Assembly (NCBI RefSeq): GCF_053078305.1
Contig: NZ_CP166879.1
Direction: 5' to 3' (one strand)
Length of the DNA stretch: 64,000 nucleotides
Part shown: piece after piece, positions 1-64,000 of the stretch
How the letters are laid out: every line of letters starts with the position of its first letter
Position numbering within the stretch: the first letter of the stretch is position 1
Translations under genes and position numbers: made by a program
Notes under the pieces: generated by a model
Database searches by the model: none
Seen by the model: only the letters and a program-made list of their open reading frames with translations
What the model was told of the DNA's origin: nothing

Positions 1-24
1 GACAGTGATTATGCTAAGCAACAT
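1..24 (-). CDS. probable start of the next colanic-acid gene (wcaE-like), partial, runs off window
   Basis: ATG at 22-24 on minus strand just downstream of wcaD stop; only 8 codons visible; position in wca gene order. Confidence 0.3.
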
Positions 25-34
25 GTTCTTATTC

Positions 35-1252
35 TTACCTCGTAATATTTAACGCTTTTCGCAAAATAAACGGACAGACGATTAAAAATGCATATTCCGG
101 GCTAAATATCGAACCGGTAAAAAACAGCGATACCGGAGTAAAAAGATATAATTGCACGCGAAAATTGCGGTTATCACCAAAAGCGTTGATCATCATTTTT
201 ATCACTTTCCCCATGTACCACAGCGATAAAAACACCGCAAACCAGGAAAAATAAATAATCAGCAGATACAAACCATTGTCTATGGTTTTTCCGACATCCG
301 CACCGTTAAATATTCCGAATGATGCGACATATTCATAAAGTGAGCCAAATCTAACTACACCGTCAATATGGGTCAAAGAATAACCGACCATCACCAGCGG
401 ACCGACAATACGATAATACGATGACGATCCTTCCGTACCTAAATCGCCCAGACGGGTGGAAATATAAGGAAACGCGATTACCACACCAACCAGGAATACA
501 GCCAGAGAAATCAATGCTAATGGTAACTTTTTCTTAATCGCCTCTTTATTCAGATATTGAAATGCCCACTCCAGCAAATAAAACAGGATAAAGGTCATAA
601 CCCCTGAAAACGATCCGGATAATATTATCCCTGCGAGAATCATAGCATCGGTTTTAGGCGTTTTGATACCAAACTGTTTGATGCTGAGCCAAATTGAGAT
701 TAATGCCAGAGCGAAAAATGCCGGTTCGAAATAAAGTGCTGTCGTGCGCTTGCCGCCGAATTTGATGAAATTCAGCACATAGCTGTTGCTGTAAATCAGA
801 TATTTCGAAATCGACTCCATAATACTGCTGCCACCGGTGAGGATAATTTGCGCCATCTCCACCGCCGCCAGCGCCACCACCAGCCCGACCACCAGATAAA
901 AGAAACGTAAAATCTTGCGATGGTTGTGTGGCGAAATCGTTTTAAAGCGAATACTCCACACCATGCCAATAATGATCACAATATAGACAAACAGCATGGT
1001 TGAAGTGACGTATTTACCGGCATCCAACGACTGACCAAACAGGTAGTTAAACGCCGTGAGTCCCGCGCCAATCCCCAGGGCAATCATCAATTTTTTAACG
1101 CTGATGCGTTCTAAAAACAGCAGTAACAAGACAGGTAAAAAAGTGACGATGGTGATGGGGAAACTTTCGCCAAGCTGGGCGATTTTGACGTTAACCAGCA
1201 GGTAGATCAGCGGCAGCAGCAGGTAGCTACAGATTCTGATAGAAGTTGACAT
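35..1252 (-). CDS. wcaD: colanic acid polymerase (Wzy-like polytopic membrane protein)
   Basis: 429-aa ORF, internal Met gives ~406 aa; highly hydrophobic multi-TM protein; position downstream of wcaC in conserved wca order. Confidence 0.8.
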   Translation of the reverse strand: MSTSIRICSYLLLPLIYLLVNVKIAQLGESFPITIVTFLPVLLLLFLERISVKKLMIALGIGAGLTAFNYLFGQSLDAGKYVTSTMLFVYIVIIIGMVWSIRFKTISPHNHRKILRFFYLVVGLVVALAAVEMAQIILTGGSSIMESISKYLIYSNSYVLNFIKFGGKRTTALYFEPAFFALALISIWLSIKQFGIKTPKTDAMILAGIILSGSFSGVMTFILFYLLEWAFQYLNKEAIKKKLPLALISLAVFLVGVVIAFPYISTRLGDLGTEGSSSYYRIVGPLVMVGYSLTHIDGVVRFGSLYEYVASFGIFNGADVGKTIDNGLYLLIIYFSWFAVFLSLWYMGKVIKMMINAFGDNRNFRVQLYLFTPVSLFFTGSIFSPEYAFLIVCPFILRKALNITR

Positions 1253-2444
1253 ACTCCTCCAGCATCTGTTGTCCACTGTAGGCGGCGCGGCTGCGTTGGC
1301 TGAACTCAGCCAGCGTGGTACCAAATATCGCCTGCGCGATTTCCGGTTTGCTTAACTGGACCAGTTGCAGCACCTCTTCTTCGCTGACGGTTTTACCGCC
1401 GGATTTTTGCAACACTTCACGCGCCGCGTCGCTATGGGTGGCAATCACCGGCACGCCAATTGATAACGCCTCACACAAAATCAGCGGGTAGTTATCGACG
1501 CGAGAACTGAATACCAGCGCATCCATCTGATTGAGCGCGCTCATCAGCTTACGTTTGTCGGTTTCAAAGCCGTGATTGACCACGTTGCCAGCGGTGAACG
1601 GCGAGAACTTACCGAAGGTATGCAGTTCGATTTTGTCGTCCAGCGCCATCATCTCGCGCACCAGGTGCTGGTTAGTTTTGCCGTCGTAACGCAGGTCATG
1701 CGCTACCACCGCGATTTTCGGCTTGCCCTGAGTTTCGCGCACCGGAGGCAAATCCGCCAGAATCGCCTCGGTTGCCATATCAATACCGTTATTGATAATC
1801 CGGCAACGCCCTGGACCGTACAGGCTATTGAAAGCGTCAGCCACATGCTGGCTGGGGGAAATAAACTGACAGCCCAGCGCCAGCATCTCACGGAATAACT
1901 GGCGTTTGCCCGCCACCAGCTGGTGCGCCCGATCAATCTTCACCGGCGGATAGTTATTTAAGGTCGGGCATTTCTGGCAGCCCGTTTTCCAGCCTTCACA
2001 ACCGTCGGTAAAGGCGCAGCGCCCGGTAACGCTCCAGTGGTCGTGCAGCGTCCAGACCAGAGTGACGTCCGGTTTATGGTTTTTCACCTTTTCGCAAAAG
2101 CGCACCACGCTCTTAAGATTTAGCCAGTAGCTGTGCAGCACATGAAAATGCAGGACCACCGGACCCGGTGTACGAGTAATGGTGCGATATAACTCATTGA
2201 AATTGCCAAACAGATCGCGATTAAACAGACGAAACAGGGCAATATTCGCCATTGCGGTCATCCGCGGCGTATGTTTGATGACCTGCGGATAGTTCTGATG
2301 GCTGACGCTCTCTTTGCCGCCTTTGCCGTAGCCGTAGACAAAATGTGACGCCAGCCCCTGTTGCAGCGCACGCTGGTGGAGATCTAACGCCACACCTGCC
2401 GCCCCGCCTTCCGCCAGTCGCACATTAAATTGCAGAATATTCAT
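1227..2444 (-). CDS. wcaC: colanic acid biosynthesis glycosyltransferase (GT family 4-like)
   Basis: 405-aa ORF; conserved position between wcaB and wcaD; overlaps wcaD start. Confidence 0.85.
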   Translation of the reverse strand: MNILQFNVRLAEGGAAGVALDLHQRALQQGLASHFVYGYGKGGKESVSHQNYPQVIKHTPRMTAMANIALFRLFNRDLFGNFNELYRTITRTPGPVVLHFHVLHSYWLNLKSVVRFCEKVKNHKPDVTLVWTLHDHWSVTGRCAFTDGCEGWKTGCQKCPTLNNYPPVKIDRAHQLVAGKRQLFREMLALGCQFISPSQHVADAFNSLYGPGRCRIINNGIDMATEAILADLPPVRETQGKPKIAVVAHDLRYDGKTNQHLVREMMALDDKIELHTFGKFSPFTAGNVVNHGFETDKRKLMSALNQMDALVFSSRVDNYPLILCEALSIGVPVIATHSDAAREVLQKSGGKTVSEEEVLQLVQLSKPEIAQAIFGTTLAEFSQRSRAAYSGQQMLEEYVNFYQNL

Positions 2445-2929
2445 TTAATTACCTTCACTCGCGCTTTTTCTCCCACCACCAGCGCGTTGTCCGGGACAGA
2501 GTCGAGCACCACGCTGCCCGCGCCCACGGTGACGTTGTTACCAAGCGTGATATCACCAAGAATAATGACGTTGGCACCGAGTTCGACGCCGTTGCCAATG
2601 TGTGGACATGCCATGTTATCGGCACCACGATTGCCGATAGTGACGCCGTGGCGAATGGTGAAATCATCCCCCGCTACCACGTTTTTATTGATCACTACGG
2701 CGTAACCGTGATGGATAGTAAAGCGGCGGCCAATGGTCGCGGCAGCCTGGATTTCATAACCGAAAAAGCATTCGGTGATAATGCGATACAGCACCAGCAG
2801 CGGGGCCGCCCACAGATTGTTGAGAACGTTCTTTTTGCGCCACACCGAACAAAAATGAGCGACGCGATAGGCAAGAACCATGCAGCACGGGCGTAAACTC
2901 CAGCTGTTGGCGCGTAGATCTTCCAGCAT
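2441..2929 (-). CDS. wcaB: colanic acid O-acetyltransferase (hexapeptide-repeat family)
   Basis: 162-aa ORF with left-handed beta-helix hexapeptide repeats (e.g. GDDFTIRHGVTIGN, GANVIILGDITLGNNVTVGAGSVV); 4-bp overlap with wcaC. Confidence 0.85.
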   Translation of the reverse strand: MLEDLRANSWSLRPCCMVLAYRVAHFCSVWRKKNVLNNLWAAPLLVLYRIITECFFGYEIQAAATIGRRFTIHHGYAVVINKNVVAGDDFTIRHGVTIGNRGADNMACPHIGNGVELGANVIILGDITLGNNVTVGAGSVVLDSVPDNALVVGEKARVKVIK

Positions 2930-2931
2930 AT

Positions 2932-3771
2932 TTAGCGCCCCCGAATACCATCAGCCAGACGTTTGCCGTTACGCACCGACAGCAGCGTCAGCAAAGTGCG
3001 CCAGGTCATACGTTTATTGCGGATCTGGTAGAGAGTAAACAGCTGATATTTTTTACTGGCACGGTCGAATTTGTCTTTGTGCTTGCGGTAAAAGTGGAAG
3101 TATCCGGAGAATTTTTTCGGTGACGAGGTGATCTGCATTTCGCCGTGATTGATATGCAGGATCTGCGTCGCCTCTTCCACTTTCCACGGTTCGCCATACT
3201 CCACCACCATCCGCAGGAAGATGTCGTAATCCTGTGCCGCTTTCAGTTCGGTATCGAACAAACATTCTTTGAAACGCCACGCCCAGGTAAAGACCTGATT
3301 GCCAATGATATTGCGTTTATAGAACAGGCGGCGTGAATACGGCGATTTGGGATACAGCGGCAAACTTGCTGGTTGGGAATAGACTTCGCCCTGGCAAACG
3401 TAGTCGTTAGCGTACAAAAAGGCGTGAGTGACCAGTTGCTGTTTATGGGCGAGGAAGACGCTCAGACGGTTGGGTGTCCATTCATCATCATCATCGATCC
3501 CGGTGATGTATTCCCCTTGCGCCAGCATAATCGCCTGGTTACGTACCGCGCACGCCCCGCTGTTAATGTCGTTGTGAATGTAGGTAATACGCGGATCGTT
3601 GAGGGCGGTGACGTACTGTTGCAGTTGTTCCCAGGAGGTGGAGCAATCATCCACGATGATCATCTCCCAGTTGCTGTAGTCCTGGCGCAGGACCGATTTT
3701 ATCGCCCGAATCGCCAGTTGTTGGCGGTTCCAGGTCGGCATATAGATTGAGATCAGCGGATTGTCTTTCAT
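2932..3771 (-). CDS. wcaA: colanic acid glycosyltransferase (GT family 2)
   Basis: 279-aa ORF; N-terminal GT2 signature (ISIYMPTWNR...IIVDDCS...DDDDEW); conserved order. Confidence 0.85.
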   Translation of the reverse strand: MKDNPLISIYMPTWNRQQLAIRAIKSVLRQDYSNWEMIIVDDCSTSWEQLQQYVTALNDPRITYIHNDINSGACAVRNQAIMLAQGEYITGIDDDDEWTPNRLSVFLAHKQQLVTHAFLYANDYVCQGEVYSQPASLPLYPKSPYSRRLFYKRNIIGNQVFTWAWRFKECLFDTELKAAQDYDIFLRMVVEYGEPWKVEEATQILHINHGEMQITSSPKKFSGYFHFYRKHKDKFDRASKKYQLFTLYQIRNKRMTWRTLLTLLSVRNGKRLADGIRGR

Positions 3772-3863
3772 AGGTTGTACTCCCGGCTTATGAGCTGGTT
3801 TGCTTGCCGGATGCGGCGTGAACGCCTTATCCGGCCTACGGGGCGGTGCGAATGCAGGCGTCG

Positions 3864-6026
3864 TTATTTCGCATCCGACTTATATTCGTATTCGTAATAG
3901 CCATAATCCTGATACGCGCTGGCGCGGCGGAAGATGGAGTTCAGAATCACCCCTTTCACCGGAATACCATTTTGCTCAAAGCGGCTCAGACTGGTTTCCA
4001 CTTCTTTCAATGTGTTGACCGCATAACGCGCCACCATTAACGTGGTTCCGACATGACGACCAACAATTGCGGCATCGGTCACTGCCAGAATCGGCGGCGT
4101 ATCAATCAACACCAGGTCGTAGTTTTTACTCGCCCAGTTCACCAGTTCGGCAAAGCGTTCGCTCATCAACAATTCAGAAGGATTTGGCGGTACCTGACCG
4201 CGCGGGATCAGGTCAAATTTGGCAATCGAAGTGGGTTTAGCAGCGGTAGTAATATCGCCCTGACCAATCAGAATTTCCGACAGGCCATTGACGTTATTGG
4301 TGCCCAACAGCTCGTGGGTGTAGCCTTTGCGCATATCGCAGTCGATCAACAATACGCGTTTATTAGTCTGGCTAATGACCGCCGCCAGGTTAGCGCAGAC
4401 AAAGGTTTTACCGATTGACGGGCTAACCCCGGTCATCATCAACACATTGTTCTGCGCCTGCATCATCGCGAAGTGCAGACTGGTACGCAGACTGCGGATG
4501 GCTTCAATCGCCAGATCGGTTGGATTCCCCACCGCCAGTAGCTGGCTCTGTTTATAGCGTTTAACTCCTTTGATGGTTTTGACGCTATCGCGCGCTTTCT
4601 GCCATTCCGACAACGGGATGCTGGCATAGACGCTGATACCGTGTTCTTCCAGCACTTGCGGGCTTTCAATGCCGCGATTAAACAACGAGCGCAGCAGTAC
4701 ACCCACGATAGAGAGCATCAGGCCGAGGATAATCGCCCCAAGGATAATCAGCCCTTTCTTCGGTTTCAGTACACCTGGCTGGGTGATTGCCGGGTCAACA
4801 ATGCGCACATCGCCGACGGTGCTGGCCTCGGTGATTTTCAGCTCCTGCTCTTTATTCAGCAGTTGCATATAGACCTGCTGACCAGACTCGACATCGCGGG
4901 TCAGACGCACAATTTCCTGCTGGGTTTTCGGCATCGCCGTTACGCGACCATTAAGTTTGGCTTTTTCGTCTTCCAGCGCCTGCCGTTTCTCCAGCAGCGT
5001 GCGGTACGCCGGGTGAACTTTGGTGTACAGCTTGGAGATTTCCGCCTCTTTAAAGGTCAGTTCGTTCAACTGCGCGTCGATGTTCACCATCGAATCGAGC
5101 ACCGCTTTCGCTTCCAGCGGCAGATCAACAGAATCTTTATCCTGACGGAAGGCATTCAGTTTGTTTTCGGCAACATCAAGGCGGCTACGTACTTCCGGTA
5201 ACTGTTGCGCGAGGAAAGCGAGACTTTTCGACGCTTCCGCCGATTTGCGCTCAATATTTTGTTCCTGATAGTTACGGGCGATGCTGTTAAGAATGTCGCG
5301 GATCTGTTCGCGATCTTCACCGGTATAAGTCAGGCTCAGTACGCCTGCGTCTTTGCCGTTCTCCGTTACCGTCAGGCTGTTTTGCAGTTGATTGATCATC
5401 CCCAGCGTGGAGTATTTGGTGACGGTAAACTCACTGCCCGGGCTGGCGTGAATGGCTTCAACCATCAGTGTGACGCCTTCTTTTTTCAGCATCTGGCCCG
5501 CTTGCCCACGGGCGCTAAAGCCGCCATCACTGCTCAGGGTGTAGTTTTTGTCATCCAGCACATTAAGCGTAAACACCTGATCCGCCATCTCTTTCGGACG
5601 GTTAAAGGTAGTCACTTTCACCGTCTCGTTCTGGCGTCCCATCAGGCGATCCCAGCCCGCACCGAAAATCGGGAACGTGTTTTTGCTCACCGCAATATCG
5701 AGGTCGAGATCGTCCACCGTTTTACCAAGCACCAGGCGCGAACGAATCAACTGGATCTCGGCGTCCGATGCTGGCGGTTTGTTGGCTAACGCCGATCCGA
5801 TATCCTGCACTAACGAATTGCCGCTGCTTTGCTCGATTTGTACCAGTGCGTCGGCACTATAAATCGGCGTGGCGAAGAAGGTGTAAACCACGGCACAAAG
5901 GGCGAATACAGCGGTGATGCCAATCACCCACCAGCGCGCTTCAATGACGGTGCCGACCAGGCGACCAATATCGATTTCATCACTGCCCGTTACCGGAGCG
6001 GCATGTTGTTTTACTTTTTCTGTCAT
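3864..6026 (-). CDS. wzc: tyrosine autokinase / polysaccharide co-polymerase
   Basis: ~720 aa from internal Met MTEKVKQH; Walker A GVSPSIGKT; C-terminal Tyr-rich tail YQDYGYYEYEYKSDAK. Confidence 0.9.
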   Translation of the reverse strand: MTEKVKQHAAPVTGSDEIDIGRLVGTVIEARWWVIGITAVFALCAVVYTFFATPIYSADALVQIEQSSGNSLVQDIGSALANKPPASDAEIQLIRSRLVLGKTVDDLDLDIAVSKNTFPIFGAGWDRLMGRQNETVKVTTFNRPKEMADQVFTLNVLDDKNYTLSSDGGFSARGQAGQMLKKEGVTLMVEAIHASPGSEFTVTKYSTLGMINQLQNSLTVTENGKDAGVLSLTYTGEDREQIRDILNSIARNYQEQNIERKSAEASKSLAFLAQQLPEVRSRLDVAENKLNAFRQDKDSVDLPLEAKAVLDSMVNIDAQLNELTFKEAEISKLYTKVHPAYRTLLEKRQALEDEKAKLNGRVTAMPKTQQEIVRLTRDVESGQQVYMQLLNKEQELKITEASTVGDVRIVDPAITQPGVLKPKKGLIILGAIILGLMLSIVGVLLRSLFNRGIESPQVLEEHGISVYASIPLSEWQKARDSVKTIKGVKRYKQSQLLAVGNPTDLAIEAIRSLRTSLHFAMMQAQNNVLMMTGVSPSIGKTFVCANLAAVISQTNKRVLLIDCDMRKGYTHELLGTNNVNGLSEILIGQGDITTAAKPTSIAKFDLIPRGQVPPNPSELLMSERFAELVNWASKNYDLVLIDTPPILAVTDAAIVGRHVGTTLMVARYAVNTLKEVETSLSRFEQNGIPVKGVILNSIFRRASAYQDYGYYEYEYKSDAK

Positions 6027-6028
6027 TC

Positions 6029-6472
6029 TTATACCTGCTCTGCGTTCAATGCCTGCGCCCACTGGCGGGCAGACCGTTCAAGTAATGTGTACACCGCTGC
6101 AAACGTTTCCCGGCTTTTGCGATACGGATCGGGGATTTCACATTCGTTATCCCAGTGACCAAACAGCATCACTTTGCCGCGCATCTCGGGTGCCATCTCG
6201 CATAAGCGTTCGATATGGCGCTTTTCCATGGTCAAAATCAGGTCATAGTTGCGACACAGGCGGCGGCTGATTTGTCGTGCACAGTGGCCTTCCAGAGACA
6301 GTTGATGTTCTGCGGCGACGCTGATAGCGGTAGGATCAGCGCCCTTACCGACCAGCGCGCCGAGTCCAGCGGACTCCACTTTCAGTTCCGGGTGATAACG
6401 TTGCAGTAAGCGTTCCGCCGTCGGGGAACGGCAAATATTGCCGACACAGACAACTAATATGTTGTTAAACAT
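6029..6472 (-). CDS. wzb: low-molecular-weight protein-tyrosine phosphatase
   Basis: 147 aa; N-terminal CVGNICRSP phosphatase P-loop motif. Confidence 0.9.
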   Translation of the reverse strand: MFNNILVVCVGNICRSPTAERLLQRYHPELKVESAGLGALVGKGADPTAISVAAEHQLSLEGHCARQISRRLCRNYDLILTMEKRHIERLCEMAPEMRGKVMLFGHWDNECEIPDPYRKSRETFAAVYTLLERSARQWAQALNAEQV

Positions 6473-6477
6473 GACGA

Positions 6478-7617
6478 TTACCAGTTATGAATGTCGCTGG
6501 CTGTATCCGTCATGTAACGGACACCGCTAATAGTTGGCAGCAACTGATTGATCAGACGGTTCCAGCGGGAAACCGGGGCGGTGGTGACATACACCACGTC
6601 ATAAGGTTGCAGGCGGAATTCTGTCGCCATCACCAGCGACGTGGCATCGGACATATCCAGCTGGTAGATATTGGCAATCTTGCCGTTACGCCCGCCCTCG
6701 CCTTTCAGCGGACGAATGACAAAGATGCCGCTGGCGTTGGAGGTGGTCATGTCGATGCCTTCAGCATTGCCCAGGGCTTCAGTCAGGGTCATGCCGCTAA
6801 AGTCCATTTTCAGGGTGCTCTGTTTCTTCACTTCACCCATCACAAATACTTTCAGATCATCATTACGTGGCACGTAGAGAATATCGCCGGGGTAAAGCAG
6901 GCGATTCTGGTTGAGGTCGCCGTTTTGCATCAGCGCCTGCAAAGAAATGCGCTCTTCACGACCATTGTGTGTTAGCACCACGTTGCGCCAGTCAGCGGTG
7001 TCGGTCAGGCCACCTGCGGCGTTGATGGCATCGAGAATGGTCAGTGGTACGTTGGTAATCGCCTGTTGACCGGATTTATTCACCTGGCCGGAGATATAGG
7101 CTTTTTGCGAGCGGAAGGCGGCGATATTAACGTCCACCTGCGGGTCAGCGATGTACGTCGCTAAGCGCCCGGTAATATCACTGCGGATTTCAGCGAGCGT
7201 TTTCCCCACGACGTGAACCTTGCCGATATACGGGTAGAACATGGTGCCGTCAGGCTGTACCCAGTTGCCGGTGTCGCTGGAACTGCGGTACTGACCAGCT
7301 GGCGTGGTGAGTTCCGGGTGATCCCAGACGGTGACATTAAGAACGTCGCCCGGCCCGACGCGATACTGGTAATTCGCGATCTCGCTTTCCAGCGTCATAT
7401 TGGGGCGCGCTACATTCGGGCGTGGGCGTAATTGGTCAATCAGGCGCGGGGTCAGCGGATACACATTCACCATTTTGTCGAGATCGAAATCAGCGTCCTG
7501 CTGTTTGATGACGTCTTTGCCCATCGTCGACATATTGCTGCCCGGAAGTACTGTGCAACCGCTTATCAAGGTTACTGACACCAATAATGGCATCAATTTC
7601 ATTTTGGATTTCATCAT
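6478..7617 (-). CDS. wza: outer-membrane polysaccharide export lipoprotein
   Basis: 379 aa; signal peptide with lipobox LISGC; conserved position upstream of wzb/wzc. Confidence 0.9.
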
Positions 7618-7794
7618 TGTTTATTTATCACTTTGGCAGAGTAATTATCCTGTGCACTATTAATAGCAATGTCGCCATGCACATTTACCTTGCAGTTAAT
7701 TGAATAAAAATTTAACTGGCATCAGTCCTAAAAAAATTGATTTCATCCGCAGGCTATTGACAGAATAATTCAGACTGGCTTTCAGGCATCCAGA

Positions 7795-7806
7795 CACGCT
7801 ACCGCC
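7795..7806 (-). promoter_or_regulatory. ops element (RfaH-dependent antitermination site, part of JUMPstart) in wza leader
   Basis: minus-strand sequence GGCGGTAGCGTG matches ops consensus GGCGGTAGnnTG, ~180 bp upstream of wza start. Confidence 0.6.
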
Positions 7807-8274
7807 CCTGGCTTTTTAGCTACCAATACACTGATTTAGCTTAATTTTTAAAACCCTCTCAACATACAGTCGTTGATGAGAAAGGGTTATTGCGGAAATT
7901 AACTTCCGAATATAAGGTGACATTATGGTAATTGAATATTGGCTCTCCAATAATGCAGGAGGAAGTGTTACAGCTAACGGAATAGCAGGCAAGGTAACAA
8001 TTCGGCAATTGGCTATTTTTAAGAATTATATTAAGTGTCATTCAATATGGTTTTTAGGAGTTTCTTTAGGTTGACAATATTTAATATTGCGTCTCCACAT
8101 GCGATATTTCTTAAATAATGTTTTATTATTACCACTTTTAATTCAGGGATAATGTGAGGTTATTACCCTCAAATAATATGAGATAAATAGTGCTGCAACA
8201 TTGCATTTTTGCCCCGATTTATCCATGATCGAATTGTGACATTTGTCATACAACGAATAGGTTTTGTACTTACT

Positions 8275-8898
8275 ATGGAATGGATTGCCGATCCGTCTAT
8301 CTGGGCCGGGTTAATCACGCTGATTGTGATCGAACTGGTCCTCGGCATTGATAATCTGGTCTTTATTGCCATCCTCGCCGAAAAACTACCGCCGAAGCAG
8401 CGCGACCGCGCACGGGTTACCGGGCTGTTGCTGGCGATGTTAATGCGCCTGTTACTGCTGGCGTCAATCTCCTGGCTGGTCACCCTGACTCAACCGCTGT
8501 TCAGCTTCCGCTCGTTTACCTTTAGCGCCCGCGACTTAATCATGCTGTTTGGTGGTTTCTTCTTGTTGTTCAAAGCCACGATGGAGCTGAACGAACGGCT
8601 GGAAGGGAAAGACAGCAATAACCCCACGCAACGCAAAGGTGCGAAGTTCTGGGGGGTGGTGACACAAATTGTGGTACTGGACGCCATCTTCTCACTCGAC
8701 TCGGTGATTACAGCCGTCGGGATGGTCGACCATTTACTGGTCATGATGGCCGCCGTGGTTATCGCTATCAGCCTGATGTTGATGGCCAGCAAGCCGTTAA
8801 CGCAATTTGTTAACAGTCACCCGACCATCGTTATTCTCTGCTTAAGCTTCCTGTTGATGATTGGCTTTAGCCTGGTGGCAGAAGGTTTCGGCTTCGTG
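8275..8898 (+). pseudogene. yegH: yegH (TerC-family membrane protein) 5' fragment, interrupted by prophage left end
   Basis: ORF begins [18 protein letters not shown]... and carries only ~208 codons of a ~527-aa protein before reading into phage end and a stop at 8899-8901. Confidence 0.8.
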
Positions 8899-9075
8899 TA
8901 ACCAGGTGAATCATTTGATACCAACGAGGGTTTTAGTGAAAGGAGGTGAAATCACCTGTAAGATACTGAAATAAAACAGGTGATACCAATGCGAGCGCGG
9001 AAAGTCTATTTGATACCGATTGTGCAATAATTAGTCGTTTATTCTAAAATCGGCAACACTTTTGATACTACGGAT
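8897..9075 (+). repeat. prophage left end (attL-like) with transposase-binding-site repeats
   Basis: TTTGATACC at 8914 and 9009, TTTGATACT at 9061, GTGATACCA at 8979; spacing (about 17, 112, 164 bp from terminus) resembles Mu L1/L2/L3; terminus begins TGTA. Confidence 0.6.
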
Positions 9076-9168
9076 TGACGCTTAAAATGGTTTTAAAAAG
9101 GCTTAAAACGCTTTTCTCCAGATTGTCTTTAAAGGAGTGTACCACAGCACAAAATTTGCACCACTCCC

Positions 9169-9729
9169 TTACGCACTAGCCTTTTTCTGGGTTACATTTA
9201 AATGATTAACCTTAGCTTCACATTCTTCATAAATCTCTCTTGCTTCAGAATCTGACATATCCTTTAACCTTAAAGCAAGCTCTCGGCGAAAACCGCTAAG
9301 TGCATGTAATTCCTGAATATTATCATCCAATAAGATCGTTAGAAAATCAGCCCCCTTTCTGCCAAGCAATCGGGCTAATTCTAGTTGCTCATCGGTGCTG
9401 AGAGAGGACAGAATTGCCGTAATTGTTTGATTTGCATTATCTAAATTACCTGCATCGACAGTTGAACAACATGGAGTGCTTGGGGTATTTTCATCAGAAC
9501 CAAAAGCTAACCAATTTAAACTCACGTGCTCTTTATTTGATATAAGGCAAGCCATTTTAAAAGAGGGTTCTGTGCCTTTGTGTATGTAGTTATTTAAGGT
9601 TGATACAGGAACCCCCCAATCCTTTGCTGCTGCCCTTACACTCCGCGTCCCGATCAGGCTTAGTAAGCGGGCTTTAAAACTTTCTTTTCCTGGTGCATCA
9701 AAAGAAAAATTTCCATTCTCTTCAATCAT
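9169..9729 (-). CDS. Mu c-type lysogeny repressor
   Basis: 186 aa, leftward gene next to left end, divergent from ner; N-terminal DNA-binding region; position identical to Mu Repc. Confidence 0.75.
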   Translation of the reverse strand: MIEENGNFSFDAPGKESFKARLLSLIGTRSVRAAAKDWGVPVSTLNNYIHKGTEPSFKMACLISNKEHVSLNWLAFGSDENTPSTPCCSTVDAGNLDNANQTITAILSSLSTDEQLELARLLGRKGADFLTILLDDNIQELHALSGFRRELALRLKDMSDSEAREIYEECEAKVNHLNVTQKKASA

Positions 9730-9914
9730 TTTTTCTTTTCCTCATAACATATTGAAATAAAAAGAGATAACCAAATAAAACCCACTTCAGCCCACGGAGA
9801 CAAAAGAAAAAGCTATTTTTGCTTTACATGGACTACATTTGGATCAATACTTGTATCAAACTTGATAACAAAATTTAGTTATCAAATTTCGTAACTTTTT
9901 AGGATAGATGAATC
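9730..9914. promoter_or_regulatory. early operator / divergent promoter region between c and ner
   Basis: AT-rich 185-bp intergenic region between divergent repressor and ner genes, as in Mu; individual sites not resolved. Confidence 0.45.
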
Positions 9915-10145
9915 ATGGCGAGAAATGAAGTTAAGCCTGATTGGCATCCTCAAAGAATCTTGGGGGAAGTCAGAGCCAGAGAAGGAAGTATGAGGGCGCT
10001 GGCCCGTAAAGCTGGCGTAGGTCAGAACAACCTGTACAACGCGGTATACCGTCATGTTCCCAAGTATGAGGGGATTATTGCGGAATGCCTAGGTGTGCCA
10101 CCCGAGGAGATTTGGCCCAGCCGCTACATTCGTAAGGTCGCGTAA
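9915..10145 (+). CDS. ner: Ner-like DNA-binding protein
   Basis: 76 aa; first gene of early operon; HTH region LARKAGVGQNNLYNAVYR typical of the Ner/Nlp family. Confidence 0.8.
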   Translation: MARNEVKPDWHPQRILGEVRAREGSMRALARKAGVGQNNLYNAVYRHVPKYEGIIAECLGVPPEEIWPSRYIRKVA

Positions 10146-10147
10146 TT

Positions 10148-12235
10148 ATGTTTGCTTCAGTTAAAGAGCTGGTTGGATTACCGGGAATGCCGGGAACGGA
10201 GCAAGGCGTCCGCTATTCAATCAGGAAGTATGCAACCAGCGAAACCAGCAGACGCCGCCAGGAAGGCAGTAAAGGTTTTGAATACAGCATCGACTGTTTA
10301 CCTGAAGTGACGCAGCAGGCATTGCGTGAGCGCTACGCCCTGCAACTGATGACGCAAAAAGTCGATGAATCACCGGCTCCGGTGGTGACAAAGGCCAGAC
10401 GCTCGCCTGCCGTGGTTGATGCGGTGGAGGCATATCGCGGATCACCACAACTGATGGTTGAACGCCTTAATGCCCTGACTGAAAACCAGCGCCAGGTGGC
10501 TGATGCACGAATCGCGATCGTCAGCGAAGTGATGAAAGTCGCGCAACACCCCGGTTTCAGCTGTGCGAAAGCTATCCGGTTTATCGTTGACAACCTGGCA
10601 CGTTCGCAACTGGACGAGCGCATTGTGGCAATGGTTGAGACGGCGAACGCCAAAAAGGGAAACAGCCGTGCGTTGAGTGAAATAACGCTGAAACGCTGGA
10701 TTGCGGCCTTTAACAAGGCGCAGAACGCCGCTGAACGCCTGCTTTTACTGGCACCGGGTAAGCGCCAGGAAATAAAAGCCGAAGATATTAACTGGCTGCC
10801 CGAATTTCTGGCGCAGTATCGCCAGTCAAACGGCCGACCAATGACCGAGGCTTACGAGGATTTTGTCGCTGAATGGCAGCACCGGCACGCTGATGAGCCT
10901 TATATGCTCGATATCATGCCGTCTTATGACACCATTCGCCGCGCAATGAAGAAACTGCCGGAAGTGGTGAAACAAAAAGGCCGGGTGACCGGCAGTGAAT
11001 ACCGCCAGCTTGAGGGATTCACGCGCCGCGACTGGTCCAGAATGCCGGTGAATTATGTCTGGATTGGTGACGGTCACGGCATGAAGCTGAAATGCGCACA
11101 CCCGGTTCACGGTCGGCCATTTGCACCGGAAGTGACCTTTGTTATCGACGGTGGCACGCGCTTTGTGGTGGGCTGGAGCCTTGACCTGGCTGAAAATGTT
11201 TTCGCCGTAGCCGGTGCCATACAGCACGGCATTCGCCATCACGGCAAACCGTTTCTGTATTACTCGGATAACGGCTCCGGGGAAACCGCCGACATCCTGG
11301 ATAAGGAGGTTGTGGGGATACTGCCGCGACTGGGGATTAATCACCCGACCGGGATTGCCGGTAATCCGCAGGGACGAGGCATTATCGAACGGCTTAACCG
11401 CACATTACCGATGCGCATAGCCCGTAAATACCGCACCTATTTCGGGAAAGGTGCAGATCGCGAGACGTTACGCAAAACCAACCGCGATTTACGCTCGGCA
11501 TTTACTGCCCTGCAACAGGGCAAACGGCTGAACGTCCGGCAGCAGTCAGCGATGCGTGATTTACCGTCCTGGTCTGAACTGATTGATGCCATTCGTGACG
11601 GTGTTGAGTGGTACAACAACCGGCCGCACGATGAATTACCGGTGAAGCCGAACGGCAAGCATTACAGCCCGGCGGAGTTCAGAAAAAAACGCCTGGCGGA
11701 AGAGGACACGGAAATTGAATGGCTGTCCGATGTTGAGCTGCGGGATATGTTCCGGCCGATGGTGGAACGCCCTGTAAGACGCTGTGAAATACGCTGGCTG
11801 AATAATATTTACTACGCGCCCGAGCTGCGTGACGAGCATGGTCGTAAGGTGCTTATCAGCTATGACATTCATGATGCCGAACGAATTACCGTACGTCGCC
11901 TGGATGGCAGCGTGATTTGCGAGGCGGTATGGGACGGTAATAAACGCGAAGCCTTCCCGGTTAGTGCGGAATACTACAAACAGCAGCAACGCCTTAAAGG
12001 CATGCGTAAACGCGCAGAGGAAAAAATCCGTGATGCCGAGGATGAGGTTGTCAACGTGCTGGAGCACAAGCCGCAGGAGCCCTGGCTGGAAAACATCTAT
12101 CGCCCGGTAGGTAATACGGTGGCCGTTCAGCAACCGGTCGCTGACGATGAACCTGATGAAGAATACGAGCGTAATTTCCAGCGGGGATTGCAGTTGCTGG
12201 AAGCGAAATTAAAAGAAAATGACCCGCTGGCCTGA
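10148..12235 (+). CDS. MuA-like DDE transposase
   Basis: 695 aa; position after ner; central integrase-like core; size and order as MuA. Confidence 0.9.
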   Translation: MFASVKELVGLPGMPGTEQGVRYSIRKYATSETSRRRQEGSKGFEYSIDCLPEVTQQALRERYALQLMTQKVDESPAPVVTKARRSPAVVDAVEAYRGSPQLMVERLNALTENQRQVADARIAIVSEVMKVAQHPGFSCAKAIRFIVDNLARSQLDERIVAMVETANAKKGNSRALSEITLKRWIAAFNKAQNAAERLLLLAPGKRQEIKAEDINWLPEFLAQYRQSNGRPMTEAYEDFVAEWQHRHADEPYMLDIMPSYDTIRRAMKKLPEVVKQKGRVTGSEYRQLEGFTRRDWSRMPVNYVWIGDGHGMKLKCAHPVHGRPFAPEVTFVIDGGTRFVVGWSLDLAENVFAVAGAIQHGIRHHGKPFLYYSDNGSGETADILDKEVVGILPRLGINHPTGIAGNPQGRGIIERLNRTLPMRIARKYRTYFGKGADRETLRKTNRDLRSAFTALQQGKRLNVRQQSAMRDLPSWSELIDAIRDGVEWYNNRPHDELPVKPNGKHYSPAEFRKKRLAEEDTEIEWLSDVELRDMFRPMVERPVRRCEIRWLNNIYYAPELRDEHGRKVLISYDIHDAERITVRRLDGSVICEAVWDGNKREAFPVSAEYYKQQQRLKGMRKRAEEKIRDAEDEVVNVLEHKPQEPWLENIYRPVGNTVAVQQPVADDEPDEEYERNFQRGLQLLEAKLKENDPLA

Positions 12236-12306
12236 AATAAAAAAATAACCCGAGCGGCGACTCAGGTTATTTGATTAAACAAGGTATCAAATGAGAGGTT
12301 AATAAT

Positions 12307-13239
12307 ATGACTGATATTAACGATGTAATCAAGACCATTGATGAACTTATTGATGGCGGCGTACTGACGCAGTATGCCATCGCCAGAGAGGCGGGAATTT
12401 CCGACGGCACATTATCGGCTTTCCGTAAGGGAAAATATAAAGGCGATAACGCTGCTGTGGCTGCTTCCCTGCGTTCCTGGTATGAGAACTGGAATAAACA
12501 AAGCGCACTGCCGGAACCGCCGCAGTTTGTGGAAACGCAGACAGTCCAGGAGCTGCGCGCACTGTTTCAGGCGGTTCGTCTGATGGGCTGTATTAACGTT
12601 ATTGTGGGCGTACCGGGTGTGGGTAAAACGGCCACTGCCCGTAATTACTGCCAGGAGCAACCAAACACCTGGATGATCACCCTGTCACCCGCGCACTCCA
12701 GCGTCACGGAGTGTCTGCTGGAGCTGGCCGATGCGCTGGGGATTGATTACACCCGCGCGAACAAAGGGGCATTATCCCGCGCCATCCGCCGTCGCCTGAT
12801 GGGAACGCGTGGACTGGTGATTGTGGATGAGGCGGATCATCTTGGTATTGACGGTCTGGAGCAACTCCGGGCAATTCAGGACGCCACGGGGATCGGGATG
12901 GTGCTTATTGGTAACCCGCGCGGATTGTTTAAAGGTGGACGCCGCGCCTTTGATGATTTATCGCGCCTGTTCAGCCGTCTTGCCCGTACAAAACAACTTC
13001 GCAAGGCCAAAAAGGCGGATGTGCTGGCCATTGCCAGGGCATGGGGTATCAGTGGTGAGGCCGAGCTGGCCGTCATGCAGGCTATCGCTGAAAAGCCCGG
13101 TGCGTTACGTGTTCTGACACATACGCTTAACCAGGCGTGGCTCACAGCCAGCGGTGAAGGCGCGGCGCTGACAGAAAAACATATTAATGCGGCCTTTAAA
13201 GAGGTTTATACCAACCCTGAATTACTCTCACAGGTGTGA
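12307..13239 (+). CDS. MuB-like AAA+ ATPase, transposition target activator
   Basis: 310 aa; Walker A GVPGVGKT; Walker B VIVDEADHL; clear similarity to Mu B as recalled. Confidence 0.9.
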   Translation: MTDINDVIKTIDELIDGGVLTQYAIAREAGISDGTLSAFRKGKYKGDNAAVAASLRSWYENWNKQSALPEPPQFVETQTVQELRALFQAVRLMGCINVIVGVPGVGKTATARNYCQEQPNTWMITLSPAHSSVTECLLELADALGIDYTRANKGALSRAIRRRLMGTRGLVIVDEADHLGIDGLEQLRAIQDATGIGMVLIGNPRGLFKGGRRAFDDLSRLFSRLARTKQLRKAKKADVLAIARAWGISGEAELAVMQAIAEKPGALRVLTHTLNQAWLTASGEGAALTEKHINAAFKEVYTNPELLSQV

Positions 13240-13463
13240 TTATGGCGGTATTTAATATTCCTGATATTTACGGACGCTTTTACCTGGTTAATTTCGATAA
13301 CGTGAAGGTGATTTCACTGGCCGAAAATAAAGAATGTGGCGATTTACTTTTTGAATTTAATGACCGCACACGAATGGTGATATCTGCCGGACTTGATCGC
13401 GAAGGTGCGACAGACGTTTACAGCGGAATATGCCGTTCTGTTGGTGCGAAACAAGTCAGCTAA
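13236..13463 (+). CDS. small early protein (Kil position)
   Basis: 75-aa ORF overlapping B stop by 4 bp; same position and size as Mu kil; no motif confirmed. Confidence 0.4.
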   Translation: MIMAVFNIPDIYGRFYLVNFDNVKVISLAENKECGDLLFEFNDRTRMVISAGLDREGATDVYSGICRSVGAKQVS

Positions 13464-13730
13464 ATGAGGTGTTATATGAATATGCAATCCTGCGGTAACA
13501 AAATGAATTTATTCGACTCCCTGAACAGCGCGCGCCGTCTGACCGAACTTGCCGGTGCGGTACTGGAACGCAGTAAGCGCTATCCGCAACGTTTTGCACT
13601 GAAAACCACGCCGCCGGTAGGCAACGTGCAGGGAACCGGTGAAATTGAAATCACCATACAGACCAACGGCCTGCGCCGCCGTGTGAAGGCCACCCGCATC
13701 AGCGGCTGCACGGTTTACTGGGAGGTGTGA
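13464..13730 (+). CDS. early-region hypothetical protein
   Basis: 88-aa ORF tightly packed in early operon. Confidence 0.4.
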   Translation: MRCYMNMQSCGNKMNLFDSLNSARRLTELAGAVLERSKRYPQRFALKTTPPVGNVQGTGEIEITIQTNGLRRRVKATRISGCTVYWEV

Positions 13731-13731
13731 G

Positions 13732-14013
13732 GTGAAAAAAAATCTCATTGCATGGGCGTGGTCGAGTGGTCTTATTGAGTTTGGTTACGTCCTGCCGGAA
13801 GGTGCATTGCCGATAGTTGCCGGAAAGCCTGTCACGGTACGGCATGTGATTGAGGTTATGGCGCGTCATGGACGTGATGAACAGGAGCAGTTACTGGTTC
13901 CGGGGATACCGGAAGCGGTGACGGAGGAAGAAGCCTTTAATGCCATGATTCGGTTCTGCCGTGAGGTCAGACGCCGGGTCAGTTATCCAAACAGAACGAG
14001 GACCAGAGGATGA
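13732..14013 (+). CDS. early-region hypothetical protein
   Basis: 93-aa ORF, 2 bp after previous stop. Confidence 0.4.
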   Translation: MKKNLIAWAWSSGLIEFGYVLPEGALPIVAGKPVTVRHVIEVMARHGRDEQEQLLVPGIPEAVTEEEAFNAMIRFCREVRRRVSYPNRTRTRG

Positions 14014-14282
14014 GTAAAGTCGTACGCATTATTTTCGAATACAAGGAGCACGTTATCCATAAAAACGCTGATGGAACAGTGCGCATGGGGGTAAGTCTGG
14101 ACATACGTTCAACCGGGATAAAGCAGAAAGGTGATGGACCCGCCATGATTTTTGGAGTGGTTATGCTCGCGGAAAGCAGAGACTTTGCTGAACTTGTGGC
14201 AATGAAAGCCAGTGCGCTCATGAAAGATATGAGCATGCGTTCCGGGGTTATTAAAGGTAATGAATTTAATCAGCAGGGGTAA
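14010..14282 (+). CDS. early-region small protein, paralog 1 of tandem pair
   Basis: 90 aa; N-terminus MSKVVRIIFEYKEHVIHKNADG resembles next gene. Confidence 0.45.
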   Translation: MSKVVRIIFEYKEHVIHKNADGTVRMGVSLDIRSTGIKQKGDGPAMIFGVVMLAESRDFAELVAMKASALMKDMSMRSGVIKGNEFNQQG

Positions 14283-14286
14283 TTCC

Positions 14287-14580
14287 ATGAGCAAAGTACG
14301 CGTTATTTTTGAATTTAAGCATGTTTCGCATGACGAAAAACCGGCAGGTAATGACTGTGTTGAAGTGCATGAAAAGATTGGTGTGGATGTAAAAACAGAA
14401 CGTGATACGAATAACAGGCCGACGTCACTCTGTGACGTTTATGCAAGTATTCTCCAGTATCACAGTCCTGAAATTATTCAGTTTCTCTCAGCGGAATTTC
14501 AGGCATCTGTACAGGCTTTTGGGGCGGATGCCATCATTAAACGCCACCGCGTGCATAAAGCATCAGGCACACTGCAATAA
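14287..14580 (+). CDS. early-region small protein, paralog 2 of tandem pair
   Basis: 98 aa from internal Met; MSKVRVIFEFKHVSHDEKPAGN parallels previous ORF. Confidence 0.45.
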   Translation: MSKVRVIFEFKHVSHDEKPAGNDCVEVHEKIGVDVKTERDTNNRPTSLCDVYASILQYHSPEIIQFLSAEFQASVQAFGADAIIKRHRVHKASGTLQ

Positions 14581-14591
14581 GGAAAAACAAA

Positions 14592-15122
14592 ATGGCTAAA
14601 CGTGTTACAAAATTAAAGGCCGCAGCCGAGGCTGCACCGCAGACCCGCGAAGAAGTCAGCCGCGATATCCGTACCCTGGGCGATATTCAGCGAGAGGCGC
14701 TACGGCTGGAAACGGCGATGAATGATGAAGTGGCAGAAATCACCGCCCGTTATACGCCGCAGATTGAAAACCTTAAAAAAGAAATCAAAGTGCTTTTTAA
14801 GGGGATTCAGGACTGGTGCAAAACCAACCGCGATGAGCTGACGAACGGCGGCAAAACCAAAACAGTCAATCTGACCACCGGCACGGTGTCATGGCGGCTG
14901 GGAACGCCATCATGCAGCGTCAGCCGTGATGTGGAAGGTGTGATTGAAATGCTGCGCCGTATGGGGCTTGAGCGATTCATCCGCACGAAAGAGGAAGTGA
15001 ACAAGGAAGCGGTCCTGGCGGAGCCGGATGCGGTGAAAGGGATTGCCGGTATTAAGGTAAATAAAGGCGCTGAAAGTTTTTATGTCGAGCCTTTTGAACA
15101 GGACGCCGGACTGAATAAATAA
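14592..15122 (+). CDS. gam: Gam-like host-nuclease inhibitor (Ku-like DNA-end binding protein)
   Basis: 176 aa; strong similarity to Mu Gam as recalled (RLETAMNDEVAEITARY, NRDELTNGGKTKT, GLERFIRTKEEVNKEA). Confidence 0.85.
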   Translation: MAKRVTKLKAAAEAAPQTREEVSRDIRTLGDIQREALRLETAMNDEVAEITARYTPQIENLKKEIKVLFKGIQDWCKTNRDELTNGGKTKTVNLTTGTVSWRLGTPSCSVSRDVEGVIEMLRRMGLERFIRTKEEVNKEAVLAEPDAVKGIAGIKVNKGAESFYVEPFEQDAGLNK

Positions 15123-15219
15123 CACCACATTAAATCTTTAAATATCACATCGTTTTAATTATGGCGCTCGCGTCAGGGGACTGCCTGCGCCTGTAAACTG
15201 AAAATAAGGAACAGGAAAT

Positions 15220-15762
15220 ATGGCATATTTTTATTTCAAATTAGACCGTGTGCAGACAAATAAATATTTCACCAAATATCAACAGACTGTTTTACCGCTA
15301 CGCAACAGTATTCTTCGGGCATTACTGAAAAATACAGGCGCTGCCGGATTGCGCTTAAAGCCGTTCGCCATGGACAGAATCAGTGAGTTTTATTTTTCCG
15401 GTGCTCTGCCTGCGGGCTGGCGTAAGCGCGATGATGTGGCTTTTATCGGGGACGGACCGTGCTTTATTGCCAGACCTGATGAGTTATGCCCTGAAGGACC
15501 GGCGATTGCCGCAATGGTTGAAGCCGCTGAACGCGATTTAAGAAAGCGTCCTGATTTCCTTGTCTGGCTCTGTGAAAAGCTGGGGGTAATGAGAATCCCC
15601 TCCATGTTTAACATGGACTCCTGGTGGACCCCGTCACTCTCCCGTGATGCCCTGTGCGTGGTGTTTAAAGTAGGCGCTTATGGCAGGGAAATAAACGGGT
15701 GTATTCCTGAAGAATGCCAGGAAATTAAACATTCTGAATATGTGGCGCTGACGGAGGAATAA
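15220..15762 (+). CDS. early-region hypothetical protein
   Basis: 180-aa ORF. Confidence 0.4.
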   Translation: MAYFYFKLDRVQTNKYFTKYQQTVLPLRNSILRALLKNTGAAGLRLKPFAMDRISEFYFSGALPAGWRKRDDVAFIGDGPCFIARPDELCPEGPAIAAMVEAAERDLRKRPDFLVWLCEKLGVMRIPSMFNMDSWWTPSLSRDALCVVFKVGAYGREINGCIPEECQEIKHSEYVALTEE

Positions 15763-15765
15763 TTC

Positions 15766-16299
15766 ATGATTGATGCAAAAGTGCTTGAAGGGGTTAAAAA
15801 CTGGCTGAGTATTTACGGGCGTCTGACCTGCGGAGTTCTGGCTGAAAAAATGAATATGCCGCCATCCTCGATGGTTTATTTTCTGCGTGATGCGGTTGAT
15901 GCCGGGGTGCTGACGGAATGTAACGGTTTTTATGATATTCCGCGTCCCCGCCCGGTGCAGCCGGTTCGTCGCAAATGCAGCCAGGAGTCTGCGGCTGATG
16001 ATGTTCAGTGGTGCAGCTTCAGAAAATCCCTGCCGTGGATTGAGGGGCATGATATTCCGTCGATGGCGTGGGAATTTGCTCAGGGCATACTGACCTGTGA
16101 AACCGTTTATGTGGTGGCTGAAGTTGATGAGCAGGCCATGAAAGAAGGTGTACCCCAGTTTGTGATGGCGTATATCGACATACGCCTGGGTGTCATTATC
16201 TGCGGTTTAAGCGGCTGGAATATCACCGGACATGTTCTGCGTTACCTGATTGTTGACCGGACAGCGGCACCGGCCGCGATTTCTGCGGAGGTGGCGTAA
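15766..16299 (+). CDS. early-region hypothetical protein
   Basis: 177-aa ORF. Confidence 0.4.
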   Translation: MIDAKVLEGVKNWLSIYGRLTCGVLAEKMNMPPSSMVYFLRDAVDAGVLTECNGFYDIPRPRPVQPVRRKCSQESAADDVQWCSFRKSLPWIEGHDIPSMAWEFAQGILTCETVYVVAEVDEQAMKEGVPQFVMAYIDIRLGVIICGLSGWNITGHVLRYLIVDRTAAPAAISAEVA

Positions 16300-16814
16300 T
16301 GTTCTTTAAAACATCGAACCCTGCCGCGCTGGCCGCGTGGCAAAAATATCAGCAGGACTGCCAGACGGTAAAAGATGAGGCGAAACGCCTTGAGGCCGTG
16401 CTGAATGTTGCGTGCCGGTCGGTATTTGAATTCAGTATCAGTGGTTTTTGTTTTAAGGGACTGCGTTTTACGGAGGACAAATATCCTTTTCATCGTGATT
16501 TATGGCGAAAACCAACTGCGTCGAATGGCTGGAGCTGCACACCGCGCACATCACGTATTCCCAAAGCCCTGCGCGTTGCCTCTGACGAACTTAACAGTCT
16601 GTGGCGTGAATATTCGCCCGTCACGTATGCCAGAACCGATGCACTGTTGTTCTGGCTGGGCATTGATTTCTCGGCAATCCTGTTTGGCCCTGTGGAGTGG
16701 TTCTGCGTTGACGATGTGATTTACCTTCAGTGCGGCGTAAAACCCGCAAAACAGAAAATGACCGAAATTCTGTCTGATGAGTTTTATGCTGCTGAAAAGC
16801 GAGTCAGGGGGTGA
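16299..16814 (+). CDS. early-region hypothetical protein
   Basis: 171-aa ORF. Confidence 0.4.
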   Translation: MFFKTSNPAALAAWQKYQQDCQTVKDEAKRLEAVLNVACRSVFEFSISGFCFKGLRFTEDKYPFHRDLWRKPTASNGWSCTPRTSRIPKALRVASDELNSLWREYSPVTYARTDALLFWLGIDFSAILFGPVEWFCVDDVIYLQCGVKPAKQKMTEILSDEFYAAEKRVRG

Positions 16815-16817
16815 TGC

Positions 16818-17369
16818 ATGATGATATTACAACCCATGGGGAGAAAAGGCAGTGCACCCGCTCATGTTCGCGCATGGACACCTGAAGAAGATGCGCTGCT
16901 GATTGCGCTTTATCCATCCACCCCGGTTAAGGATATTGCTGTCAGGGTAAAAAGAAGTTTCTGGGGTGTACATCACCGGATTGTTTTATTACGCGGCACT
17001 TACCCGGAGTTGCTCAAATGCAAACGTCCAAGATTTAAACATGATGAAGATAAATTTATCCGAAAAAATGCCAGAACGATGACCGGTAAGCAAATAGGAG
17101 AATATCTGGGGCGAGACCGGGATTCTGTCCACAATCGGGCGCGATATATTGGCGTAAGCATGAAAAAATACGGAGAATTGCTGCCCTTCACCCGTATATC
17201 TGATGATGATGTTCGTCTTATTCGTGAATTACGGGATGCTGAATCACCACGACGTCTTACCTTCCGGGAAATAGGCGAGAAATTTGAATTATCCGAGAGT
17301 ACGGTAAATTTTATTTATCACCATCGCCGGACTGCCGAAGATGTTGTATTACGGGAGTTAATGCCATGA
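16818..17369 (+). CDS. putative DNA-binding protein with three Myb/SANT-like helix-turn-helix repeats
   Basis: 183 aa; three ~45-aa repeats each with an acidic triplet and a basic helix (WTPEEDALLIALY..., FKHDEDKFIRKNARTMTGKQIGEYLGR..., ISDDDVRLIRELRDAESPRRLTFREIGEKF...). Confidence 0.45.
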   Translation: MMILQPMGRKGSAPAHVRAWTPEEDALLIALYPSTPVKDIAVRVKRSFWGVHHRIVLLRGTYPELLKCKRPRFKHDEDKFIRKNARTMTGKQIGEYLGRDRDSVHNRARYIGVSMKKYGELLPFTRISDDDVRLIRELRDAESPRRLTFREIGEKFELSESTVNFIYHHRRTAEDVVLRELMP

Positions 17370-17677
17370 TAACGACATTATTTGTTGAATCAGACGAGCC
17401 TCTGGTATGTGCCGCCGGAATGTCGGTTTGTGGCGGAACGCTGACCGGTGTTTATTTCGGGGATTTGCGCGGTTATCCCTGGCATTCACTGGATGACGCA
17501 TTTCCGCCTGATATGGAGGCAGTCGTGCTGATTGTTCAGTATGGTGACCAACAGGAACTGCGCATCGGCCATATGGGGTATGAAGGCTTTTTTATTGATG
17601 AAGAAACCGGAGCCTGCCTTGAAGATGAGGACGGACAGGTGACGCACTGGTGCCATATTTCAGCTTTACCGGAATGA
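17366..17677 (+). CDS. early-region hypothetical protein
   Basis: 103-aa ORF overlapping previous stop by 4 bp. Confidence 0.4.
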   Translation: MITTLFVESDEPLVCAAGMSVCGGTLTGVYFGDLRGYPWHSLDDAFPPDMEAVVLIVQYGDQQELRIGHMGYEGFFIDEETGACLEDEDGQVTHWCHISALPE

Positions 17678-18042
17678 CGGGAGGTGAATGCGTGAGAAGT
17701 TATATTGATAATGAAAAACTGAAGACAATCAGCGACTGTCTTAGCTTGCTGGCAAAAATAAAAGAAACCATTGAAGAGATTAAATTTCAGCTTGAATACG
17801 CACCCTGTGGTGATGATACATGGCGTAACTCTGCCAGAAAAGCACTGGCTGTCTTTCAGAAACAACGCCGGACTGTTGAATACCGCCTTGCTGTATTACG
17901 CCAGGAGGAAAAGGAAAGAAATATAAGATGTCACGAGCGCGTTAATAACTTCCTTGTTCGTGAATTAAAAGAACGTGTGCCGGAGTCGGTATTTTTTGAG
18001 TGTGAGGCTGTTGCCCGTAGCAAAGCACTGGAAACTGATTAA
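17650..18042 (+). CDS. early-region hypothetical protein (start uncertain)
   Basis: 130-aa ORF; likely starts at an internal Met near 17674. Confidence 0.35.
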   Translation: MPYFSFTGMTGGECVRSYIDNEKLKTISDCLSLLAKIKETIEEIKFQLEYAPCGDDTWRNSARKALAVFQKQRRTVEYRLAVLRQEEKERNIRCHERVNNFLVRELKERVPESVFFECEAVARSKALETD

Positions 18043-18054
18043 ACAGGCAGGTGA

Positions 18055-18390
18055 ATGATGAGTATTGAATTAAGATCGTCTTATGAATATCGTAAAATTC
18101 TCATCGCCGGAGGCATGAAACCGGAAGATGCAGAAAAAATTGTTTCTTTTATGGATAAAGAATGTGACAAACGGGATATGCCAGAAATTATTATGGATGA
18201 CATGATTCTGCATTCAGCCGTAGCGTTAAGCCCGTTATGGATTGTGCATTCTCTTGCTGAAATTGCCAAAGGCACCGATAAACAGGCAGCTGTTGCTGCC
18301 CTTCAGACGCTTAATGAAATGCGTATATCTCCACGCCCGACATTAATACATATGATTCTCTCCAGTATGGAGGATAAAGCAAATGAATAG
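18055..18390 (+). CDS. early-region hypothetical protein
   Basis: 111-aa ORF. Confidence 0.4.
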   Translation: MMSIELRSSYEYRKILIAGGMKPEDAEKIVSFMDKECDKRDMPEIIMDDMILHSAVALSPLWIVHSLAEIAKGTDKQAAVAALQTLNEMRISPRPTLIHMILSSMEDKANE

Positions 18391-18580
18391 TCTACCCGCT
18401 GGATGGGCGCGGCCACTAATGGCCAGGAAGCATCATTTTTTTAAAACAGGCGAAAATATCAGTATATGTGGACGGTGGTTATATCTGGCTCATAATCGCG
18501 AGCCGGATACATTTGAAAGCCCTGATGACTGTGCCGAATGCCGCAGAAGAGTGAATAAGGAGAAAGATAATGGACAATAG
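18383..18580 (+). CDS. small Cys-containing protein
   Basis: 65-aa ORF overlapping neighbours; CxxC near C-terminus (DDCAECRRR). Confidence 0.3.
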   Translation: MNSLPAGWARPLMARKHHFFKTGENISICGRWLYLAHNREPDTFESPDDCAECRRRVNKEKDNGQ

Positions 18581-18866
18581 TTCTCTGTTGTTCTGGTGCT
18601 TATATATCACATCCTTTTTCGGCGCATTTGTTATTACCCGGTGGTTATGTCGAAAAATCATCTGCTTTTTTGATAAAAGACATCCGGTTGAACGGGCGGC
18701 TGATGCGCTCATTCAGCAGGCCATTGTGTTATATAGCGGTGAATTTTTCTGCCGGATAACAACCAGAGATGGCTGGCACATAATGATTATTCCGCCAACA
18801 CACCATGCCCGGTGGGATGAGGCAGAAAAGGCTTTCCATGTCCGTAAAAAGGTAAATACGGTATGA
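18570..18866 (+). CDS. small protein with N-terminal transmembrane segment
   Basis: 98 aa; hydrophobic N-terminus LLFWCLYITSFFGAFVITRWL. Confidence 0.35.
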   Translation: MDNSSLLFWCLYITSFFGAFVITRWLCRKIICFFDKRHPVERAADALIQQAIVLYSGEFFCRITTRDGWHIMIIPPTHHARWDEAEKAFHVRKKVNTV

Positions 18867-19372
18867 GAGGAAAACTGATATCCGCCATTCATGTGGCAAA
18901 GCGCGAGCTTGCCCTGGATGATGAGACCTACACATTCGTACTACTGGCAGCCACCGGCAAAACCAGTTGCCGGGATATGTCACCCGGTGAGTTATCCCGC
19001 GTGCTGGATGTTTTCAAAAAACGCGGTTTTAAAGTGCGTCAGAAACCGGTTAACCGGGCCTTAAAACCGGGTACGGTGACCGCCAGAATTCGCGCCATCT
19101 GGAAAGTGATGCACCGGCAGGGCTTTATCTCTGATGGTGCGGAAACCGCTCTTAACCGCTGGGTGAAATCGCAGACGGCCGCGCAGAACGGCGGCGAAGG
19201 TGTGGCAAACTGGCAGTGGCTGGAGCAACACCCCGCCCTGGCCTCAGATGTGCTGGAGCGTCTCAAGCGATGGCACCGCCGCAAAATGCTGGCCGCGATG
19301 GGAATGCCCGAACGCACGCTGATGGGGTATGACGCCGTTTGCAGGCAGTATGAAAAATCACTTCCCCGTTAA
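18863..19372 (+). CDS. gemA: GemA-like regulatory protein (Mu gp16 family)
   Basis: 169 aa; last gene before terminator at the end of the early operon; N-terminal region resembles Mu GemA as recalled. Confidence 0.6.
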   Translation: MRGKLISAIHVAKRELALDDETYTFVLLAATGKTSCRDMSPGELSRVLDVFKKRGFKVRQKPVNRALKPGTVTARIRAIWKVMHRQGFISDGAETALNRWVKSQTAAQNGGEGVANWQWLEQHPALASDVLERLKRWHRRKMLAAMGMPERTLMGYDAVCRQYEKSLPR

Positions 19373-19378
19373 CCCCAA

Positions 19379-19407
19379 ATCCCGCCACAACGCGGGATTT
19401 TTATTTT
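19379..19407 (+). terminator. rho-independent terminator at end of early operon
   Basis: hairpin ATCCCGC-CACAAC-GCGGGAT followed by TTTTTATTTT immediately after gemA stop. Confidence 0.7.
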
Positions 19408-19441
19408 AAACTTACCGGGAACGCGAGAACCGGAGGCTGAT

Positions 19442-19867
19442 ATGGCAGAAACTCAGATGAGCATGTTTGGTGGTGACAGTGAGCAACTGCACGCCCTTAT
19501 CGACCGCCTTGATGACATCCCTGATGATGTTCTCAAAAAGAACTGGCCGCGGACCCTGTCAGAACTGGTTGAAGTCACCGGCGCAGAACTTCAGCGTCAG
19601 GGGATTGAGCCGGTACTGGCCGGTAAACTGGCACGCAAGGTGGCTGCGGCTCAGGCAGCCTATATGGGCGGACGGGGTTATTACCTGCCGGTCGGGGAAT
19701 CTCTCTTTGCCGAGCTGCGAAACAATGAGATATTTTCGCGCTGGGACCGGGGCGAGAAGATTGAATCCCTTCGCCGCCATTACCGGATGTCAGAAACCCA
19801 GATTTATACCGTCATACGTGAACAGCGCCGTCTGCATCTGGCAAGAACGCAACCGCCACTTTTCTGA
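19442..19867 (+). CDS. Mor/C-family transcriptional activator (late-gene activator)
   Basis: 141 aa; follows terminator and precedes lysis genes as Mu C; C-terminal HTH (RMSETQIYTVIREQRR). Confidence 0.7.
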   Translation: MAETQMSMFGGDSEQLHALIDRLDDIPDDVLKKNWPRTLSELVEVTGAELQRQGIEPVLAGKLARKVAAAQAAYMGGRGYYLPVGESLFAELRNNEIFSRWDRGEKIESLRRHYRMSETQIYTVIREQRRLHLARTQPPLF

Positions 19868-19938
19868 TATTCCGCAAAGCCTGCCGCCTCTCCTTCACCG
19901 TTACGCTGACTCAGAGAACATCATGAGACAGCGTAACA

Positions 19939-20439
19939 ATGCCAAAACTCCCCGCACCACTGCGTAAAAAGCTGATTGCCCTTGTTCTGGCCGGTGCCGG
20001 GACGTTCACGATTGCCACGCATTACACCGGTTACTGGGAAGGGAAAGAAAACTCCACGTATATCGATCCCACCGGTACACCCACCATCTGTTACGGCCAT
20101 ACCGGCCCGGATGTGAAACCGGGTATGACCCTGACAGATGAAGAATGCCTGGAACTACTGGAAAAGGACATGAAATGGGCCTTTGCGGCCATTGATCGGC
20201 GTGTTCAGGTGCCGCTTACCCGTGGTCAGACGGTGGCGCTGGCTTCGTGGATCTTCTGGGCCGGTGAAACGAACTTTCGCAACTCCACGCTTCTGCGCCT
20301 GATCAATGCCGGGCAGATGCCCGCGTCCTGTAAGCAGTATATCCGCTGGATTTATTCAAAGGGGGTGAAACTTCCCGGCCTTGAGGCCCGCCGTTCGGCG
20401 GATGAATGGTTATGTCGCTACGACTTGCCGAAAGTCTGA
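19939..20439 (+). CDS. endolysin (T4-lysozyme-like muramidase) with probable N-terminal SAR signal-anchor
   Basis: 166 aa; weakly hydrophobic Gly/Ala-rich N-terminus LIALVLAGAGTFTIA then catalytic region; position as Mu lys. Confidence 0.75.
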   Translation: MPKLPAPLRKKLIALVLAGAGTFTIATHYTGYWEGKENSTYIDPTGTPTICYGHTGPDVKPGMTLTDEECLELLEKDMKWAFAAIDRRVQVPLTRGQTVALASWIFWAGETNFRNSTLLRLINAGQMPASCKQYIRWIYSKGVKLPGLEARRSADEWLCRYDLPKV

Positions 20440-20902
20440 ACCGCTTCTGGCGACCGCTCATGATAGCGCTGCTGTGTGCGGTACTGCTGTTACGGGGTGT
20501 CCTGTGGCTGCGGTGAATAACGCCTTACCGGCCCTGATTGCCGGGGCGTGCATGGCGGCGCTGGGGACTATCGCTGTACTGGTTGCCGCGATATGGGGAA
20601 TGCACCAGAAGACGCAGCGCCTTGAAGACAATAATCAGGTGCTTGTGCGTGAGCGGGATGAGGCGCGTCAGGTGCTGGCAAATCAGCAGCACACCCTGCA
20701 ACTCATTTCACAAATCAGTGAGGCGGCCACGAATGAAAAGCAACAGAACATTCAGCACAGCGAGGAGCAGCAGAGCGTTGTCCGCCGGTCGCTGGCAGCA
20801 GTGCCTGCGGCCTCTGTCCCTGTTCCTGATGATGTGGCTGACCGGGTGCGCCGGGCCGTCTGTGAAATACGTGCCTGTGAAGCCGGTGCCGATCCCCGCT
20901 GA
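20402..20902 (+). CDS. i-spanin (Rz-like); start codon ambiguous (ATG 20402 or GTG 20513)
   Basis: TM segment ALPALIAGACMAALGTIAVLVAAIW followed by Q/E-rich coiled-coil; overlaps endolysin end. Confidence 0.55.
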   Translation: MNGYVATTCRKSEPLLATAHDSAAVCGTAVTGCPVAAVNNALPALIAGACMAALGTIAVLVAAIWGMHQKTQRLEDNNQVLVRERDEARQVLANQQHTLQLISQISEAATNEKQQNIQHSEEQQSVVRRSLAAVPAASVPVPDDVADRVRRAVCEIRACEAGADPR

Positions 20903-21104
20903 ATGGCTGGCTGACTGCCTGGTCCCTCCTGCGCCGGAGCCGTTCACGTTTGGGGCATCGGTCACTTACAACCTGCAACTGCTGGCGGTGATCAAGAACT
21001 GCAACGTGGATAAGGCCAGTATTCGTCGTCTGGAGGCGCGGCGACAACATGAATTTACTGATATGGCCGGAACGCCTGCTGTTCCGGCAGGAAAGACGAA
21101 GTAA
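20733..21104 (+). CDS. o-spanin (Rz1-like outer-membrane lipoprotein), out-of-frame overlap with i-spanin
   Basis: lipobox LTGC after hydrophobic stretch; Pro-rich mature region VKYVPVKPVPIPAEW...VPPAPEP; starts inside i-spanin in another frame. Confidence 0.5.
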   Translation: MKSNRTFSTARSSRALSAGRWQQCLRPLSLFLMMWLTGCAGPSVKYVPVKPVPIPAEWLADCLVPPAPEPFTFGASVTYNLQLLAVIKNCNVDKASIRRLEARRQHEFTDMAGTPAVPAGKTK

Positions 21105-21114
21105 GGAAAAAGGT

Positions 21115-21342
21115 ATGGATGATTCAGATCGTGCTCAGGCTGTGATGGAGCGGGGATCAGAACGCGCCCTTTGTAACCGGCTGACACGTAAGCGCCGGGC
21201 AGTGGATGCTCCGGGCAGACGTGTCTGCGCGGACTGTGGCGGAGAGATCCCCGCCGCACGTCTTGTTGCTGTGCCGGATGCCATCCGTTGTGTGAACTGC
21301 CAGAACATCATGGAGGCCCGTCATGTGGGTCAGCATCGTTAA
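21115..21342 (+). CDS. TraR/DksA-family C4 zinc-finger protein
   Basis: ~75 aa from Met MDDSDRAQ; CxxC...CxxC (CADCGGEI...CVNCQN). Confidence 0.6.
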   Translation: MDDSDRAQAVMERGSERALCNRLTRKRRAVDAPGRRVCADCGGEIPAARLVAVPDAIRCVNCQNIMEARHVGQHR

Positions 21343-21631
21343 AGATTATGTTGTGCCGATCCTTTCGGCGACGGCAACCGCTGGCGGGATATTCATGGCG
21401 CTGATGCGCAAAACGTTTGTCCCCCGCGAGGCCTTTGAAAAACTCTCCGACCGCGTTGAGAAGGTGGAAACCCGTCTGTCGTCACTGCCGACAGAAGCCG
21501 AGGTCAACCGTCTGAATGTGGAAATCGTGACCCTGCGGGGTGAACTGAAAACCACGAACGCCACGCTCCGCTCTGTCTCCTATCAGAACGAACTGCTGCT
21601 GGAGCAGGCTGTAAGGAAAAAAACGCAATGA
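21323..21631 (+). CDS. small membrane protein with coiled-coil (possible lysis accessory / releasin-like)
   Basis: 102 aa; N-terminal TM VVPILSATATAGGIFMAL then heptad-rich region; function is inference. Confidence 0.4.
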   Translation: MWVSIVKDYVVPILSATATAGGIFMALMRKTFVPREAFEKLSDRVEKVETRLSSLPTEAEVNRLNVEIVTLRGELKTTNATLRSVSYQNELLLEQAVRKKTQ

Positions 21632-21918
21632 GTGATTTCATTACTGAAGATCAGCGTCTGGTCATTCTGCGGTCGCTGGCAGATTACAACGGTGAACTGG
21701 GTGAATCCGTGCTCCAGGACTGTCTGGATGATTACGGCCACCGCGTGTCCCGCGACACCGTTCACACCCACATTGCCTGGCTTGCCGAGCAGGGACTGGT
21801 GCGCAAACGTGTTCTGATTAACGGTTATTTCATCGCAGAGCTGACCGGCCGGGGGCAGGATGTGGCGGAAGGCCGCGCCAGTGTTCCGGGTGTGAAGAAA
21901 CCACGCGCAAGGGGGTAA
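21628..21918 (+). CDS. Mu gp26-like small protein
   Basis: 96-aa ORF immediately upstream of small terminase. Confidence 0.4.
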   Translation: MSDFITEDQRLVILRSLADYNGELGESVLQDCLDDYGHRVSRDTVHTHIAWLAEQGLVRKRVLINGYFIAELTGRGQDVAEGRASVPGVKKPRARG

Positions 21919-21920
21919 CG

Positions 21921-22502
21921 ATGGACAAGCCGACGCGTGGTCGTGTACGCAAGGTGGATTTGCTCCCCGACAGTATCCGTAAGCCGCTGCTGGAAATGCT
22001 GCGTGAAAAACGTCTGACGCAGGTCCAGATCCGCGAGGAAATCAACCGTCTGATCCGTGAGGCGGGCCTGCCGGAAGAGCAGCAGCTTTCACCGGCGGCC
22101 ATCAGCCGGGAAGCCTCCCGTAATGAGCTGATTGCCCGTAACCTGCGTGATTTACGCGAGCAGACAAAAGCCATGATGGCCGAACTGGGGGACAAGCCGA
22201 CCGGTGAAACCACTGCACTGATTCTGGAGATGTCCCGCGCCCTGATGTACCGCCGTCTGCGTGCCGCCACCGAATCCCTGAACAGCGACAGCGACGTGGA
22301 TATGCGTCTTATTAAGGACATCCTCCTGTCAGCACAGCGTGCGGAAAGTGCCGCCGAGCGCAGCATTAAGCGTGAAAAAGAAATCCGGGCTGCATTTGCT
22401 GAAGAGATGGCAAACGCCGTCACCGACGAGCTGCGCGGCGTGGACGGGATGAGTGAACAGCTTGAGTCCCGTATTAAGGGGATTCTGTTGGGTAAAGCCT
22501 GA
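21921..22502 (+). CDS. terminase small subunit-like protein (Mu gp27 family)
   Basis: 193 aa; directly precedes and overlaps large terminase start. Confidence 0.65.
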   Translation: MDKPTRGRVRKVDLLPDSIRKPLLEMLREKRLTQVQIREEINRLIREAGLPEEQQLSPAAISREASRNELIARNLRDLREQTKAMMAELGDKPTGETTALILEMSRALMYRRLRAATESLNSDSDVDMRLIKDILLSAQRAESAAERSIKREKEIRAAFAEEMANAVTDELRGVDGMSEQLESRIKGILLGKA

Positions 22503-24166
22503 TGAATAACGCCGAAGAACGCTCACCCTTACTGACGAATACCGTCTCCACCCGCAAAATTGATCTGGCCGGTGAAAAAGCCCTGCTGGGCGTGGATGTG
22601 CCGGACAGCCTTGATTTGCCCGGTGATATGCCGGTGTTTCTGGATTATCAGGCCCGCTGGTTTGAGGATGAAAGCGAGGTCTGCATCGCGGAAAAATCCC
22701 GCCGCACCGGGCTTACCTGGGCGGAAGCCGGGCGTAACGTCATTACCGCTGCAAAACCGAAGCGGCGTGGTGGCCGCAATGTGTTTTATGTGGGGTCAAA
22801 GCAGGAGATGGCGCTGGAATATATTTCTGCCTGTGCATTGTTCTCCCGTGCCTTTAACCAGCTGGCCGATGCTGATGTGTATGAGCAGACCTTCTGGGAT
22901 CGGGATAAAAAAGAAGAAATTCTGACCTACATGATCCGCTTTCCGAACAGTGGATTCAAAATTCAGGCGCTGTCTTCCCGTCCGTCAAACCTGCGCGGCC
23001 TTCAGGGGGATGTGGTGATTGATGAAGCCGCGTTCCACGAGTCGCTGGATGAACTTCTCAAGGCGGCAATGGCGCTTACCATGTGGGGCGCGCGCGTGCG
23101 TATTATCTCCACGCATAACGGCGTCGATAATCTGTTTAATCAGTACATTCAGGAAGCCCGCGAGGGGCGCAAGGATTACAGCGTCCACCGCATTACCCTG
23201 GATGATGCCATTACGGACGGGTTGTACCGTCGTATCTGTTATGTCACCGGCCGCGAATGGTCACCGGAAAGCGAGCAGAAGTGGCGTGATGATCTCTACA
23301 AAAACGCCCCGACCCGTGAGGATGCCGACGAGGAATACGGCTGTATCCCGAAAAAATCCGGCGGTGCCTATATTCCTCACGCACTTATTGAAATGGCGAT
23401 GATCCGCGACATCCCGATTCTGACGTTTGAAGCCCCGGACGACTTCATCAGCCGTGCCGCATGGCTGCGTGAATCGGAAGTTTTAACCTGGTGTGAAGAA
23501 CATTTAAAACCGCTTTTAGAGGCGTTAAATCCCCGTTCCCGCTTCAGCTTCGGGGAAGACTTTGCCCGCACCGGTGACCTGTCCTGCTTTGTGCTGCTGG
23601 AAATCACTGAATCCCTGGCAAAACGCGAGGTGTTTCGCGTGGAGCTGCGCAACCTGCCGTATGCCCAGCAGGAGCAGGTGATGATGTACATCCTGACCCG
23701 CGTTCCGGCGCTGGTCGGTGCGGCGTTCGACGCCACCGGTAACGGCGGCTATCTGGCCGAAGCCGCGCTGCTGGCCTTTGGCCCGGACATCATCGACTGC
23801 GTGATGTTATCGCCGAAGTGGTACGGCGAGTGGATGCCAAAACTGAAGGCCGAGTTTGAAGATCAGAATATCCTCGTCGCCCGCCATCAGACCACGCTTG
23901 ATGATTTGCGCCATGTGAAGATGGTGAACGGTATCCCGCAAATCGACAAGGGGCGCACGAAGGACCAGAACGCAACGGCTGTGAACGCCCGCCGCCATGG
24001 CGATTTTGCCGTGGCGCTCTGTATGGCAAACCGGGCGTCATACATGGAGGGCTTCATCCTGGATGAATCAGCCTGTCAGGCGCTGCCGGAGCGGTCGCGG
24101 GCAATGGAGGGCGGTTATCGTGATGACGATGAGGCATATCATGAATTTGATCGGGGGTGCTGGTAG
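22502..24166 (+). CDS. terminase large subunit
   Basis: 554 aa; ATPase and nuclease regions; position before portal. Confidence 0.85.
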   Translation: MNNAEERSPLLTNTVSTRKIDLAGEKALLGVDVPDSLDLPGDMPVFLDYQARWFEDESEVCIAEKSRRTGLTWAEAGRNVITAAKPKRRGGRNVFYVGSKQEMALEYISACALFSRAFNQLADADVYEQTFWDRDKKEEILTYMIRFPNSGFKIQALSSRPSNLRGLQGDVVIDEAAFHESLDELLKAAMALTMWGARVRIISTHNGVDNLFNQYIQEAREGRKDYSVHRITLDDAITDGLYRRICYVTGREWSPESEQKWRDDLYKNAPTREDADEEYGCIPKKSGGAYIPHALIEMAMIRDIPILTFEAPDDFISRAAWLRESEVLTWCEEHLKPLLEALNPRSRFSFGEDFARTGDLSCFVLLEITESLAKREVFRVELRNLPYAQQEQVMMYILTRVPALVGAAFDATGNGGYLAEAALLAFGPDIIDCVMLSPKWYGEWMPKLKAEFEDQNILVARHQTTLDDLRHVKMVNGIPQIDKGRTKDQNATAVNARRHGDFAVALCMANRASYMEGFILDESACQALPERSRAMEGGYRDDDEAYHEFDRGCW

Positions 24167-25755
24167 TGGGACGCATAATTGATCTTGACGGAAAACCTTT
24201 CTCCTTTGACCCGGAGATGCAGAGTGCCGTGCTGGATATTCCGCAGATTGCCAGCCGTTATATTGAGCATCCGGCCTCGGGTATCACCCCGAACCGGGCG
24301 GCACAGTGCCTTCGCGGGGCTGAACGTGGCGATCTGATTGCCCAGTCCGATCTGGCCGCTGACATTGAAGAAAAGGATACCCATCTTTTTGCAGAGCTGG
24401 GCAAGCGACGTCTTGCCATTCAGGGGGTGCCCTGGAGTATTGAGCCGCCCCCGAACGCCAGCGCGAATGAGAAAAAGGACGCGGAAATGCTCGACGAATA
24501 CCTGCATTCCGCCGACTGGTTTGATGCCATGCTGTTTGATGCCACCGATGCCATCCTGAAAGGCTATTCCTGCATGGAGATTGAGCACGGGATGCTCGGT
24601 AAAATGCACATCATCCGCGCCATCCGCTGGCGTGACAGCGGGCATTTCTGCCTTAACCCGGATGATTTGAGCGAACTGCGGCTGCGTGACGGCAGCCATG
24701 CCGGGGTGGCGTTTCAGCCCTTTGGCTGGATAGTGCATCAGTCACGTTCACGCACCGGTTACGGCGGCGCAACAGGGCTTGTCAGAACGCTTATCTGGCC
24801 GTTCATTTTCAAAAACTATTCCGTGCGCGATCTGGCTGAATTTCTGGAGGTGTACGGCCTGCCGATGAAGGTCGGTAAATACCCGTCCGGGGCAACACCG
24901 GAGCAGAAAAGCGCCCTGATGCGGGCGGTGATGGATATCGGGCGACGTACAGGCGGGATCATCCCGGCCGGGATGTCGCTGGAGTTTCAGGCAGCCGCGA
25001 ACGGTCAGGCCGATCCGTTTGAAACCATGATTTCGTGGGGGGAGCGTTCCATCTCCAAAGCAATACTCGGCGGCACGCTGACCACGGAAGCCGGAGACAA
25101 AGGCGCGCGCTCGCTGGGTGAAGTGCATAACGAGGTGCGCCGGGAAATCAGGGATTCTGATTTACGCCAGCTGGCCGCCACGCTGAACCGCGATCTGGTG
25201 TATCCGCTGTATGCCCTGAACACCGCCCACGCCATTGATATCCGTCGCCTGCCGCGTATCTGTTTCCAGACAAAAGAGCCGGGGGATATCACCAAAATCA
25301 CCAGTGCGGTGATGCAGCTCAGTACGGGGATGGATATTCCTGATCCCTGGATAAGGGAGCAGACCGGTATTCCGCAGCCCACGCCCGGTGAAGCCATCTT
25401 CCGTGTCCGTCAGAGTGGAAATGAACCTGCTCAGACAGACAAAGAGATGCCACCGGAAAAACAGGAGAAGACAGAGCAGACAGCGCTGGCTGCCAGACTG
25501 CCGGAAGCGAAAAGCAGCCCCCGTGATGAACTGGACGACATGGGGGATGCGGTGCCTGCCCGCCGGTTACAGGAGGCCATCGACCCGCTACTGGAGCCGG
25601 TCATTGATGCCATCAGAACGCGGGGGCTGGCGGAGGCACTGGCAGACCTGCCCGCCCTTTACCGTGAAATGGATGATTCCCGCCTGATGACGCTGCTCAG
25701 TGATGCCATGTTTGCTGCGGAAATGAAGGGGATGCTGGATGGCACAGGGGATTGA
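24157..25755 (+). CDS. portal protein (Mu gp29 family)
   Basis: 532 aa; position between terminase and F. Confidence 0.85.
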   Translation: MLVVGRIIDLDGKPFSFDPEMQSAVLDIPQIASRYIEHPASGITPNRAAQCLRGAERGDLIAQSDLAADIEEKDTHLFAELGKRRLAIQGVPWSIEPPPNASANEKKDAEMLDEYLHSADWFDAMLFDATDAILKGYSCMEIEHGMLGKMHIIRAIRWRDSGHFCLNPDDLSELRLRDGSHAGVAFQPFGWIVHQSRSRTGYGGATGLVRTLIWPFIFKNYSVRDLAEFLEVYGLPMKVGKYPSGATPEQKSALMRAVMDIGRRTGGIIPAGMSLEFQAAANGQADPFETMISWGERSISKAILGGTLTTEAGDKGARSLGEVHNEVRREIRDSDLRQLAATLNRDLVYPLYALNTAHAIDIRRLPRICFQTKEPGDITKITSAVMQLSTGMDIPDPWIREQTGIPQPTPGEAIFRVRQSGNEPAQTDKEMPPEKQEKTEQTALAARLPEAKSSPRDELDDMGDAVPARRLQEAIDPLLEPVIDAIRTRGLAEALADLPALYREMDDSRLMTLLSDAMFAAEMKGMLDGTGD

Positions 25756-27064
25756 TTTAGGTTATGCCGCCACCCTTCCCTCAAAAGAGGCGGTGGCATA
25801 CTTCCGCGCCAAAGGGGCGCATATCAGCTGGAACTGGTTCGAAACAGACGCGGATGTTCATGCCCGTTCATTCACGGCGGCAAAAGCGGCACGCCTGGAC
25901 GTACTGACTACACTACAGGCGGAAGTGCAACGGGCTATTGATGAGGGGATTTCACAGAAAGCATTTATCCGCACACTGACCCCCCGCCTGCAAAAGCTGG
26001 GATGGTGGGGAAAGCAGATTGTGGTGGACAGCGCTGGTAACGCAGAAGAAGTGCAGCTGGGCAGTCCCCGCCGTCTGGCGCTGATTTACAACGTGAACAC
26101 CCGCGTGGCTTACAATGCCGGGCGTTACACGCAGATGATGAACAACACGGACACGCATCCGTTCTGGCAGTATGTGGCGGTGATGGACAGCCGCACCCGC
26201 CCGGCGCATTCCGCCCTTAACGGGCTGGTATTCCGCTATGACGATCCGTTCTGGAAAACACACTACCCGCCCAATGGCTGGAACTGCCGCTGCCGTGTCC
26301 GGCCATTGTCTCAGGCCCGTCTGGATGCGATGGGGCTGTCTGTTTCATCCGGTCAGGATCATCTCTCCACCCGCAATGTTGAGGCTGGCGTGGATAAGCA
26401 GACCGGGGAAGTCAGAGAAATGCCGGTGACCACATATTCAGATGGCACCAGAACCATGACACCGGATGTGGGCTGGTCATATAACCCCGGTTCGGCGGCG
26501 TTCGGCACAGACCAGGCGCTGATCCGTAAACTGATCGAGGTGAAAAGCCCGGCGTTACGGGAAATGGTGGTTCAGGAGATGAACAACAGCCCGGAGCGGC
26601 AGCTGGCGTTCCGCATCTGGGCAAAAAACATCATGAAAACCCGGCGAGGCGGTAACGATATCCGCACGCTGGGCTTTATGACCGAAAGTATTGCGCAGGC
26701 GGTGGAAAGCCGGACGGGAACGCCACCGGCCCGCCTGCTGGCGATGAGCGGTAAAAATGTGCTCCATGCGGACAGCGTGAAACATCAGAATGACGGTATC
26801 GCCCTGACGCCGGAGGATTTCGCGCAGTTTCCCGCCATGCTGGCTGCCCCCGATGCCGTGCTGTGGGATCATGTCCATCAGAACTTGCTTTACATCACTG
26901 AAACCCGTGACGGAACGGCAAAGATTGCCGTCAATGCGCCTTATAGTGTGAAACGTCAGCCGGATAAGCTGGATGTGGTGATTAATGCCTATAGAGTGAG
27001 CAGGAATACTCTGATTGATGCTGTTCAGGGAGGTAAGATGGAGATCCTCGAAGGGAAATTGTAA
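25739..27064 (+). CDS. Mu F-like head morphogenesis protein
   Basis: 441 aa; position after portal; size as Mu gpF. Confidence 0.8.
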   Translation: MAQGIDLGYAATLPSKEAVAYFRAKGAHISWNWFETDADVHARSFTAAKAARLDVLTTLQAEVQRAIDEGISQKAFIRTLTPRLQKLGWWGKQIVVDSAGNAEEVQLGSPRRLALIYNVNTRVAYNAGRYTQMMNNTDTHPFWQYVAVMDSRTRPAHSALNGLVFRYDDPFWKTHYPPNGWNCRCRVRPLSQARLDAMGLSVSSGQDHLSTRNVEAGVDKQTGEVREMPVTTYSDGTRTMTPDVGWSYNPGSAAFGTDQALIRKLIEVKSPALREMVVQEMNNSPERQLAFRIWAKNIMKTRRGGNDIRTLGFMTESIAQAVESRTGTPPARLLAMSGKNVLHADSVKHQNDGIALTPEDFAQFPAMLAAPDAVLWDHVHQNLLYITETRDGTAKIAVNAPYSVKRQPDKLDVVINAYRVSRNTLIDAVQGGKMEILEGKL

Positions 27065-27151
27065 GTCGGTGGTGGGGGTCGAACCCACATAAACATCCTT
27101 CGGGTGAAGATATCCCTCAGGTGCCGCTTTACCAGTTAAGAGTACACCGAC
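27065..27151 (-). tRNA. degenerate tRNA-Leu-like element (anticodon-loop GAG), no encoded CCA
   Basis: minus strand: 7-bp acceptor stem GTCGGTG/CACCGAC, consensus T-arm GTGGG-TTCGACC-CCCAC adjacent to acceptor 3' strand, U8, loop CTGAGGG with U33, ~20-nt variable region; D and anticodon stems imperfect. Confidence 0.4.
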
Positions 27152-27189
27152 CTGCTTTTATTTTAACCAGGTAGTTTCACGGAGGCAAT

Positions 27190-27663
27190 ATGTCATCCAT
27201 TGATGCCGCTGTCGTTGTTGACGTTACGCGTCTCCAGCGGGTCTTTGCCCGGCTTCAGTTTGTGGGTGGTGGAAAAGACCTGGCCCGCAGTGTGGCGGCG
27301 AGTCTTCTGTCATCGTCAGAAATGGCGTTTGAACAGGAAAAAGAGCCGGACGGCGAACGCTGGCATGACTGGTCAGATCCTTACCGCAAGTGGCGTACCC
27401 GTAAGGGATACATGCCCGGCAAAATCCTGACGCTGAACGGCGATCTGGCCCGACGCCTGACCACGGATTATGGAGATACCTGGGCGCTGATTGGATCAAA
27501 TGAGCCTTATGCGGCCATTCATCAGTGGGGTGGCCTGCCAGGTATGCCGCCTGGACCGGCGGCCATTGGTGCACGTCCGTATATGGGCTTTGATCAGGTG
27601 GCAGAGCAGGAGATCATGGACGAAATCAGAAAACGCTTTAAAAAGGCCACAGAAACGCCTTAA
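27190..27663 (+). CDS. virion morphogenesis protein (Mu G family)
   Basis: 157 aa; position after F. Confidence 0.7.
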   Translation: MSSIDAAVVVDVTRLQRVFARLQFVGGGKDLARSVAASLLSSSEMAFEQEKEPDGERWHDWSDPYRKWRTRKGYMPGKILTLNGDLARRLTTDYGDTWALIGSNEPYAAIHQWGGLPGMPPGPAAIGARPYMGFDQVAEQEIMDEIRKRFKKATETP

Positions 27664-27838
27664 TTGTTTAAGGTATGCAAATGCATTACCTTACCCCCTT
27701 CAGGCGCGTGTCGTGATTTTCTAACCTGTATTTAACGGGCTTTAAAATCTGCGTGAAGCGCCTTTGCATTTTTCCCTGAAAATACTTCCTGAAATCCCGC
27801 AAAACCCGCCCTGAAAATTCCCGGCTTATGCTGCCGGT
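27664..27838 (+). promoter_or_regulatory. candidate C-dependent late promoter region upstream of protease/scaffold gene (PI-like)
   Basis: 175-bp gap in otherwise tightly packed late genes; three direct CCTGAAA(A)T repeats and a near-palindrome GGTATGCAAATGCATTACC; Mu has a late promoter at this position. Confidence 0.35.
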
Positions 27839-28972
27839 ATGAAGACAGAAAATCACCCAAAAGACGCAAATCGCCCCTCTGGTTTAGCCGTGCTTTCAGC
27901 TTCGCTGACTGCATCCGGCGACGGATGGTGTCAGTTACTGCCAGCAGGCAGGGTAAAGGCCCGTGACGGTCGCCCGGAAAAACCGGCTGAAGGCTGGCTG
28001 ATTAACGAATCCGCCTGCAACCGGATGAAAGCCGGGCTTTCCGCCCTGAATCAGCCGTTACTGATTGATTATGACCATCACTCCATGAATGCGCGGAAAA
28101 ACGGATTCAAGGCCATTGCCGCAGGTTGGGTTAAGCCGGAAAACATCGAATGGCGTGAGGGTCAGGGGATTTTCATTAAACCTGAATGGACGCCGCAGGC
28201 CCAAAAACATATTGATGACCGTGAATATGCCTATCTGTCTGCGTATATGCATTATTTCGCTGACACCGGGGAACCCTACCTGTTGCGCATGGCTTCCCTG
28301 ACGAATGATCCAGGTATTACGGGTATGAACCCTGTCGCAGCACTCAGTGCTGACGATCTCTATGTAGTTTCCCCTTCTCAGGAGCAACACCCCATGAATG
28401 AGCAATTACGCCAGTTGCTGACGGCGCTCGGTCTGACCGTGGCTGATGGTGACGAATTTACGCCGGAGCTGGGCACGGCAGCGCTGTCTGCCCTCACCGG
28501 GATCAAAACCCGTGCGGATGCACACGACAACCTGAAAACACAGGTCGCCTGTCTGTCGGCAGAGCTGGAAACTGCAAAAGGCACACCGGCTGGCGGCAGT
28601 ATTGATCTGACGAAATACGTGCCCGTTGAAACGTATAACGCCCTGCGTACCGAATACGTTGCGCTGTCGGCGCAGCACGGCAGCACCACGCTGGAGCAGT
28701 TGCTGGACAAGGCCGAGTCCGAAGGACGCATCTTCAAAAGTGAACGCGGCTATCTGGAACAACTGGGCGGGCAGATTGGCGTGGCGGCACTTTCTGCACA
28801 GCTTGACGCCCGACAGCCGGTTGCGGCCCTGACCGGTCTTCAGACCGACACCGTGACCGTGCCGGATAAAAAGACTGCCACCGCTGTGCTGTCGGCTGAA
28901 GATATCGCGGCCGCCAAACTGCTGGGTAAAACCGAAGCCGAGTTCCTGAAAATGAAAGAGGAAATGCAATAA
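27839..28972 (+). CDS. head maturation protease / scaffold (Mu I family)
   Basis: 377 aa; N-terminal protease-like region, C-terminal helical Ala/Leu-rich scaffold-like region; order I-T. Confidence 0.8.
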   Translation: MKTENHPKDANRPSGLAVLSASLTASGDGWCQLLPAGRVKARDGRPEKPAEGWLINESACNRMKAGLSALNQPLLIDYDHHSMNARKNGFKAIAAGWVKPENIEWREGQGIFIKPEWTPQAQKHIDDREYAYLSAYMHYFADTGEPYLLRMASLTNDPGITGMNPVAALSADDLYVVSPSQEQHPMNEQLRQLLTALGLTVADGDEFTPELGTAALSALTGIKTRADAHDNLKTQVACLSAELETAKGTPAGGSIDLTKYVPVETYNALRTEYVALSAQHGSTTLEQLLDKAESEGRIFKSERGYLEQLGGQIGVAALSAQLDARQPVAALTGLQTDTVTVPDKKTATAVLSAEDIAAAKLLGKTEAEFLKMKEEMQ

Positions 28973-39573: not shown

Positions 39574-40655
39574 TGCCTTATCAGCCCTTACCACTGGCGC
39601 AACTGATCACACAGACACAACAGGATATCAGCCAGCGCCTGCCCGGTTCGCAGCCGGGCGTGAATGAAACCACCCTGAATGCCATTGCGTATGCACTGGC
39701 GGGTCTGTCAGCACAGGAGCATGAACATCTGGCCTGGATCTCCCGGCAGATAATTCCGACAGAAGCTGATGAAGCCGAACTCCTGAAACACTGCGCATTC
39801 TGGGGTGTCATCCGTAAACCGGCTTCCCGCGCTGACGGACCGGTACAACTGATGCTGACCACGGATGCAGGGATCACGGAAGGCGTACTCCTTCAGCGAA
39901 GCGATGGTGTTGTGTACCGCATCACCGGCTCTGCGACCGGAAAAGCCGGAACACTGAATGTTAATGTGGAGGCGGAAAGTGCGGGGCGCGCCGGAAATAC
40001 CCCGACCGGAACCCGCCTGTCCTTTATCACGCCACAGGCGGGCATCAACCAGACAGCCACGGTTACCGGCACGGGACTCACCGGTGGTGCGGATGTGGAA
40101 ACGGTGCCGGAGTTGCTGTCCAGGCTGGTATTCCGGGTACAGAACCCGCCATCAGGGGGAACACAGTATGATTTTGAACGTTGGGCACGGGAAGTACCGG
40201 GCGTGACGCGGGCATGGTGTAAGCCTGAATGGCCAGAGGCGGGTAGTGTTGGTGTGACTTTTGTTCAGGATAATAACCCTGACATTTTCCCCGGAGAAGG
40301 TGATGTGAAGCGGGTGGCGGATTATATCCGCAGTCATGATGATCCGGCGACGGGCCAGCCCGTTGGTCAGCCACTTGGGCCGACAATCAGCGTGTTTAAG
40401 CTGACCAATAAGCCGGTGGCGTTTGAGATCAGGATTGTACCCAAAACGCCGGAAAATCAGGCTGCCGTAAAACAGGCATTAACGGACCTGCTTTATAACG
40501 AATCGCGGCCGGGTGGACTTGTATTGCCTTCATCATTCTGGCGGGCTGTTGCAGGGGTGAAAGGACTGGAGGATTTTGAAGTTCGCAGTCCGCTGAAGTC
40601 CGTAATGGCCGGAGATACAGAGTTGCTGACCGTGGGGGAAATCACATGGCTGTAA
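39570..40655 (+). CDS. baseplate wedge protein (Mu gp47, J-like)
   Basis: 361 aa. Confidence 0.7.
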   Translation: MMPYQPLPLAQLITQTQQDISQRLPGSQPGVNETTLNAIAYALAGLSAQEHEHLAWISRQIIPTEADEAELLKHCAFWGVIRKPASRADGPVQLMLTTDAGITEGVLLQRSDGVVYRITGSATGKAGTLNVNVEAESAGRAGNTPTGTRLSFITPQAGINQTATVTGTGLTGGADVETVPELLSRLVFRVQNPPSGGTQYDFERWAREVPGVTRAWCKPEWPEAGSVGVTFVQDNNPDIFPGEGDVKRVADYIRSHDDPATGQPVGQPLGPTISVFKLTNKPVAFEIRIVPKTPENQAAVKQALTDLLYNESRPGGLVLPSSFWRAVAGVKGLEDFEVRSPLKSVMAGDTELLTVGEITWL

Positions 40656-41206
40656 CCCTGACCCCGCATCAGCGCGCCCTGTTGCAGTTGCTGCCTGACG
40701 GGCTGGCATGGGATAAGCGGCCGTCATCCGTTCTTGCAGCTTTGTGCCTGGGTCTCAGTCATTCCACGGAGCGTGTTTCCTGGACCGGTAACCAGATGCT
40801 GGCAGAACGTTTTCCTGATTCATCCCGTCTGCTACTGGAAGACTGGGAGCGTTATCTGGGGTTACCGGAATGTGATATGACCGGCGCAACCATTCAGGAG
40901 CGTCAGCGTTATGCCGGGAATAAATACCGGATGAAACCCTCTCTTAACCGTGAATTTTATATCCGGTTTGCGGCAGAGTTTGGTTATGAAATAGATATCC
41001 AGCCATCACCGGAATCACAATGGATCAGTATTGTGACAGTGAAGACGGCGGTGGGATACCGTCACATGAATGTGCTGGATGATATTCTCACGCCGCTGCG
41101 TATTTATGAAGGCGGTGCGCTGGAATGTATTCTGAACCGTTATAAGCCTGCATGGCAGACGTTTATTTACGTGTATGCAAACAGCCATGAAGAGGAGACT
41201 ATTTAA
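40646..41206 (+). CDS. baseplate / tail protein (Mu gp48)
   Basis: 186 aa. Confidence 0.65.
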   Translation: MAVTLTPHQRALLQLLPDGLAWDKRPSSVLAALCLGLSHSTERVSWTGNQMLAERFPDSSRLLLEDWERYLGLPECDMTGATIQERQRYAGNKYRMKPSLNREFYIRFAAEFGYEIDIQPSPESQWISIVTVKTAVGYRHMNVLDDILTPLRIYEGGALECILNRYKPAWQTFIYVYANSHEEETI

Positions 41207-42117
41207 TGTTTCATGTTGATAATAATTCCGGCGTGGCGAATATGCCTGCGCTGGCACCGGCGCAGAGTAATACCACCACCTGGTTTACCGAAGGTGACGG
41301 ACAAAAAGGTATCAGCTGGATTGGTCAGGACTGGCTGAATATTCTCCAGGCCGAACTGCTGAATATTCTGGCTGAAGCCAGTATTCAGCCGGATAAGGCG
41401 CAGTTAAACCAGCTTACGCTGTCCATTAAAGCCATTATCGCTGCGAATGCCTTTTCCCGGAAAAACAACCTGAAAGAAATTGCTGATGCCGGTGCGGAAG
41501 CCCAGCGTCTTGCCCGTGGTTATCTTGGTCTTGGGGCGCTTGCCACAAAAAACAGTCTTGGTCCCGGTGACGTTAATGCTCTGGCGAAGGATCAGAACCT
41601 TGCCGACCTGGAGAATGCGGGAACCGCCCGTAATAATCTGGATGTTTACAGCAAAAGCGAAGGTGATAACCGTTACCTGCGCAGGGAGCAGAACGGCGCA
41701 GACATTCCGGATAAAGGCGCTTTTATCGATAACGTCGGTTTACGGGAAACGGTAAATAAGGCTGCTGATGCCCTGCCATCGGGTGGAACCGCCGTGGCAG
41801 CAAACAGACTCGCCACCCCAAGAAATATTAATGGCGTTCCTTTTGACGGAACGCAGGATATCAACATCACGTCAGGAATGACGCAGTCAACCGCAGATGG
41901 CCGGTATGTACAGAATGTTCAGCTTGGAGCACAGAGCTATCATTCACCCGGAGGCAATGAAATATCATGGAATTACAGCGCACCTTCCGGTTGTATGCTT
42001 TCCGGTATTAACGTGCAGGAAACCGGCTCCCGGTCTGCGGACAATATCGGTGGGGTCTATTATCGCCCGGTTCAGATTTATATTAATAATGCCTGGAGAA
42101 CGGTAAGTTCAGTGTAA
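41206..42117 (+). CDS. tail fiber protein S; C-terminal ~120 codons lie inside the invertible segment (Sv in current orientation)
   Basis: 303 aa; C-terminus homologous to the minus-strand alternative segment (YYRPVQIYINNAWRTVSS vs YYRPVQFLIDGSWKTASS). Confidence 0.8.
   Translation: MFHVDNNSGVANMPALAPAQSNTTTWFTEGDGQKGISWIGQDWLNILQAELLNILAEASIQPDKAQLNQLTLSIKAIIAANAFSRKNNLKEIADAGAEAQRLARGYLGLGALATKNSLGPGDVNALAKDQNLADLENAGTARNNLDVYSKSEGDNRYLRREQNGADIPDKGAFIDNVGLRETVNKAADALPSGGTAVAANRLATPRNINGVPFDGTQDINITSGMTQSTADGRYVQNVQLGAQSYHSPGGNEISWNYSAPSGCMLSGINVQETGSRSADNIGGVYYRPVQIYINNAWRTVSSV
41735..41888 (+). repeat. left inverted repeat of invertible segment
   Basis: TCGGTTTACGGG ... CCAAGAAATATTAATGG ... 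ACGCAGTC matches reverse complement of 42957-43110. Confidence 0.7.
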
Positions 42118-42151
42118 ACCACAGAAAAGGGTGCTGAATGCACCCTCTGAA

Positions 42152-42673
42152 TTATTCCGGTTTTTCCGGCCAGGGAATCGCCTGGTAATGCCCCTCACTG
42201 GCAATATCATTAAAGTGCATTTCTTTAAGCTGTCGGATATACGCCATCCAGCGCGTCAGCTGTAATTTATTTTCATCGCTAATCATGTCCAGTTTTAATT
42301 CTGTTTTCCAGTCATCCACGGTTTCGTTGGCTTCCTGGAGCAGCGATGAGCGACGCTTTTCAGCAACCGTCTTCCAGTTTACCGGCACCTTTGATATCAG
42401 GCCATCAGAAAACTGCCAGTTACCGTCAATATTCACACCTTCCGGCAGTTCGTCCACTTCAACAACAGTAAAACCTGCCGGATATAAAGCAGAGACATCT
42501 TCAGCAACAGAGCAGATAATACCCGTTACAGGCGAAATACAGAGTTTGTATTTCTTTGTGAAAAGCGGGATAGATTCATAAAAATCCCTTCCGTCCTCAC
42601 TCTGGAAATACTGAACATCCTCACCATAGGGTTTGTGTTCCGGGTAATATCGTTTTACGTTAATAAGCTCCAT
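42152..42673 (-). CDS. tail fiber assembly chaperone (Tfa/U-like), inverted relative to S in current orientation
   Basis: ~174 aa from MELINVKRYYPE; typical Tfa N-terminus; lies inside invertible segment. Confidence 0.75.
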   Translation of the reverse strand: MELINVKRYYPEHKPYGEDVQYFQSEDGRDFYESIPLFTKKYKLCISPVTGIICSVAEDVSALYPAGFTVVEVDELPEGVNIDGNWQFSDGLISKVPVNWKTVAEKRRSSLLQEANETVDDWKTELKLDMISDENKLQLTRWMAYIRQLKEMHFNDIASEGHYQAIPWPEKPE

Positions 42674-42752
42674 TATTTCACCTTGTTTTTGTTGAAAAGA
42701 CAAAATCATCATATATTTATTCAGATAATCTGTTTTTTGAACTACTGCACTT

Positions 42753-43095
42753 TTATGCGCTGGAAGCTGTTTTCCACGAACCATCTATCAGAAACTGAAC
42801 AGGTCGATAATATGCGGTTACCGTTGCATTACCATCACCAGCGACATCAAGCCCTGTAAGTACGCATCCGTCAGGAACTTCAAAAATATTATATTGCATT
42901 CCAATCGTTGACCTTGAACCTCTTCGAATGCTTTGAACATAACGTGAGTCAGCCACAGACTGCGTCATCCCCGATGTAATATTTATATCCTGCGTTCCGT
43001 CAAATGGGACACCATTAATATTTCTTGGAGTGGCGAGTTTATTCGCTGCAACAGCCGTTCCGTTCGATGGCAGGGCATTCGCGGCCCTGTTTACA
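42753..43095 (-). CDS. alternative tail-fiber C-terminal segment (Sv'-like), promoterless in current orientation
   Basis: minus-strand frame open from the right gix site; homologous to S C-terminus (MTQSVADSRYVQ..., YYRPVQFLIDGSWKTASSA). Confidence 0.65.
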
Positions 43096-43110
43096 GTATC
43101 CCGTAAACCG
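42957..43110 (-). repeat. right inverted repeat of invertible segment
   Basis: reverse complement matches 41735-41888 with scattered mismatches. Confidence 0.7.
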
Positions 43111-43177
43111 AGGTTTCAGGGATGCCGTATATCTGCTTTAAAAGGCCTTTCCACCTCTTTTTAAGGAAGGTAAATAC

Positions 43178-43738
43178 ATGCTGATTGGCTATATACGCGT
43201 ATCAACAAATGACCAGAACACCGGTTTACAAAGAAATGCGCTGGAATGTGCAGGATGTGAGCAGATTTTTGAAGACAAAATGAGTGGTAAAACGACACAG
43301 CGGCCGGGACTGAAGCGGGCACTGAAGAAACTAAAACCCGGTGACACACTGATGGTCTGGAAACTGGACAGGCTGGGGCGCAGTATGCGCCACCTTGTTG
43401 CGCTGACAGATGAATTACAGCAACAGGGGATAAATTTTCGTAGTCTTACTGACAACATTGATACGTCAACCCCCATGGGGCGCTTCTTTTTTCACATAAT
43501 GGGTGCGCTGGCAGAAATGGAGCGTGAATTAATTGTCGAACGGACACGGGCTGGTCTTGCAGCTGCCCGTGAAAGGGGACGAACCGGCGGCAGACCCCGT
43601 CGTCTCACGCAGGAACAATACGAGCAGGTCGGGCGTTTACTGGCCGGGGGTGTCAGTCGAAGACAGGTGGCACTTATTTTTGATATCGGCCTTTCAACCC
43701 TTTATCGTTATTATCCTGCGAGCGTTTCGGAAAAATAA
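43178..43738 (+). CDS. gin: Gin/Hin/Pin-family serine DNA invertase
   Basis: 186 aa; catalytic-Ser N-terminus MLIGYIRVSTNDQN; C-terminal HTH; adjacent to invertible segment. Confidence 0.9.
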   Translation: MLIGYIRVSTNDQNTGLQRNALECAGCEQIFEDKMSGKTTQRPGLKRALKKLKPGDTLMVWKLDRLGRSMRHLVALTDELQQQGINFRSLTDNIDTSTPMGRFFFHIMGALAEMERELIVERTRAGLAAARERGRTGGRPRRLTQEQYEQVGRLLAGGVSRRQVALIFDIGLSTLYRYYPASVSEK

Positions 43739-43828
43739 GACGCTCCCTTTGTTGGGCCTTTACTGAATTAACGCAAAATGGCGTTTATCGGTCTGTGGAT
43801 ATGATAATTCTGTTTATTCAGGAACAGG

Positions 43829-45886
43829 ATGAATATTATGACGTCCAAATGGGTTCAACTATCATCAATGCCCGGAAACTTTACCGTTAAAGTTTCCGGT
43901 GGTACAGCGGCATTTCTTGAGGCTCCCTTTCCTCCTGCTGAAACGAAAGGAGGAATGACATTTGCTGACTGTCTCATCAGTTTTAATACACAGGATTGCC
44001 TGTGGGTAAGGCCAGTATCCGGTGATCCGAACGTGGAAATTACCGGAGCGGGTATTGGTGCTGTCATTCCGTTAAGTGCTGATGTTGCCGGTACTACTGA
44101 ACCGTCAGACTGGGATAATGCAGAAACACATACCCGTCCGGCAGGAAATGAAACGGCTTCCAGCTCCCCTTCCTGGTATTACGTGATTGTTATAGCCGGC
44201 CAGTCCAATGCTTCATCTTATGGTGAAGGGTTGCCCCTTCCGGATTCTTATGATCGTCCTGATCCACGTATTATGCAGCTGGCACGCAGGAATACACAAA
44301 CCCCCGGAGGTATTCCCTGCAAATACAATGAAATCATTCCAGCAGATCACTGCCTTCATGATGTTCAGAATATGAGTCTGCTGAACCATCCAAAAGCAGA
44401 CCTGAAAAAAGGGCAGTATGGTTGTGTGGGGCAGGGACTTCATATTGCGAAAAAAGTATTACCGGTGATTCCTGCTGATGCCGGGATTTTACTGGTTCCC
44501 TGTGCCCGTGGCGGCTCTGCTTTTACAACCGGCGCAGTTGGCTCATTCGATCCGGCAAGTGGTGCAGCCGAGGCGTCACTACGCTGGGGAGTGGATACCC
44601 CACTGTATCAGGATCTTGTCAGTCGAACTAAAGCGGCACTTGAGGCGAATCCAAAGAATGTGCTGTTATCTGTCGTATGGATTCAGGGGGAAGGAGACCT
44701 TAAAGCGACCCCGGCCCAGCATGGTGCCCAGTTTACTGCGATGGTGAAAAAATTCCGTGCGGATCTTGGGGCTTTCTCCGGTCAGTGTATTGGTGGTTCA
44801 TCAGACAGTGTGCCGTGGTTATGTGGTGACACAACCTATGACTGGAAAGAGAAGAACCCGGCGGCATATGAAACCATTTATAGCGGATATAAAAACCGGG
44901 CTTCCGAGAACATTCACTTTGTTCCACTGATGCACGATGAGTTCGGTAATAAAACCGCGACCAACCTGCCGGAGCACGACCCGGATATCGCTTCTGCCGG
45001 GTATTATGGTGCGGAATCACGGGGAGATGGCAACTGGACAACAGCATCCAGGGCAACCCATTTTAGCTCCTGGGCGCGCCGTTTTCTGGTCTCAGATCGT
45101 TTTGCATCAGCAATTCTTAAATATGCAGGTCTGACCTCTGCATTTATTGCCGGTGTGGCCCCTGATGGTGAAACCCTGCCTCAGCCCGCGCCGGGTGGGA
45201 AACCGGAAGCGCCGACAGGTAGTCAGCCAGGAGGCAGTGAGTCCCCCCATCCGACATCCCCGTCACTCCGTACGCTGCTTTCACTTAAAGCATCAGCAGG
45301 AGAAGCCCCGGCTCAGGGCTGGAAAATTACAGATGGTACAATCCAGCTGACGGACGAAGGTAAAGCGTTGACCGTATCCAAACAAAGCGGAAAAACCTGG
45401 ACGCTTACCCATGGAACTGATGCAGCCGGTGAACTTCTGAAGCATGGTGGTCAGTTGACCTGTAAATTCCGTCTGTCAGGTGAAGTAAAAGAAGGCCAGT
45501 TTGCTCTGGGTATTTACCTCCACACCGATACGGTCCCGGAAGGTGTAACCATGAGTGGTACAGGCACACCGTTCCTGATGGCGTATTATCTCCAGACAAC
45601 AGGCGGCCAGTTAAATCTGATGCACCATAAAACAGGGGGGAATACGAAACTGGGATCATTTGGAGCCTACAATAACCAGTGGCATACACTTGTCCTGAAG
45701 TTTACGGCGGGAAGTGCCCAGGTAACGCCTGTGCTGGATGGCACTCCGGGCCAGGCATTCCAGATGGTGAAAGATGCACTTTCCCCTGCCAAAGATACGC
45801 TGACACTGACAGATGTCACCAAAGGGGCAACTTATGGCGTGTCTTTTGAGAGCGTTGTCCTTGAGGTTAATACCCCTGCGGCATAA
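43829..45886 (+). CDS. cargo protein with central SGNH / sialate-O-acetylesterase-like domain and C-terminal beta-sandwich domain
   Basis: 685 aa; GQSNASSYGE motif after a hydrophobic strand, typical of SASA/DUF303 esterases; Pro/Gly-rich linker PQPAPGGKPEAPTGSQPGGSESP; Mu has no gene here. Confidence 0.6.
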   Translation: MNIMTSKWVQLSSMPGNFTVKVSGGTAAFLEAPFPPAETKGGMTFADCLISFNTQDCLWVRPVSGDPNVEITGAGIGAVIPLSADVAGTTEPSDWDNAETHTRPAGNETASSSPSWYYVIVIAGQSNASSYGEGLPLPDSYDRPDPRIMQLARRNTQTPGGIPCKYNEIIPADHCLHDVQNMSLLNHPKADLKKGQYGCVGQGLHIAKKVLPVIPADAGILLVPCARGGSAFTTGAVGSFDPASGAAEASLRWGVDTPLYQDLVSRTKAALEANPKNVLLSVVWIQGEGDLKATPAQHGAQFTAMVKKFRADLGAFSGQCIGGSSDSVPWLCGDTTYDWKEKNPAAYETIYSGYKNRASENIHFVPLMHDEFGNKTATNLPEHDPDIASAGYYGAESRGDGNWTTASRATHFSSWARRFLVSDRFASAILKYAGLTSAFIAGVAPDGETLPQPAPGGKPEAPTGSQPGGSESPHPTSPSLRTLLSLKASAGEAPAQGWKITDGTIQLTDEGKALTVSKQSGKTWTLTHGTDAAGELLKHGGQLTCKFRLSGEVKEGQFALGIYLHTDTVPEGVTMSGTGTPFLMAYYLQTTGGQLNLMHHKTGGNTKLGSFGAYNNQWHTLVLKFTAGSAQVTPVLDGTPGQAFQMVKDALSPAKDTLTLTDVTKGATYGVSFESVVLEVNTPAA

Positions 45887-45943
45887 TCGTGACGGCCGGG
45901 AATTTATCCGGCTGTAACATCAGTTAATAAGAGTGAGGCTTAT

Positions 45944-46123
45944 ATGACATATATAAACGTCTGCCTGCTGTATTTCTGCACGGTGGTTTGTTGTCTGTTG
46001 CTTGTCAGCGGTGGTTATAAAATTATTCGCAATTATTTTCGAAATAAAATTGATGCAGCTGCCGAGGAAAAGATAAAAAGCGGTGCTGTAATGCCGCAGC
46101 CGAAAGACTCCGGTCAGATTTAA
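45944..46123 (+). CDS. small membrane protein (59 aa)
   Basis: ATG with GAGG Shine-Dalgarno 6 nt upstream; hydrophobic Cys-rich N-terminus CLLYFCTVVCCLLLVSGG; below the 60-aa ORF-track cutoff. Confidence 0.4.
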   Translation: MTYINVCLLYFCTVVCCLLLVSGGYKIIRNYFRNKIDAAAEEKIKSGAVMPQPKDSGQI

Positions 46124-46158
46124 TTTTTTGTGAACCAGAAAAGGAAAGGAGAATATTC

Positions 46159-46404
46159 ATGCCAGAGATTAAAGGCACGGTTACTGAAGAGCTTGTCAAA
46201 CAGGCACTTTATTCTGAAGAAGTGAACCGCGTGCTGAAGGCGCAGGTTCGCAAGGATTTTGAGGCACAAATCGACGCATATGTTGATGAAGTGCTGGCCC
46301 GAATGGTTGGTCGTTCTCCGGCTGAAAACAGCACGGAAAATGAGCCTCAACCCGTAGAGCAACCAGAGCCGGTTCAACCCGGAACTGACGGTACTATGAT
46401 GTAA
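46159..46404 (+). CDS. small acidic hypothetical protein
   Basis: 81 aa; AGGAG Shine-Dalgarno upstream; acidic Pro/Glu-rich C-terminus. Confidence 0.45.
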   Translation: MPEIKGTVTEELVKQALYSEEVNRVLKAQVRKDFEAQIDAYVDEVLARMVGRSPAENSTENEPQPVEQPEPVQPGTDGTMM

Positions 46405-46442
46405 CAATACCGACCGGCAGGTTTCCCTGCCGGGTGAATTTG

Positions 46443-46613
46443 TTAATGCACGTTTTGTGTATTTTCCCTCCGGGGAGAACAGGCAGGACATATCAGCATC
46501 CTGAAACAGGAAGCATTTTTTGGTTTGTATGTCTTGCCATTTTGAGATCGAGAACGGCGATAGATGAGCTGTAAGGGAGTCTTACAGGCAGGGCAAACAG
46601 GCTCTTTATCCAT
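46443..46613 (-). CDS. small zinc-ribbon protein (two CPAC motifs)
   Basis: 56 aa from internal Met (MDKEPVCPACKTPL...ICPACSPRR); AAGGAGA Shine-Dalgarno 8 nt upstream on minus strand. Confidence 0.45.
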   Translation of the reverse strand: MDKEPVCPACKTPLQLIYRRSRSQNGKTYKPKNASCFRMLICPACSPRRENTQNVH

Positions 46614-46721
46614 GATAAAGATCTCCTTTTTATGCATCTCTGCTTTACAGGAGACCGGGGAATATCATAGGATACGCCACGAGCTCGAAGTAAAGCATTG
46701 ATGCAAGTTTTTACAGATTGA

Positions 46722-46756
46722 CCCAGCATAGTTCCAGCTATGCTGGGTTTCCCTTT
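46722..46756 (+). terminator. rho-independent terminator-like hairpin (or palindromic operator)
   Basis: perfect 10-bp inverted repeat CCCAGCATAG-TTCCAG-CTATGCTGGG followed by TTTCCCTTTTA. Confidence 0.5.
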
Positions 46757-46757
46757 T

Positions 46758-47019
46758 ATGTAGTATCCTGTTGATTTGAAACATACTACATATACGCGCG
46801 ATCCTACCTTCACTGTATAAAAAGTCAATAAAATGATCATTTTATGATCGTTTTCACCACCTAACTCTTCGTTTCTTTAAGTAAATAATCACCGCCCTGA
46901 ATCATTGTTGATGACTTTTAAATCTATTTGTTGTATCAATTAAACAAATCGAATCGATCGTTTTTGTCGATCGATTGCATGAGAAAGGCATCAACAACAA
47001 AGCAGGAGGTTATGCGGCC
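46758..47019 (+). promoter_or_regulatory. com-mom control region with dyad symmetries and Dam GATC cluster
   Basis: ATGTAGTAT-N16-ATACTACAT dyad (46758-46791); palindrome AAATGATCATTT (46831-46842); GATC at 46800, 46835, 46846, 46956, 46969; two TCGATCG motifs 13 bp apart ~50-65 bp upstream of com. Confidence 0.5.
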
Positions 47020-47220
47020 ATGTATCGAAACATACGGTGCCGACACTGCAATAAGCTACTGGCACGGGCCAGTTTCAGTTATCTGGAAGTAAAATGTCCG
47101 CGCTGTAAAACCCTCAATCAAATCACATCTCCGAGCGCCACAGAGCACCCCACATACACAAGGAAATCCTGTCGTGGGGAACAGAAAGCAAGTCACATCC
47201 CGTATCATCAGCACGCCTGA
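47020..47220 (+). CDS. com: Com zinc-finger translational activator of mom
   Basis: 67 aa; [10 protein letters not shown]...[12 protein letters not shown] parallels Mu Com as recalled; AGGAGG Shine-Dalgarno upstream; overlaps mom start. Confidence 0.8.
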
Positions 47221-47911
47221 ACTTATTCGCTATAACGACAATATCGTTGGTTATGGCTCCCGTGAGTTGCGGGTTGAGACAATAAGTTGCTGGCTGGCCA
47301 GACTGGTTATCGTCAATAAACATTACAGCCACCGTTTCGTAAATAATTCCTACCTTCATCTGGGTATATTTTCAGAACGGGAACTTGTTGGCGTAATGCA
47401 ATGGGGTTACGCCCTTAACCCAAACAGTGGTGCACGCGTCGTAACGGGTACGCAGAACCGAGAATATATGGAGCTTAACCGGCTATGGATGCATGACTGT
47501 ATGCCGAGAAACTCCGAATCAAGGGCAATCAGTTACGCGCTCAAGCTAATCAGGCAGCTTTATCCGCAGGTACAGTGGGTTCAGTCGTTTGCAGATGAGC
47601 GTTGTGGCTGTCTTGGTGTCGTGTATCAGGCAAGCAATTTTGATTATGTAGGCAGCCATGAATCAACATTCTATGAACTTGATGGCGAGTGGTATCACGA
47701 GATTTGCAGGAGTGCCATTAAACGAGGCGGACAACGAGGTGAACATCTGAGGGCTAATATCGACAGAGCCAGTGTGCATAAGTTCCGACAGTTTCGTTAC
47801 ATCCGGTTTCTGAACAAGAGGGCCAGAAAACGCCTCAACACAAAGCTATTCAAAGTCCAGCCTTACCCAAAACCACAAACAGTTAAAACTGGTTTGAAAG
47901 AGAGTGAATGA
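47174..47911 (+). CDS. mom: Mom DNA-modification enzyme (adenine N6 modification, anti-restriction)
   Basis: 245 aa; last prophage gene, overlapped by com as in Mu; family assignment from position and com linkage. Confidence 0.7.
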
Positions 47912-47957
47912 GCGCTTAAAAACTCATTCTAAAACTCAAAAGAAAAGCGCCGATTTA

Positions 47958-48039
47958 GTATCAAATAAGTTGCGTATCGGCGTTTTTCAGCGGTATCAAA
48001 TGAAATGCAAATCGGTATCAAAAAAATCGCCGCGCTATA
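47958..48039 (+). repeat. prophage right end (attR-like) with three transposase-binding-site repeats
   Basis: AGTATCAAA (47958), GGTATCAAA (47992), GGTATCAAA (48014): inverted copies of the left-end motif, clustered like Mu R1-R3; terminus placed where ftnB reading frame diverges. Confidence 0.6.
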
Positions 48040-48177
48040 CTGGGCGCGAAGGAAAGTGGCGGTGCCGTTCAGACTCTGTTCAGAACACCAGTTACTCAGG
48101 TGAAGGTAGAGATTGGATGCGTAAAACTCGCGGTTCATTTGAGAGTTGAGTTTGAGAAGCATTCCAGCGGTTGCCAT
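48040..48177 (-). pseudogene. ftnB: ftnB (ferritin-like protein) 5' fragment, truncated by prophage right end
   Basis: minus-strand ORF begins [46 protein letters not shown] (ferritin-like N-terminus) then runs into phage end sequence. Confidence 0.7.
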
Positions 48178-48973
48178 ACCTAATATCCTTATATCCAGAA
48201 GTGGAGAGGTGCAAGATAAATCAAAACACCATAATTACTGTTTGCAGAATAATTCCTTTCTGCCGGTCCGAAATGTGATCGTGGAGTCAATTCTGACGAT
48301 GATCTGAAATAAGAATAACGTCTGAACGAGTATAAGAAAATGCTTAAATCATCAAGTTTATATATTTTTACATTTCATTGATGAAATCAATGTAACTGCA
48401 ATGAATTTTAATGATAGTGATTTTTGTATCTTGTTGATATTAATCGATGAATTTGAATTCATGATGAAGTGATGATTTTATAAAACGTTTTTTCATTTTT
48501 GCGAGATGGCTCTCATTATACGTGTTCTGTTAATTAATGAGCACAGTGATAATTAATGGCGAAATGAATGACGCGCATTTTCCACATCTTTGAGTTGTGG
48601 TTATTACACCATTTCAAAAACTCAACGCCAGGTAATGCGGCCTATTGACTGGTTAAAAAGAAGACATCCCGCATGGGTACCAAAGACAACAAGGATTTCC
48701 AGGCTAATCTTATGGATTAATCTGCTGTGCATTCGACAATTTGTCTGACAAATTGGCTTTCCCTTATGTCTTTTCCCGCTAAATTTATGCACGTTCTCAC
48801 TGTAATTCTGCGATGTGATATTGCTCTCCTATGGAGAATTAATTTCTCGCTAAAACTATGTCAACACAGTCACTTATCTTTTAGTTAAAAGGTAATGCTT
48901 TGTTTTCCGATTAATTTAACGAATGTCATTCGTTTTTGCCCTACACAAAACGACACTAAAGCTGGAGAGAACC

Positions 48974-49963
48974 ATGCACAAATTTACTAAAGCCCTGGCA
49001 GCCATTGGTCTGGCAGCCGTTATGTCACAATCCGCTATGGCGGAGAACCTGAAGCTCGGTTTCCTGGTGAAGCAACCGGAAGAGCCGTGGTTCCAGACCG
49101 AATGGAAGTTTGCCGATAAAGCTGGGAAGGATTTAGGGTTTGAAGTTATTAAGATTGCCGTGCCGGATGGCGAAAAAACATTGAACGCTATCGACAGCCT
49201 GGCTGCCAGTGGCGCGAAAGGTTTCGTTATTTGTACTCCGGACCCGAAACTCGGCTCTGCCATCGTGGCGAAAGCGCGTGGCTACGATATGAAAGTCATT
49301 GCCGTGGATGACCAGTTTGTTAACGCCAAAGGTAAGCCAATGGATACCGTTCCTCTGGTGATGATGGCGGCGACTAAAATTGGCGAACGTCAGGGCCAGG
49401 AACTGTATAAAGAGATGCAGAAACGTGGCTGGGATGTCAAAGAAAGCGCGGTGATGGCGATTACCTCCAACGAACTGGATACGGCTCGTCGCCGTACTAC
49501 GGGTTCTATGGATGCGCTGAAAGCTGCAGGATTCCCGGAAAAACAAATTTATCAGGTACCTACCAAATCTAACGACATCCCCGGGGCATTTGACGCTGCC
49601 AACTCAATGCTGGTTCAACATCCGGAAGTTAAACATTGGCTGATCGTCGGTATGAACGACAGCACCGTGCTGGGCGGCGTACGCGCGACGGAAGGTCAGG
49701 GCTTTAAAGCGGCCGATATCATCGGTATCGGTATTAACGGTGTGGATGCGGTGAGCGAACTGTCTAAGGCACAGGCAACCGGCTTCTACGGTTCCCTGTT
49801 GCCAAGCCCGGACGTACATGGTTATAAGTCCAGCGAAATGCTTTACAACTGGGTAGCAAAAGGTGTTGAACCGACCAAATTCACCGAAGTTACCGACGTG
49901 GTGCTGATCACGCGTGACAACTTTAAAGAAGAACTGGAGAAAAAAGGTTTAGGCGGTAAGTAA
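48974..49963 (+). CDS. araF: L-arabinose ABC transporter periplasmic binding protein
   Basis: 329 aa from MHKFTKALAAIGLAAVMSQSAMA signal peptide; followed by araG and araH. Confidence 0.9.
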   Translation: MHKFTKALAAIGLAAVMSQSAMAENLKLGFLVKQPEEPWFQTEWKFADKAGKDLGFEVIKIAVPDGEKTLNAIDSLAASGAKGFVICTPDPKLGSAIVAKARGYDMKVIAVDDQFVNAKGKPMDTVPLVMMAATKIGERQGQELYKEMQKRGWDVKESAVMAITSNELDTARRRTTGSMDALKAAGFPEKQIYQVPTKSNDIPGAFDAANSMLVQHPEVKHWLIVGMNDSTVLGGVRATEGQGFKAADIIGIGINGVDAVSELSKAQATGFYGSLLPSPDVHGYKSSEMLYNWVAKGVEPTKFTEVTDVVLITRDNFKEELEKKGLGGK

Positions 49964-50032
49964 TTTGCCGGAAAAATTCCCCTCTGCATGATGCAGAGGG
50001 GGTGTGAACGACCAGTGATTCACGGAGACGTT

Positions 50033-51547
50033 ATGCAACAGTCTACCCCGTATCTCTCATTTCGCGGCATCGGTAAAACGTTTCCCGGCGTTAAGGCGCT
50101 GACGGATATTAGTTTTGACTGCTATGCCGCTCAGGTTCATGCGTTGATGGGTGAAAATGGCGCAGGAAAATCAACTCTCTTAAAAATCCTCAGCGGCAAC
50201 TATGCGCCAACCACGGGTTCTGTAGTGATTAATGGGCAGGAAATGTCCTTTTCCGACACGACCGCAGCACTTAACGCGGGTGTGGCGATTATTTACCAGG
50301 AACTGCATCTCGTGCCGGAAATGACCGTCGCGGAAAACATCTATCTCGGCCAGCTGCCGCATAAAGGCGGCATTGTGAATCGCTCATTGCTGAATTATGA
50401 GGCGGGTTTACAACTTAAACATCTTGGTATGGATATTGACCCGGACACGCCGCTGAAATATCTCTCCATTGGTCAGTGGCAGATGGTTGAAATCGCCAAA
50501 GCGCTGGCGCGTAACGCTAAAATTATCGCCTTTGATGAGCCAACCAGCTCCCTTTCTGCCCGCGAAATCGACAATCTTTTCCGCGTTATTCGTGAACTGC
50601 GAAAAGAGGGGCGGGTGATCTTATACGTTTCTCACCGTATGGAAGAAATATTTGCCCTCAGCGATGCCATCACTGTCTTTAAAGATGGACGTTATGTCAA
50701 AACCTTTACCGATATGCAGCAGGTTGACCACGACGCGCTGGTGCAGGCGATGGTCGGGCGCGACATTGGCGATATCTACGGCTGGCAACCGCGTAGTTAT
50801 GGCGAGGAGCGCCTGCGTCTTGATGCTGTGAAAGCACCAGGCGTGCGTACGCCAATAAGTCTGGCGGTTCGCAGTGGTGAAATTGTTGGGCTGTTTGGTC
50901 TGGTAGGGGCGGGGCGTAGCGAATTAATGAAAGGCATGTTTGGCGGGACGCAAATCACCGCCGGTCAGGTTTATATCGACCAACAGCCGATCGATATTCG
51001 TAAACCGAGCCACGCCATTGCCGCAGGCATGATGCTCTGCCCGGAAGATCGCAAAGCGGAAGGCATTATTCCCGTGCACTCCGTTCGCGACAATATCAAC
51101 ATCAGTGCCAGACGTAAACATGTGCTCGGCGGTTGTGTAATCAACAACGGTTGGGAAGAAAACAATGCCGATCACCACATTCGTTCGCTCAACATCAAAA
51201 CGCCGGGCGCGGAGCAACTGATCATGAATCTCTCAGGCGGAAATCAGCAAAAAGCCATTCTGGGCCGCTGGTTATCGGAAGAGATGAAGGTCATTTTGCT
51301 GGATGAACCTACGCGCGGCATTGATGTTGGCGCTAAGCACGAAATATATAACGTAATTTATGCGCTGGCGGCGCAGGGCGTGGCGGTGCTGTTTGCCTCC
51401 AGCGACTTACCTGAAGTCCTCGGCGTTGCCGACCGGATTGTGGTGATGCGGGAAGGTGAAATCGCCGGTGAATTGTTACACGAGCAGGCAGATGAGCGTC
51501 AGGCACTGAGCCTTGCGATGCCTAAAGTCAGCCAGGCAGTTGCCTGA
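50033..51547 (+). CDS. araG: L-arabinose ABC transporter ATP-binding protein (duplicated ABC domains)
   Basis: ~504 aa from [10 protein letters not shown]; Walker [10 protein letters not shown] and second P-loop GLVGAGRSE; LSGGNQQK signature. Confidence 0.9.
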
Positions 51548-51561
51548 GTAAGGAGAGTATG

Positions 51562-54914
<3,353 letters not shown>

Positions 54915-54920
54915 GAGCGG

Positions 54921-55349
54921 TTAATCTCCTGTAAGTGGAACTAACAGCACATCGACCTCACTTGAGGCAATCACTCTTTTCGCCGAGCAGGATGCTCGCG
55001 AAAAGAAACTGTGATTGTGATTACCGCAAATCACCAAATCGAAATGATATTTGCGACAAACTTCCAGAATATGTTCGCTTAACTCACCGTAGGCAATAAA
55101 CGTCTTGTCAACGGGATACCCCGCATCCTGAATTAACTTATCAAGAAAGCTTTGCGTTTCTTCCTGCATCACGCTGCGTAAATCTTCAAGCATCGGCGCA
55201 GCTAATTGATTGTACATTTCCGGGTCGGAAGCGAGAGTAATTAAACTGATGTGTCCCTTTACTGGCCTGGCGATAGATACCGCTTTTGCCAGCAGTTGCT
55301 GACTTTCCGGTGTAACCGCAACAGCGACAAGAATATTGCTATAGCTCAT
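54921..55349 (-). CDS. uspC: universal stress protein C
   Basis: 142 aa UspA-family; convergent with otsA; upstream of flhDC regulatory region. Confidence 0.8.
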   Translation of the reverse strand: MSYSNILVAVAVTPESQQLLAKAVSIARPVKGHISLITLASDPEMYNQLAAPMLEDLRSVMQEETQSFLDKLIQDAGYPVDKTFIAYGELSEHILEVCRKYHFDLVICGNHNHSFFSRASCSAKRVIASSEVDVLLVPLTGD

Positions 55350-56128
55350 AACCTGTTCCTTATTCTGTGAACTTCAGGTGACATTAAAGCTTTACTCCTA
55401 ATGGAGAAACGACGCAATCCCAACTCAGTCAAACAGGTAAATATTAGTCTGATTATTAGTAAAGACAATTAATTAATCACTCTCGGTGATCATATGATTT
55501 CAACTGTAATTATAAGAAAATAATTTACTGATTCCCCGCATTAAACAAGTGGTTAATATATGCAAAACATTTTATTAACATTAAGTTGATTGTTGCCTTT
55601 CTTTGTATTTAATTAGTTTGTTGTGCGGTAAGTGTCTGTTTAAAAATAGCTTATCTGGTATTGCATGAAAGTGATTATTTATAGCAGATGATTATTTACG
55701 GTGAGTTATTTTAACTGTGCGCAACATCCCATTTCGATTATTCCTGTTTCATTTTTGCTTGCTAGCGTAGCGAAAAACTTTTTAACAGATTGAAATACAC
55801 CCAAAACAAAAGTATGACTTATACATTTATGTTAAGTAATTGAGTGTTTTGTGTGATCTGCATCACACATTATTGAAAATCGCAGCCCCCCTCCGTTGTA
55901 TGTGCGTGTAGTGACGAGTACAGTTGCGTCGATTTAGGAAAAATCTTAGATAAGTGTAAAGACCCCCTTCTATTTGTAAGGACTTATTAAACCAAAAAGG
56001 TGGCTCTGCTTATTGCAGCTTATCGCAACTATTCTAATGCTAATTATTTTTTACCGGGGCTTCCCGGCGACATCACGGGGTGCGGTGAAACCGCATAAAA
56101 ATAAAGTTGGTTATTCTGGGTGGGAATA

Positions 56129-56479
56129 ATGCATACCTCCGAGTTGCTGAAACACATTTATGACATCAACTTGTCATATTTACTACTTGCACAGCGTCTG
56201 ATTGTTCAGGACAAAGCGTCCGCTATGTTTCGTCTCGGCATAAATGAAGAAATGGCGACAACATTAGCGGCACTGACTCTTCCGCAAATGGTTAAGCTGG
56301 CAGAAACCAATCAGCTGGTTTGTCACTTCCGTTTTGACAGCCACCAGACGATTACTCAGTTGACGCAAGATTCCCGCGTTGACGATCTCCAGCAAATTCA
56401 TACCGGCATCATGCTCTCAACACGCTTGCTGAACGATGTTAATCAGCCTGAAGAAGCGCTGCGCAAGAAAAGGGCCTGA
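56129..56479 (+). CDS. flhD: flagellar master regulator subunit FlhD
   Basis: 116 aa from [24 protein letters not shown]. Confidence 0.95.
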
Positions 56480-56481
56480 TC

Positions 56482-57060
56482 ATGAGTGAAAAAAGCATTG
56501 TTCAGGAAGCGCGGGATATTCAGCTGGCAATGGAATTGATCACCCTGGGCGCTCGTTTGCAGATGCTGGAAAGCGAAACACAGTTAAGTCGCGGACGCCT
56601 GATAAAACTTTATAAAGAACTGCGCGGAAGCCCACCGCCGAAAGGCATGCTGCCATTCTCAACCGACTGGTTTATGACCTGGGAACAAAACGTTCATGCT
56701 TCGATGTTCTGTAATGCATGGCAGTTTTTACTGAAAACCGGTTTGTGTAATGGCGTCGATGCGGTGATCAAAGCCTACCGTTTATACCTTGAACAGTGCC
56801 CGCAAGCAGAAGAAGGACCGCTGCTGGCATTAACCCGTGCCTGGACATTGGTGCGGTTTGTTGAAAGTGGATTACTGCAACTTTCCAGCTGCAACTGCTG
56901 CGGCGGCAATTTTATTACCCACGCTCACCAGCCTGTTGGCAGCTTTGCCTGCAGCTTATGTCAACCGCCATCCCGGGCAGTAAAAAGACGTAAACTTTCC
57001 CAGAATCCTGCCGATATTATCCCACAACTGCTGGATGAACAGAGAGTACAGGCTGTTTAA
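56482..57060 (+). CDS. flhC: flagellar master regulator subunit FlhC
   Basis: 192 aa; Cys-rich zinc site [10 protein letters not shown]...CSLCQPP. Confidence 0.95.
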
Positions 57061-57086
57061 CTGATACGGTGTGGCGCAACATTCCA

Positions 57087-57118
57087 GCAGCGGTAACGAC
57101 GTACCGCTGCTTTTTTTT
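57087..57118 (+). terminator. rho-independent terminator after flhC
   Basis: stem GCAGCGGTAC/GTACCGCTGC followed by TTTTTTTT. Confidence 0.7.
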
Positions 57119-57186
57119 GCCCCAATCGCGCGTTAACGCCTGACGACTGAACATCCTGTCATGGTCAACAGTGGAAGGATGATGTC

Positions 57187-58070
57187 GTGCTTATCTTATT
57201 AGGTTACCTGGTTGTTCTCGGTACAGTTTTCGGCGGTTATTTGATGACCGGTGGAAGCCTTGGAGCACTCTATCAACCCGCTGAACTGGTGATTATTGCC
57301 GGTGCAGGGATTGGGTCGTTTATCGTCGGCAATAATGGCAAAGCGATTAAAGGCACGCTGAAGGCGCTGCCGTTGCTGTTTCGTCGCTCCAAATACACCA
57401 AAGCAATGTATATGGATCTGCTGGCTCTGCTTTATCGGTTGATGGCGAAATCGCGGCAGATGGGGATGTTTTCGCTGGAACGTGATATTGAAAATCCCCG
57501 TGAGAGCGAGATCTTCGCCAGCTACCCACGCATCCTTGCGGATGGCGTCATGCTTGATTTTATCGTCGATTATCTGCGCCTGATTATCAGCGGTCACATG
57601 AACACCTTCGAAATCGAATCCCTGATGGATGAAGAGATTGAGACGCACGAAAGCGAGGCAGAAGTCCCGGCGAACAGTCTGGCGCTGGTCGGGGACTCAC
57701 TTCCGGCGTTTGGTATTGTCGCGGCTGTAATGGGGGTCGTTCACGCGTTAGGTTCAGCCGATCGTCCTGCCGCCGAGCTGGGGGCGCTTATCGCACATGC
57801 GATGGTGGGGACTTTCCTCGGCATTTTATTGGCTTACGGATTTATTTCCCCATTAGCGAGTGTTTTACGTCAGAAAAGCGCCGAAACCAGCAAAATGATG
57901 CAGTGCGTCAAAGTCACACTGCTTTCTAATCTGAACGGTTACGCACCGCCTATCGCCGTTGAGTTTGGTCGCAAAACGCTCTATTCCAGCGAACGTCCGT
58001 CGTTTATTGAACTGGAAGAGCATGTGCGTGCGGTGAAAAATCCGCAACAACAGACGACAACCGAGGAAGC

Positions 58071-58074
<4 letters not shown>
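57187..58074 (+). CDS. motA: flagellar motor stator protein MotA
   Basis: 295 aa, four-TM proton-channel protein; followed by motB. Confidence 0.95.
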
Positions 58075-60966
<2,892 letters not shown>

Positions 60967-60986
60967 ATGAGTAAAAAGGTAACAAT

Positions 60987-61490
60987 ATGACCGGTATGAC
61001 GAATGTAACAAAGCTGGCCAGCGAGCCGTCAGGCCAGGAATTTCTGGTATTTACCCTTGGTGATGAAGAGTACGGTATTGATATCCTGAAAGTGCAGGAG
61101 ATCCGTGGCTACGATCAGGTAACACGGATTGCGAACACGCCAGCGTTTATCAAAGGCGTCACGAATCTGCGCGGCGTTATTGTGCCGATTGTTGACTTAC
61201 GAATTAAGTTCAGCCAGGTGGATGTGGACTATAACGACAACACGGTAGTTATCGTCCTGAATCTCGGACAGCGGGTGGTCGGCATCGTGGTTGACGGCGT
61301 TTCAGACGTGCTTTCATTGACGGCGGAGCAAATTCGTCCGGCACCGGAATTTGCCGTGACGCTTTCAACAGAATATCTCACTGGACTGGGCGCACTGGGC
61401 GACCGGATGTTGATTCTGGTGAACATCGAAAAACTGCTGAACAGCGAAGAGATGGCGCTGTTAGAAAGCGCGGCGTCAGAAGTGGCGTAA
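60987..61490 (+). CDS. cheW: chemotaxis coupling protein CheW
   Basis: 167 aa. Confidence 0.95.
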
Positions 61491-61527
61491 TTCTCCCGAT
61501 TTCCTCAATTGAAATGAACCCGATGAT

Positions 61528-61556
61528 CTGCGCATCGGGTTTTTTATTTCAATTTT
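61528..61556 (+). terminator. rho-independent terminator after cheW
   Basis: stem ACCCGATG/CATCGGGT followed by TTTTT. Confidence 0.7.
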
Positions 61557-61566
61557 GCGGCGGGTG

Positions 61567-61593
61567 GCATCAGCAATAAAGTTTCCCCCCTTC
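61567..61593 (+). promoter_or_regulatory. sigma-28 (FliA) class III promoter of tar
   Basis: TAAAGTTT-N11-GCCGATAA, exact match to sigma-28 consensus, ~45 bp upstream of tar start. Confidence 0.8.
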
Positions 61594-61634
61594 TTGCCGA
61601 TAACGAGATCAACTTGTTTTCAGGAAGGTGCCTT

Positions 61635-63296
61635 ATGATTAACCGTATCCGCGTAGTCACGCTGTTGGTCATGGTGCTGGGGGTATTCGCACTGTTACAG
61701 CTTATTTCCGGCAGTCTGTTTTTTTCTTCCCTTCACCATAGCCAGAAGAGCTTTGTGGTTTCCAATCAATTACGGGAACAGCAGGGCGAGCTGACGTCAA
61801 CCTGGGATTTAATGCTGCAAACGCGCATTAACCTGAGTCGTTCAGCGGTGCGAATGATGATGGATTCCTCCAATCAACAAAGTAATGCCAAAGTTGAATT
61901 GCTCGATAGCGCCAGGAAAACATTGGCCCAGGCCGCGACTCATTATAAAAAATTCAAAAGCATGGCACCGTTACCTGAAATGGTCGCTACCAGTCGTAAT
62001 ATTGATGAAAAATATAAAAACTATTACACAGCGTTAACTGAACTGATTGATTATCTTGATTATGGCAATACTGGAGCTTATTTCGCTCAGCCAACCCAGG
62101 GAATGCAAAATGCAATGGGCGAAGCGTTTGCTCAGTACGCCCTCAGCAGTGAAAAACTGTATCGCGATATCGTCACTGACAACGCAGATGATTACCGATT
62201 TGCCCAGTGGCAACTGGCGGTTATCGCGCTGGTGGTAGTATTGATTCTGCTGGTGGCGTGGTACGGCATTCGCCGTATGTTGCTTACACCGCTGGCAAAA
62301 ATTATTGCTCACATTCGCGAAATCGCCGGTGGTAACCTGGCGAATACCCTGACCATTGACGGGCGCAGTGAAATGGGCGACCTGGCGCAGAGCGTTTCAC
62401 ATATGCAACGCTCTTTGACTGACACCGTCACTCATGTCCGCGAAGGTTCAGATGCCATCTATGCCGGTACCCGTGAAATTGCGGCGGGCAACACCGATCT
62501 TTCCTCCCGTACTGAACAGCAGGCATCCGCGCTGGAAGAAACTGCCGCCAGCATGGAGCAGCTCACCGCGACAGTGAAGCAAAATGCCGATAACGCCCGC
62601 CAGGCCTCGCAACTGGCGCAAAGTGCCTCCGACACCGCCCAGCACGGCGGCAAAGTGGTGGATGGCGTAGTGAAAACGATGCATGAGATCGCCGATAGTT
62701 CGAAGAAAATTGCCGACATTATCAGCGTTATCGACGGTATTGCCTTCCAGACTAATATCCTCGCGCTGAATGCCGCGGTTGAAGCCGCGCGAGCGGGTGA
62801 ACAGGGCCGTGGTTTTGCCGTGGTGGCGGGCGAAGTGCGTAATCTTGCCAGTCGTAGCGCCCAGGCGGCAAAAGAGATCAAAGCTCTCATTGAAGACTCC
62901 GTCTCGCGCGTTGATACCGGTTCGGTGCTGGTCGAAAGCGCCGGGGAAACAATGAACAATATCGTCAATGCTGTCACTCGCGTGACTGACATTATGGGCG
63001 AGATTGCATCGGCATCGGATGAACAGAGCCGTGGCATCGATCAAGTCGCATTGGCGGTTTCGGAAATGGATCGCGTCACGCAACAGAACGCATCGCTGGT
63101 GCAGGAATCAGCTGCCGCCGCAGCTGCGCTGGAAGAACAGGCAAGTCGTTTAACGCAAGCGGTTTCCGCGTTTCGTCTGGCAGCCAGCCCACTCACCAAT
63201 AAACCGCAAACACCATCCCGTCCTGCTAGTGAGCAACCACCGGCACAGCCACGACTGCGAATTGCTGAACAAGATCCAAACTGGGAAACATTTTGA
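61635..63296 (+). CDS. tar: methyl-accepting chemotaxis protein II (aspartate/maltose chemoreceptor)
   Basis: 553 aa from MINRIRVV; two TM segments, HAMP, methylation helices, C-terminal NWETF. Confidence 0.9.
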
Positions 63297-63341
63297 CGAG
63301 TATTTACTAACGCGGTCATTGCCGCCTGATGGGGAGCGTTG

Positions 63342-64000
63342 ATGTTTAATCGTATTCGAATTTCGACCACGCTGTTTTTAATTTTGATTCTCTGCGGGAT
63401 CTTGCAGATTGGCAGTAACGGCATGTCTTTTTGGGCATTTCGCGACGATTTGCAACGACTGAATCAGGTCGAGCAGAGCAATCAGCAACGTGCGGCATTA
63501 GCGCAAACTCGGGCGGTAATGTTACAGGCCAGTACCGCGCTGAACAAAGCAGGCACTCTGACAGCGCTTAGCTATCCGGCGGATGACATTAAAACGTTGA
63601 TGACGACGGCGCGCGCCAGTCTGACGCAATCCACCACGCTGTTTAAAAGTTTTATGGCGATGACTGCGGGCAACGAGCACGTCAGGGCATTGCAAAAAGA
63701 GACGGAGAAAAGTTTTGCCCGCTGGCACAACGATCTCGAACATCAGGCGACCTGGCTTGAAAGTAATCAACTTTCGGATTTCCTCACTGCGCCGGTGCAG
63801 GGATCACAGAATGCGTTTGACGTTAACTTTGAGGCCTGGCAGCTGGAGATCAACCATGTGCTGGAAGCTGCCAGTGCGCAAAGCCAGCGTAACTATCAGA
63901 TTTCGGCGCTGGTGTTTATCAGCATGATTATTGTTGCGGCGATCTACATCAGCAGTGCGCTGTGGTGGACGCGCAAGATGATTGTTCAACCACTGGCCAT
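63342..64000 (+). CDS. tap: methyl-accepting chemotaxis protein IV (dipeptide chemoreceptor), partial, runs off window
   Basis: starts MFNRIRISTTLFLILILCGILQIG; no stop before window end; follows tar as in the meche operon. Confidence 0.8.
   Translation, partial: MFNRIRISTTLFLILILCGILQIGSNGMSFWAFRDDLQRLNQVEQSNQQRAALAQTRAVMLQASTALNKAGTLTALSYPADDIKTLMTTARASLTQSTTLFKSFMAMTAGNEHVRALQKETEKSFARWHNDLEHQATWLESNQLSDFLTAPVQGSQNAFDVNFEAWQLEINHVLEAASAQSQRNYQISALVFISMIIVAAIYISSALWWTRKMIVQPLA

Follow-up and report, generated by a model that had tools for sequence, protein, structure and literature searches.

A hybrid Mu-like prophage at the breakpoint of a probable inversion between ftnB and yegH in Escherichia coli

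Introduction

The promotion of inversions by intramolecular replicative transposition belongs to classical Mu genetics. Such an inversion has the same junction topology as the locus described here, but it needs two identical copies of the phage, unlike what we observe. For E. coli O157, homologous recombination from prophage to prophage is documented as a cause of large inversions (bioRxiv 10.1101/2020.12.02.407981; PMC6379469), and Iguchi et al. (2006), as cited in PMC6379469, ascribed large chromosomal inversions of STEC/O157 to this route. In the O157 cases (Iguchi et al. 2006; Fitzgerald et al.), as in the model proposed below for this locus, inverted homologous prophages lie at both breakpoints, flanks are exchanged, the prophages are hybrids and isomers may coexist. 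The published cases concern mainly lambdoid prophages at att sites and are often symmetric about the terminus, whereas here the phages are transposable, Mu-like and located inside yegH and ftnB, and the proposed inversion lies within one replichore.

The phages concerned belong with Sp18 of O157:H7 Sakai and the Sp18-like phages of STEC, of which an STEC genome has one to three copies, at loci that vary (PMC10132054). Shared traits are random insertion sites, including sites inside other prophages, and the occurrence of several copies per genome (PMC10132054; LC727881 and LC727895, recorded as “inserted Mu-like phage”).

Here we describe a stretch of 64,000 nucleotides from contig NZ_CP166879.1 (RefSeq assembly GCF_053078305.1), called the window below, in which one Sp18-type prophage joins the 5′ part of yegH to the 5′ part of ftnB. 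Overall, it is a fresh instance of an already known phenomenon.

Results

The prophage is apparently intact (Table 1). Its left end reads TGTAACCAGG and its right end ...GCCGCGCTATA, with TGTAACC and GCGCTATA as the respective tips, and the motif TTTGATAC[CT] occurs three times inside each end, the first time at base 18 from either tip. The late region is of the Mu type, with mor, terminase, portal, MuF, sheath and tube, baseplate, a Gin-invertible fibre segment and com/mom. Another copy in this strain carries the invertible segment the other way round. An exact look-up of Mom returned 6,017 blocks, too many to mark one strain, and the repressor was likewise common.

Table 1 Features of the window, with positions counted from its first base
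Feature	Position	Strand	Evidence or remark
Colanic-acid genes wcaD/wcaC/wcaB/wcaA-wzc-wzb-wza	35–7617	-	K-12 forward orientation; edge of the ftnB–yegH interval; from ORFs, annotated features, Pfam and K-12 layout
yegH 5′ fragment, codons 1–207 plus one base	8275–8896	+	208-aa ORF with phage GTG-TAA, ending at 8901
TTCG beside the left end	8893–8896	+	Target duplication expected from the first insertion into yegH; no match to the right flank
Sp18-type Mu-like transposable prophage	8897–48039	+	39,143 bp
Left arm A, immunity and early region	8897–17423	+	Specific to the yegH prophage; 100% identity to JPQG01000003.1
c-type repressor	9169–9729	-	phrog_3037, E 1e-46
Ner-like regulator	9915–10145	+	phrog_769; HTH_35 in identical loci
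MuA-type DDE transposase, 695 aa (KFD76124.1, YBJ05266.1)	10148–12235	+	phrog_310, E 2e-211; Pfam HTH_Tnp_Mu_1, Mu-transpos_C
MuB-type transposition ATPase	12307–13239	+	phrog_296; Phage-MuB_C
Block common to the ftnB prophage: late regulation, lysis, head, tail	17424–40164	+	Direct comparison for 17424–26300; right limit probable
Right arm B: Gp48, tail fibre, invertible segment, gin, esterase, com, mom	40165–48039	+	Identical to the end of JPQG01000004.1
Gin-invertible tail-fibre segment	41731–43115	.	Arms 41731–41912 and 42934–43115
Gin-type serine DNA invertase	43178–43738	+	phrog_125, E 6e-95
NanS-like sialate O-acetylesterase (SASA, DUF6645 domains)	43829–45886	+	
DUF1378, then DUF826	45944–46123, 46159–46404		After the esterase
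com and mom (DNA modification)	47020–47911	+	phrog_13819, phrog_1384
ftnB 5′ fragment, codons 1–46	48040–48177	-	Continues into the right end of the phage, giving an 82-aa ORF, 47929–48177
CTGG, 4-bp target duplication of the ftnB insertion	48040–48043	+	Also precedes the B left end at ftnB-3′
araFGH-otsBA-uspC-flhDC-motAB-cheAW-tar block	48974–63296	+	K-12 reverse orientation

The original prediction, made from the sequence of the window, had treated the element as Mu. This holds for the gene set (MuA, MuB, repressor and ner), but Mu itself is only a distant relative, with 5% query coverage at 73.5% identity, and the coverage against D108 is 3%. The prophage shares with Mu and D108 the layout c-ner-A-B-gam-mor-lys-late genes-gin-com-mom, a DDE transposase with its MuB partner, the TG of the left tip and repeated end-binding motifs. 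It differs from them in the TA rather than CA of its right tip, in a target duplication of 4 rather than 5 bp and in an esterase-DUF1378-DUF826 module inserted between gin and com. With this duplication size, a right terminus in ...CTATA and little nucleotide similarity to Mu or D108, it falls outside Muvirus. Sp18 and the Sp18-like STEC phages are 94–96% identical to the first 24.9 kb tested, at 86–94% coverage, and have the same gene order. Unlike these phages, the window copy combines two resident variants, and the closest match to its early region among the sequences compared reaches about 98% identity. In other genomes, Sp18-type ends adjoin over 30 different flanks, that is, many unrelated insertion sites.

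At the edges of the prophage, the fragments of yegH and ftnB face each other. The yegH fragment matches the gene of strain GDSC2227PM at 99.7% identity; the native gene reads on with GTC ATT, whereas in the window it runs into the phage, which supplies the TAA stop. The ftnB fragment (138 nt) is 100% identical to a reference ftnB. The 3′ parts of both genes are absent from the whole window. Neither the left nor the right junction is spanned in any of 5,426 complete RefSeq E. coli genomes, and scans of IMG/VR gave no match for either of them or for the predicted junction between a phage right end and yegH-3′. Exact look-ups of junction ORFs were set aside: the truncated 208-aa YegH returned only wild-type contigs ending at that codon (GTC, not GTG-TAA) and was uninformative, and the 117-aa ORF of FtnB-3′ returned frameshifted ftnB alleles from error-prone assemblies rather than the junction.

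In K-12 MG1655, ftnB (1986925–1987428) and yegH (2137902–2139485) are both on the plus strand, and the breakpoints fall at 1,987,062 and 2,138,523, on the same strand and 151.5 kb apart. The araFGH genes and wza/wzb/wzc/wcaA are all on the minus strand in K-12 and on opposite strands in the window. The K-12-type relation of the loci is also found in strains ET350, ECNB21-M121 and JX21CE8. GC skew changes sign across the prophage, from −0.020 in the left flank to +0.053 in the right flank, as expected from a recent inversion of one flank. We dropped GC skew as a test of misassembly, since it reflects the ancestral orientation in both cases.

These data agree well with the first part of the original prediction. 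Both junction sequences bear out that yegH 5′ reads rightward and ftnB 5′ leftward into the prophage, and that neither 3′ part is in the window. The distance of about 150 kb between the two loci in K-12, as given in that prediction, is confirmed by the MG1655 coordinates, as is the inversion of the araF–tar block relative to the wca block by the strands in K-12 and in the window. The placement of the prophage at an inversion breakpoint is supported by flanks that come from two K-12 loci and meet exactly at the phage ends.

A 2014 PacBio draft assembly of the same strain (E. coli 48, a roe-deer STEC; JPQG contigs) was used for comparison. In JPQG01000010.1, the order tyrP-yecH-ftnA-yecJ-ftnB3′ is followed by a Mu-like left end, and the same junction is present in an IMG/VR excerpt of this contig. 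We refer to this phage in ftnB as B and to the phage in yegH as A. Against window positions 8897–17423, phage B is 92–97% identical or unalignable, and its immunity region is unrelated. Even the terminal 177 bp of the two left ends are only 93% identical, and the MuA transposases measure 695 and 696 aa. From 17424 to 26300, where JPQG01000010.1 ends, there are zero substitutions, with single-base indels only in the draft. Contig ends and protein alleles indicate that the identical block probably reaches about position 40164, for a total of about 22.7 kb.

The right arm of the window prophage can be followed in the same draft. Window positions 40164–58177 are identical to the end of JPQG01000004.1, where this arm adjoins ftnB 5′, and the 672-aa esterase and the 82-aa ftnB-fusion ORF of the window are on record only in this contig. 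JPQG01000003.1 carries yegH-5′ with the A left arm and is identical to the window up to at least 39.1 kb, but neither the Gp48 nor the esterase nor the ftnB-fusion ORF of the window is on record for it. The draft thus joins the A left arm to another right arm. That JPQG01000003.1 equals the window throughout was ruled out, as the esterase and the fusion ORF are recorded only on contig 4. Two draft contigs end in the shared region, JPQG01000004.1 at window position 40164 and JPQG01000010.1 at 26300, and JPQG01000005.1 begins at the equivalent of 34902, inside the region shared by the phage family. The genome of the strain contains four related prophages. Draft and complete assembly show 0 differences in 20.5 kb and agree fully in their strain-specific phage proteins. 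The draft was missed in look-ups with two proteins, the 204-aa Gp45 because of another annotated start and the 186-aa Gp48 because of a contig-end indel.

The 5,941,328-bp chromosome is the sole carrier of the window's proteins. It encodes MuF twice (YBJ05057, YBJ05292) and the DNA-circularisation protein twice (YBJ05045, YBJ05304), and the two prophage copies have opposite gene order, with their left ends inward and about 180 protein genes between them. One copy combines the A-type MuA (05266) with the window's Gp48 (05308) and esterase (05313). The other has the B-type MuA (05081) and the B-specific proteins 05074 and 05072, without the window's Gp48 and esterase alleles, which occur once each in this chromosome. 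The two copies are those expected of reciprocal hybrids, the window having A-left with B-right and the other having B-left without the B-right alleles.

Insertion sites of the Sp18-type family are duplicated over exactly 4 bp in nine of nine matched end pairs (AGCT, TTAC, AACA, TGCC, CTGG, TGGA, AGCA, TTTT and CACG). A duplication of 5 bp, or ends shifted by one base, was considered and rejected, as only the 4-bp reading fits all nine pairs. In the literature consulted, we found no report of a 4-bp stagger for the Sp18-type E. coli family. Across the window prophage the flanking bases differ, whether read as 5-mers (CTTCG and CTGGG) or as 4-mers (TTCG and CTGG). CTGG is common to the ftnB-3′/B-left and B-right/ftnB-5′ flanks, and its agreement in length with the rest of the family argues that phage B began as an ordinary single insertion.

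Discussion

The combination of two different left arms with a shared identical block favors homologous recombination between two independent insertions. We think it probable that two different resident prophages recombined in this way and inverted the ftnB–yegH interval. E. coli 48 or a clonal isolate would have gained several Sp18-type Mu-like prophages by independent transposition, with phage A entering yegH, its left end beside yegH-5′, and phage B entering ftnB, its right end beside ftnB-5′ and with the 4-bp duplication CTGG. A and B would have been inverted, left ends facing, and would have differed in the left 8.5 kb and the right 8 kb while sharing the late-gene block of about 22.7 kb. 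A reciprocal crossover of the host RecA type within this block, the presumed crossover tract, would then invert the interval (151.5 kb on the K-12 map; in this genome, about 180 protein genes) and exchange the phage arms. The product in the window would read yegH-5′, A left arm, shared block, B right arm, ftnB-5′, and the reciprocal product, about 180 genes leftward and outside the window, ftnB-3′, B left arm, shared block, A right arm, yegH-3′. At the right junction of this reciprocal product, ...GCGCTATA would be followed by TTCG-TCATTCCGAAAGG, the latter from yegH-3′.

Other parts of the original prediction have to be amended. A second copy flanked by yegH-3′ and ftnB-3′ had been proposed; an inverted Mu-like prophage and the ftnB-3′/left-end junction were indeed found, but the phage is not a copy of the same one, and the yegH-3′/right-end junction was not found in IMG/VR. 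An inversion between two inverted Mu copies, or intramolecular replicative transposition, had been proposed as its origin. The inverted pair of prophages stands, but it is made of two different Sp18-like phages, with early genes 3–8% divergent and another immunity, and the replicative route is refuted. Finally, the prophage does lack a target duplication across its ends, as had been noted from the 5 bp on either side, but the size to be expected is 4 bp and not 5.

It is conceivable, though we hold it rather doubtful, that the arrangement is not fixed and that both isomers are present in culture, interconverting by recombination, with each assembly having caught one of them. The draft and the complete assembly are of essentially one strain and join the arms differently, and prophage-mediated rearrangements within O157 cultures have been described (bioRxiv 10.1101/2020.12.02.407981). 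However, an arbitrary path through the draft explains the disagreement equally well.

We also consider it unlikely that the window is an assembly artefact, with A whole in yegH, B whole in ftnB, no inversion, and an assembler that left the identical block by the wrong exit, a caveat already attached to the original prediction. Several observations would fit such an error: direct comparison gives an identical tract of at least 8.9 kb, the full length of which is probably 22.7 kb, three draft contigs stop within the shared phage region, draft contig 3 gives the A left arm a right arm without the window's Gp48 and esterase alleles, and four related prophages per genome are hard for an assembler. 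Nevertheless, the draft reads can hardly have crossed the identical block, and the draft path through it deserves no more trust than the newer path. The window is part of a closed 5.94-Mb chromosome from a recent accession series, presumably built, as is usual for such records, from reads that span 23 kb. Perfect inverted repeats of about 23 kb at a distance of 150 kb are expected on biological grounds to recombine. The four end-flank junctions do not differ between the inverted and the non-inverted state, which only molecules that cross the whole block of about 22.7 kb can tell apart.

Very improbable is the Shapiro pathway of intramolecular replicative transposition, in which one prophage attacks a second site and the phage is duplicated and the interval inverted in a single step: the phage encodes MuA and MuB, and the end-flank topology fits exactly, with one copy bearing two 5′ fragments and the 4 bp of the target beside each new junction, but the copies should be identical, and here the terminal 177 bp, the early genes, the transposases and the unalignable immunity regions differ.

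Homologous recombination, as proposed here for A and B, is a textbook mechanism, and specialists will therefore not be surprised by it. The case is also a warning for assembly: with four related prophages in the genome, the order of more than 100 kb of chromosome hangs on how an identical stretch of about 23 kb is crossed, and the two assemblies compared here contradict each other. From a biological perspective, the rearrangement inactivates yegH and ftnB, and, if it is real, one side of the breakpoint now runs against the ancestral replication orientation.

One could tentatively imagine that the ftnB–yegH interval is a reversible switch between two intact Sp18-like phages of different immunity; separately, and just as tentatively, the 4-bp duplications may reflect a strand-transfer stagger of 4 bp, in place of the canonical 5 bp, in this widespread E. 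coli family. If the switch is true, each flip would reverse about 150–180 kb within one replichore, colanic-acid genes included, and would exchange between the two phages the module at their right ends (Gp48, tail fibre, Gin, esterase and Com/Mom), making new viable chimeras. Quite apart from a switch, the locus is probably a documented case of transposable Mu-like prophages that act as portable homology, landing at random in genes, after which pairs of them can invert the DNA between them and reshuffle phage modules.

Junctions and limits of the prophage

The Sp18-type Mu-like prophage of the window lies between the 5' fragments of yegH and ftnB (see table). Its limits are set by two kinds of match that agree on the ends: in ~5,420 complete E. 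coli genomes the match to the flanks ends at 8897 on the left and begins at 48040 on the right, and in genomes with the phage at other sites the match starts at 8897 and runs inward. At the left junction, the native continuation of yegH, GTC ATT, is replaced by a phage-supplied G-TAA. The 3' parts of yegH and ftnB were not found within the window. In K-12, the + strand carries both ftnB and yegH, with the breakpoints 151.5 kb apart, and the - strand carries both the wca genes and araFGH; in the window, wca and araFGH are on opposite strands. The strand relations of wca/araFGH and ftnB/yegH were the same in three other genomes checked, and neither junction was spanned in any of 5,426 complete E. 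coli genomes. Flank identity, the absence of the 3' parts and the K-12 layout bear out, wherever it could be checked inside the window, the original prediction of a prophage at a breakpoint joining yegH-5' and ftnB-5'.

Both truncated genes are still open reading frames (ORFs), and the 2014 draft of E. coli strain 48 lists the ftnB fusion among its annotated proteins. Window 1-8896 has a median of 29 match sites per E. coli genome and therefore contains a short dispersed repeat, probably of the REP type, which may be located in the wza-yegH spacer (7618-8274).

Features of the prophage and its flanks, and Sp18-like insertions of strain 48
Feature	Window coordinates	Strand	Description	Loci
Left flank	8275-8896	+	First 622 nt of yegH	
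Truncated yegH ORF	8275-8901		208-aa TerC-domain fragment, stop from phage tip	
Prophage	8897-48039		39,143 bp; left tip TGTAACCAGG, right tip ...GCCGCGCTATA	
TTTGATAC[CT] motifs, left end	8914, 9009, 9061			
Invertible tail-fibre segment	41731-43115		Imperfect inverted arms of 182 nt, 79% complementary	
Gin-type invertase	43178-43738		Adjoins invertible tail-fibre segment	
NanS-like sialate O-acetylesterase (SASA/DUF6645), DUF1378, DUF826	43829-46404		Between gin and com/mom	
Truncated ftnB ORF	47929-48177		82 aa, fused to 36 phage-encoded codons	
TTTGATAC[CT] motifs, right end	47965, 48000, 48022		18, 40, 75 nt from right tip	
Right flank	48177-48040	-	First 138 nt of ftnB	
Insertion in yegH				
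Insertion in ftnB				
Insertion inside lambdoid prophage			Target duplication TGCC	L072 (lambdoid head genes, left end), L111/L185 (right end, lambdoid tail genes)
Insertion adjoining yciO near trp operon			Presumably in yciQ	L184 (right end beside yciO-trpH-trpEDC)

Gene content and relation to Mu

PHROGs matches follow the Mu order: c-type repressor, Ner, MuA-type transposase (E 2e-211), MuB, Gam, Mor, large terminase, Gin invertase, Com, and Mom. Identical or near-identical loci carry the Pfam families for portal, MuF, protease, major head protein, sheath, tube, tape measure, and baseplate. Alignment to Mu covers just 5% of the first 24.9 kb of the prophage, at 73.5% identity; the phage is not Mu itself. 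At 94-96% identity, the best matches lie in Stx phages of CC119 STEC, in regions labelled “inserted Mu-like phage”; PMC10132054 describes these regions as Sp18-like, found at variable loci and in 1-3 copies per genome. The esterase-DUF1378-DUF826 trio is found in all fetched relatives, and the same trio adjoins stx and lysis genes in one fetched Stx prophage (L015). The tail-fibre segment has the opposite orientation in another copy of the same strain (L111). Each end contains three copies of the TTTGATAC[CT] motif, and at both ends the outermost copy is exactly 18 nt from the tip; these are probably transposase-binding sites.

A 4-bp target duplication

Nine left/right end pairs of intact insertions of the Sp18-type family were compared, from O157 strain Z1825, JNE141411, 2014C-3307, FORC_028, MDP9-27, 88-19539, one IMG genome, and strain 48 (two pairs); the paired loci were L020/L181, L023/L182, L044/L106, L072/L111, L090/L011, L187/L087, L188/L089, L189/L082, and L190/L086. 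All nine have an exact 4-bp direct repeat and none a 5-bp repeat; a one-base shift of the ends still gave no 5-bp fit across the pairs. The family thus has a 4-bp duplication and a right tip TA, whereas phage Mu has 5 bp and CA; no mention of these family traits was found in the literature searched. The 4-mers flanking the window prophage, TTCG (8893-8896) and CTGG (48040-48043), differ, and its two ends therefore do not come from one insertion event. The predicted lack of a target duplication stands, although the 5-bp length assumed for it does not.

The reciprocal junction and the second copy

A search pattern for the predicted reciprocal junction (reverse complement of ftnB-3', a few bases, left tip) matched one IMG/VR provirus, which an exact-protein look-up placed in GCA_000736735.1, the 2014 draft of strain 48, a subAB2-3 STEC of roe deer origin (PMC5323612). 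In JPQG01000010.1, a Mu-like left end follows tyrP-yecH-ftnA-yecJ-ftnB3', and the phage is cut off where the contig ends, so that the expected ftnB-3'/left-end junction does exist in this draft. The other predicted junction, right end to yegH-3', gave no match in IMG/VR. JPQG01000003.1 (contig 3) joins wzb-wza-yegH5' to the left end and equals window 6299-26814 with 0 differences. JPQG01000004.1 (contig 4) joins araF-ftnB5' to the right end and equals window 58177-40164 except for a single indel at 40695, 531 nt before the contig stops; the extra base of contig 4 there, which frameshifts Gp48, is probably a contig-end consensus error and not a real difference. CTGG is present in both the ftnB-3' and the ftnB-5' flank, and the ftnB phage (B) therefore started as a normal single insertion. 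Strain 48 has at least four Sp18-like insertions, among which three left arms can be distinguished and right arms of at least three types (L072, L111/L185, L184, L090, L075), and most of its draft contigs break inside such prophages.

Compared with the window, B is 93% identical over the terminal 177 bp, does not align in the immunity region, and is 96.9% identical in the transposase region and 92-97% in the early genes that follow. These alignments show B to be a different phage from that of the window. From 17424 to 26300, the contig end, single-base indels are the sole differences, as is typical where the end of a contig is unpolished. The left arms are 3-8% apart, yet the late genes are identical over many kb (17424-26300, probably to ~40164), a pattern suggestive of gene conversion or of past exchange among the resident phages. 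The tract was observed directly over 8.9 kb; we infer that it reaches ~40.16 kb, because contig 3 proteins are window-identical up to 39.1 kb (DNA-circularisation, KFD76086; Gp45, KFD76084), contig 4 stops at 40164, and the Gp48 and esterase alleles right of ~40164 are copy-specific. Two right-arm alleles of the window (672-aa esterase form, KFD75022.1; 82-aa ftnB-fusion ORF) are on record for contig 4 only. The window prophage is therefore a hybrid in which the left arm comes from the yegH phage (A) and the right arm from B, with the shared block between them.

Exact-sequence cluster look-ups led to one 5,941,328-bp contig with YBJ protein accessions, the sole contig in these look-ups with the window's Gp48 (YBJ05308.1) and the 685-aa esterase form (YBJ05313.1). 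The window's MuF (YBJ05057, YBJ05292) and DNA-circularisation protein (YBJ05045, YBJ05304) each occur twice, and the numbering places two phage copies in opposite orientation, left ends inward: the inverted second copy that had been foreseen. This contig, a closed chromosome, seems to be the one from which the window comes. Copy 1 is the window's prophage: a MuA of the A type (05266) and a protein specific to A (05274) precede the right-arm alleles seen in the window. In copy 2, the MuA (05081) is of the B type and proteins specific to B (05074, 05072) are present, whereas the Gp48 and esterase alleles of the window are missing; this copy is the reciprocal hybrid. The copies are ~180 protein genes apart; ftnB and yegH are ~160 genes apart in K-12.

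Discussion

All observations are explained if two phages inserted independently, in inverted orientation, and a reciprocal homologous crossover then took place within the shared block. We consider it likely that this recombinational inversion is real, possibly as one of two interconverting isomers. All four end-flank junctions are the same in the inverted and non-inverted states, the sole difference being linkage across the identical block. On the closed chromosome A-left is linked to B-right, whereas on contig 3 it is linked to a right arm with no record of the window's Gp48, esterase, or ftnB-fusion ORF. Three readings of this difference remain: both isomers exist; the draft path is arbitrary, the repeat being hardly spannable by draft reads; or the closed assembly is mis-joined, which seems rather unlikely. 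The GC skew changes sign across the prophage (-0.020 vs +0.053), which fits a recent event and is no test of assembly correctness. Intramolecular replicative transposition, an option of the original prediction, would give the same junction topology but is refuted, because it requires identical copies and A and B differ.

Prophage-mediated inversions in STEC are well documented (PMC6379469). The finding is correct and well resolved, but it is one more case of a known phenomenon; its mildly unusual points are limited to the 4-bp duplication of the Sp18-type family and a reciprocal exchange of arms by two different transposable phages.

Follow-up and report, generated by a model that had tools for sequence, protein, structure and literature searches.

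Extent and termini of the prophage

The prophage occupied positions 8897 to 48039 of the window (the whole stretch of 64,000 nucleotides that was analysed), with a total length of 39,143 bp and the ends TGTAACCAGG...CCGCGCTATA. Host homology changed to phage homology at 8896/8897 on the left and at 48039/48040 on the right. A Mu-family transposable prophage had been proposed for 8897-48039 in a sequence-only reading, and this was borne out by the A and B genes, the Mu-type gene order and the insertion-site evidence. The element and its end sites were as follows.

8897 to 48039, plus strand: whole Sp18-type Mu-like prophage, delimited by the host/phage homology breakpoints and by termini common to 11 further copies
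8914 to 9069, plus strand: left-end array of three putative transposase sites TTTGATACY (8914-8922, 9009-9017, 9061-9069)
47957 to 48022, minus strand: right-end array of three putative TTTGATACY sites, facing inward (48014-48022, 47992-48000, 47957-47965)

The motif TTTGATACY was found nine times in the window against 0.81 expected, and none of 100 shuffles reached nine. Six of the nine lay within 170 bp of the prophage ends, every one inward-facing and three per end; the left set was at offsets of 18, 113 and 165 and the right set at 18, 40 and 75, each counted from its own end. These computed offsets and orientations agreed with the inverted, Mu-like arrangement reported earlier, and the repeats were, as had also been stated, not those of Mu, since the ends in the Mu record (TGTATTGATTCACTTGAAGTACGAAAA...) were unrelated in sequence. 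The left-end array was kept in the copy of strain 142 although the surrounding sequence was divergent.

The left terminus was TG, while the 5'-TG...CA-3' form of transposable phages was absent: the right terminus (...GCGCTATA) ended in TA, had no CA within its last 15 nt and was invariant in 12 copies. Ten independent simple insertions at ten different loci each showed an exact 4-bp duplication and identical TG...TA termini. A 5-bp duplication obtained by shifting the boundaries was rejected, as counting the terminal T as target fitted four of eight insertions and counting the terminal A only one of eight. The 4-bp duplication had already been annotated by the depositors of LC727881, and a full-text literature search found no paper on it in Sp18-type phages. 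Neither an integrase homologue in the gene list of the prophage nor an att site was found. With its many unrelated insertion sites, short target duplication and lack of integrase and att site, the lineage belongs with the transposable phages.

No tRNA was found by ARAGORN, and Rfam returned nothing at the gathering threshold over 40 kb. One tRNA-like match came from a focused Rfam search. A scan of genome contigs with the 16-mer AAATCGCCGCGCTATA was discarded; its 105 matches, of which those listed were in unrelated taxa, equalled the chance number in 298 Gb, the pattern being too short.

Transposition and early genes

A tblastn search with all Mu proteins gave the gene order ner, A, B, gam, gp11, gp12, gemA, C/Mor, lys, gp25-27, TerL, portal, F, G, I, T, gp35-38, L, M, gp41, tape measure, N, P, gp45-48, S, U' (minus strand), gin, com and mom. 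The core genes were full length, which upheld the earlier description of complete modules in Mu order with intact reading frames; the sole broken gene of the prophage was a cargo ORF at 46120-46873. All Sakai Sp18 proteins with a counterpart in the window mapped full length and without stops, and one 61-aa Sp18 ORF was absent because it falls in a segment that is replaced in the window. The genes of the early part were:

9169 to 9729, minus strand: repressor (c-like), PHROG 3037 transcriptional repressor, E=1e-46
9915 to 10145, plus strand: Ner-like early regulator, 45% identity to Mu Ner
10148 to 12235, plus strand: transposase A, 695 aa, by Pfam (PF02316 and PF09299) and PDB matches
12307 to 13239, plus strand: MuB-like AAA+ target-DNA activator, 48% identity to Mu B over 300 aa
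13242 to 19372, plus strand: early/semi-essential region, by tblastn with Mu, PHROG and comparison with Sp18; includes kil-like 13476-13730, gam 14592-15122, D5-like regulator 16818-17369 and gemA 18863-19372, all on the plus strand
19442 to 19867, plus strand: Mor/C-family late activator, the sole one; both Mu C (39% identity) and Mor (26%) aligned here

Transposase A had the architecture of a Mu-type DDE transposase, with a MuA-type N-terminal DNA-binding domain (PF02316, E=2e-7), an integrase-like DDE core and a Mu-transposase C-terminal domain (PF09299, E=4e-17). Its N-terminus matched PDB 1tns, residues 362-424 matched RSV integrase, and the core contained DNGS...ER. Just two short pieces aligned with Mu A in tblastn. 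The B gene lay directly 3' of A, and its identical counterpart on contig 3 of E. coli strain 48 matched Pfam Phage-MuB_C.

The repressor showed 35% identity to that of Sp18, and therefore the prophage is probably of a different immunity type; Mu c as a tblastn query gave no match in the window. The early region also held homologues of gp11 and gp12 and small ORFs of phage-only families. About 2 kb of extra early genes had been suggested earlier. The gam-gemA interval was indeed approximately 3.7 kb long against 1.9 kb in Mu, but the mor-gp20 block of Mu was absent. In relatives, PGAP named the late activator 'Mor transcription activator family'.

Lysis, head and tail genes

The lysis, packaging, head and tail genes were as follows.

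19939 to 20902, plus strand: lysis genes, endolysin (19939-20439) and Rz-like spanin (20474-20902), by Mu and Sp18 homology and the annotation of relatives
21921 to 29919, plus strand: packaging and head genes, 52-72% identity to Mu proteins and full length against Sp18; gp27, TerL 22502-24166, portal 24166-25755, F 25739-27064, G 27190-27663, protease/scaffold I 27839-28972 and capsid T 28972-29919
29963 to 41206, plus strand: connector, sheath L, tube M, tape measure (34026-36095), N, baseplate P and gp45-48, by Mu and Sp18 homology
41206 to 42117, plus strand: tail fibre S, with a constant N-terminal part and a variable part within the invertible segment

Residues 1-191 of Mu S aligned with tail fibre S at 48% identity, and the exact S protein was indexed in 6,261 blocks of a public collection.

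Invertible segment, cargo and com-mom

The right part of the prophage contained the following features.

41731 to 43115, no strand: Gin-invertible segment, with 182-nt inverted repeats at 41731-41912 and 42934-43115
43178 to 43738, plus strand: Gin-type serine invertase, intact, 75% identity to Mu Gin
43829 to 46404, plus strand: cargo cassette, by Pfam and homology to nanS-p/yjhS of Stx phages
43829 to 45886, plus strand: predicted NanS-p-like sialate O-acetylesterase, SASA (PF03629, E=8e-13) and DUF6645 (PF20350, E=2e-25)
45945 to 46124 and 46159 to 46404, plus strand: DUF1378 and DUF826 genes, by Pfam
46120 to 46873, minus strand: disrupted cargo ORF, split into 123-aa and 115-aa ORFs
47020 to 47911, plus strand: DNA-modification operon, with com at 47020-47220 (47% identity to Mu Com) and mom at 47174-47911 (76% identity to Mu Mom)

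The invertible segment carried a single tail-fibre assembly gene on the minus strand (42155-42676) together with an alternative fibre tip, and its orientation was opposite in relatives and in one of the two prophage copies of strain 48 (copy A). A gap of 3,281 bp separated gin from com, compared with about 95 bp in Mu, which accounts for the cargo of approximately 3 kb that had been noticed there.

The predicted esterase combined a SASA catalytic domain with a C-terminal DUF6645, the domain pair that defines NanS-p, and was 50-61% identical to nanS-p (yjhS-like) products of lambdoid Stx phages, including 933W L0105. In those phages the cassette likewise continues with DUF1378 and DUF826, a gene set described in Stx2a phages (PMC10462455), but is situated downstream of stx, whereas in the window it stood between gin and com. 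Exact-protein look-up of the esterase gave no record for the 685-aa start and a match for the 672-aa start. The minus-strand cargo ORF was annotated as frameshifted in most relatives fetched and was an intact 154-aa CDS in Sakai Sp18, which the ORF of the window matched in part only.

Relationship to known phages

Overall, the element is almost certainly a gene-complete transposable prophage of the Sp18 lineage. Sp18 of E. coli O157:H7 Sakai and the Sp18-like Mu-like phages of Shiga-toxin E. coli (STEC), among them Phi804-3 and the inserts in the Stx phages LC727881 and LC727895, had the same termini, six end sites and gene order. The window was collinear with Sp18 at 93-99% over blocks, with 91-100% protein identity for most genes, and shared the invertible segment, the position of the esterase-DUF1378-DUF826 cargo, com-mom and the 4-bp target duplication, which assigns it to the Sp18 type. 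Nucleotide identity to the annotated Mu-like inserts was 97.4% and 95.9%, the former to the LC727881 insert over 94% of the first 21 kb. Differences from Sp18 were found in the immunity region (repressor and ner, 35-43% identical), the protease/scaffold (75%) and the esterase (60%), and the discordant flanks described below belong to the window copy. The immunity type of the window was present in other E. coli genomes at 99.5% identity. The right-end region was present in 232 of 5,426 complete E. coli genomes, and Sp18-type Mu-like phages are frequent in STEC genomes (PMC10132054). Sakai Sp18 was predicted to be intact and its DNA was efficiently packaged by experiment (PMC2669165). Such production has been shown for Sakai Sp18 only, and would be expected of the window copy from its intact genes.

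The comparison with Mu, D108 and SfMu (Muvirus) that had been proposed as a check aligned only 3-6% of the first 21 kb, in patches at about 73%, which places the prophage outside Muvirus. The overall genome plan was shared, with homologues of B, gam, gemA, C, the lysis, head and tail genes, gin, com and mom at 26-76% identity. Mu also has three transposase sites per end at comparable spacing (in the Mu record these are CGAAA-type sites, with a terminal site and an inner pair on the left and close spacing on the right), and a 27-nt stretch of the G-I spacer near the Mu gyrase site was conserved in the window. However, MuA gave no significant BLAST alignment to the transposase core, and Mu c had no homologue. 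The window further differed in its end motif, in a right terminus of TA instead of CA, in a right-end site R3 that was not inverted, in having one Mor/C activator against two, and in the cargo insert of 3.3 kb between gin and com that Mu is without. The target duplication of Mu is 5 bp (PMC8705779), against 4 bp in Sp18-type copies.

The transposase was closer to that of the D3112/DMS3 group (Casadabanvirus; approximately 30% identity over 89% of the length) and of Pseudomonas phage VW-6B (47% identity over about 90% of the length). The left end of D3112 (TGCTGTGGGGAGGTGACTGTTTTGACAC) resembled TGTAACCAGGTGAATCATTTGATACC of the prophage, and carries GGTGA..TTTTGACAC, which is similar to the left-end array. 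The end comparison was that of the D3112 left end; the VW-6B record begins 54 nt before the repressor gene, and the D3112 record does not finish cleanly at its right terminus. By annotation, the D3112/DMS3 group and VW-6B have non-Mu tail genes and are without gin and mom, and they showed no nucleotide similarity to the window beyond a terminase patch.

The Sp18 lineage is thus almost certainly a mosaic of a D3112-like transposase and ends, a MuB-like ATPase, a Mu-like head and tail with gin and com-mom, and a lambdoid cassette of the NanS-p-type esterase. [quoted passage not shown] From this anatomy and the other copies, DDE transposase A would bind the three TTTGATACY sites at each end, and A together with B would link these ends to almost any stretch of target DNA, through cuts staggered by 4 bp.

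Host flanks and the two copies in E. coli strain 48

The flanks of the prophage and the interval at which its sequence changed from one resident copy to the other were:

8275 to 8896, plus strand: left host flank, the 5' part of yegH (nt 1-622 of a 1584-nt gene), last 4 bp TTCG
48040 to 48177, minus strand: right host flank, nt 1-138 of ftnB, beyond which araF, araG and further genes run in descending K-12 order
40697 to 41073, no strand: switch interval from copy A to copy B sequence, by comparison with contigs 3 and 4 of strain 48

Window positions 1-8897 aligned to K-12 2,129,627-2,138,524 in ascending order, while 48040-64000 aligned to K-12 1,987,062 down to 1,970,326. The yegH and ftnB flanks are therefore 151 kb apart in K-12 and mutually inverted. 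The flanking 4-mers also differed, with TTCG on the left and CTGG on the right, so that the window copy had no target duplication. The plain insertion implied by the sequence-only reading was contradicted by these flanks.

The PacBio draft of E. coli strain 48 (GCA_000736735.1; PMC5323612) appears to be an independent assembly of the same strain, and contained two prophage copies, A on contig 3 and B on contig 4. Contig 3 ran through wza, the 5' part of yegH, copy A, the 3' part of yegH and asmA, with TTCG at both sides of copy A. TTCG is the target duplication of the yegH insertion, and copy A is a clean simple insertion; its gin was interrupted by an IS66-family element. Contig 4 began inside the phage, 910 bp into the shared sequence, and ran into the 5' part of ftnB, araF and araG. 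The right flank of the window was 100% identical to this contig (JPQG01000004.1).

In the stretches fetched, contig 3 was identical to the window over 6148-16235 and 24026-41073, whereas 201 differences were found across 41074-41888 and the invertible segment had about 91% identity. Over 40164-51886 the sole difference of contig 4 was an additional T at 40696, close to the contig end, which is probably a sequencing error; gp48 was intact in the window and had the extra T in contig 4. Because the flanks are discordant and without target duplication, and the sequence matches copy A and then copy B, the element of the window is a composite of two resident copies and not a normal insertion.

Many contigs matched the truncated YegH (208 aa) in an exact look-up, each of them a wild-type yegH contig that itself stops at that codon (GTC AT...); the matches are an artefact of exact matching and do not support a widespread yegH insertion. 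The 114-aa C-terminal FtnB ORF was called in many genomes whose ftnB is a pseudogene, and the places listed did not include strain 48.

Origin of the hybrid junction

An inversion driven by recombination between the two resident copies, of which the window holds one junction, is a reading to which we give an even chance. The host strain would have carried the copies in opposite orientation, one in yegH (duplication TTCG) and one in ftnB. Homologous recombination between them in the cell would have inverted the segment in between (151 kb in K-12 terms), leaving in the window a hybrid of 32 kb from the left of copy A and 7 kb from the right of copy B, between the 5' part of yegH and that of ftnB. 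The reciprocal junction predicted by this inversion would have ftnB (reverse complement, from nt 135) ending in CTGG joined to TGTAACC at its left end, and at its right end, which would carry gin::IS66, ...GCTATA joined to TTCGTCATTCC... The hybrid should still be able to transpose and form particles, because both ends are present and its gin is intact, compared with gin::IS66 in copy A. By analogy with Sp18, mitomycin C would not be expected to induce it, and its virion DNA would carry variable host DNA at the two ends.

Two simple insertions, A in yegH and B in ftnB, would give the same window if an assembler had left the long shared repeat by the wrong exit, and such a mis-join is a serious possibility, although we put it well short of even. 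The sole independent assembly has copy A uninverted and clean, with matching TTCG on both sides, and contig 4 breaks off 910 bp into the shared sequence, as is typical at repeats. Neither host-phage junction was present in any complete RefSeq genome (5,426 E. coli genomes). The switch from A to B also falls where the identity of the two copies runs out, within the final 377 bp of shared sequence (40697-41073), as happens when an assembler collapses a repeat, and a random crossover within 32 kb of homology would have only about a 1% chance of that position. The point loses weight, since the extra T at 40696, its sole marker, is probably a sequencing error. Against a mis-join, the route that contig 3 takes through a repeat of up to 32 kb has no better support than that of the window, given the length of PacBio reads in 2014. 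The window is also continuous and error-free over the switch, with gp48 intact, and STEC chromosomes commonly show inversions between prophage copies in inverted orientation (PMC7430833).

Inversion by intramolecular replicative transposition is a classical outcome of Mu replication. A single copy attacking a target 151 kb away would duplicate itself and invert the segment in one step, which predicts the geometry found here, with one old and one new flank per copy and no matching duplication. The two copies were not replicas, however, as 201 substitutions or indels separated their right parts over roughly 800 bp, and the invertible segment was approximately 91% identical; the IS66 insertion was in copy A only, and copy A was flanked by the same 4 bp, the signature of a simple insertion. 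This origin is consequently improbable. An ordinary single insertion, whose flanks had become neighbours through an older, unrelated rearrangement, would agree with the intact ends and core genes but was refuted by the data and retains next to no credibility: the 4-bp duplication present in 10 of 10 simple insertions was absent, the yegH and ftnB breakpoints coincided exactly with the phage termini, and the 3' part of yegH adjoined the right end of another copy in strain 48.

The wider proposal joins two parts, namely that recombination inverted approximately 151 kb and rebuilt an intact gin+ phage from an IS66-crippled copy, and that the lineage is a natural DDE system with a right end of TA and 4-bp target cuts. 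Taken as a whole it is tentative, and we place it a little below even.

Implications

The element should be annotated as an Sp18-type Mu-like prophage and not as a new lineage, and the copy in the window is of use as the marker of a yegH-ftnB breakpoint. If the resident copies did give rise to an inversion, it would be another case of prophage copies reshaping an STEC chromosome, reshuffling phage modules and restoring an intact invertase gene. If the junction is an assembly error, flagging it keeps a false inversion and a false "complete prophage" out of comparative analyses. The TA terminus and 4-bp duplication, which were recorded by depositors and not discussed in the literature searched, give a modest lead for transposition biochemistry. 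If true, a TA-ended 4-bp system would be a ready-made test of the need for CA in Mu-type transpososomes and of the control of stagger length.

Boundaries and end sites

The switch from host to phage homology occurred at 8896/8897 on the left and 48039/48040 on the right, giving an element of 39,143 bp with termini TGTAACCAGG...CCGCGCTATA. The motif TTTGATACY was found at nine sites in the window, where 0.81 would be expected; in 100 shuffles the count always stayed below nine. Six of these sites were less than 170 bp from the termini, each facing inward:

Left end: offsets 18, 113 and 165 from the left terminus, inward
Right end: offsets 18, 40 and 75 from the right terminus, inward

The terminal sequences in the Mu record were unrelated to these ends, while the spacing of the CGAAA-type sites of Mu was comparable. 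The homology breakpoints, motif counts and Mu record showed that the sequence-only reading had accurately described the boundaries, three inward sites per end, Mu-like spacing and a non-Mu motif. Two exact internal copies of the end motif (TTTGATACC) were present at 12283-12291 (minus strand), in the 71-bp spacer between A and B, and at 29383-29391 (plus strand), inside the capsid gene. Both could be due to chance, or the transposase could bind the A-B copy as a regulatory site.

Phage type and transposase

The first 21 kb of the element were 97.4% and 95.9% identical to regions of Stx phages annotated by the GenBank depositors as 'inserted Bacteriophage Mu-like phage'. Mu, D108 and SfMu aligned over 3-6% of this stretch at approximately 73% identity; the earlier view of a distinct lineage was borne out for the transposase and ends. 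The element was collinear with Sp18, a prophage of E. coli O157:H7 Sakai, but the immunity-region proteins were just 35-43% identical; other E. coli genomes carried its own immunity type at 99.5% identity. Sp18 has been described as a Mu-like phage, predicted intact, that mitomycin C does not induce and that is packaged efficiently (PMC2669165), and Sp18-like phages occur in one to three copies per genome at strain-specific sites in other STEC lineages (PMC10132054, PMC7430833). The right-end region was present in 232 of 5,426 complete E. coli genomes, in up to four places per genome, and the exact tail-fibre protein was indexed in 6,261 blocks of a public collection. Collinearity with Sp18, the published descriptions and this wide occurrence place the element in a known and common phage type.

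Protein A (695 aa) carried a Mu N-terminal DNA-binding domain and a Mu-transposase C-terminal domain. In PDB searches the I-alpha domain of MuA matched its N-terminus, and the part of the retroviral integrase core that holds the second Asp and the Glu matched residues 362-424. The nearest phage transposase was that of Pseudomonas phage VW-6B (47% identity), those of the D3112/DMS3 group were approximately 30% identical over 89% of the length, and the D3112 left end TGCTGTGGGGAGGTGACTGTTTTGACAC was similar to that of the element, TGTAACCAGGTGAATCATTTGATACC. Taken with the Mu-like genes, these matches mark the lineage as a mosaic in which the transposase and ends are D3112-like and the B gene and virion genes Mu-like.

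Gene content

A tblastn search of the window with every Mu protein recovered the Mu gene order from ner to mom, with identities from 26% (Mor) to 76% (Mom), including TerL (72%), capsid protein T (66%) and B (48%). No match was obtained for the Mu c repressor, kil, gp6-9, gp13-15 and the mor-gp20 block, and the Mu A alignment was limited to two short pieces, N- and C-terminal. All Sakai Sp18 proteins with a counterpart mapped full length and stop-free except for one cargo ORF. Both searches bear out the claim that the Mu modules are present in Mu order with intact reading frames. Every extra gene of the early region belonged to a phage-only PHROG family. Individual features were as follows:

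19442-19867: Mor/C-type activator, the sole one in the element (tblastn with Mu proteins)
41731-41912 and 42934-43115: 182-nt inverted repeats of the invertible segment, with one tail-fibre assembly gene
43829-45886: NanS-p-like protein, 685 aa, SASA and DUF6645 domains
46120-46873, minus strand: broken cargo ORF, annotated with a frameshift in most relatives fetched, intact in Sakai Sp18

The single Mor/C activator and the absent mor-gp20 block suggest that transcription in Sp18-type phages proceeds as a cascade of two steps, not three. In the window orientation, also that of Sakai, 41206-43115 held a 303-aa fibre gene without a same-strand assembly gene after it; comparison with other copies (L143/L148 and L003) showed that the flipped orientation has a 295-298-aa fibre gene followed by the assembly gene.

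The 125-bp spacer between F and G, lacking in Mu because its F and G overlap, contained a tRNA-like element at 27064-27151 (minus strand). Its score with the Rfam tRNA model was 30.0 bits, the gathering score being 29. The acceptor and T arms fit well, but the 11-nt anticodon-loop segment of the model is replaced by 26 nt. The equivalent of this element in relatives is labelled 'tRNA-OTHER' by PGAP, and ARAGORN made no call at 27064-27151. In the G-I spacer, a 27-nt stretch (window 27711-27737, CGTGATTTTCTAACCTGTATTTAACGG) was identical at 23 of 27 positions to Mu 17907-17933 (CGGGATTTTTAAACCGGTATTTAACGG), which is approximately 30-50 bp away from where the gyrase cut site is annotated; the window stretch may be the counterpart of the Mu strong gyrase site.

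The gap from gin to com measured 3,281 bp, in agreement with the cargo insert of about 3 kb noticed earlier. The 685-aa cargo protein was 50-61% identical to nanS-p/yjhS products of Stx phages (e.g. 933W), and its gene was followed by DUF1378 and DUF826 genes; Stx2a phages carry the same set between nanS-p and the holin gene (PMC10462455). Within the lineage, 44640-46145, which covers the last two-thirds of the esterase gene (its C-terminal part) plus the DUF1378 gene, was a replaceable module. The copies of strain 142 and JNE141411 matched it at approximately 98% identity, while Sakai Sp18 and O157 Z1825 gave no nucleotide match and had esterase proteins just 60% identical.

Target duplication

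Ten simple insertions were compared: eight in complete E. coli genomes (including Sakai Sp18), the yegH insertion of E. coli strain 48 (copy A) and the insert in Stx phage LC727881. All ten showed exact 4-bp direct repeats (AGCT, TAAC, TTAC, TAAA, CGTT, CACG, TGAT, CATA, TTCG and CATC). A 5-bp duplication through a one-base boundary shift fitted just four of the eight complete-genome insertions on one side and one of eight on the other, and was rejected. The scar expected from reviews is 5 bp in Mu and 6 bp in B3 (PMC8705779). The 4-bp duplication is already on record, since the depositors of LC727881 annotated the same 4 bp as 'duplication due to insertion of Mu'. All copies examined ended in TA on the right and had no CA within their final 15 nt. 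Since these copies sit at separate loci and carry duplications, the TA end has to be functional.

Discordant flanks and the copies of strain 48

Window 1-8897 aligned in ascending order to K-12 2,129,627-2,138,524 and ended inside yegH, the final aligned base (T at 8897) being the phage's first base. Window 48040-64000 aligned in descending order to K-12 1,987,062 to 1,970,326 and started inside ftnB. The flanking 4-mers were TTCG on the left and CTGG on the right. Searches with both junction regions (left, yegH; right, ftnB/araF) found neither junction spanned in any of the 5,426 complete E. coli genomes. The geometry excludes a deletion or a simple insertion as origin, and is that of one junction of a 151-kb inversion. 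The sequence-only reading was confirmed in its observations and only partly in its interpretation: the phage type was already known, and treatment as a plain prophage missed that yegH and ftnB stand in opposite K-12 order with differing 4-mers. The right-flank alignment also skipped K-12 1,978,503-1,979,270, the IS1H upstream of flhD in MG1655, which is absent at window 55824-55831, upstream of flhDC.

When the window's transposase and the fusion ORF of ftnB' and phage were looked up as exact proteins, GCA_000736735.1, a PacBio draft of strain 48, a roe-deer STEC (PMC5323612), was the only assembly to contain them. Two of its contigs were informative:

Contig 3 (1.42 Mb): wza, yegH 5' part, copy A, yegH 3' part, asmA; TTCG on both sides
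Contig 4 (384 kb, JPQG01000004.1): starts at window 40164; S, gin, esterase and mom (copy B), ftnB 5' part, araF, araG

Copy A had an IS66-family element inserted in gin and carried the invertible segment in flipped orientation. Contig 3 was 100% identical to the window in the fetched stretches 6148-16235 and 24026-41073, followed by 201 differences across 41074-41888. Contig 4 was identical to window 40164-51886 except for one extra T at 40696, near the contig end. Identity to contig 3 up to 41073 and to contig 4 beyond it makes the window element a composite of the left 32 kb of copy A and the right 7 kb of copy B. The extra T (contig 4 position ~533; CCTTGAC versus CCTGAC) would frameshift the gp48 homologue, no gene was called there, and it is probably a PacBio error near the contig end; if real, it would be the sole marker of the crossover point.

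Inversion or mis-join

When inverted copies sharing a long identical stretch recombine, the intervening segment inverts. Recombination between inverted copies A and B would flip the segment between them and leave the window as one inversion junction. An assembler leaving the repeat by the wrong exit would yield exactly the same sequence. Such a mis-join is a serious possibility, if short of an even chance: the sole independent assembly has the uninverted state, and the change from A to B falls right on the margin of the shared region. However, this edge argument depends on the extra T, prophage-bounded inversions are common in STEC (PMC7430833), and the path of contig 3 through the repeat is no better supported than that of the window. 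We regard a real chromosomal inversion, the leading reading, as about evenly poised between true and false, and what probability remains falls to other explanations. An inversion produced directly by replicative transposition is unlikely, because the right parts of copies A and B belong to the sequences of different phages.

A second Sp18-type copy with discordant flanks was seen in E. coli strain 142 (NZ_CP028609.1, 3286554-3325393), bordered on its left by a truncated gene for the ISEc8 transposase and on its right by a truncated polyketide synthase-like gene, and lacking a 4-bp duplication (TACG versus CGAC), so rearrangement-associated copies may not be rare. Overall, the phage type itself was already known, and what is noteworthy in the window element is that it would be a hybrid at a breakpoint.

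Follow-up and report, generated by a model that had tools for sequence, protein, structure and literature searches.

Between kil and gam, an E. coli Mu-like prophage carries two small genes arranged head to tail, here called ORF-A and ORF-B, whose products begin with much the same residues. The locus raises the question of whether the two are copies of one gene and, if so, what such a pair might do for the phage. The window, by which we mean the whole stretch of 64,000 nucleotides that was analyzed, contains the prophage, and the features discussed are collected in Table 1. Our best overall explanation, to which we assign a probability of roughly 0.6, is that ORF-A and ORF-B are a diverged pair from a family of genes that occupy a single slot in the early operon, that they would encode small host-binding accessory proteins, and that their first codons are prone to recombination.

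Table 1. Features of the prophage early region in window coordinates.
Feature	Position	Strand	Remarks
MuB-type ATPase	12307-13239	+	Early-operon gene
73-75-aa ORF	ends 13463	+	Between MuB and Kil
Kil-like gene	13464-13730	+	phrog_2679; PF26843 in related loci; RefSeq start at 13476; conserved upstream edge of the variable slot
93-aa gene	13732-14013	+	phrog_1518; in the interval between kil and ORF-A
ORF-A	14010-14282	+	90 aa; phrog_4107; protein identical to WP_000049432.1
Shared 5' block of ORF-A	14010-14060	+	Codons 1-17, MSKVVRIIFEYKEHVIH; encodes the first β-strand
ORF-B	14287-14580	+	97 aa; phrog_2230; protein identical to WP_000049304.1
Shared 5' block of ORF-B	14287-14331	+	Codons 1-15, MSKVRVIFEFKHVSH; 36 of 45 nt identical to the block of ORF-A
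Gam, host-nuclease inhibitor	14592-15122	+	PF07352 (E = 6.4e-42); conserved downstream edge of the slot

The first-pass annotation had placed the pair in the semi-essential early region of the phage, and the gene order bears this out: MuB is followed by a small ORF, Kil, the phrog_1518 gene, ORF-A, ORF-B and Gam, as expected of a Mu-like prophage. RefSeq annotates the same genes in a prophage that is 99% identical. The phrog_1518 gene is not always present between kil and ORF-A; where it occurs in the window, its stop codon overlaps the ATG of ORF-A (ATGA). ORF-A and ORF-B are separated by a spacer of 4 nt. The longest open reading frame for ORF-B opens at 14260, inside ORF-A, and RefSeq and all homologues use the start at 14287. 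Promoter and terminator motifs occur at the two genes no more often than in shuffled sequence, and Rfam contains no family that matches the region, which indicates that both genes lie inside the early polycistronic operon. The region is carried by 231 of 5,426 complete E. coli genomes (~4%). In a tblastn search of 50,697 phage records the only matches were two Stx-phage records with an inserted Mu-like phage, and phage Mu itself gave no match.

Both ORFs have kept intact reading frames in hundreds of genomes. Pairwise dN/dS, computed against seven other prophages, is 0.25-0.28 for ORF-A, apart from two pairs of low divergence, and 0.31-0.49 for ORF-B. These values are well below 1, indicating that the two are genuine coding genes under purifying selection. 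By comparison, MuB, Kil and Gam give 0.00-0.13, with the exception of MuB against the prophage L004 (0.23). ORF-A and ORF-B evolve fast yet under constraint. Alleles of ORF-B reach a dN of 0.3 and a dS of 0.7-0.9, in comparison with a dS of ~0.18 for the adjoining gam. ORF-A is assigned to phrog_4107 with an E value of 1.1e-61 and ORF-B to phrog_2230 with an E value of 1.3e-40 (hmmscan; residues 3-97 on profile positions 1-88/89). Sequence searches of Pfam, NCBIfam and PDB matched neither protein.

The two proteins had been described as a tandem pair of paralogs with a common N-terminal block. The block is as described: both ORFs, the plus strand and the quoted N-termini are correct, and 12 of 15 residues are identical between the two. 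Over the remainder only 8 of 70 residues are (~11%). When ORF-A is aligned with ORF-B by BLASTP, only the N-terminal 17 residues of A and 15 of B are matched, with 12 identities and an E value of 9e-4 (single comparison). Comparison of the A family with the B family by hhalign, profile against profile, adds much to this, with 74-77 columns aligned at E values of 1e-5 to 4.6e-7. An HMM of the B family was searched against 907 six-frame ORFs from the window and the early region of Mu, and ORF-A was the only non-self match (E = 3.1e-4 over 76 residues; next best, E = 1.9). Among 5,437 ORFs from 108 Mu-like loci, the B profile recovered every A allele over nearly the full length at E values of 4e-7 to 6e-3, as well as an A::B fusion allele over half its length (E = 7e-3). 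The first unrelated ORF appeared at E = 1.7, and only the gp7-type proteins discussed below fell in between (E ~0.6). Two other searches stayed silent: the HMM of phrog_2230 itself does not report ORF-A at E <= 1, phrog_4107 being the only family listed for it, and A was missing from the results of a whole-library search with a shallow B profile (cut-off E <= 0.001). ORF-A and ORF-B are almost certainly true, very diverged paralogs over most of their length. Their similarity is not confined to a few residues of the kind expected by chance, since in the family profiles it spans a β-hairpin and the helices that follow.

Two narrower readings of this similarity have to be weighed against paralogy. 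One is that the resemblance is accidental, or that one or both ORFs are not genes at all. A pairwise E value of just 9e-4 might be taken that way in a window with many ORF pairs; this reading is refuted by the intact frames, the low dN/dS and the RefSeq annotation of both genes, and by the fact that ORF-A is the sole match to the B profile among the 907 ORFs and likewise unique among the 5,437, so that its probability is negligible. The other is that only the 5' block is common and that unrelated bodies were joined to a shared module boundary by recombination or gene conversion. BLASTP similarity does end at residue 17, and the block has 80% DNA identity against 11% protein identity elsewhere. 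Similarity begins precisely at the ATG with none upstream, the breakpoints of hybrid genes and swapped alleles fall within or just past the block, and in one locus (L009) the A gene has the block in its B form, which is suggestive of gene conversion. The profiles nevertheless argue for common descent of the bodies. With the N-terminal block cut from both families, hhalign still aligned 53 columns in the same, expected register (E = 5.8e-5). Its score of 27.1 lies above all 150 column shuffles that served as the control (10.3 +/- 2.3, maximum 19.3; z ~7), none of which reached it. The B HMM spans 76-84 positions of A, the two proteins are alike in length and in the order of strands and helices, and no other part of the family is conserved as well as the block. 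A common block on unrelated bodies is therefore quite unlikely.

The structure models help to explain why the similarity is so uneven to the eye. The AF2 model of ORF-B, built from an 80-sequence alignment (pLDDT 85.7, pTM 0.71), consists of a β-hairpin (4-19/25-39), helices at 48-58 and 60-77 and a disordered tail. The model of ORF-A is of low confidence (pLDDT 56, shallow alignment), with a hairpin at 6-18/24-35 and a helix at 57-73; its elements follow the same order as those of B. A model at this pLDDT could support neither a fold search nor a comparison with B, and it was dropped for both purposes. The predicted fold would be a long N-terminal β-hairpin packed on two helices, with the first strand, of the pattern M-[SA]-K-x-V-x-[VI]-I-F-E-[FYI], buried. 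This strand is the most conserved in the family. It has the lowest column entropy of the B family (1.22 bits); variability is greatest (2.0-2.3 bits) in the second strand, in the loop 40-47 and in the tail. As a result, the first strand is the only A/B similarity that can be seen by eye. A cause at the RNA or regulatory level was also considered for the conserved block and rejected, given the Rfam and motif results above and given that the N-terminal codons vary synonymously across subgroups, which places the constraint on the protein.

The shared 5' block also appears to be a point of recombination, as both hybrids that lack A and swapped alleles are found. The single gene of locus L008 starts as A, with the upstream sequence of A and its initial codons (the extra codon among them), and continues as the body of B, and in strain CI5 B stands directly behind A's upstream region. 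L009 shows the B form of the block on an A gene. A 67-aa fusion, A(1-49)::B(80-97), has its junction at a TTTTGG microhomology. In strain 6817 (L010), A is identical to that of the window and Gam is 99% identical in amino acids (dS 0.19), and B is just 59% identical, which indicates that B has been exchanged as a cassette. Genes of the family have decayed in many prophages through frameshifts, fusions and deletions. The conserved 5' codons may thus act as a site of homologous recombination at which alleles are swapped, fused or deleted.

How the second copy came about is a separate matter. The first-pass annotation spoke of duplication and divergence, and of this the homology and the very deep divergence of the copies stand. 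Either in-place duplication with rapid later divergence or capture of a second allele at the 5' anchor would fit, because the similarity opens exactly at the ATG and no repeated flank was found around the two genes. The N-terminus of A is nearest to that of the E. coli-type B, and the body of A is more diverged from B than the Salmonella B is from that of E. coli.

Both genes very probably belong to a family of slot, or cassette, genes situated just downstream of kil. Its members come from Mu-like elements of E. coli, Salmonella, Citrobacter, Kluyvera, Klebsiella and Serratia. A MuB search brought in 95 further Mu-like loci, and among these the family was not detected in those of Vibrio, Avibacterium, Psychrobacter and Rhodoferax. 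The gene always follows kil and precedes gam or, in Salmonella and Citrobacter, a DUF3164 gene; this position was seen in the window, in E. coli CI5, in Salmonella, in L008 and in the Mu-type locus L086. The A family is narrow, being limited to E. coli with at least 73% identity. The B family is broad: an exhaustive HMM and word-indexed search gave 159 clusters that share 25-40% identity with the window protein, most of them from Salmonella, others from E. coli, and a single cluster each from Serratia and Klebsiella. The phrog_2230 profile takes in proteins of Salmonella, Klebsiella and Kluyvera as well as a Mu-type protein of 89 aa. Its matches include this 89-aa "MAKVIFEF..." type, which is found in close relatives of Mu (E = 4e-37), and the Kluyvera protein (E = 2e-15). 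Besides these two, the slot can hold the Mu gp7 type (MAKVIIEIK...) and a 92-aa "MAKLIIEIN..." type. As a minor feature, nearly all members from outside E. coli, gp7 included, end in a C-terminal His.

The distribution of the pair among Mu-like phages, which the first-pass annotation had named as a check, was surveyed in 109 sources. The A+B pair occurs in 40 of them, a B-type gene alone in 23, a gp7-type gene alone in 7 and the 92-aa (C-type) gene alone in 7; the 30 sources without any member are distant hosts or truncated contigs. True A-only loci number 0 of 109, the two apparent cases being a contig that ends after A and the A::B fusion. Elements thus normally have a single allele, ORF-A being an additional copy that only one E. 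coli lineage has. PHROGs keeps phrog_2230 and phrog_4107 apart, both as 'unknown function', whereas our profile-profile comparison joins them; the slot structure and the tandem arrangement are further additions to what the PHROG families contain. From the profiles, the family would comprise phrog_2230 and phrog_4107 and probably also phrog_10252, the family of Mu gp7 (E6/Gnarl2). Its members would be small accessory proteins of 87-97 aa, soluble and restricted to Mu-like transposable phages.

Mu gp7 (NP_050611.1) matters because it is the only probable relative that has been tested. It is identical to E6/Mup07 and was named Gnarl2 by Silas et al. (Nat Commun 2025; PMC12373910). Expression of Gnarl2 shifts the O-antigen ladder of ECOR strains downward and sensitizes ECOR strains to T5, infection rising by as much as 10^5-10^6-fold, and AP-MS of Gnarl2 showed no clear pattern (PMC12373910). 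Mu gp7 is matched by phrog_2230 over its full length, at E = 0.009. The Mu-type B subgroup comes closer. By hhalign it aligns with gp7 over 66-69 columns at E values of 9e-6 to 9e-5, and in a search with the HMM of this subgroup the gp7 proteins rank directly behind the true members (E = 0.003-0.02), with unrelated proteins starting at E = 2.2. After 10 N-terminal residues were trimmed, the hhalign score fell to 13.6, inside the range of the shuffles, with the helices still in register; the match to gp7 thus owes most of its strength to the N-terminal block. Direct comparison of A or B with gp7 was not significant, so that gp7 is tied to them solely by way of the Mu-type B subgroup and the common slot.

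The genomic context speaks for the kinship. In close relatives of Mu, ~80 nt of nearly identical sequence precede the gene whether it is of gp7 type or of B type, divergence setting in a few codons past the ATG, and the two types are mutually exclusive, no locus among the 109 sources having both. Like ORF-A and ORF-B, gp7 is an early-operon protein of similar length (87 aa) that occupies the same slot after kil and has the N-terminus type MAKVIIEIK. It differs from the window pair in that Mu has one copy and in that gp6 lies between kil and gp7. Its identity to A and B is <20%, its ties to the B family in sequence are weak to moderate, and without the N-terminal block the homology is insecure. 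On balance, Mu gp7 is probably a distant member of the family and an alternative allele of the same slot.

If so, a role for ORF-A and ORF-B can be proposed. On induction both would be transcribed with the early operon, as no internal promoter or terminator was seen. The proteins seem too small and too variable for enzymes and are therefore probably binding proteins, and a host protein is the probable partner. By analogy with Gnarl2, the likeliest area for the target would be cell-envelope or O-antigen biosynthesis. The idea of host interaction fits both the fast evolution of the family and the probable kinship with Gnarl2. At <20% identity in a hypervariable family, the function of Gnarl2 may not carry over to A or B, and an envelope- or O-antigen-directed function for either is a tentative suggestion that we consider possible, not probable. 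The two copies probably differ in specificity: ORF-A has turned basic (pI 9.45), whereas ORF-B (pI 6.6) and the other subgroups examined are acidic to near neutral. An obligate A-B heterodimer was considered and is unlikely, because an identical A is found with B alleles that are just 59% identical and because B often occurs alone. A match between B allele and O-serotype was likewise rejected. O157:H7 strains have either the window-type allele or another at 86% DNA identity over the 701-nt query, a difference in B alleles seen with H7 against H25, so there is no simple correspondence between allele and O-serotype.

Short early-operon proteins that act on the host are familiar from other transposable phages. 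Tip of D3112 and Aqs1 of DMS3, both from Mu-like phages of Pseudomonas, bind host surface or signalling machinery and do not serve replication, their targets being type IV pili and LasR. ORF-A and ORF-B are like them as short early-operon proteins of transposable phages; the hosts and targets differ and sequence similarity is not expected. In lytic coliphages, Gnarl1 and the GalU binder Gnarl3 are small (40-90 aa), non-enzymatic proteins of variable regions that alter the LPS or O-antigen, and of these two a partner is known only for Gnarl3 (PMC12373910). These are proteins from phages of other types, with no known sequence kinship to A or B, and any likeness would be a functional analogy.

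The main rival to this proposal holds that ORF-A and ORF-B inhibit intracellular anti-phage defence or nuclease systems, in the manner of anti-restriction or anti-abortive-infection proteins, with two copies for two targets. The pair does lie in the early operon beside Gam and a gene that PHROGs labels 'host nuclease inhibitor', fast evolution with allele turnover by recombination is typical of arms-race genes, and the proteins are small, lack an enzyme domain and belong to no Pfam or NCBIfam family. Sequence and fold searches, on the other hand, gave no similarity to known anti-defence proteins, and Gnarl2, the only tested probable relative, behaved like a loss of O-antigen and not like the specific loss of an immune system (PMC12373910). 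We regard an anti-defence role as unlikely, though it deserves more weight than the other alternatives. A role as accessory factors of Mu-type transposition, replication or early regulation, either by binding DNA or by modulating MuA, MuB or Gam, is considerably less probable still. The location between the transposition genes and gam and the basic pI of ORF-A would suit such factors. The family, however, is hypervariable whereas MuB and Gam are strongly constrained; it is dispensable in the many prophages with frameshifts, fusions or deletions and went undetected in the Mu-like loci of the four genera named above; B can be replaced by another allele next to an unchanged A and a Gam of 99% identity; and no DNA-binding motif or fold match was found. 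A far-reaching extension of the host-binding proposal is that the whole family, Gnarl2 included, is a cassette system of small proteins that inhibit the biosynthesis of the host envelope or O-antigen. In that case the conserved first-strand codons would be a built-in recombination anchor for swapping, stacking and dropping specificities, and A and B together a natural two-specificity array that hits different host variants or steps. We find this extension improbable.

As a diverged pair of slot-family genes, ORF-A and ORF-B are fast-evolving phage accessory genes in a variable slot of the early operon, which is a kind already known and largely ordinary. What is new is the joining of two, probably three, PHROG families, together with a probable lead to Gnarl2. 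Unnamed small genes abound in the early "semi-essential" regions of Mu-like phages, and two of these are now placed in one family, which spans very diverse prophage genes of Salmonella, Citrobacter, Kluyvera, Klebsiella and Serratia and to which Mu E6/Gnarl2, the sole member with a tested function, probably belongs. Should the Gnarl2 connection fail, an ordinary diverged gene pair remains. The locus also offers an example of a conserved first strand that marks a recombination-prone cassette boundary, and its single, double, hybrid and fused forms make up a natural allelic series that can be used to map specificity.

The Mu-like prophage of strain 6817 carries an A protein identical to that of the window and a Gam protein that is 99% identical, but its B protein is just 59% identical. 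Synonymous divergence (dS) between the two is 0.92 in B and 0.19 in gam. The B difference between strain 6817 and the window is a sharply localised allele replacement.

One family member, P0036, is an in-frame fusion in which residues 1-49 of ORF-A run on into residues 80-97 of ORF-B, with the junction at an 'FG' common to both partners (TTTTGG microhomology). This naturally occurring chimera could aid function mapping. Some copies of A or B carry a frameshift or are truncated (at locus L012, in proteins P0040, P0041, P0053, P0061 and P0062, and at locus L059), and one ORF-A copy is flagged as a pseudogene by RefSeq. Broken copies of A or B occur in several prophages, and therefore either copy can decay in lysogens. 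Among the C-termini compared (P0065-P0164, L023, L073-L099 and Mu gp7), histidine is the last residue of almost every non-E. coli member, in each subgroup (…NIH, …SMH, …AKH, …QKH, …KAH, …TCH); the E. coli proteins lack it, B ending in …GTLQ and A in …NQQG.

The longest ORF-B frame begins 27 nt further 5', within ORF-A; this start is disfavoured, as RefSeq and the homologues support 14287. The antisense ORF overlapping ORF-A is probably spurious.

Directly 3' of the B-type gene, a 212-aa DUF3164 protein replaces Gam in Mu-like prophages of Salmonella and Citrobacter. The operon has two variable slots, the second of them after gam: some otherwise similar prophages encode a DUF5420 protein there instead of the phrog_2260 gene, and others are without the phrog_2260 gene. 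The phrog_1518 gene 5' of ORF-A, whose Pfam match to a wHTH is weak, varies in presence between prophages (window versus L003, L004 and L013); in CI5, 2012EL-2448 and an Stx1 phage record it is mostly deleted, and its 3' end alone remains before the next gene.

Features of the A/B region and compared loci
Feature	Location	Strand	Remark
B allele, window	14287-14580	+	
B allele, strain 6817 (L010)	2838-3131		
A::B fusion, 67 aa	L060 5778-6074		P0036
Broken copy	L012 2561-2832		
5' extension of ORF-B	window 14260-14286	+	
Antisense ORF, 85 aa	window 13979-14236	-	
phrog_1518 gene, 93 aa	window 13732-14013		PHROGs label 'host nuclease inhibitor'
phrog_2260 gene, 180 aa	window 15220-15762		3' of gam
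DUF5420 gene	L004 3758-4336		
DUF3164 gene	L005-L007 4303-4941		Gam position; also L014

According to the depositors' annotation, the Mu-like phage of the window is inserted in the Stx prophage in two Stx-converting phage records (LC727881.1 and LC727895.1; H1 and H2).

Follow-up and report, generated by a model that had tools for sequence, protein, structure and literature searches.

The closest described system to the gene treated here is D5 of the virulent phage T5 (T5.118, YP_006946), an early protein of 255 aa. The T5 record states that it binds DNA, is needed for both DNA replication and late transcription, and takes part in shutoff; its primary reference, according to the citation in PMC12630848, is McCorquodale et al. 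(1979, J Virol 29:322). Within the family, only T5 D5 is known to bind duplex DNA and to affect replication or late transcription. In the DRT4 paper, the T5 trigger is ORF55 and not D5. A smaller relative, gp9 or E8 (NP_050613, 99 aa), is encoded by phage Mu in its semi-essential early region; our literature search on Mu gp9/E8, on functions of the semi-essential region, and on D5-like proteins found no functional study. More distant comparisons lead to the eukaryotic Myb proteins with their R2R3 arrangement (c-Myb, B-Myb, and plant WER; Pfam PF00249), to the archaeal Cbp1, the CRISPR DNA repeat-binding protein of Sulfolobus (PDB 2lvs), and to GcrA of Caulobacter (PDB 5yiu; Pfam PF07750).

The gene under study lies in a 64,000-nt window, by which we mean the whole stretch of DNA that was analysed (contig NZ_CP166879.1 of RefSeq assembly GCF_053078305.1), and we confirm its 183-aa ORF on the plus strand at the coordinates first read. 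By profile comparison, its product is best placed as a member of the widespread D5-like family of phage proteins, a kind already known and not a new system, and we hold the assignment of fold and family with high confidence. The gene and the signals around it are the following.

16806..16811 (+): Shine-Dalgarno-like AGGGGG, 6 nt 5′ of the ATG, read from the sequence
16818..17369 (+): CDS of the D5-like triple-HTH protein, 183 aa, stop included, supported by the RefSeq CDS in an identical prophage, by PHROG 323 (E 1.2e-58), and by 31 homologues
17366..17369 (+): ATGA overlap of the gene's stop with the start of the next early ORF (17366..17677), from the sequence and the ORF list
19377..19400 (+): strong intrinsic-terminator-like hairpin 3′ of the gemA homologue, from a hairpin scan and the gene map

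These features lie in a Mu-like transposable prophage that spans ~8898 to ~48040 of the window. Its gene map follows that of E. coli OkiPb01714, where an identical copy of the prophage has been annotated and the identical CDS is named 'DNA-binding protein' (WP_032307005.1) by RefSeq; the match to OkiPb01714 is limited to the prophage, the host flanks of the window being different. The early part reads, in order, repressor-like gene, ner-like HTH gene, Mu-type transposase, AAA ATPase, small early ORFs, and Gam, and continues with further early ORFs, a gemA/gp16 homologue, Mor, lysozyme, and the head and tail genes. Within this early part, a 93-aa ORF (13732-14013, +) belongs to PHROG 1518 'host nuclease inhibitor' (E 2e-42), and the Gam-family host-nuclease inhibitor (14592-15122, +) is encoded two genes downstream of it.

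The left end of the prophage is at 8897/8898 and the right end at ~48040, and the E. coli DNA on its two sides (2502-8897 and 48040-52000) does not join up: on the left is wza..yegH, broken off inside yegH, and on the right the araH/araG region. The remainder of yegH is absent from the window, and the left junction was found in no complete E. coli genome of our collection. Many strains carry 2-4 Mu-like prophage copies. The noncontiguous flanks suggest either recombination between two Mu-like prophage copies or a transposition-associated rearrangement. Rfam searches additionally place a JUMPstart element at 7795-7833 (−), ahead of the wza operon for colanic acid, and, in the right host flank, the sRNA C0465 at 61510-61587 (−); the whole window is free of tRNA genes.

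The gene itself is tightly fitted among its neighbours. The upstream ORF, a homologue of Mu gp12, stops at 16812-16814, 3 nt short of the ATG, and the ATGA overlap at the distal end indicates likely translational coupling inside the operon. The early transcript that carries the gene probably terminates at the 19377-19400 hairpin, a 9-bp stem followed by a T run that is situated between the gemA/gp16 homologue and the Mor gene. Mor may be split from the early transcript by this hairpin in the present prophage, whereas mor and the end of gemA overlap directly in the Mu record. With gp11/gp12 homologues on one side, the gemA homologue on the other, and starts and stops that are coupled, the gene can be placed inside a tightly packed early operon on the combined strength of the Shine-Dalgarno sequence, the 3-nt gap, the ATGA overlap, and the terminator after the gemA homologue. 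A promoter scan of the early region gave a result below shuffle expectation.

The family assignment derives from PHROG 323, 'transcriptional regulator, D5-like', in which residues 2-182 align with positions 80-256 of the 319-position profile, and which also scores T5 D5 (E 1.2e-71) and Mu gp9 (E 5e-29). When compared directly by hhalign, the family profile and T5 D5 align with 96.6% probability (E 5.7e-10) over 145 columns, residues 17-171 against 71-232, such that all three HTH units of the prophage protein are paired. Both are early phage proteins, the prophage gene being so classed from its layout. The differences are considerable: the ~70 N-terminal residues of T5 D5 have no counterpart in the 183-aa protein, T5 is virulent whereas the phage that carries our gene is temperate, and aligned identity is only ~27% over the 145 columns, which amounts to remote homology.

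Structure prediction, which the sequence-only reading had proposed as a check on its repeats, returned three three-helix bundles of the HTH type. The AlphaFold2 model, run on the family alignment (mean pLDDT 85, pTM 0.54), places these bundles at residues 22-59, 75-110, and 129-169, with helices at 22-31/37-43/48-59, 75-84/90-97/101-110, and 129-140/149-156/160-169, and the protein can be divided as follows.

16818..16874 (+): N-terminal arm, aa 1-19, consensus MxLxPMGxPGxxPAHxRxW (pLDDT 44-61; entropy 1.72 bits)
16866..16997 (+): unit 1, aa 17-60, a Myb/SANT-like three-helix bundle with a WTPEED motif and an invariant W20, from the model and profiles
17028..17156 (+): unit 2, aa 71-113, a Myb/SANT-like three-helix bundle that pairs with the first unit of Mu gp9, from the model and profiles
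17187..17327 (+): unit 3, aa 124-170, a divergent HTH that pairs with the second unit of Mu gp9, from the model and profiles
17328..17366 (+): C-terminal tail with a fourth helix at aa 173-181 and a conserved RxTAxDxxxRELLP, from AlphaFold2 and the family alignment

The N-terminal arm is conserved across the three-unit family yet predicted to be disordered; G11 and H16 are invariant in alignment A1, and the motif could act as an arm in the minor groove or as a short motif for interactions. Unit 2 begins with F72, a position occupied by W in some homologues (WTPEDD), and unit 3 has a longer connection between helices 1 and 2 than the other units.

The sequence-only reading had described three ~45-aa repeats, each with an acidic triplet followed by helices. 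The triplets are indeed present (EED at 23-25, DED at 76-78, and DDD at 129-131) with an exact period of 53 residues, and each opens helix 1 of a bundle in the AlphaFold2 model; the strict 45-aa length does not hold, as the units measure ~40-47 aa and are joined by ~10-aa linkers. Local alignment (Smith-Waterman) of the units within the single sequence, evaluated against 2000 shuffles, gave p = 0.32 for units 1 and 2, 0.07 for units 1 and 3, and 0.014 for units 2 and 3, and on this single-sequence comparison we do not consider the units significantly alike. Family profiles are more informative. With alignment A3, composed of 29 full-length homologues at 31-70% identity, hhalign relates unit 1 to unit 2 at 98.9% (E 1.9e-17, 43 columns), unit 2 to unit 3 at 93% (E 3e-7, 37 columns), and unit 1 to unit 3 at 84% (E 8e-6), the last over a 20-column HTH core only; a shallower alignment gave 98%, 55%, and 9% for the same three pairs. 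As judged from these profiles, units 1 and 2 are clearly homologous duplicates and unit 3 a more divergent relative.

This division into units is what connects the gene to Mu. The sequence-only reading saw no obvious Mu counterpart, a view that we must revise: Mu gp9/E8 matches units 2 and 3 (hhalign 97.9%, E 6e-13; 34% identity) and falls in the same PHROG 323, although nothing in it corresponds to unit 1, the N-terminal arm, or the C-terminal tail of the prophage protein. Both genes belong to the early operon of their transposable phage, but at different places, gp9 just upstream of gam and the prophage gene downstream of the gp11/gp12 homologues. The latter two genes (PHROGs 1949 and 2314) lie directly upstream, so that the prophage gene occupies the Mu gp13/gp14 place; the gp9 position before gam is filled in the prophage by other small ORFs. 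The early-region synteny with Mu shows mosaicism.

E. coli, Salmonella, and Citrobacter are rich in close homologues, with 1547 sequences in one 90% cluster, and the 2.5-kb region around the gene recurs in 231 of 5426 complete E. coli genomes. The 31 homologues that we collected for the 183-aa protein are full-length or partial. A full-length three-unit homologue is found in the P2-like Citrobacter phage Shae_phiSM, in the early operon between cox and a replication gene. Another three-unit homologue, from a lambdoid-type prophage, has kilR and exonuclease VIII nearby. Vibrio phages and phage D6 carry two-unit forms like gp9. An exhaustive profile search retrieved 13,317 representatives at E ≤ 1e-3, including many bacterial proteins with 4-10+ tandem units, and the viral structure library BFVD yielded 17 matches at E ≤ 1e-3, including entries named 'Myb-like domain-containing', 'D5 protein', and endonuclease. 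Given this wide spread among phages and bacteria, such proteins are not unusual in phages, and the opinion of the sequence-only reading that the product is unusual for a phage early protein does not stand: PHROG 323 is the T5 D5-like family, and multi-HTH/Myb-like phage proteins are numerous in the viral structure library.

We also observed, in metagenome contigs, bacterial proteins of 300-800 aa that carry 5 to 14 tandem copies of WTxEEDxxLxxxYxxxxxxEIAxxLGRSxxSVxxRAxxLGL (P0033, P0035, P0037, P0044, and P0083; loci L007:5001-6872 and L008:1709-3997), one of which begins with a fused helicase-like N-terminus. The tandem repeat array has no named model in either Pfam or NCBIfam.

The distribution bears on one alternative, that the protein is a sequence-specific transcription factor with one defined operator, i.e. 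a classical repressor or activator of a phage or host promoter, in place of general, D5-like binding to duplex DNA. Such a role is consistent with the transcription-regulation category of PHROG 323 and with an R2R3-like arrangement as in c-Myb, where R2R3 gives sequence-specific binding. However, the gene is found on unrelated backbones (Mu-like, P2-like, and lambdoid), and its movement between them makes a fixed cis target harder to reconcile. Nor is its neighbour conserved: the ~100-aa ORFs just downstream of three homologues looked suggestive of a partner gene, but are mutually unrelated and were rejected, and no other conserved neighbour of the three-unit gene was found. The early region, moreover, offers no standout repeated or palindromic candidate site, the repeats at 8700-20000 consisting only of short, chance-like families, and the Mu circuit (c, ner, mor, and C) is complete without such a gene. 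The variable recognition helices described below would fit co-evolution with phage-specific sites. On balance, we regard a single-operator regulator as unlikely, while giving it real weight.

The Myb/SANT likeness of the repeats required family profiles, as single-sequence tests were insufficient. The query sequence alone retrieves nothing significant from Pfam, NCBIfam, or the PDB (phmmer), with all its Pfam matches above E 1e-3: unit 3 draws HTH_AsnC-type (PF13404, 0.0057) and Sigma70_r4 (0.036), and unit 1 draws Myb_DNA-binding (0.62). When the homologues are searched, 6 of 27 match Myb_DNA-binding (PF00249) at E ≤ 1e-3 (the best at 9e-7), and 12 of 27 do so at E ≤ 0.1. The family profile, run against all PDB sequences, matches c-Myb R1R2R3 at E 2e-6, with the best stretch (residues 18-106) lying on R2R3 and taking in units 1 and 2 and the linker between them; further matches are to B-Myb (1.3e-4), to Trichomonas Mybs, and to the three-HTH Cbp1 (1e-3). 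A Foldseek search of the whole model against the PDB was uninformative, owing to the flexible links between the domains.

The units have the architecture of Myb/SANT domains, ~50 aa folded into three helices, of which the second and third form the HTH, and units 1 and 2 are arranged like eukaryotic Myb R2R3. The sequence hallmarks of Myb proper are largely absent. Of the three core Myb tryptophans, unit 1 keeps only W20, the second and third being replaced by aliphatic residues (V37 and L57 in the alignment), and unit 3 has none. The tryptophan positions stay hydrophobic, a trait shared with many Myb-like domains that have diverged. The residues through which c-Myb contacts bases, K128, E132, N136, K182, and N183, correspond to V51, I55, R59, H105, and N106, a match at N106 only, and the N106 column is variable in the family. 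The prophage protein further differs from eukaryotic Myb in its extra third unit, which is not Myb-like, and in its prokaryotic or viral origin. For units 1 and 2, the profile evidence justifies a predicted 'Myb/SANT-like fold', but not 'Myb specificity'. Of the three Myb/SANT-like repeats originally proposed, then, the tri-helical HTH form holds for all three and the Myb/SANT likeness for the first two, whereas unit 3 resembles a generic HTH of the AsnC or sigma-70 region 4 type.

Unit 3 is also the source of the name most often attached to these proteins. RefSeq mostly calls them 'AsnC family protein', with some 'SANT/Myb domain-containing protein', and HTH_AsnC-type (PF13404) matches unit 3 in 21 of 27 family members at E ≤ 0.1. 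We nonetheless find it scarcely credible that the protein is an AsnC/Lrp-family regulator: the RefSeq name and the weak PF13404 match speak for it, but only the HTH sub-model is matched, the C-terminal RAM/AsnC_trans_reg domain is missing, and the model is all-alpha with three HTH units. We rejected the AsnC family on this architecture, in which the ligand-binding (RAM) domain is absent, and the RefSeq label is an over-transfer from the short HTH match on unit 3. A sigma factor was likewise rejected on architecture (TIGR02937 at 14.2 bits against a cutoff of 42.9; the Sigma70_r4 match covers 23 residues). The likeness to GcrA is structural and confined to its DNA-binding domain; the prophage protein has three units, not one, and the GcrA model gives no significant Pfam match. 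Cbp1 is archaeal, whereas the surroundings of the prophage gene offer no CRISPR context, and the NCBIfam Cbp1 model does not match the query.

Charge and conservation are unevenly distributed over the protein. It is basic overall (pI 9.99), with a net charge of +3 in unit 1, +5 in unit 2, the most basic, and −1 in unit 3. Family-wide, the third helices carry a net charge of +2.4 to +3.3 and yet are the most variable element (2.3-2.7 bits), that of unit 3 included. The best-conserved elements (1.1-1.7 bits) are helices 1 and 2 of unit 3, linker 2 with its invariant K117 and G119, the N-terminal arm, and the C-terminal tail; the unit 3 motifs DxDVxLIRxLRD (helix 1) and LTFxEIGEKF (helix 2) rank first in the family, at 1.06 and 1.25 bits.

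Since unit 3 is close to neutral here and has a conserved surface away from the recognition helix, it could be a protein-binding rather than a DNA-binding module. The corresponding alternative is an adaptor in which units 1 and 2 tether the protein to DNA, while unit 3 and the tail, or the protein as a whole, act as a SANT-like or GcrA-like binder of a host protein, such as RNA polymerase or sigma-70, that would be redirected in early development. The contrast between conserved unit 3 elements and variable recognition helices points in this direction, as do the conserved acidic residues D129, D131, D140, and E154 in unit 3 and the weak similarities to sigma-70 region 4. Yet conservation of helices 1 and 2 can be explained by packing on the C-terminal helix, and the near-neutral charge is not general, the family mean for unit 3 being +1.4 with a basic third helix (+2.4). 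The GcrA sigma-interacting domain is lacking, neither GcrA nor sigma-70 is matched significantly in Pfam, and no partner gene is conserved alongside. We judge such an adaptor to be rather improbable.

Other matches raise the question of whether the protein is a free-standing DNA-targeting module from a homing endonuclease or methylase lineage, one that now has no catalytic domain and might guide these enzymes or block them, for instance in an immunity or competitor function. In mycobacteriophages, regions annotated as HNH endonuclease or DNA methylase resemble units 1 and 2 (35% identity, E 1e-6), weak PHROG matches to HNH/endonuclease families exist, phage endonucleases occur among the BFVD matches, and one homologue is followed, two genes on, by a DNA methylase gene. 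The PADLOC defence search produced nothing significant, its best match being a weak 'homing endonuclease' (E 0.006, residues 18-165); our results give no backing to the host-takeover or anti-defence role considered in the sequence-only reading. Against this origin, the protein consists of helices only and contains neither a nuclease nor a methylase domain, its best full-length relatives are D5-type regulators, and no endonuclease or methylase gene is adjacent in the prophage. We consider it very unlikely.

Our preferred reading, to which we assign a probability of roughly 0.55, is that the gene encodes an accessory early protein of the Mu-like transposable prophage that binds duplex DNA. Taken by itself, duplex-DNA binding is probable, while a D5-like regulatory role, which would be by analogy, is possible but doubtful. 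Counted against this reading are the loss of the c-Myb base contacts and of two of the three tryptophans in unit 1, the query's Pfam matches above E 1e-3, the near-neutral unit 3, the failure of the early-region search to reveal a repeated candidate operator, and the fact that the D5 analogy spans remote homology and a virulent versus a temperate phage. In its architecture, a flexible, conserved N-terminal arm precedes three HTH units connected by ~10-residue linkers and closed by a C-terminal helix. To judge from the layout, the gene would share a transcript with the transposase operon, and its translation would be coupled to that of its neighbours, which would lead to early production after induction or infection. 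The basic third helix of each unit would enter the major groove at successive positions, as in Myb R2R3 and Cbp1, so that the three units may read or coat ~15-20 bp; the variability of these helices may correspond to phage-specific sequence preferences or to loose specificity. Helices 1 and 2 of unit 3, with the C-terminal tail, may form a conserved surface that contacts a common partner or stabilizes the fold. By analogy with T5 D5, the protein might modulate transcription and/or replication of phage or host DNA early on, and, like the rest of the Mu semi-essential early region, it would be dispensable for basic growth.

A more speculative and improbable extension is that the D5-like family, Mu gp9 included, constitutes a portable early switch, loaded on DNA with phage-specific preferences by the Myb-like units 1 and 2, with the invariant surface of unit 3 and the tail recruiting or blocking a conserved host factor, for example RNA polymerase/sigma-70 or a replication protein. 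If this were true, transposable, P2-like, and lambdoid phages would share an unrecognized way of re-timing host or phage transcription and replication, and the family would offer a two-unit relative, of prokaryotic or viral origin, to the R2R3 arrangement of eukaryotic Myb.

Mu-like prophages are common in Shiga-toxigenic E. coli, and the present analysis supplies a concrete fold and family for an unannotated gene of their semi-essential early region. For the D5-like family, the RefSeq label 'AsnC family protein' is misleading. Finally, gp9/E8 of Mu, a classic model phage, is hereby linked to the T5 regulator D5, which provides a testable hypothesis for both.

Follow-up and report, generated by a model that had tools for sequence, protein, structure and literature searches.

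A hairpin reaching from the predicted late promoter to the start codon of the Sp18 endolysin gene as a probable transcript-selective translational lock

The stretch of DNA analysed here (the window: 64,000 nt of contig NZ_CP166879.1, assembly GCF_053078305.1) contains Sp18, a Mu-like prophage of E. coli O157. Over the 1.2 kb surrounding the repeat described below, it is 99.8% identical both to the Sp18 of strain Sakai (E. coli O157:H7) and to some 200 further E. coli genomes; the intactness of Sp18 was inferred earlier from its sequence (PMC2669165). The local gene order starts with gemA (18863-19372), followed on the plus strand by a terminator-like dyad (19377-19400; AAATCCCGC-N6-GCGGGATTT and then a T-run), the sole terminator-like site that a terminator scan finds in 19300-20300. 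Next comes a gene for a late transcription activator of the Mor/C family (19442-19867, plus strand; 141 aa, Pfam Mor E=2.8e-32). Its product shares 39% identity with the late activator Mu C and 27% with Mu Mor, and it is the only member of the family in the window, where no second Mor/C homologue was found. After a gap of 71 nt follows lys (19939-20439, plus strand), encoding an endolysin of the Phage_lysozyme family (166 aa, Pfam E=6.3e-37). The product can be aligned with Mu gp22 (a SAR endolysin by annotation) from its first residue on, has a Mu-type SAR-like segment at its N-terminus and keeps the catalytic residues E34, D43 and T49, which are invariant in that alignment. RefSeq uses the identical start codon, the ATG at 19939-19941. 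Downstream of lys lie a spanin-type (LysC-family) lysis gene, a DksA/TraR zinc-finger gene and a DUF2730 gene. The scan predicts no terminator in the gap that separates the activator stop codon from lys (19868-19938).

This gap contains an inverted repeat whose outer 9 bp are perfect: GTTACGCTG (19900-19908) is the exact reverse complement of CAGCGTAAC (19929-19937), 20 nt away. A preliminary description of the same DNA had reported just such a repeat, with a spacer of about 20 nt and its end a few bases short of the lys ATG, and in this it was right; only its start coordinate of 19880 has to be moved, as the repeat itself begins 20 nt further downstream. Extended inwards, the repeat has arms of 14 nt, 19900-19913 (GTTACGCTGACTCA) and 19924-19937 (TGAGACAGCGTAAC) on the plus strand, which are complementary at 13 of 14 positions (the exception being one A.A mismatch) and enclose a loop of 10 nt (19914-19923, plus strand). 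The right arm ends at 19937, one base short of the ATG, and overlaps the sole sequence resembling a Shine-Dalgarno (SD) site, GAGA (19925-19928); the computed hairpin buries positions -15 to -2 relative to the lys AUG. The junction of loop and right arm also holds an out-of-frame upstream ATG, which opens a 14-codon reading frame (19923-19967; MRQRNNAKTPRTTA) overlapping the lys start. GAGAA stands 4 nt 5' of this ATG, and the ATG is kept across the clade of close relatives with 86% identity.

Folding of the leader RNA, a check that the preliminary description had proposed, yields energies between -20 and -25 kcal/mol (z between -4.3 and -6.1), in agreement with a stable structure. The 103-nt intergenic stretch reaches -25 kcal/mol (z = -4.3, 0 of 200 shuffles being as good) and the 46-nt core has a minimum free energy (MFE) of -20.1 kcal/mol (z = -6.1). 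Assignment to a known RNA family was rejected: no Rfam 15 covariance model matches 19300-20100 at E<=1. By counts alone, the repeat is within chance for the window as a whole. There are 33 perfect 9-bp repeats with a spacer of 3-30 nt against 7.6 in shuffles, and one repeat with 14-nt arms and at most one mismatch against 0.53 expected per 64 kb. We consider it non-random because of its exact placement relative to the promoter and the start codon, together with the recurrence of the same geometry in different sequences among relatives. Within the Sp18 clade (86% identity) the stem has no substitutions, and the variable sites in 19900-19937 are confined to the internal mismatch and one loop base. 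The activator gene and the upstream spacer are 72-78% identical in the same clade; however, lys itself is about 93% identical, so that conservation of the stem is suggestive rather than decisive.

The DNA of the left arm coincides with the core of a predicted late promoter. Its putative -10 hexamer, TACGCT, occupies 19902-19907 within the arm, and a predicted activator-binding box (CTGATATTCCGCAAAGCCTGCC) lies at 19864-19885, both on the plus strand. A pair of sigma-70 -35 and -10 elements was not found anywhere in 19300-20300, which is expected because the promoter would be activator-dependent. A second late promoter of Sp18 is recognised at 27789-27832 (plus strand; box CTGAAATCCCGCAAAACCCGCC, 16 nt, TATGCT), 5' of a homologue of gene I with 52% identity to Mu I. 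The two boxes (19864-19885 and 27789-27810) match at 18 of 22 positions and have identical 16-nt spacing to a TAyGCT hexamer. In eight haplotypes of the clade the lys box is conserved and the spacer behind it varies.

To place the start site, the -10 hexamers and +1 positions of Mu were reconstructed from the GenBank promoter features together with statements in the literature (PMC2582627). Mu has four annotated late-promoter features of 67 nt each, in which TAGACT, CAAACT, TATCCT and TAAGAT align in register at columns 42-47. At Pmom, ACCACA lies 19 bp from the -10 hexamer; Mu C binds a 16-bp imperfect dyad centred at -43.5, which overlaps the -35 region, and its footprint extends from -30 to -55 (PMC2582627). 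With the Pmom dyad at -43.5, +1 falls on column 54, 7 nt past the hexamer; together with the 19-bp spacing this therefore sets the hexamers at -12 to -7 and +1 seven bases after. By the same reckoning, +1 of Plys (the C-dependent lys promoter of Mu, situated in the C-lys gap) is the A of CCATC-A-GAGAA, where Sp18 has GTTACGCTGACTCAGAGAAC. The Sp18 hexamer TACGCT aligns with TAGACT of Mu Plys, and TCAGAGAA at the start site is common to both. Carried over to Sp18, the predicted late lys transcription start is 19914 (plus or minus 1-2 nt, plus strand), the first base of the loop. The box then spans about -50 to -29, agreeing with the footprint of Mu C, and the left arm, the loop and the right arm correspond to predicted positions -14 to -1, +1 to +10 and +11 to +24, respectively. 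The left-arm DNA is thus predicted to fit a Mu-type C-dependent late promoter (TAnnnT, no -35, shared box at about -30 to -55), such that the promoter (hexamer 19902-19907, +1 near 19914) would lie within the DNA of the hairpin's 5' strand. Derived from Mu, the start site may be off by a few bases, or wrong. The spacing between box and hexamer in the Sp18 group is unlike that of the Mu group.

If the left arm forms positions -14 to -1 and transcription starts at the first loop base, the late lys mRNA should be without the left arm. On this basis we propose that the repeat probably serves as a transcript-selective lock on translation of the endolysin, the late promoter being contained in the DNA of the hairpin's 5' strand. 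RNA polymerase would start near 19914 on the activator-dependent lys promoter (TACGCT), giving a late mRNA with an open leader of 25 nt and the ATG at +26, which would be translated. RNA entering from upstream, either the transcript of the activator gene or early read-through, would contain both arms, fold, and not permit initiation on lys. Such read-through is assumed because no terminator is predicted behind the activator gene. The stop codon of that gene (19865-19867) is 32 nt from the stem, a distance at which a terminating ribosome should not melt it. In this way the lock would stop the Sec-exported SAR endolysin from being produced ahead of the switch-on of the late genes; more speculatively, the untranslated lys segment might also invite Rho-dependent termination.

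Predicted energies are in line with this proposal. Opening the initiation region is predicted to cost 14.7 kcal/mol on the read-through RNA against 4.3 kcal/mol on the short late RNA, of which the 25-nt leader is predicted to be nearly unstructured. The two costs thus differ by 10.4 kcal/mol, against 1.3 +/- 3.1 for 93 control genes (other genes of Mu and Sp18), only one of which has a higher value. An mRNA hairpin occluding the ribosome-binding site had been one suggestion of the preliminary description: the opening cost speaks for it on the longer RNA, whereas the mRNA made from the lys promoter itself is predicted to lack the hairpin.

Further activator-lys junctions were gathered by exhaustive protein search, contig look-ups and scans of viral contigs, and represent about 12 lineages whose activators are 39-66% identical to that of Sp18. 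A word-indexed protein search returned only relatives above 80% identity, whereas the exhaustive search of representatives reached relatives at 40-57%; a profile scan of genome contigs for distant loci contributed one locus, from Edwardsiella anguillarum. Several of the loci P0093-P0098 have no lys downstream and were left out as uninformative. Also left out, as not comparable, were Pasteurella phage Pmp9, Shewanella MuM16-1 and Pseudoalteromonas HS6, in which the lysis genes or the layout are of another kind. Pmp9 (L067, about 1650-1701) solves the junction in another way: a perfect 13-bp hairpin with a T-run, a canonical terminator, abuts the ATG of the amidase gene that lies behind its late activator. 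Pairings were taken from the fold of each sequence because a MAFFT alignment from hexamer to ATG was out of register, matching the internal ATG of Sp18 with the start codons of the others.

In all 14 sequences (about 12 lineages) a TAnnnT hexamer occurs 27-33 nt before the lys start. Its distance from the box is fixed: ATCCC plus 25 nt in the Mu-type group, CCGCAA plus 30 nt in the Sp18-type group. Likewise, in 14 of 14 the MFE fold from hexamer to start pairs the region of -10 to +1 with the initiation region, through 6 to 15 base pairs. The arm sequences vary among lineages and the geometry is kept. Next to GTTACGCTGACTCA and TGAGACAGCGTAAC in Sp18, the 5' and 3' arms are TTTATCCTGAGTCGA and TCGACTGAGCGATAAA in L040, TTATCC.GTTCG and CGAACGGATAG in Edwardsiella (L045), TCCTTG and TAAGGA (the Shine-Dalgarno sequence itself) in L036, GUUACUCU and GGAGUGAC (with two G.U pairs) in L086, CGUACCCUGU and ACAG-C-GGUAUG (covering the AUG) in L093, and UUCUGUCGUUA and UAACGGACAGAA in L094. 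At position 4 of the hexamer, G-C in Sp18 is replaced by U-A in L086, a compensatory change, and two U-A pairs become U.G. Two relatives show peculiarities of their own. L055, from the lineage of L036, has ATA instead of ATG as lys start codon and an extra base in the hairpin loop (about 1350-1360), and is probably a decaying prophage. L061 (about 1326-1400) has a tandem 9-nt unit (AGCCCCAAA) in at least seven copies at the 5' end of the endolysin gene; this expansion is in frame and would add repeated Pro-Lys-Ser residues ahead of the SAR segment.

Compared with 2000 dinucleotide shuffles, the pairing is significant (p<0.05) in 10 of 13 relatives, and Fisher's combined p with Sp18 excluded is 1.8e-10, although the lineages share ancestry and are not fully independent. 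The weakest hairpins are those of L063 (p=0.26), L086 (p=0.18) and Mu Plys (p=0.06); the strongest stem of the set is that of Sp18. With real ribosome-site regions as null, 0 of 93 do as well for Sp18 and for L040. With other 15-mers from the same locus the values are 0/742 for Sp18 and 0.004 for L040, and another three lie at 0.03-0.05. A duplex-energy test with a narrow ribosome-binding window undervalued the pairings of Mu, L060 and L063, which reach the start codon, and was rerun with a wider window and within-locus controls.

These figures also bear on the possibility that the repeat has no dedicated function and combines chance with pyrimidine-rich -10 hexamers that resemble anti-Shine-Dalgarno sequences. 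One such repeat per 64 kb is indeed within chance, TATCC/GGATA pairing recurs in several lineages, and three lineages are not significant. The pairing is inflated in some lineages because a TATCC hexamer is inherently part-complementary to a GGA-type Shine-Dalgarno sequence. Sp18 is outside this inflation: its right arm (CAGCGTAAC) does not resemble an SD site but still complements the -10 region exactly. Considering in addition the combined p over the relatives, the control with real ribosome-binding regions for Sp18 and L040, and the occurrence of the same design at the Mu promoter PI (see below), we regard a repeat without function as unlikely.

Comparison with Mu shows how far the arrangement is shared. 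Mu Plys resembles the Sp18 promoter in gene order (C, then lys), in its box near -43.5, its non-consensus TAnnnT hexamer and lack of a -35, in the start-site sequence TCAGAGAA and in a leader of about 24-25 nt. Differences concern the box sequence, the spacing between box and hexamer, and the single Mor/C protein of Sp18. The stem of Mu Plys is also much shorter, a 7-bp pairing of GCCATCA with TGATGGC (p about 0.05-0.06) against 13 bp in Sp18; in the Mu genome (L051, AF083977) the two segments lie at 10450-10456 (-6 to +1) and 10478-10484, the latter containing the lys ATG, and form a weak hairpin of the Sp18 kind. Furthermore, Mu has a predicted terminator between C and lys, whereas Sp18 has none. 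Most relatives are like Mu in this respect, with a terminator-like hairpin right after the activator gene, and in those that have one the proposed lock may be redundant.

The control gene with the highest read-through penalty among the 93 is Mu gene I, which is also situated just behind a C-dependent promoter. In its leader (L051, about 18022-18052), CUGACUGCUCA begins in the -10 hexamer, extends to about +1 and is paired with UGAGCAGCAGG, which covers the SD; the stem reaches -14.7 kcal/mol (z = -4.2). For the gene I homologue of Sp18, the hexamer TATGCT (27827-27832, within 27789-27841) predicts a start near 27839, which is the A of its only plausible ATG, and there is no Shine-Dalgarno sequence; going by these positions, its mRNA may be leaderless. 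A 5-bp GC stem (CCGGC at 27821-27825, GCCGG at 27833-27837) flanks the -10 hexamer on both sides and stops 1 nt short of the ATG.

Two more sites in the window recall late promoters. The half-site of the terminator dyad behind gemA equals the late-promoter box AAATCCCGC at 27793, and the dyad is followed at late-promoter spacing by TATTTT (19365-19441); judged from this arrangement, the single Mor/C activator of Sp18 may act on its own promoter. Mu offers a parallel, as its predicted terminator after mor lies within the annotated Mor-dependent middle promoter. The other site (43763-43840) is a weaker box with TATGAT, a candidate promoter after a Gin-like invertase gene in the position of Mu Pmom. 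It precedes the gene of a 685-aa SASA-esterase/DUF6645 protein, located where Mu has com/mom.

The com/mom genes of Mu are also the model for another explanation, namely that the hairpin lies in the 5' UTR of the late lys mRNA itself and either throttles translation or needs a factor to open it, as Com does for mom. Sp18 lys and Mu com/mom are alike in that a Mu-type phage has a hairpin where translation of a dangerous late gene is initiated, the hairpin in Sp18 is stable, and the annotation of Mu includes a device of similar kind, in which Com activates the translation of mom. According to the annotation, however, the mom hairpin is part of the mRNA proper and is opened by Com, whereas the escape predicted for Sp18 depends on the choice of start site and requires no trans-acting factor. 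A 5' UTR of this kind would require a start 5' of 19900. The only conserved -10-like hexamer is within the left arm and is spaced as in Mu and as at the second Sp18 promoter, no other sigma-70-like promoter was found in 19300-20300, and no com-like gene is evident near lys. We therefore think it quite improbable that the late mRNA contains the whole hairpin.

Slightly less probable still is an action of the hairpin on the mRNA of the upstream activator gene, as a 3' stabiliser, a processing site (for example for RNase III), a pause site or a terminator. It is true that the hairpin lies 32 nt past the activator stop codon with no other structure between. But this would not account for two constant features of the junctions, a right arm that abuts or covers the lys start and a left arm that covers the -10 hexamer, and an interrupted stem of 14 bp is short for RNase III. 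An intrinsic (Rho-independent) terminator was rejected: the stem is followed by AATGCCAAAAC and not by a U-tract, and the scan is silent there.

The preliminary description had alternatively offered an operator in the late promoter, and more generally the repeat might be a DNA palindrome, the site of a dimeric repressor or another protein, extending from -14 to +24 of the late promoter. The overlap with the core promoter and start site fits this, as does the near-perfect symmetry in Sp18, by which both strands fold equally well. No recognisable operator emerges, however. Close matches to the half-site (at most 3 mismatches) within the 64 kb are limited to the two arms, by which an operator repeated in the prophage was rejected; a binding site of the Mor/C activator was rejected too, the repeat being centred near +5 instead of the expected -43.5 and the activator box sitting elsewhere (19864-19885). 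The right arm would be unneeded for promoter activation because promoter bases -60 to +8 are enough in Mu, Plys included (PMC2582627). Among relatives, arm sequences are lineage-specific with the geometry kept, and G.U pairs occur. In addition, 10 of 12 lineages show better folding of the sense than of the antisense strand (Wilcoxon p=0.036), a point in favour of RNA structure rather than a palindrome in the DNA. Of all explanations weighed here, a protein-binding palindrome is the one we find hardest to credit.

A transcript-selective lock, our preferred reading, has a close precedent in gene e of phage T4. There, the longer early transcripts fold a hairpin that sequesters the SD and/or AUG, and the late promoter lies in the DNA of the hairpin's 5' strand, so that late transcripts are without this strand and are translated (PMC3014915). 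The stated purpose is to avoid premature lysis, and the same design is found at soc, 49 and I-TevI (PMC3014915). In the modelled longer transcript of Sp18, too, a stable helix covers the SD and start, which is the structural hallmark of the gene e type. Gene class (endolysin) and, as predicted for Sp18, geometry are the same in both phages. Differences lie in the transcription machinery and the lifestyle: T4 uses gp55-dependent late promoters (TATAAATA), whereas Sp18 has a predicted sigma-70 promoter with a Mor/C-family activator and a -10 hexamer inside the stem, and is, unlike T4, a temperate transposable phage with a SAR-type endolysin. A related principle, fold-back inhibition of transposase translation on read-through transcripts, reportedly operates in IS10 and IS50. 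Transcripts from outside carry the complement of the ribosome-binding site, and those initiated at the promoter of the element itself begin within the structure and so avoid it. That system guards the transposase from external promoters and is not a timing device in a phage cascade.

In the literature searched, which covered little of the older Mu work, no description of such a lock in Mu or Mu-like phages was found. Tentatively, the recurrence in about 12 lys lineages and at Mu gene I could reflect a general, previously unreported design rule of the Mu family, in which the Sp18 hairpin would be the sole barrier and the timing of lysis would depend on it; we hold this broader claim with less confidence than the lock itself. 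The practical impact is modest and the principle is already known. For annotation, the lock would be a warning that a palindrome abutting a start codon 3' of an activator-dependent promoter is to be taken neither for an operator nor for a constitutive UTR structure. If the lock is real, the 5' end of lys mRNA is predicted near 19914, and mutations in the stem would de-repress lys on read-through RNA only. With a single Mor/C activator and no terminator behind its gene, Sp18 would then have the hairpin as the barrier that separates this gene from a SAR endolysin needing no holin. It would explain how a lysis gene can lie directly behind the late-activator gene, with no terminator, and premature lysis still be avoided. 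It would also extend the solution found for T4 lysozyme to unrelated, temperate, sigma-70-dependent phages, as a case of convergent evolution on the same class of gene.

Follow-up and report, generated by a model that had tools for sequence, protein, structure and literature searches.

In phage Mu, the lysis system comprises a SAR endolysin (gp22), the releasin gp25, which is a DUF2730 protein, and the spanins gp23 and gp23.1 (Chamblee et al. 2022, mBio, PMC9239132). The adjacent residues K6 and K7 of gp22 confer releasin dependence, and gp25 has a conserved RR/RK at its TM junction (PMC9239132). This releasin mechanism was described only recently, and how it works has yet to be solved. Systems that pair a pinholin with a SAR endolysin (phage 21 S21/R21, P1 Lyz) have an endolysin of the same lysozyme family, with the same kind of Gly/Ala-rich N-terminal anchor, as the prophage endolysin that we describe here; however, in phage 21/P1-type systems a two-TM pinholin depolarises the membrane, and the prophage has no such gene. 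The out-of-frame overlap of the spanin genes is common to P2, Mu and the prophage, and the prophage o-spanin matches the LysC family (PF23793) of the P2 lysB/lysC pair. In contrast, P2 encodes a holin (Y), a soluble endolysin (K) and a multi-TM LysA, none of which we found in the prophage.

The lysis cassette has the gene order of phage Mu

We analyzed a window of 64,000 nucleotides (NCBI RefSeq assembly GCF_053078305.1, contig NZ_CP166879.1), in which a Mu-like prophage extends from about 9.1 to 48.0 kb, with a transposase region, GemA, Mor/C and Mom as its hallmarks. The prophage is probably of the Sp18 type. In O157 Sakai, DNA of the Sp18-type prophage is packaged into particles (PMC2669165), which is consistent with a functioning late operon. 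The lysis region and the genes that follow it contain these features:

19442–19867, + strand: Mor/C-family late transcription activator (Pfam Mor 2.8e-32; phrog_532 'late transcriptional activator' 3.1e-45)
19868–19938, + strand: 71-nt intergenic region between activator and endolysin, matching the position of the Plys feature in the Mu record
19939–20439, + strand: endolysin (muramidase) of predicted SAR type, Mu gp22 homologue (PF00959 Phage_lysozyme 6.3e-37; phrog_7 endolysin 7.6e-51)
20504–20902, + strand: i-spanin (Rz-like), 132 aa, Mu gp23 homologue (phrog_214 1.4e-32; 28% identical to Mu gp23, E 3e-7)
20733–21104, + strand: o-spanin, an Rz1/LysC-like outer-membrane lipoprotein (PF23793 LysC 3e-17; phrog_3001 7.8e-42)
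21115–21342, + strand: TraR/DksA-family C4 zinc-finger protein (PF01258 4.4e-12; TIGR02419 78.3 bits, cut-off 59.7)
21323–21631, + strand: DUF2730 protein, homologue of the Mu releasin gp25, 102 aa (PF10805 7.1e-20; phrog_736 8.6e-32)
21628–21918, + strand: gp26-like winged-helix protein (63% identical to Mu gp26)
21921–22502, + strand: gp27 small terminase (57% identical to Mu gp27; Pfam Phage_Mu_Gp27 2.1e-33)
22502–24166, + strand: large terminase (label from gene order, Mu gp28 slot, and the Mu record annotation)

The cassette is collinear with Mu gp21–gp28 (AF083977 annotation) in the order C, lys, i-spanin, o-spanin, zinc-finger gene, DUF2730, gp26, gp27 and TerL, and the order of the Mu counterparts is kept for every gene across 19442–22502. 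There are homologues at each position from C to the large terminase (28–63% identity), with 40% identity for C, 39% for gp22, 28% for gp23, 42% for gp23.1, 35% for gp25, 63% for gp26 and 57% for gp27. The likeness to Mu includes a SAR-type N-terminus with adjoining basic residues, overlapped spanins with an LTGC lipobox, a DUF2730 TM segment with a basic junction, and the lack of a holin. An initial annotation, made from the sequence alone, had proposed that the locus follows the releasin lysis logic of Mu with a different gene arrangement. The releasin logic is supported by the homology of 21323–21631 to gp25, the homology of the endolysin to gp22 and the lack of a detectable holin; however, the arrangement from C to TerL is identical to that of gp21–gp28 in AF083977. 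In gene content, the prophage differs from Mu in that it adds a 34–36-codon ORF between lys and the i-spanin gene, and in that it has a single Mor/C-family activator and lacks the gp18–gp20 middle genes. Taken together, the cassette is of the already described Mu-type holin-less lysis kind, and the 34–36-codon ORF is its sole new element. We place the probability that the late operon of a Mu-like prophage begins in 19.4–21.6 kb, and that this region encodes a Mu-type holin-less lysis system, at roughly 0.8.

The activator is more similar to Mu C (40% identical) than to Mu Mor (27%), it is the single copy of the Mor/C family in the window (tblastn), and it lies directly 5′ of the lysis cassette, the same as C (gp21) in Mu. 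By analogy with Plys of Mu, we presume that 19868–19938 is an activator-dependent late promoter. We found no sigma-70 consensus promoter in this interval, as expected for a promoter of this kind.

The endolysin has a SAR-type N-terminus

Over 165 aa, the endolysin shares 39% identity with Mu gp22 (E 1e-32), and tblastn finds endolysins of about 40–47% identity in many phages, several of them annotated 'SAR endolysin'. It has the catalytic triad E34-X8-D43-X5-T49, with E34, D43 and T49 invariant in our alignment (A4), and its N-terminus (MPKLPAPLRKKLIALVLAGAGTFTIAT) contains a weakly hydrophobic segment after basic residues:

19963–20019, + strand: predicted signal-anchor-release domain and cytoplasmic 'lock', R9-K10-K11 followed by L12–T27 (LIALVLAGAGTFTIAT)

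In this segment, 9 of the 16 residues (12–27) are Gly, Ala or Thr, in agreement with the weakly hydrophobic, Gly/Ala-rich SAR-type N-terminus that had been noted earlier. The mean Kyte-Doolittle value of L12–T27 is ~2.0 over 16 aa, under the threshold of our TM scan (1.5 over 19 aa). Across five lineages (53–100% identity), R9 and K10 never change, whereas residue 11 is either K or R. The protein has no lipobox and no obvious signal-peptidase site, and its first Cys is at residue 51 or later. Composition and homology thus predict a SAR endolysin. The prophage protein differs from gp22 in its basic motif (R-K-K as compared to K-K in Mu) and in the Gly count of its SAR segment (2 as compared to 6 in Mu).

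The spanin genes overlap out of frame

The i-spanin has an N-terminal TM segment (LPALIAGACMAALGTIAVLVAAIW) and a helical periplasmic domain. We place its start at GTG 20504 because diverged relatives (83%, 55%, other clades) have an ATG there and a conserved CGGGG lies 6 nt upstream. The PGAP model starts at GTG 20474 and is named 'endopeptidase'. We rejected the upstream starts (ATG 20402 or the PGAP GTG 20474), given that pN/pS is 1.94 in this frame and diverged clades have an ATG aligned with 20504; in locus L035, a start of the ATG 20402 type is also ruled out by an in-frame stop. The o-spanin is 42% identical to Mu gp23.1 (E 3e-15), its L-T-G-C lipobox is followed by Ala at +2 (Cys39 codon at 20847–20849), and its 'MK.N' start is conserved in a Citrobacter locus (L004). 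As the initial annotation had stated, the two spanin genes overlap out of frame: the o-spanin gene starts within the i-spanin gene and extends beyond its end at 20902, which is the two-component overlapped architecture. RefSeq models of the cassette truncate the o-spanin.

A conserved small ORF lies between lys and the i-spanin gene

The sole new element of the cassette shares 34 nt (28 nt if it starts at ATG 20412) with the 3′ end of lys and 13 nt with the 5′ end of the i-spanin gene:

20406–20516, + strand: small ORF, predicted single-pass membrane peptide (36 codons, or 34 if counted from ATG 20412, the start that is better conserved)

Its product is MVMSLRLAESLNRFWRPLMIALLCAVLLLRGVLWLR, and the PGAP annotation lacks it in the two RefSeq copies that we inspected. 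A 33-aa hydrophobic ORF had previously been placed at 20416–20517; a hydrophobic ORF does exist over the lys 3′ end on the + strand, but those coordinates correspond to the endolysin frame, running through the endolysin stop. The small ORF is intact and at the same position in 27 of the 28 distinct junction sequences of the clade, as well as in locus L108, and it is intact in all distinct full-length metagenomic copies (14/14). Five diverged prophage lineages (endolysin identity 49–100%) retain it, with a length of 36–37 codons and a mean Kyte-Doolittle value of 2.0–2.9 for its hydrophobic core. In the small-ORF frame pN/pS is 0.50, as compared to 1.05 and 1.94 in the other frames (column-permutation p = 0.045), and the changes by codon position number 17/12/27. 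These data point to frame-specific purifying selection, with modest statistical support (p about 0.04–0.05).

The small ORF has no family match in Pfam, PHROGs or NCBIfam, and tblastn against phages matches only two Stx-phage records, both of which contain this Mu-like insert. Among 1.84 billion cluster representatives, a profile search yielded one true relative, of 34 aa. The small ORF is missing from Mu and from the L038/L039/L059 lineage. Hok/TisB-type type I toxins and Mu gp19/gp20 resemble the small-ORF peptide in nothing but their size (about 35 aa) and their single hydrophobic segment, and searches against Mu proteins, Pfam and NCBIfam gave no sequence similarity to small phage or toxin membrane peptides. 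The small ORF also differs from type I toxins in lacking an antisense RNA or toxin-antitoxin context. Mu gp20 (39 aa, single-TM) is encoded close to the lysis genes, but its gene is a middle gene that lies 5′ of C and is without a lysis phenotype (PMC9239132).

We rejected the idea that the small ORF arose by duplication of the i-spanin N-terminus (local alignment against shuffled controls: p = 0.26 for the peptide and the window i-spanin, p = 0.33 for the DNA); with Mu gp23, the peptide gave p = 0.03 in this comparison, which does not convince once multiple testing is considered. We also rejected an RNA structure as the reason why the spacer between lys and the i-spanin gene is conserved (RNAalifold consensus –7.5 kcal/mol, covariation –0.66, single-sequence z-score –1.6). 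By eye, no slippery heptamer for a programmed frameshift from the small ORF into the i-spanin gene is visible in 20412–20516.

A tentative possibility, short of even odds, is that the small ORF is a mere relay for translational coupling across the spacer, or a chance ORF, and that its peptide has no function. In the prophage clade, 65 nt separate the endolysin stop from the i-spanin start, which directly overlap in Mu and in L038/L039, and with the small ORF there is again an overlap on either side. Codons 1–11 of the small ORF are dictated by the conserved endolysin C-terminus, and the L-R-G codons in its conserved C-terminus coincide with the i-spanin Shine-Dalgarno (CGGGG). The other alternative frame is likewise open over the spacer. 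However, a relay predicts no amino-acid constraint, and yet pN/pS is 0.50 (at least 1 in the other frames), the changes are concentrated at third positions and the hydrophobic core is kept despite many nucleotide changes.

These same observations, together with the conserved position and length of the small ORF in five lineages, would be expected if the peptide were a functional inner-membrane lysis factor, either a mini-holin or viroporin-like depolariser or a (de)stabiliser of the endolysin or releasin, making the inner-membrane step a three-component one. In this case, the location inside the cassette also fits: because the small ORF overlaps both neighbors, its translation would accompany that of the endolysin and spanin. 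RNA structure does not explain the conservation of the spacer. Set against this, Mu and the L038/L039/L059 lineage do without the small ORF, the selection signal has p about 0.045, there is no family match and a single relative among 1.84 billion representatives, and one short TM segment is not the topology of a class I or II holin or a pinholin. We therefore regard a lysis factor of this kind as somewhat unlikely, and the specific proposal that the peptide is an unrecognised third inner-membrane component of releasin-type lysis, setting the timing via the endolysin, the releasin or the membrane potential, as unlikely. What the data do suggest is that the small ORF is probably a genuine gene whose translation is coupled to that of its neighbors and whose product is a small inner-membrane peptide, for which the likeliest role is that of an accessory modulator of lysis timing. 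Because Mu lacks the small ORF, it would be dispensable for the basic mechanism.

The DUF2730 protein is the homologue of the Mu releasin

The initial annotation had listed a TM plus coiled-coil protein at 21323–21631, after a TraR-like gene, among extra small membrane ORFs. A 102-aa protein with an N-terminal TM segment is indeed encoded there, and the gene upstream of it is of the TraR/DksA family; however, since the locus is collinear with Mu and the protein is 35% identical to gp25, it is the releasin homologue in the releasin position, and only the 34–36-codon ORF is extra relative to Mu. The zinc-finger protein has the four Cys of the TraR/DksA family (CADC...CVNC) and resembles Mu gp24 weakly, across the CxxC motifs (E 0.04). 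The prophage has a bona fide TraR-family protein in the gp24 slot, whereas Mu gp24 scores below the Pfam TraR model. A TraR-type gene is directly 5′ of DUF2730 in 59 of 81 Mu-like loci.

The DUF2730 protein matches PF10805 with 71.4 bits (cut-off 24.9), residues 6–97 aligning with profile positions 3–101 of 102, and shares 35% identity with Mu gp25 along 91 aa (E 4.5e-17; similarity to gp25 itself is a feature of type I only). It has a TM segment at residues 10–28, an R29-K30 junction and a 74-aa helical cytoplasmic domain. Its N-terminal 9 residues have no net charge, and the positive-inside rule predicts an N-out/C-in topology. Its gene is the fourth after lys (the fifth with the small ORF), within five genes downstream in a transposable phage. 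The cytoplasmic domain is net basic (11 acidic and 14 basic residues) as compared to 12 acidic and 11 basic residues in Mu gp25 (global alignment), which is at odds with the 'acidic micro-environment' model that has been put forward for gp25.

Among Mu-like phages, DUF2730 shows closer linkage to TraR, gp26 and gp27 than to any particular type of endolysin. It also occurs with non-SAR endolysins, as our loci and Chamblee et al. (PMC9239132) show, and the latter noted it in phages with cytoplasmic endolysins. Endolysin release may therefore not have been the ancestral role of DUF2730. One could go further and suppose that DUF2730 is not needed for lysis here, with an endolysin that releases itself or uses an unrecognised factor and a DUF2730 protein that has another late function. 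The TraR-DUF2730-gp26-gp27 block is conserved even with an unrelated or distant endolysin (in 24 loci with the block we detected no gp22-type endolysin), and, besides the occurrence of DUF2730 with cytoplasmic endolysins, the net charge of the cytoplasmic domain is unlike that of gp25. However, the protein has type-I similarity to an experimentally proven releasin (E 4e-17), and its partner is a gp22-type SAR endolysin that keeps the basic residues conferring releasin dependence in Mu, and we consider a DUF2730 protein without a part in lysis improbable.

The prophage has no recognizable holin

A hydropathy scan of the prophage (about 9.1–48.0 kb) found no multi-TM holin-like ORF in any gene slot, and no TM-bearing ORF matched a holin family in Pfam, PHROGs or NCBIfam. 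These searches agree with the earlier proposal that a classical multi-TM holin is lacking. Besides the SAR endolysin, the TM-bearing ORFs in gene slots are a 98-aa early protein (18570–18866), the small ORF, the i-spanin, DUF2730 and a DUF1378 moron. In another Mu-like locus (L080), we saw an apparently soluble endolysin together with an obvious 2-TM holin-like ORF, so the scan would have detected a holin here if one were present. It is very improbable that the endolysin needs a cryptic holin in the form of the 98-aa N-terminal-TM protein or the 59-aa DUF1378 protein (45944–46123): each has one strong TM segment and matches only a family of no known function (phrog_17269 and PF07125 DUF1378), but they lie outside the late cassette (in the early region upstream of gemA and in the right-end accessory cluster), neither matches a holin family, and the equivalent non-late TM proteins of Mu, gp19 and gp20, were shown not to be holins (PMC9239132).

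The cassette is found in about 4% of complete E. coli genomes

We found the cassette at 80–99% identity in 230 of 5,426 complete E. coli genomes (about 4%), many O157:H7 strains among them. The Mu-like prophage is thus of a kind frequently seen in Shiga-toxin E. coli. A scan of genome contigs for further lineages yielded one locus, in Citrobacter braakii, and a DNA-pattern scan of metagenomes found E. coli-clade copies only. A second scan of viral contigs mostly returned the same contigs again, the new loci being L108 and L109.

Proposed lysis pathway and significance

By homology with Mu, lysis may proceed as follows. The C-type activator would switch the late promoter on. The endolysin would be exported by Sec and then held inactive in the inner membrane by its Gly/Ala/Thr-rich SAR segment, with R9-K10-K11, on the cytoplasmic side, locking this segment in place. 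The DUF2730 protein (N-out, C-in and membrane-tethered) would act as the releasin, allowing the SAR segment to exit from the bilayer. The released endolysin would refold and degrade the peptidoglycan, and the overlapped i-/o-spanin pair would finally disrupt the outer membrane. Membrane tethering of the endolysin, its releasin dependence and the timing of lysis are here modeled on Mu.

A cassette of this kind is unsurprising for a Mu-like prophage. It represents a diverged natural endolysin-releasin pair (35–39% identity) in which the basic 'lock' is kept and the charge of the releasin is different, so the pair is useful for testing competing releasin models. RefSeq models of the cassette overlook the small ORF and shorten the o-spanin. 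If the small ORF is functional, it would be an extra component in a lysis pathway that is thought to have two inner-membrane players only, and if its peptide sets the timing, this 'holin-less' phage lineage would have a timing device of its own.

Gene order of the lysis cassette

In the ORF listing and the raw sequence, the cassette genes form a tight run on one strand. By pairwise BLASTP, each gene apart from a small ORF pairs with the positionally equivalent gene of phage Mu.

Genes of the cassette and downstream genes, with family matches and identity to the Mu counterpart
19442-19867, +, Mor/C-family activator; Pfam Mor 2.8e-32; PHROGs late transcriptional activator; 40% to Mu C (gp21)
19939-20439, +, endolysin (lysozyme); Pfam Phage_lysozyme 6.3e-37; PHROGs endolysin; 39% to Mu gp22, E 1e-32
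20406-20516, +, small ORF of 36 codons; neither Pfam nor PHROGs match
Ending at 20902, +, i-spanin; no Pfam match; PHROGs Rz-like spanin; 28% to Mu gp23
20733-21104, +, o-spanin, out of frame with the i-spanin; Pfam LysC 3e-17; PHROGs Rz-like spanin; 42% to Mu gp23.1
21115-21342, +, TraR-type zinc-finger gene; Pfam zf-dskA_traR 4.4e-12; PHROGs DksA-like zinc finger; weak match to Mu gp24 across the CxxC motifs, E 0.04
21323-21631, +, 102-aa protein; Pfam DUF2730 7.1e-20, end to end; phrog_736 (unknown function); 35% to Mu gp25, E 4e-17
Downstream of 21323-21631, +, gp26-like gene; 63% to Mu gp26
Downstream of 21323-21631, 3' of the cassette, +, gp27-like gene; Pfam Phage_Mu_Gp27 2.1e-33; PHROGs small terminase; 57% to Mu gp27
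Downstream of 21323-21631, +, large-terminase gene

The Mu record reads C (gp21), SAR endolysin (gp22), i-spanin (gp23), o-spanin, gp24, releasin (gp25, DUF2730), gp26, small terminase (gp27) and large terminase (gp28). The window genes stand in this same order, which overturns the proposal of the initial annotation that the arrangement differs from Mu, and the "TM plus coiled-coil protein" after the TraR-like gene, which it had listed as an extra ORF, is the releasin homologue in the releasin slot. The features that the initial annotation listed are largely confirmed, and its suggestion of a Mu-type releasin logic is supported by a DUF2730 protein and a gp22-type endolysin in Mu order. By homology, the cassette is a further member of the releasin type already described for Mu and should be unsurprising to a specialist. 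Among 81 Mu-like loci retrieved through gp26, the commonest architecture is C, lys, (small ORF), Rz, Rz1, TraR, DUF2730, gp26, gp27. The TraR-type gene lies immediately 5' of DUF2730 in 59 of the 81, and therefore the window has the usual state and Mu gp24 is the unusual one.

In the inspected RefSeq (PGAP) copies, the i-spanin has the label "endopeptidase" or "hypothetical protein", and its start is put at GTG 20474 (20474-20902; as in NZ_CP129252, locus L002). PGAP places the o-spanin (lysC) at 20862-21104. This start, GTG 20862, comes after the codon for the lipobox Cys (20847-20849), so that LysC as annotated has neither its signal peptide nor its lipidation site.

With Mu Mor and Mu C as tblastn queries, we found a single Mor/C-family activator in the entire window, with gemA and lys as its immediate neighbors. 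None of the Mu middle genes gp18-gp20 has a homologue in 18863-19938, and a terminator-like hairpin with a T-run is present at 19377-19400, just 3' of gemA. Together, the single activator, the missing gp18-gp20 and the hairpin suggest a two-tier transcription cascade, as compared to three tiers in Mu.

Endolysin and releasin homologue

Mu gp22 is a SAR endolysin whose release needs gp25, a dependence created by the adjacent basic residues K6 and K7 just before the SAR segment (Chamblee et al., PMC9239132). The window endolysin has the catalytic triad E34-X8-D43-X5-T49, and its N-terminus (MPKLPAPLRKKLIALVLAGAGTFTIAT) consists of a basic triplet followed by a 16-residue segment with 9 Gly/Ala/Thr. 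In five lineages of 53-100% identity, R9 and K10 do not vary, and K or R occupies position 11. By homology, the endolysin is predicted to be Sec-exported and membrane-tethered, and it should be releasin-dependent.

In the DUF2730 protein, a TM segment (residues 10-28) is followed by R29-K30, which corresponds to the conserved basic junction noted for Mu gp25, and then by a 74-residue helical domain. Acidic and basic residues number 11 and 14 in the cytoplasmic domain, as compared to 12 and 11 in Mu gp25; if function is conserved, this difference speaks mildly against the "acidic micro-environment" model.

Search for a holin

A hydropathy scan of the whole prophage, which took in every ORF of 28 aa or longer, gave the following TM-bearing ORFs in gene slots; the endolysin N-terminus is weakly hydrophobic and fell under the scan threshold.

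TM-bearing ORFs in gene slots
18570-18866, 98-aa early-region protein
20406-20516, small ORF
Ending at 20902, i-spanin
21323-21631, DUF2730 protein
45944-46123, DUF1378 protein

Searches of Pfam, PHROGs and NCBIfam gave no holin family for any of these. A holin-less reading is supported, as for Mu, where holin-less lysis was shown experimentally (PMC9239132). The 98-aa protein lies directly 5' of gemA and has a strong N-terminal TM segment (SLLFWCLYITSFFGAFVIT), with a match to phrog_17269 (unknown function) and none in Pfam.

A positive control of sorts is a distant Mu-like locus (L080:2181-3299) that also has the TraR-DUF2730-gp26-gp27 block. Here, a 191-aa endolysin that differs from the window type and looks soluble, as read from its sequence, is followed by an evident 91-aa two-TM holin-like ORF just 5' of TraR-DUF2730. 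DUF2730 thus also adjoins holin-type cassettes, as Chamblee et al. likewise noted (PMC9239132).

The prophage and its surroundings

In the window, the prophage extends from ~9.1 kb, on the side of the repressor and transposase, to ~48.0 kb, on the com/mom side. Its left flank is a host gene for a TerC-family membrane protein (8209-8901, Pfam 2.6e-50), and on the right is a host ORF (48923-49963) that we take to encode the arabinose-binding protein AraF. Since host genes are found on both flanks, the prophage is inserted in the chromosome and not inside an Stx phage. The 3.2-kb cassette region is 99% identical to an "inserted Bacteriophage Mu-like phage" segment in two Stx-phage records (LC727895 and LC727881), where, in contrast, the insert is inside the Stx phage. 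Among 5,426 complete E. coli genomes, 230 carry the region at 80-99% identity, and many of these are O157:H7. Going by the O157 hits, we infer that the lineage is that of Sp18 of O157 Sakai, which was described as apparently intact and whose DNA is packaged into particles (PMC2669165).

Genes at the right end of the prophage (43178-47911), in order
43178-43738, Gin-like invertase
43829-45886, DUF6645 protein, 685 aa
45944-46123, DUF1378 membrane protein, 59 aa
Between the DUF1378 gene and com, DUF826-type ORF
46975-47911, com and mom

The DUF6645 protein resembles, as we read it, the NanS-p sialate O-acetylesterase of Stx phages. In lambdoid Stx phages, DUF1378 genes usually adjoin the lysis genes, whereas in this prophage the DUF1378 gene is in an accessory cluster.

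A conserved small ORF between lys and the i-spanin gene

The small ORF is the sole real difference from Mu in the cassette. The initial annotation had placed it at 20416-20517, which is in the endolysin frame; a real extra ORF does exist, at 20406-20516 (or 20412-20516 from an ATG kept in nearly all relatives), with the product MVMSLRLAESLNRFWRPLMIALLCAVLLLRGVLWLR. It shares 34 nt with the 3' end of the endolysin gene (28 nt if counted from ATG 20412) and ends 13 nt inside the i-spanin gene, whose start we put at GTG 20504 because diverged relatives have ATG and the site is 6 nt after a conserved CGGGG. Gene callers occasionally report the small ORF as "uncharacterised protein" in Shigella sonnei; PGAP annotates it in neither of two RefSeq copies inspected.

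Length and position of the ORF are unchanged among the E. coli variants, in a prophage of Citrobacter braakii and the relatives of that prophage (endolysin identity 82-84%) and in three more lineages (67%, 55% and 49%); no relatives were detected outside this prophage group. It is intact in 14/14 distinct full-length metagenomic copies and in 27 of the clade's 28 distinct junction sequences. The one disrupted sequence is an IMG/VR copy (L006:2312-2890), in which a frameshift close to the stop codon of the endolysin makes it run on into the small-ORF frame (…ADEWLCRYDLPKSLNRFWRPLMIALL…); this reflects either an error in sequencing or a natural fusion. In contrast, Mu proper and the lineage of loci L038, L039 and L059 lack the small ORF, and there the i-spanin start directly overlaps the endolysin stop.

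We computed pN/pS over the 20 codons that the small ORF shares with no other gene. Its own frame gives 0.50, as compared to 1.94 for the i-spanin frame and 1.05 for the endolysin frame, and the observed small-ORF ratio was reached in 4.5% of alignment-column permutations. Minimum changes at codon positions 1, 2 and 3 number 17, 12 and 27 (chi-square p = 0.044). Statistical support for the small ORF as a gene is modest. Although the nucleotide sequence has diverged heavily, the hydrophobic core is retained (mean KD 2.0-2.9). The main alternative is that the small ORF serves as a relay that couples translation over the 65-nt spacer; the conserved C-terminus of the endolysin fixes its first 11 codons, and the invariant L-R-G near its end coincides with the i-spanin Shine-Dalgarno. 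We found no conserved RNA structure that would explain the conservation. As a duplicate of the i-spanin TM segment the ORF was rejected, with no detectable duplication. Taken together, we favor the small ORF as a translated gene under selection, at a probability of about 0.65; that its peptide has a role in lysis is a tentative proposal and rather unlikely. As a lead, the conserved small ORF is concrete, if modest.
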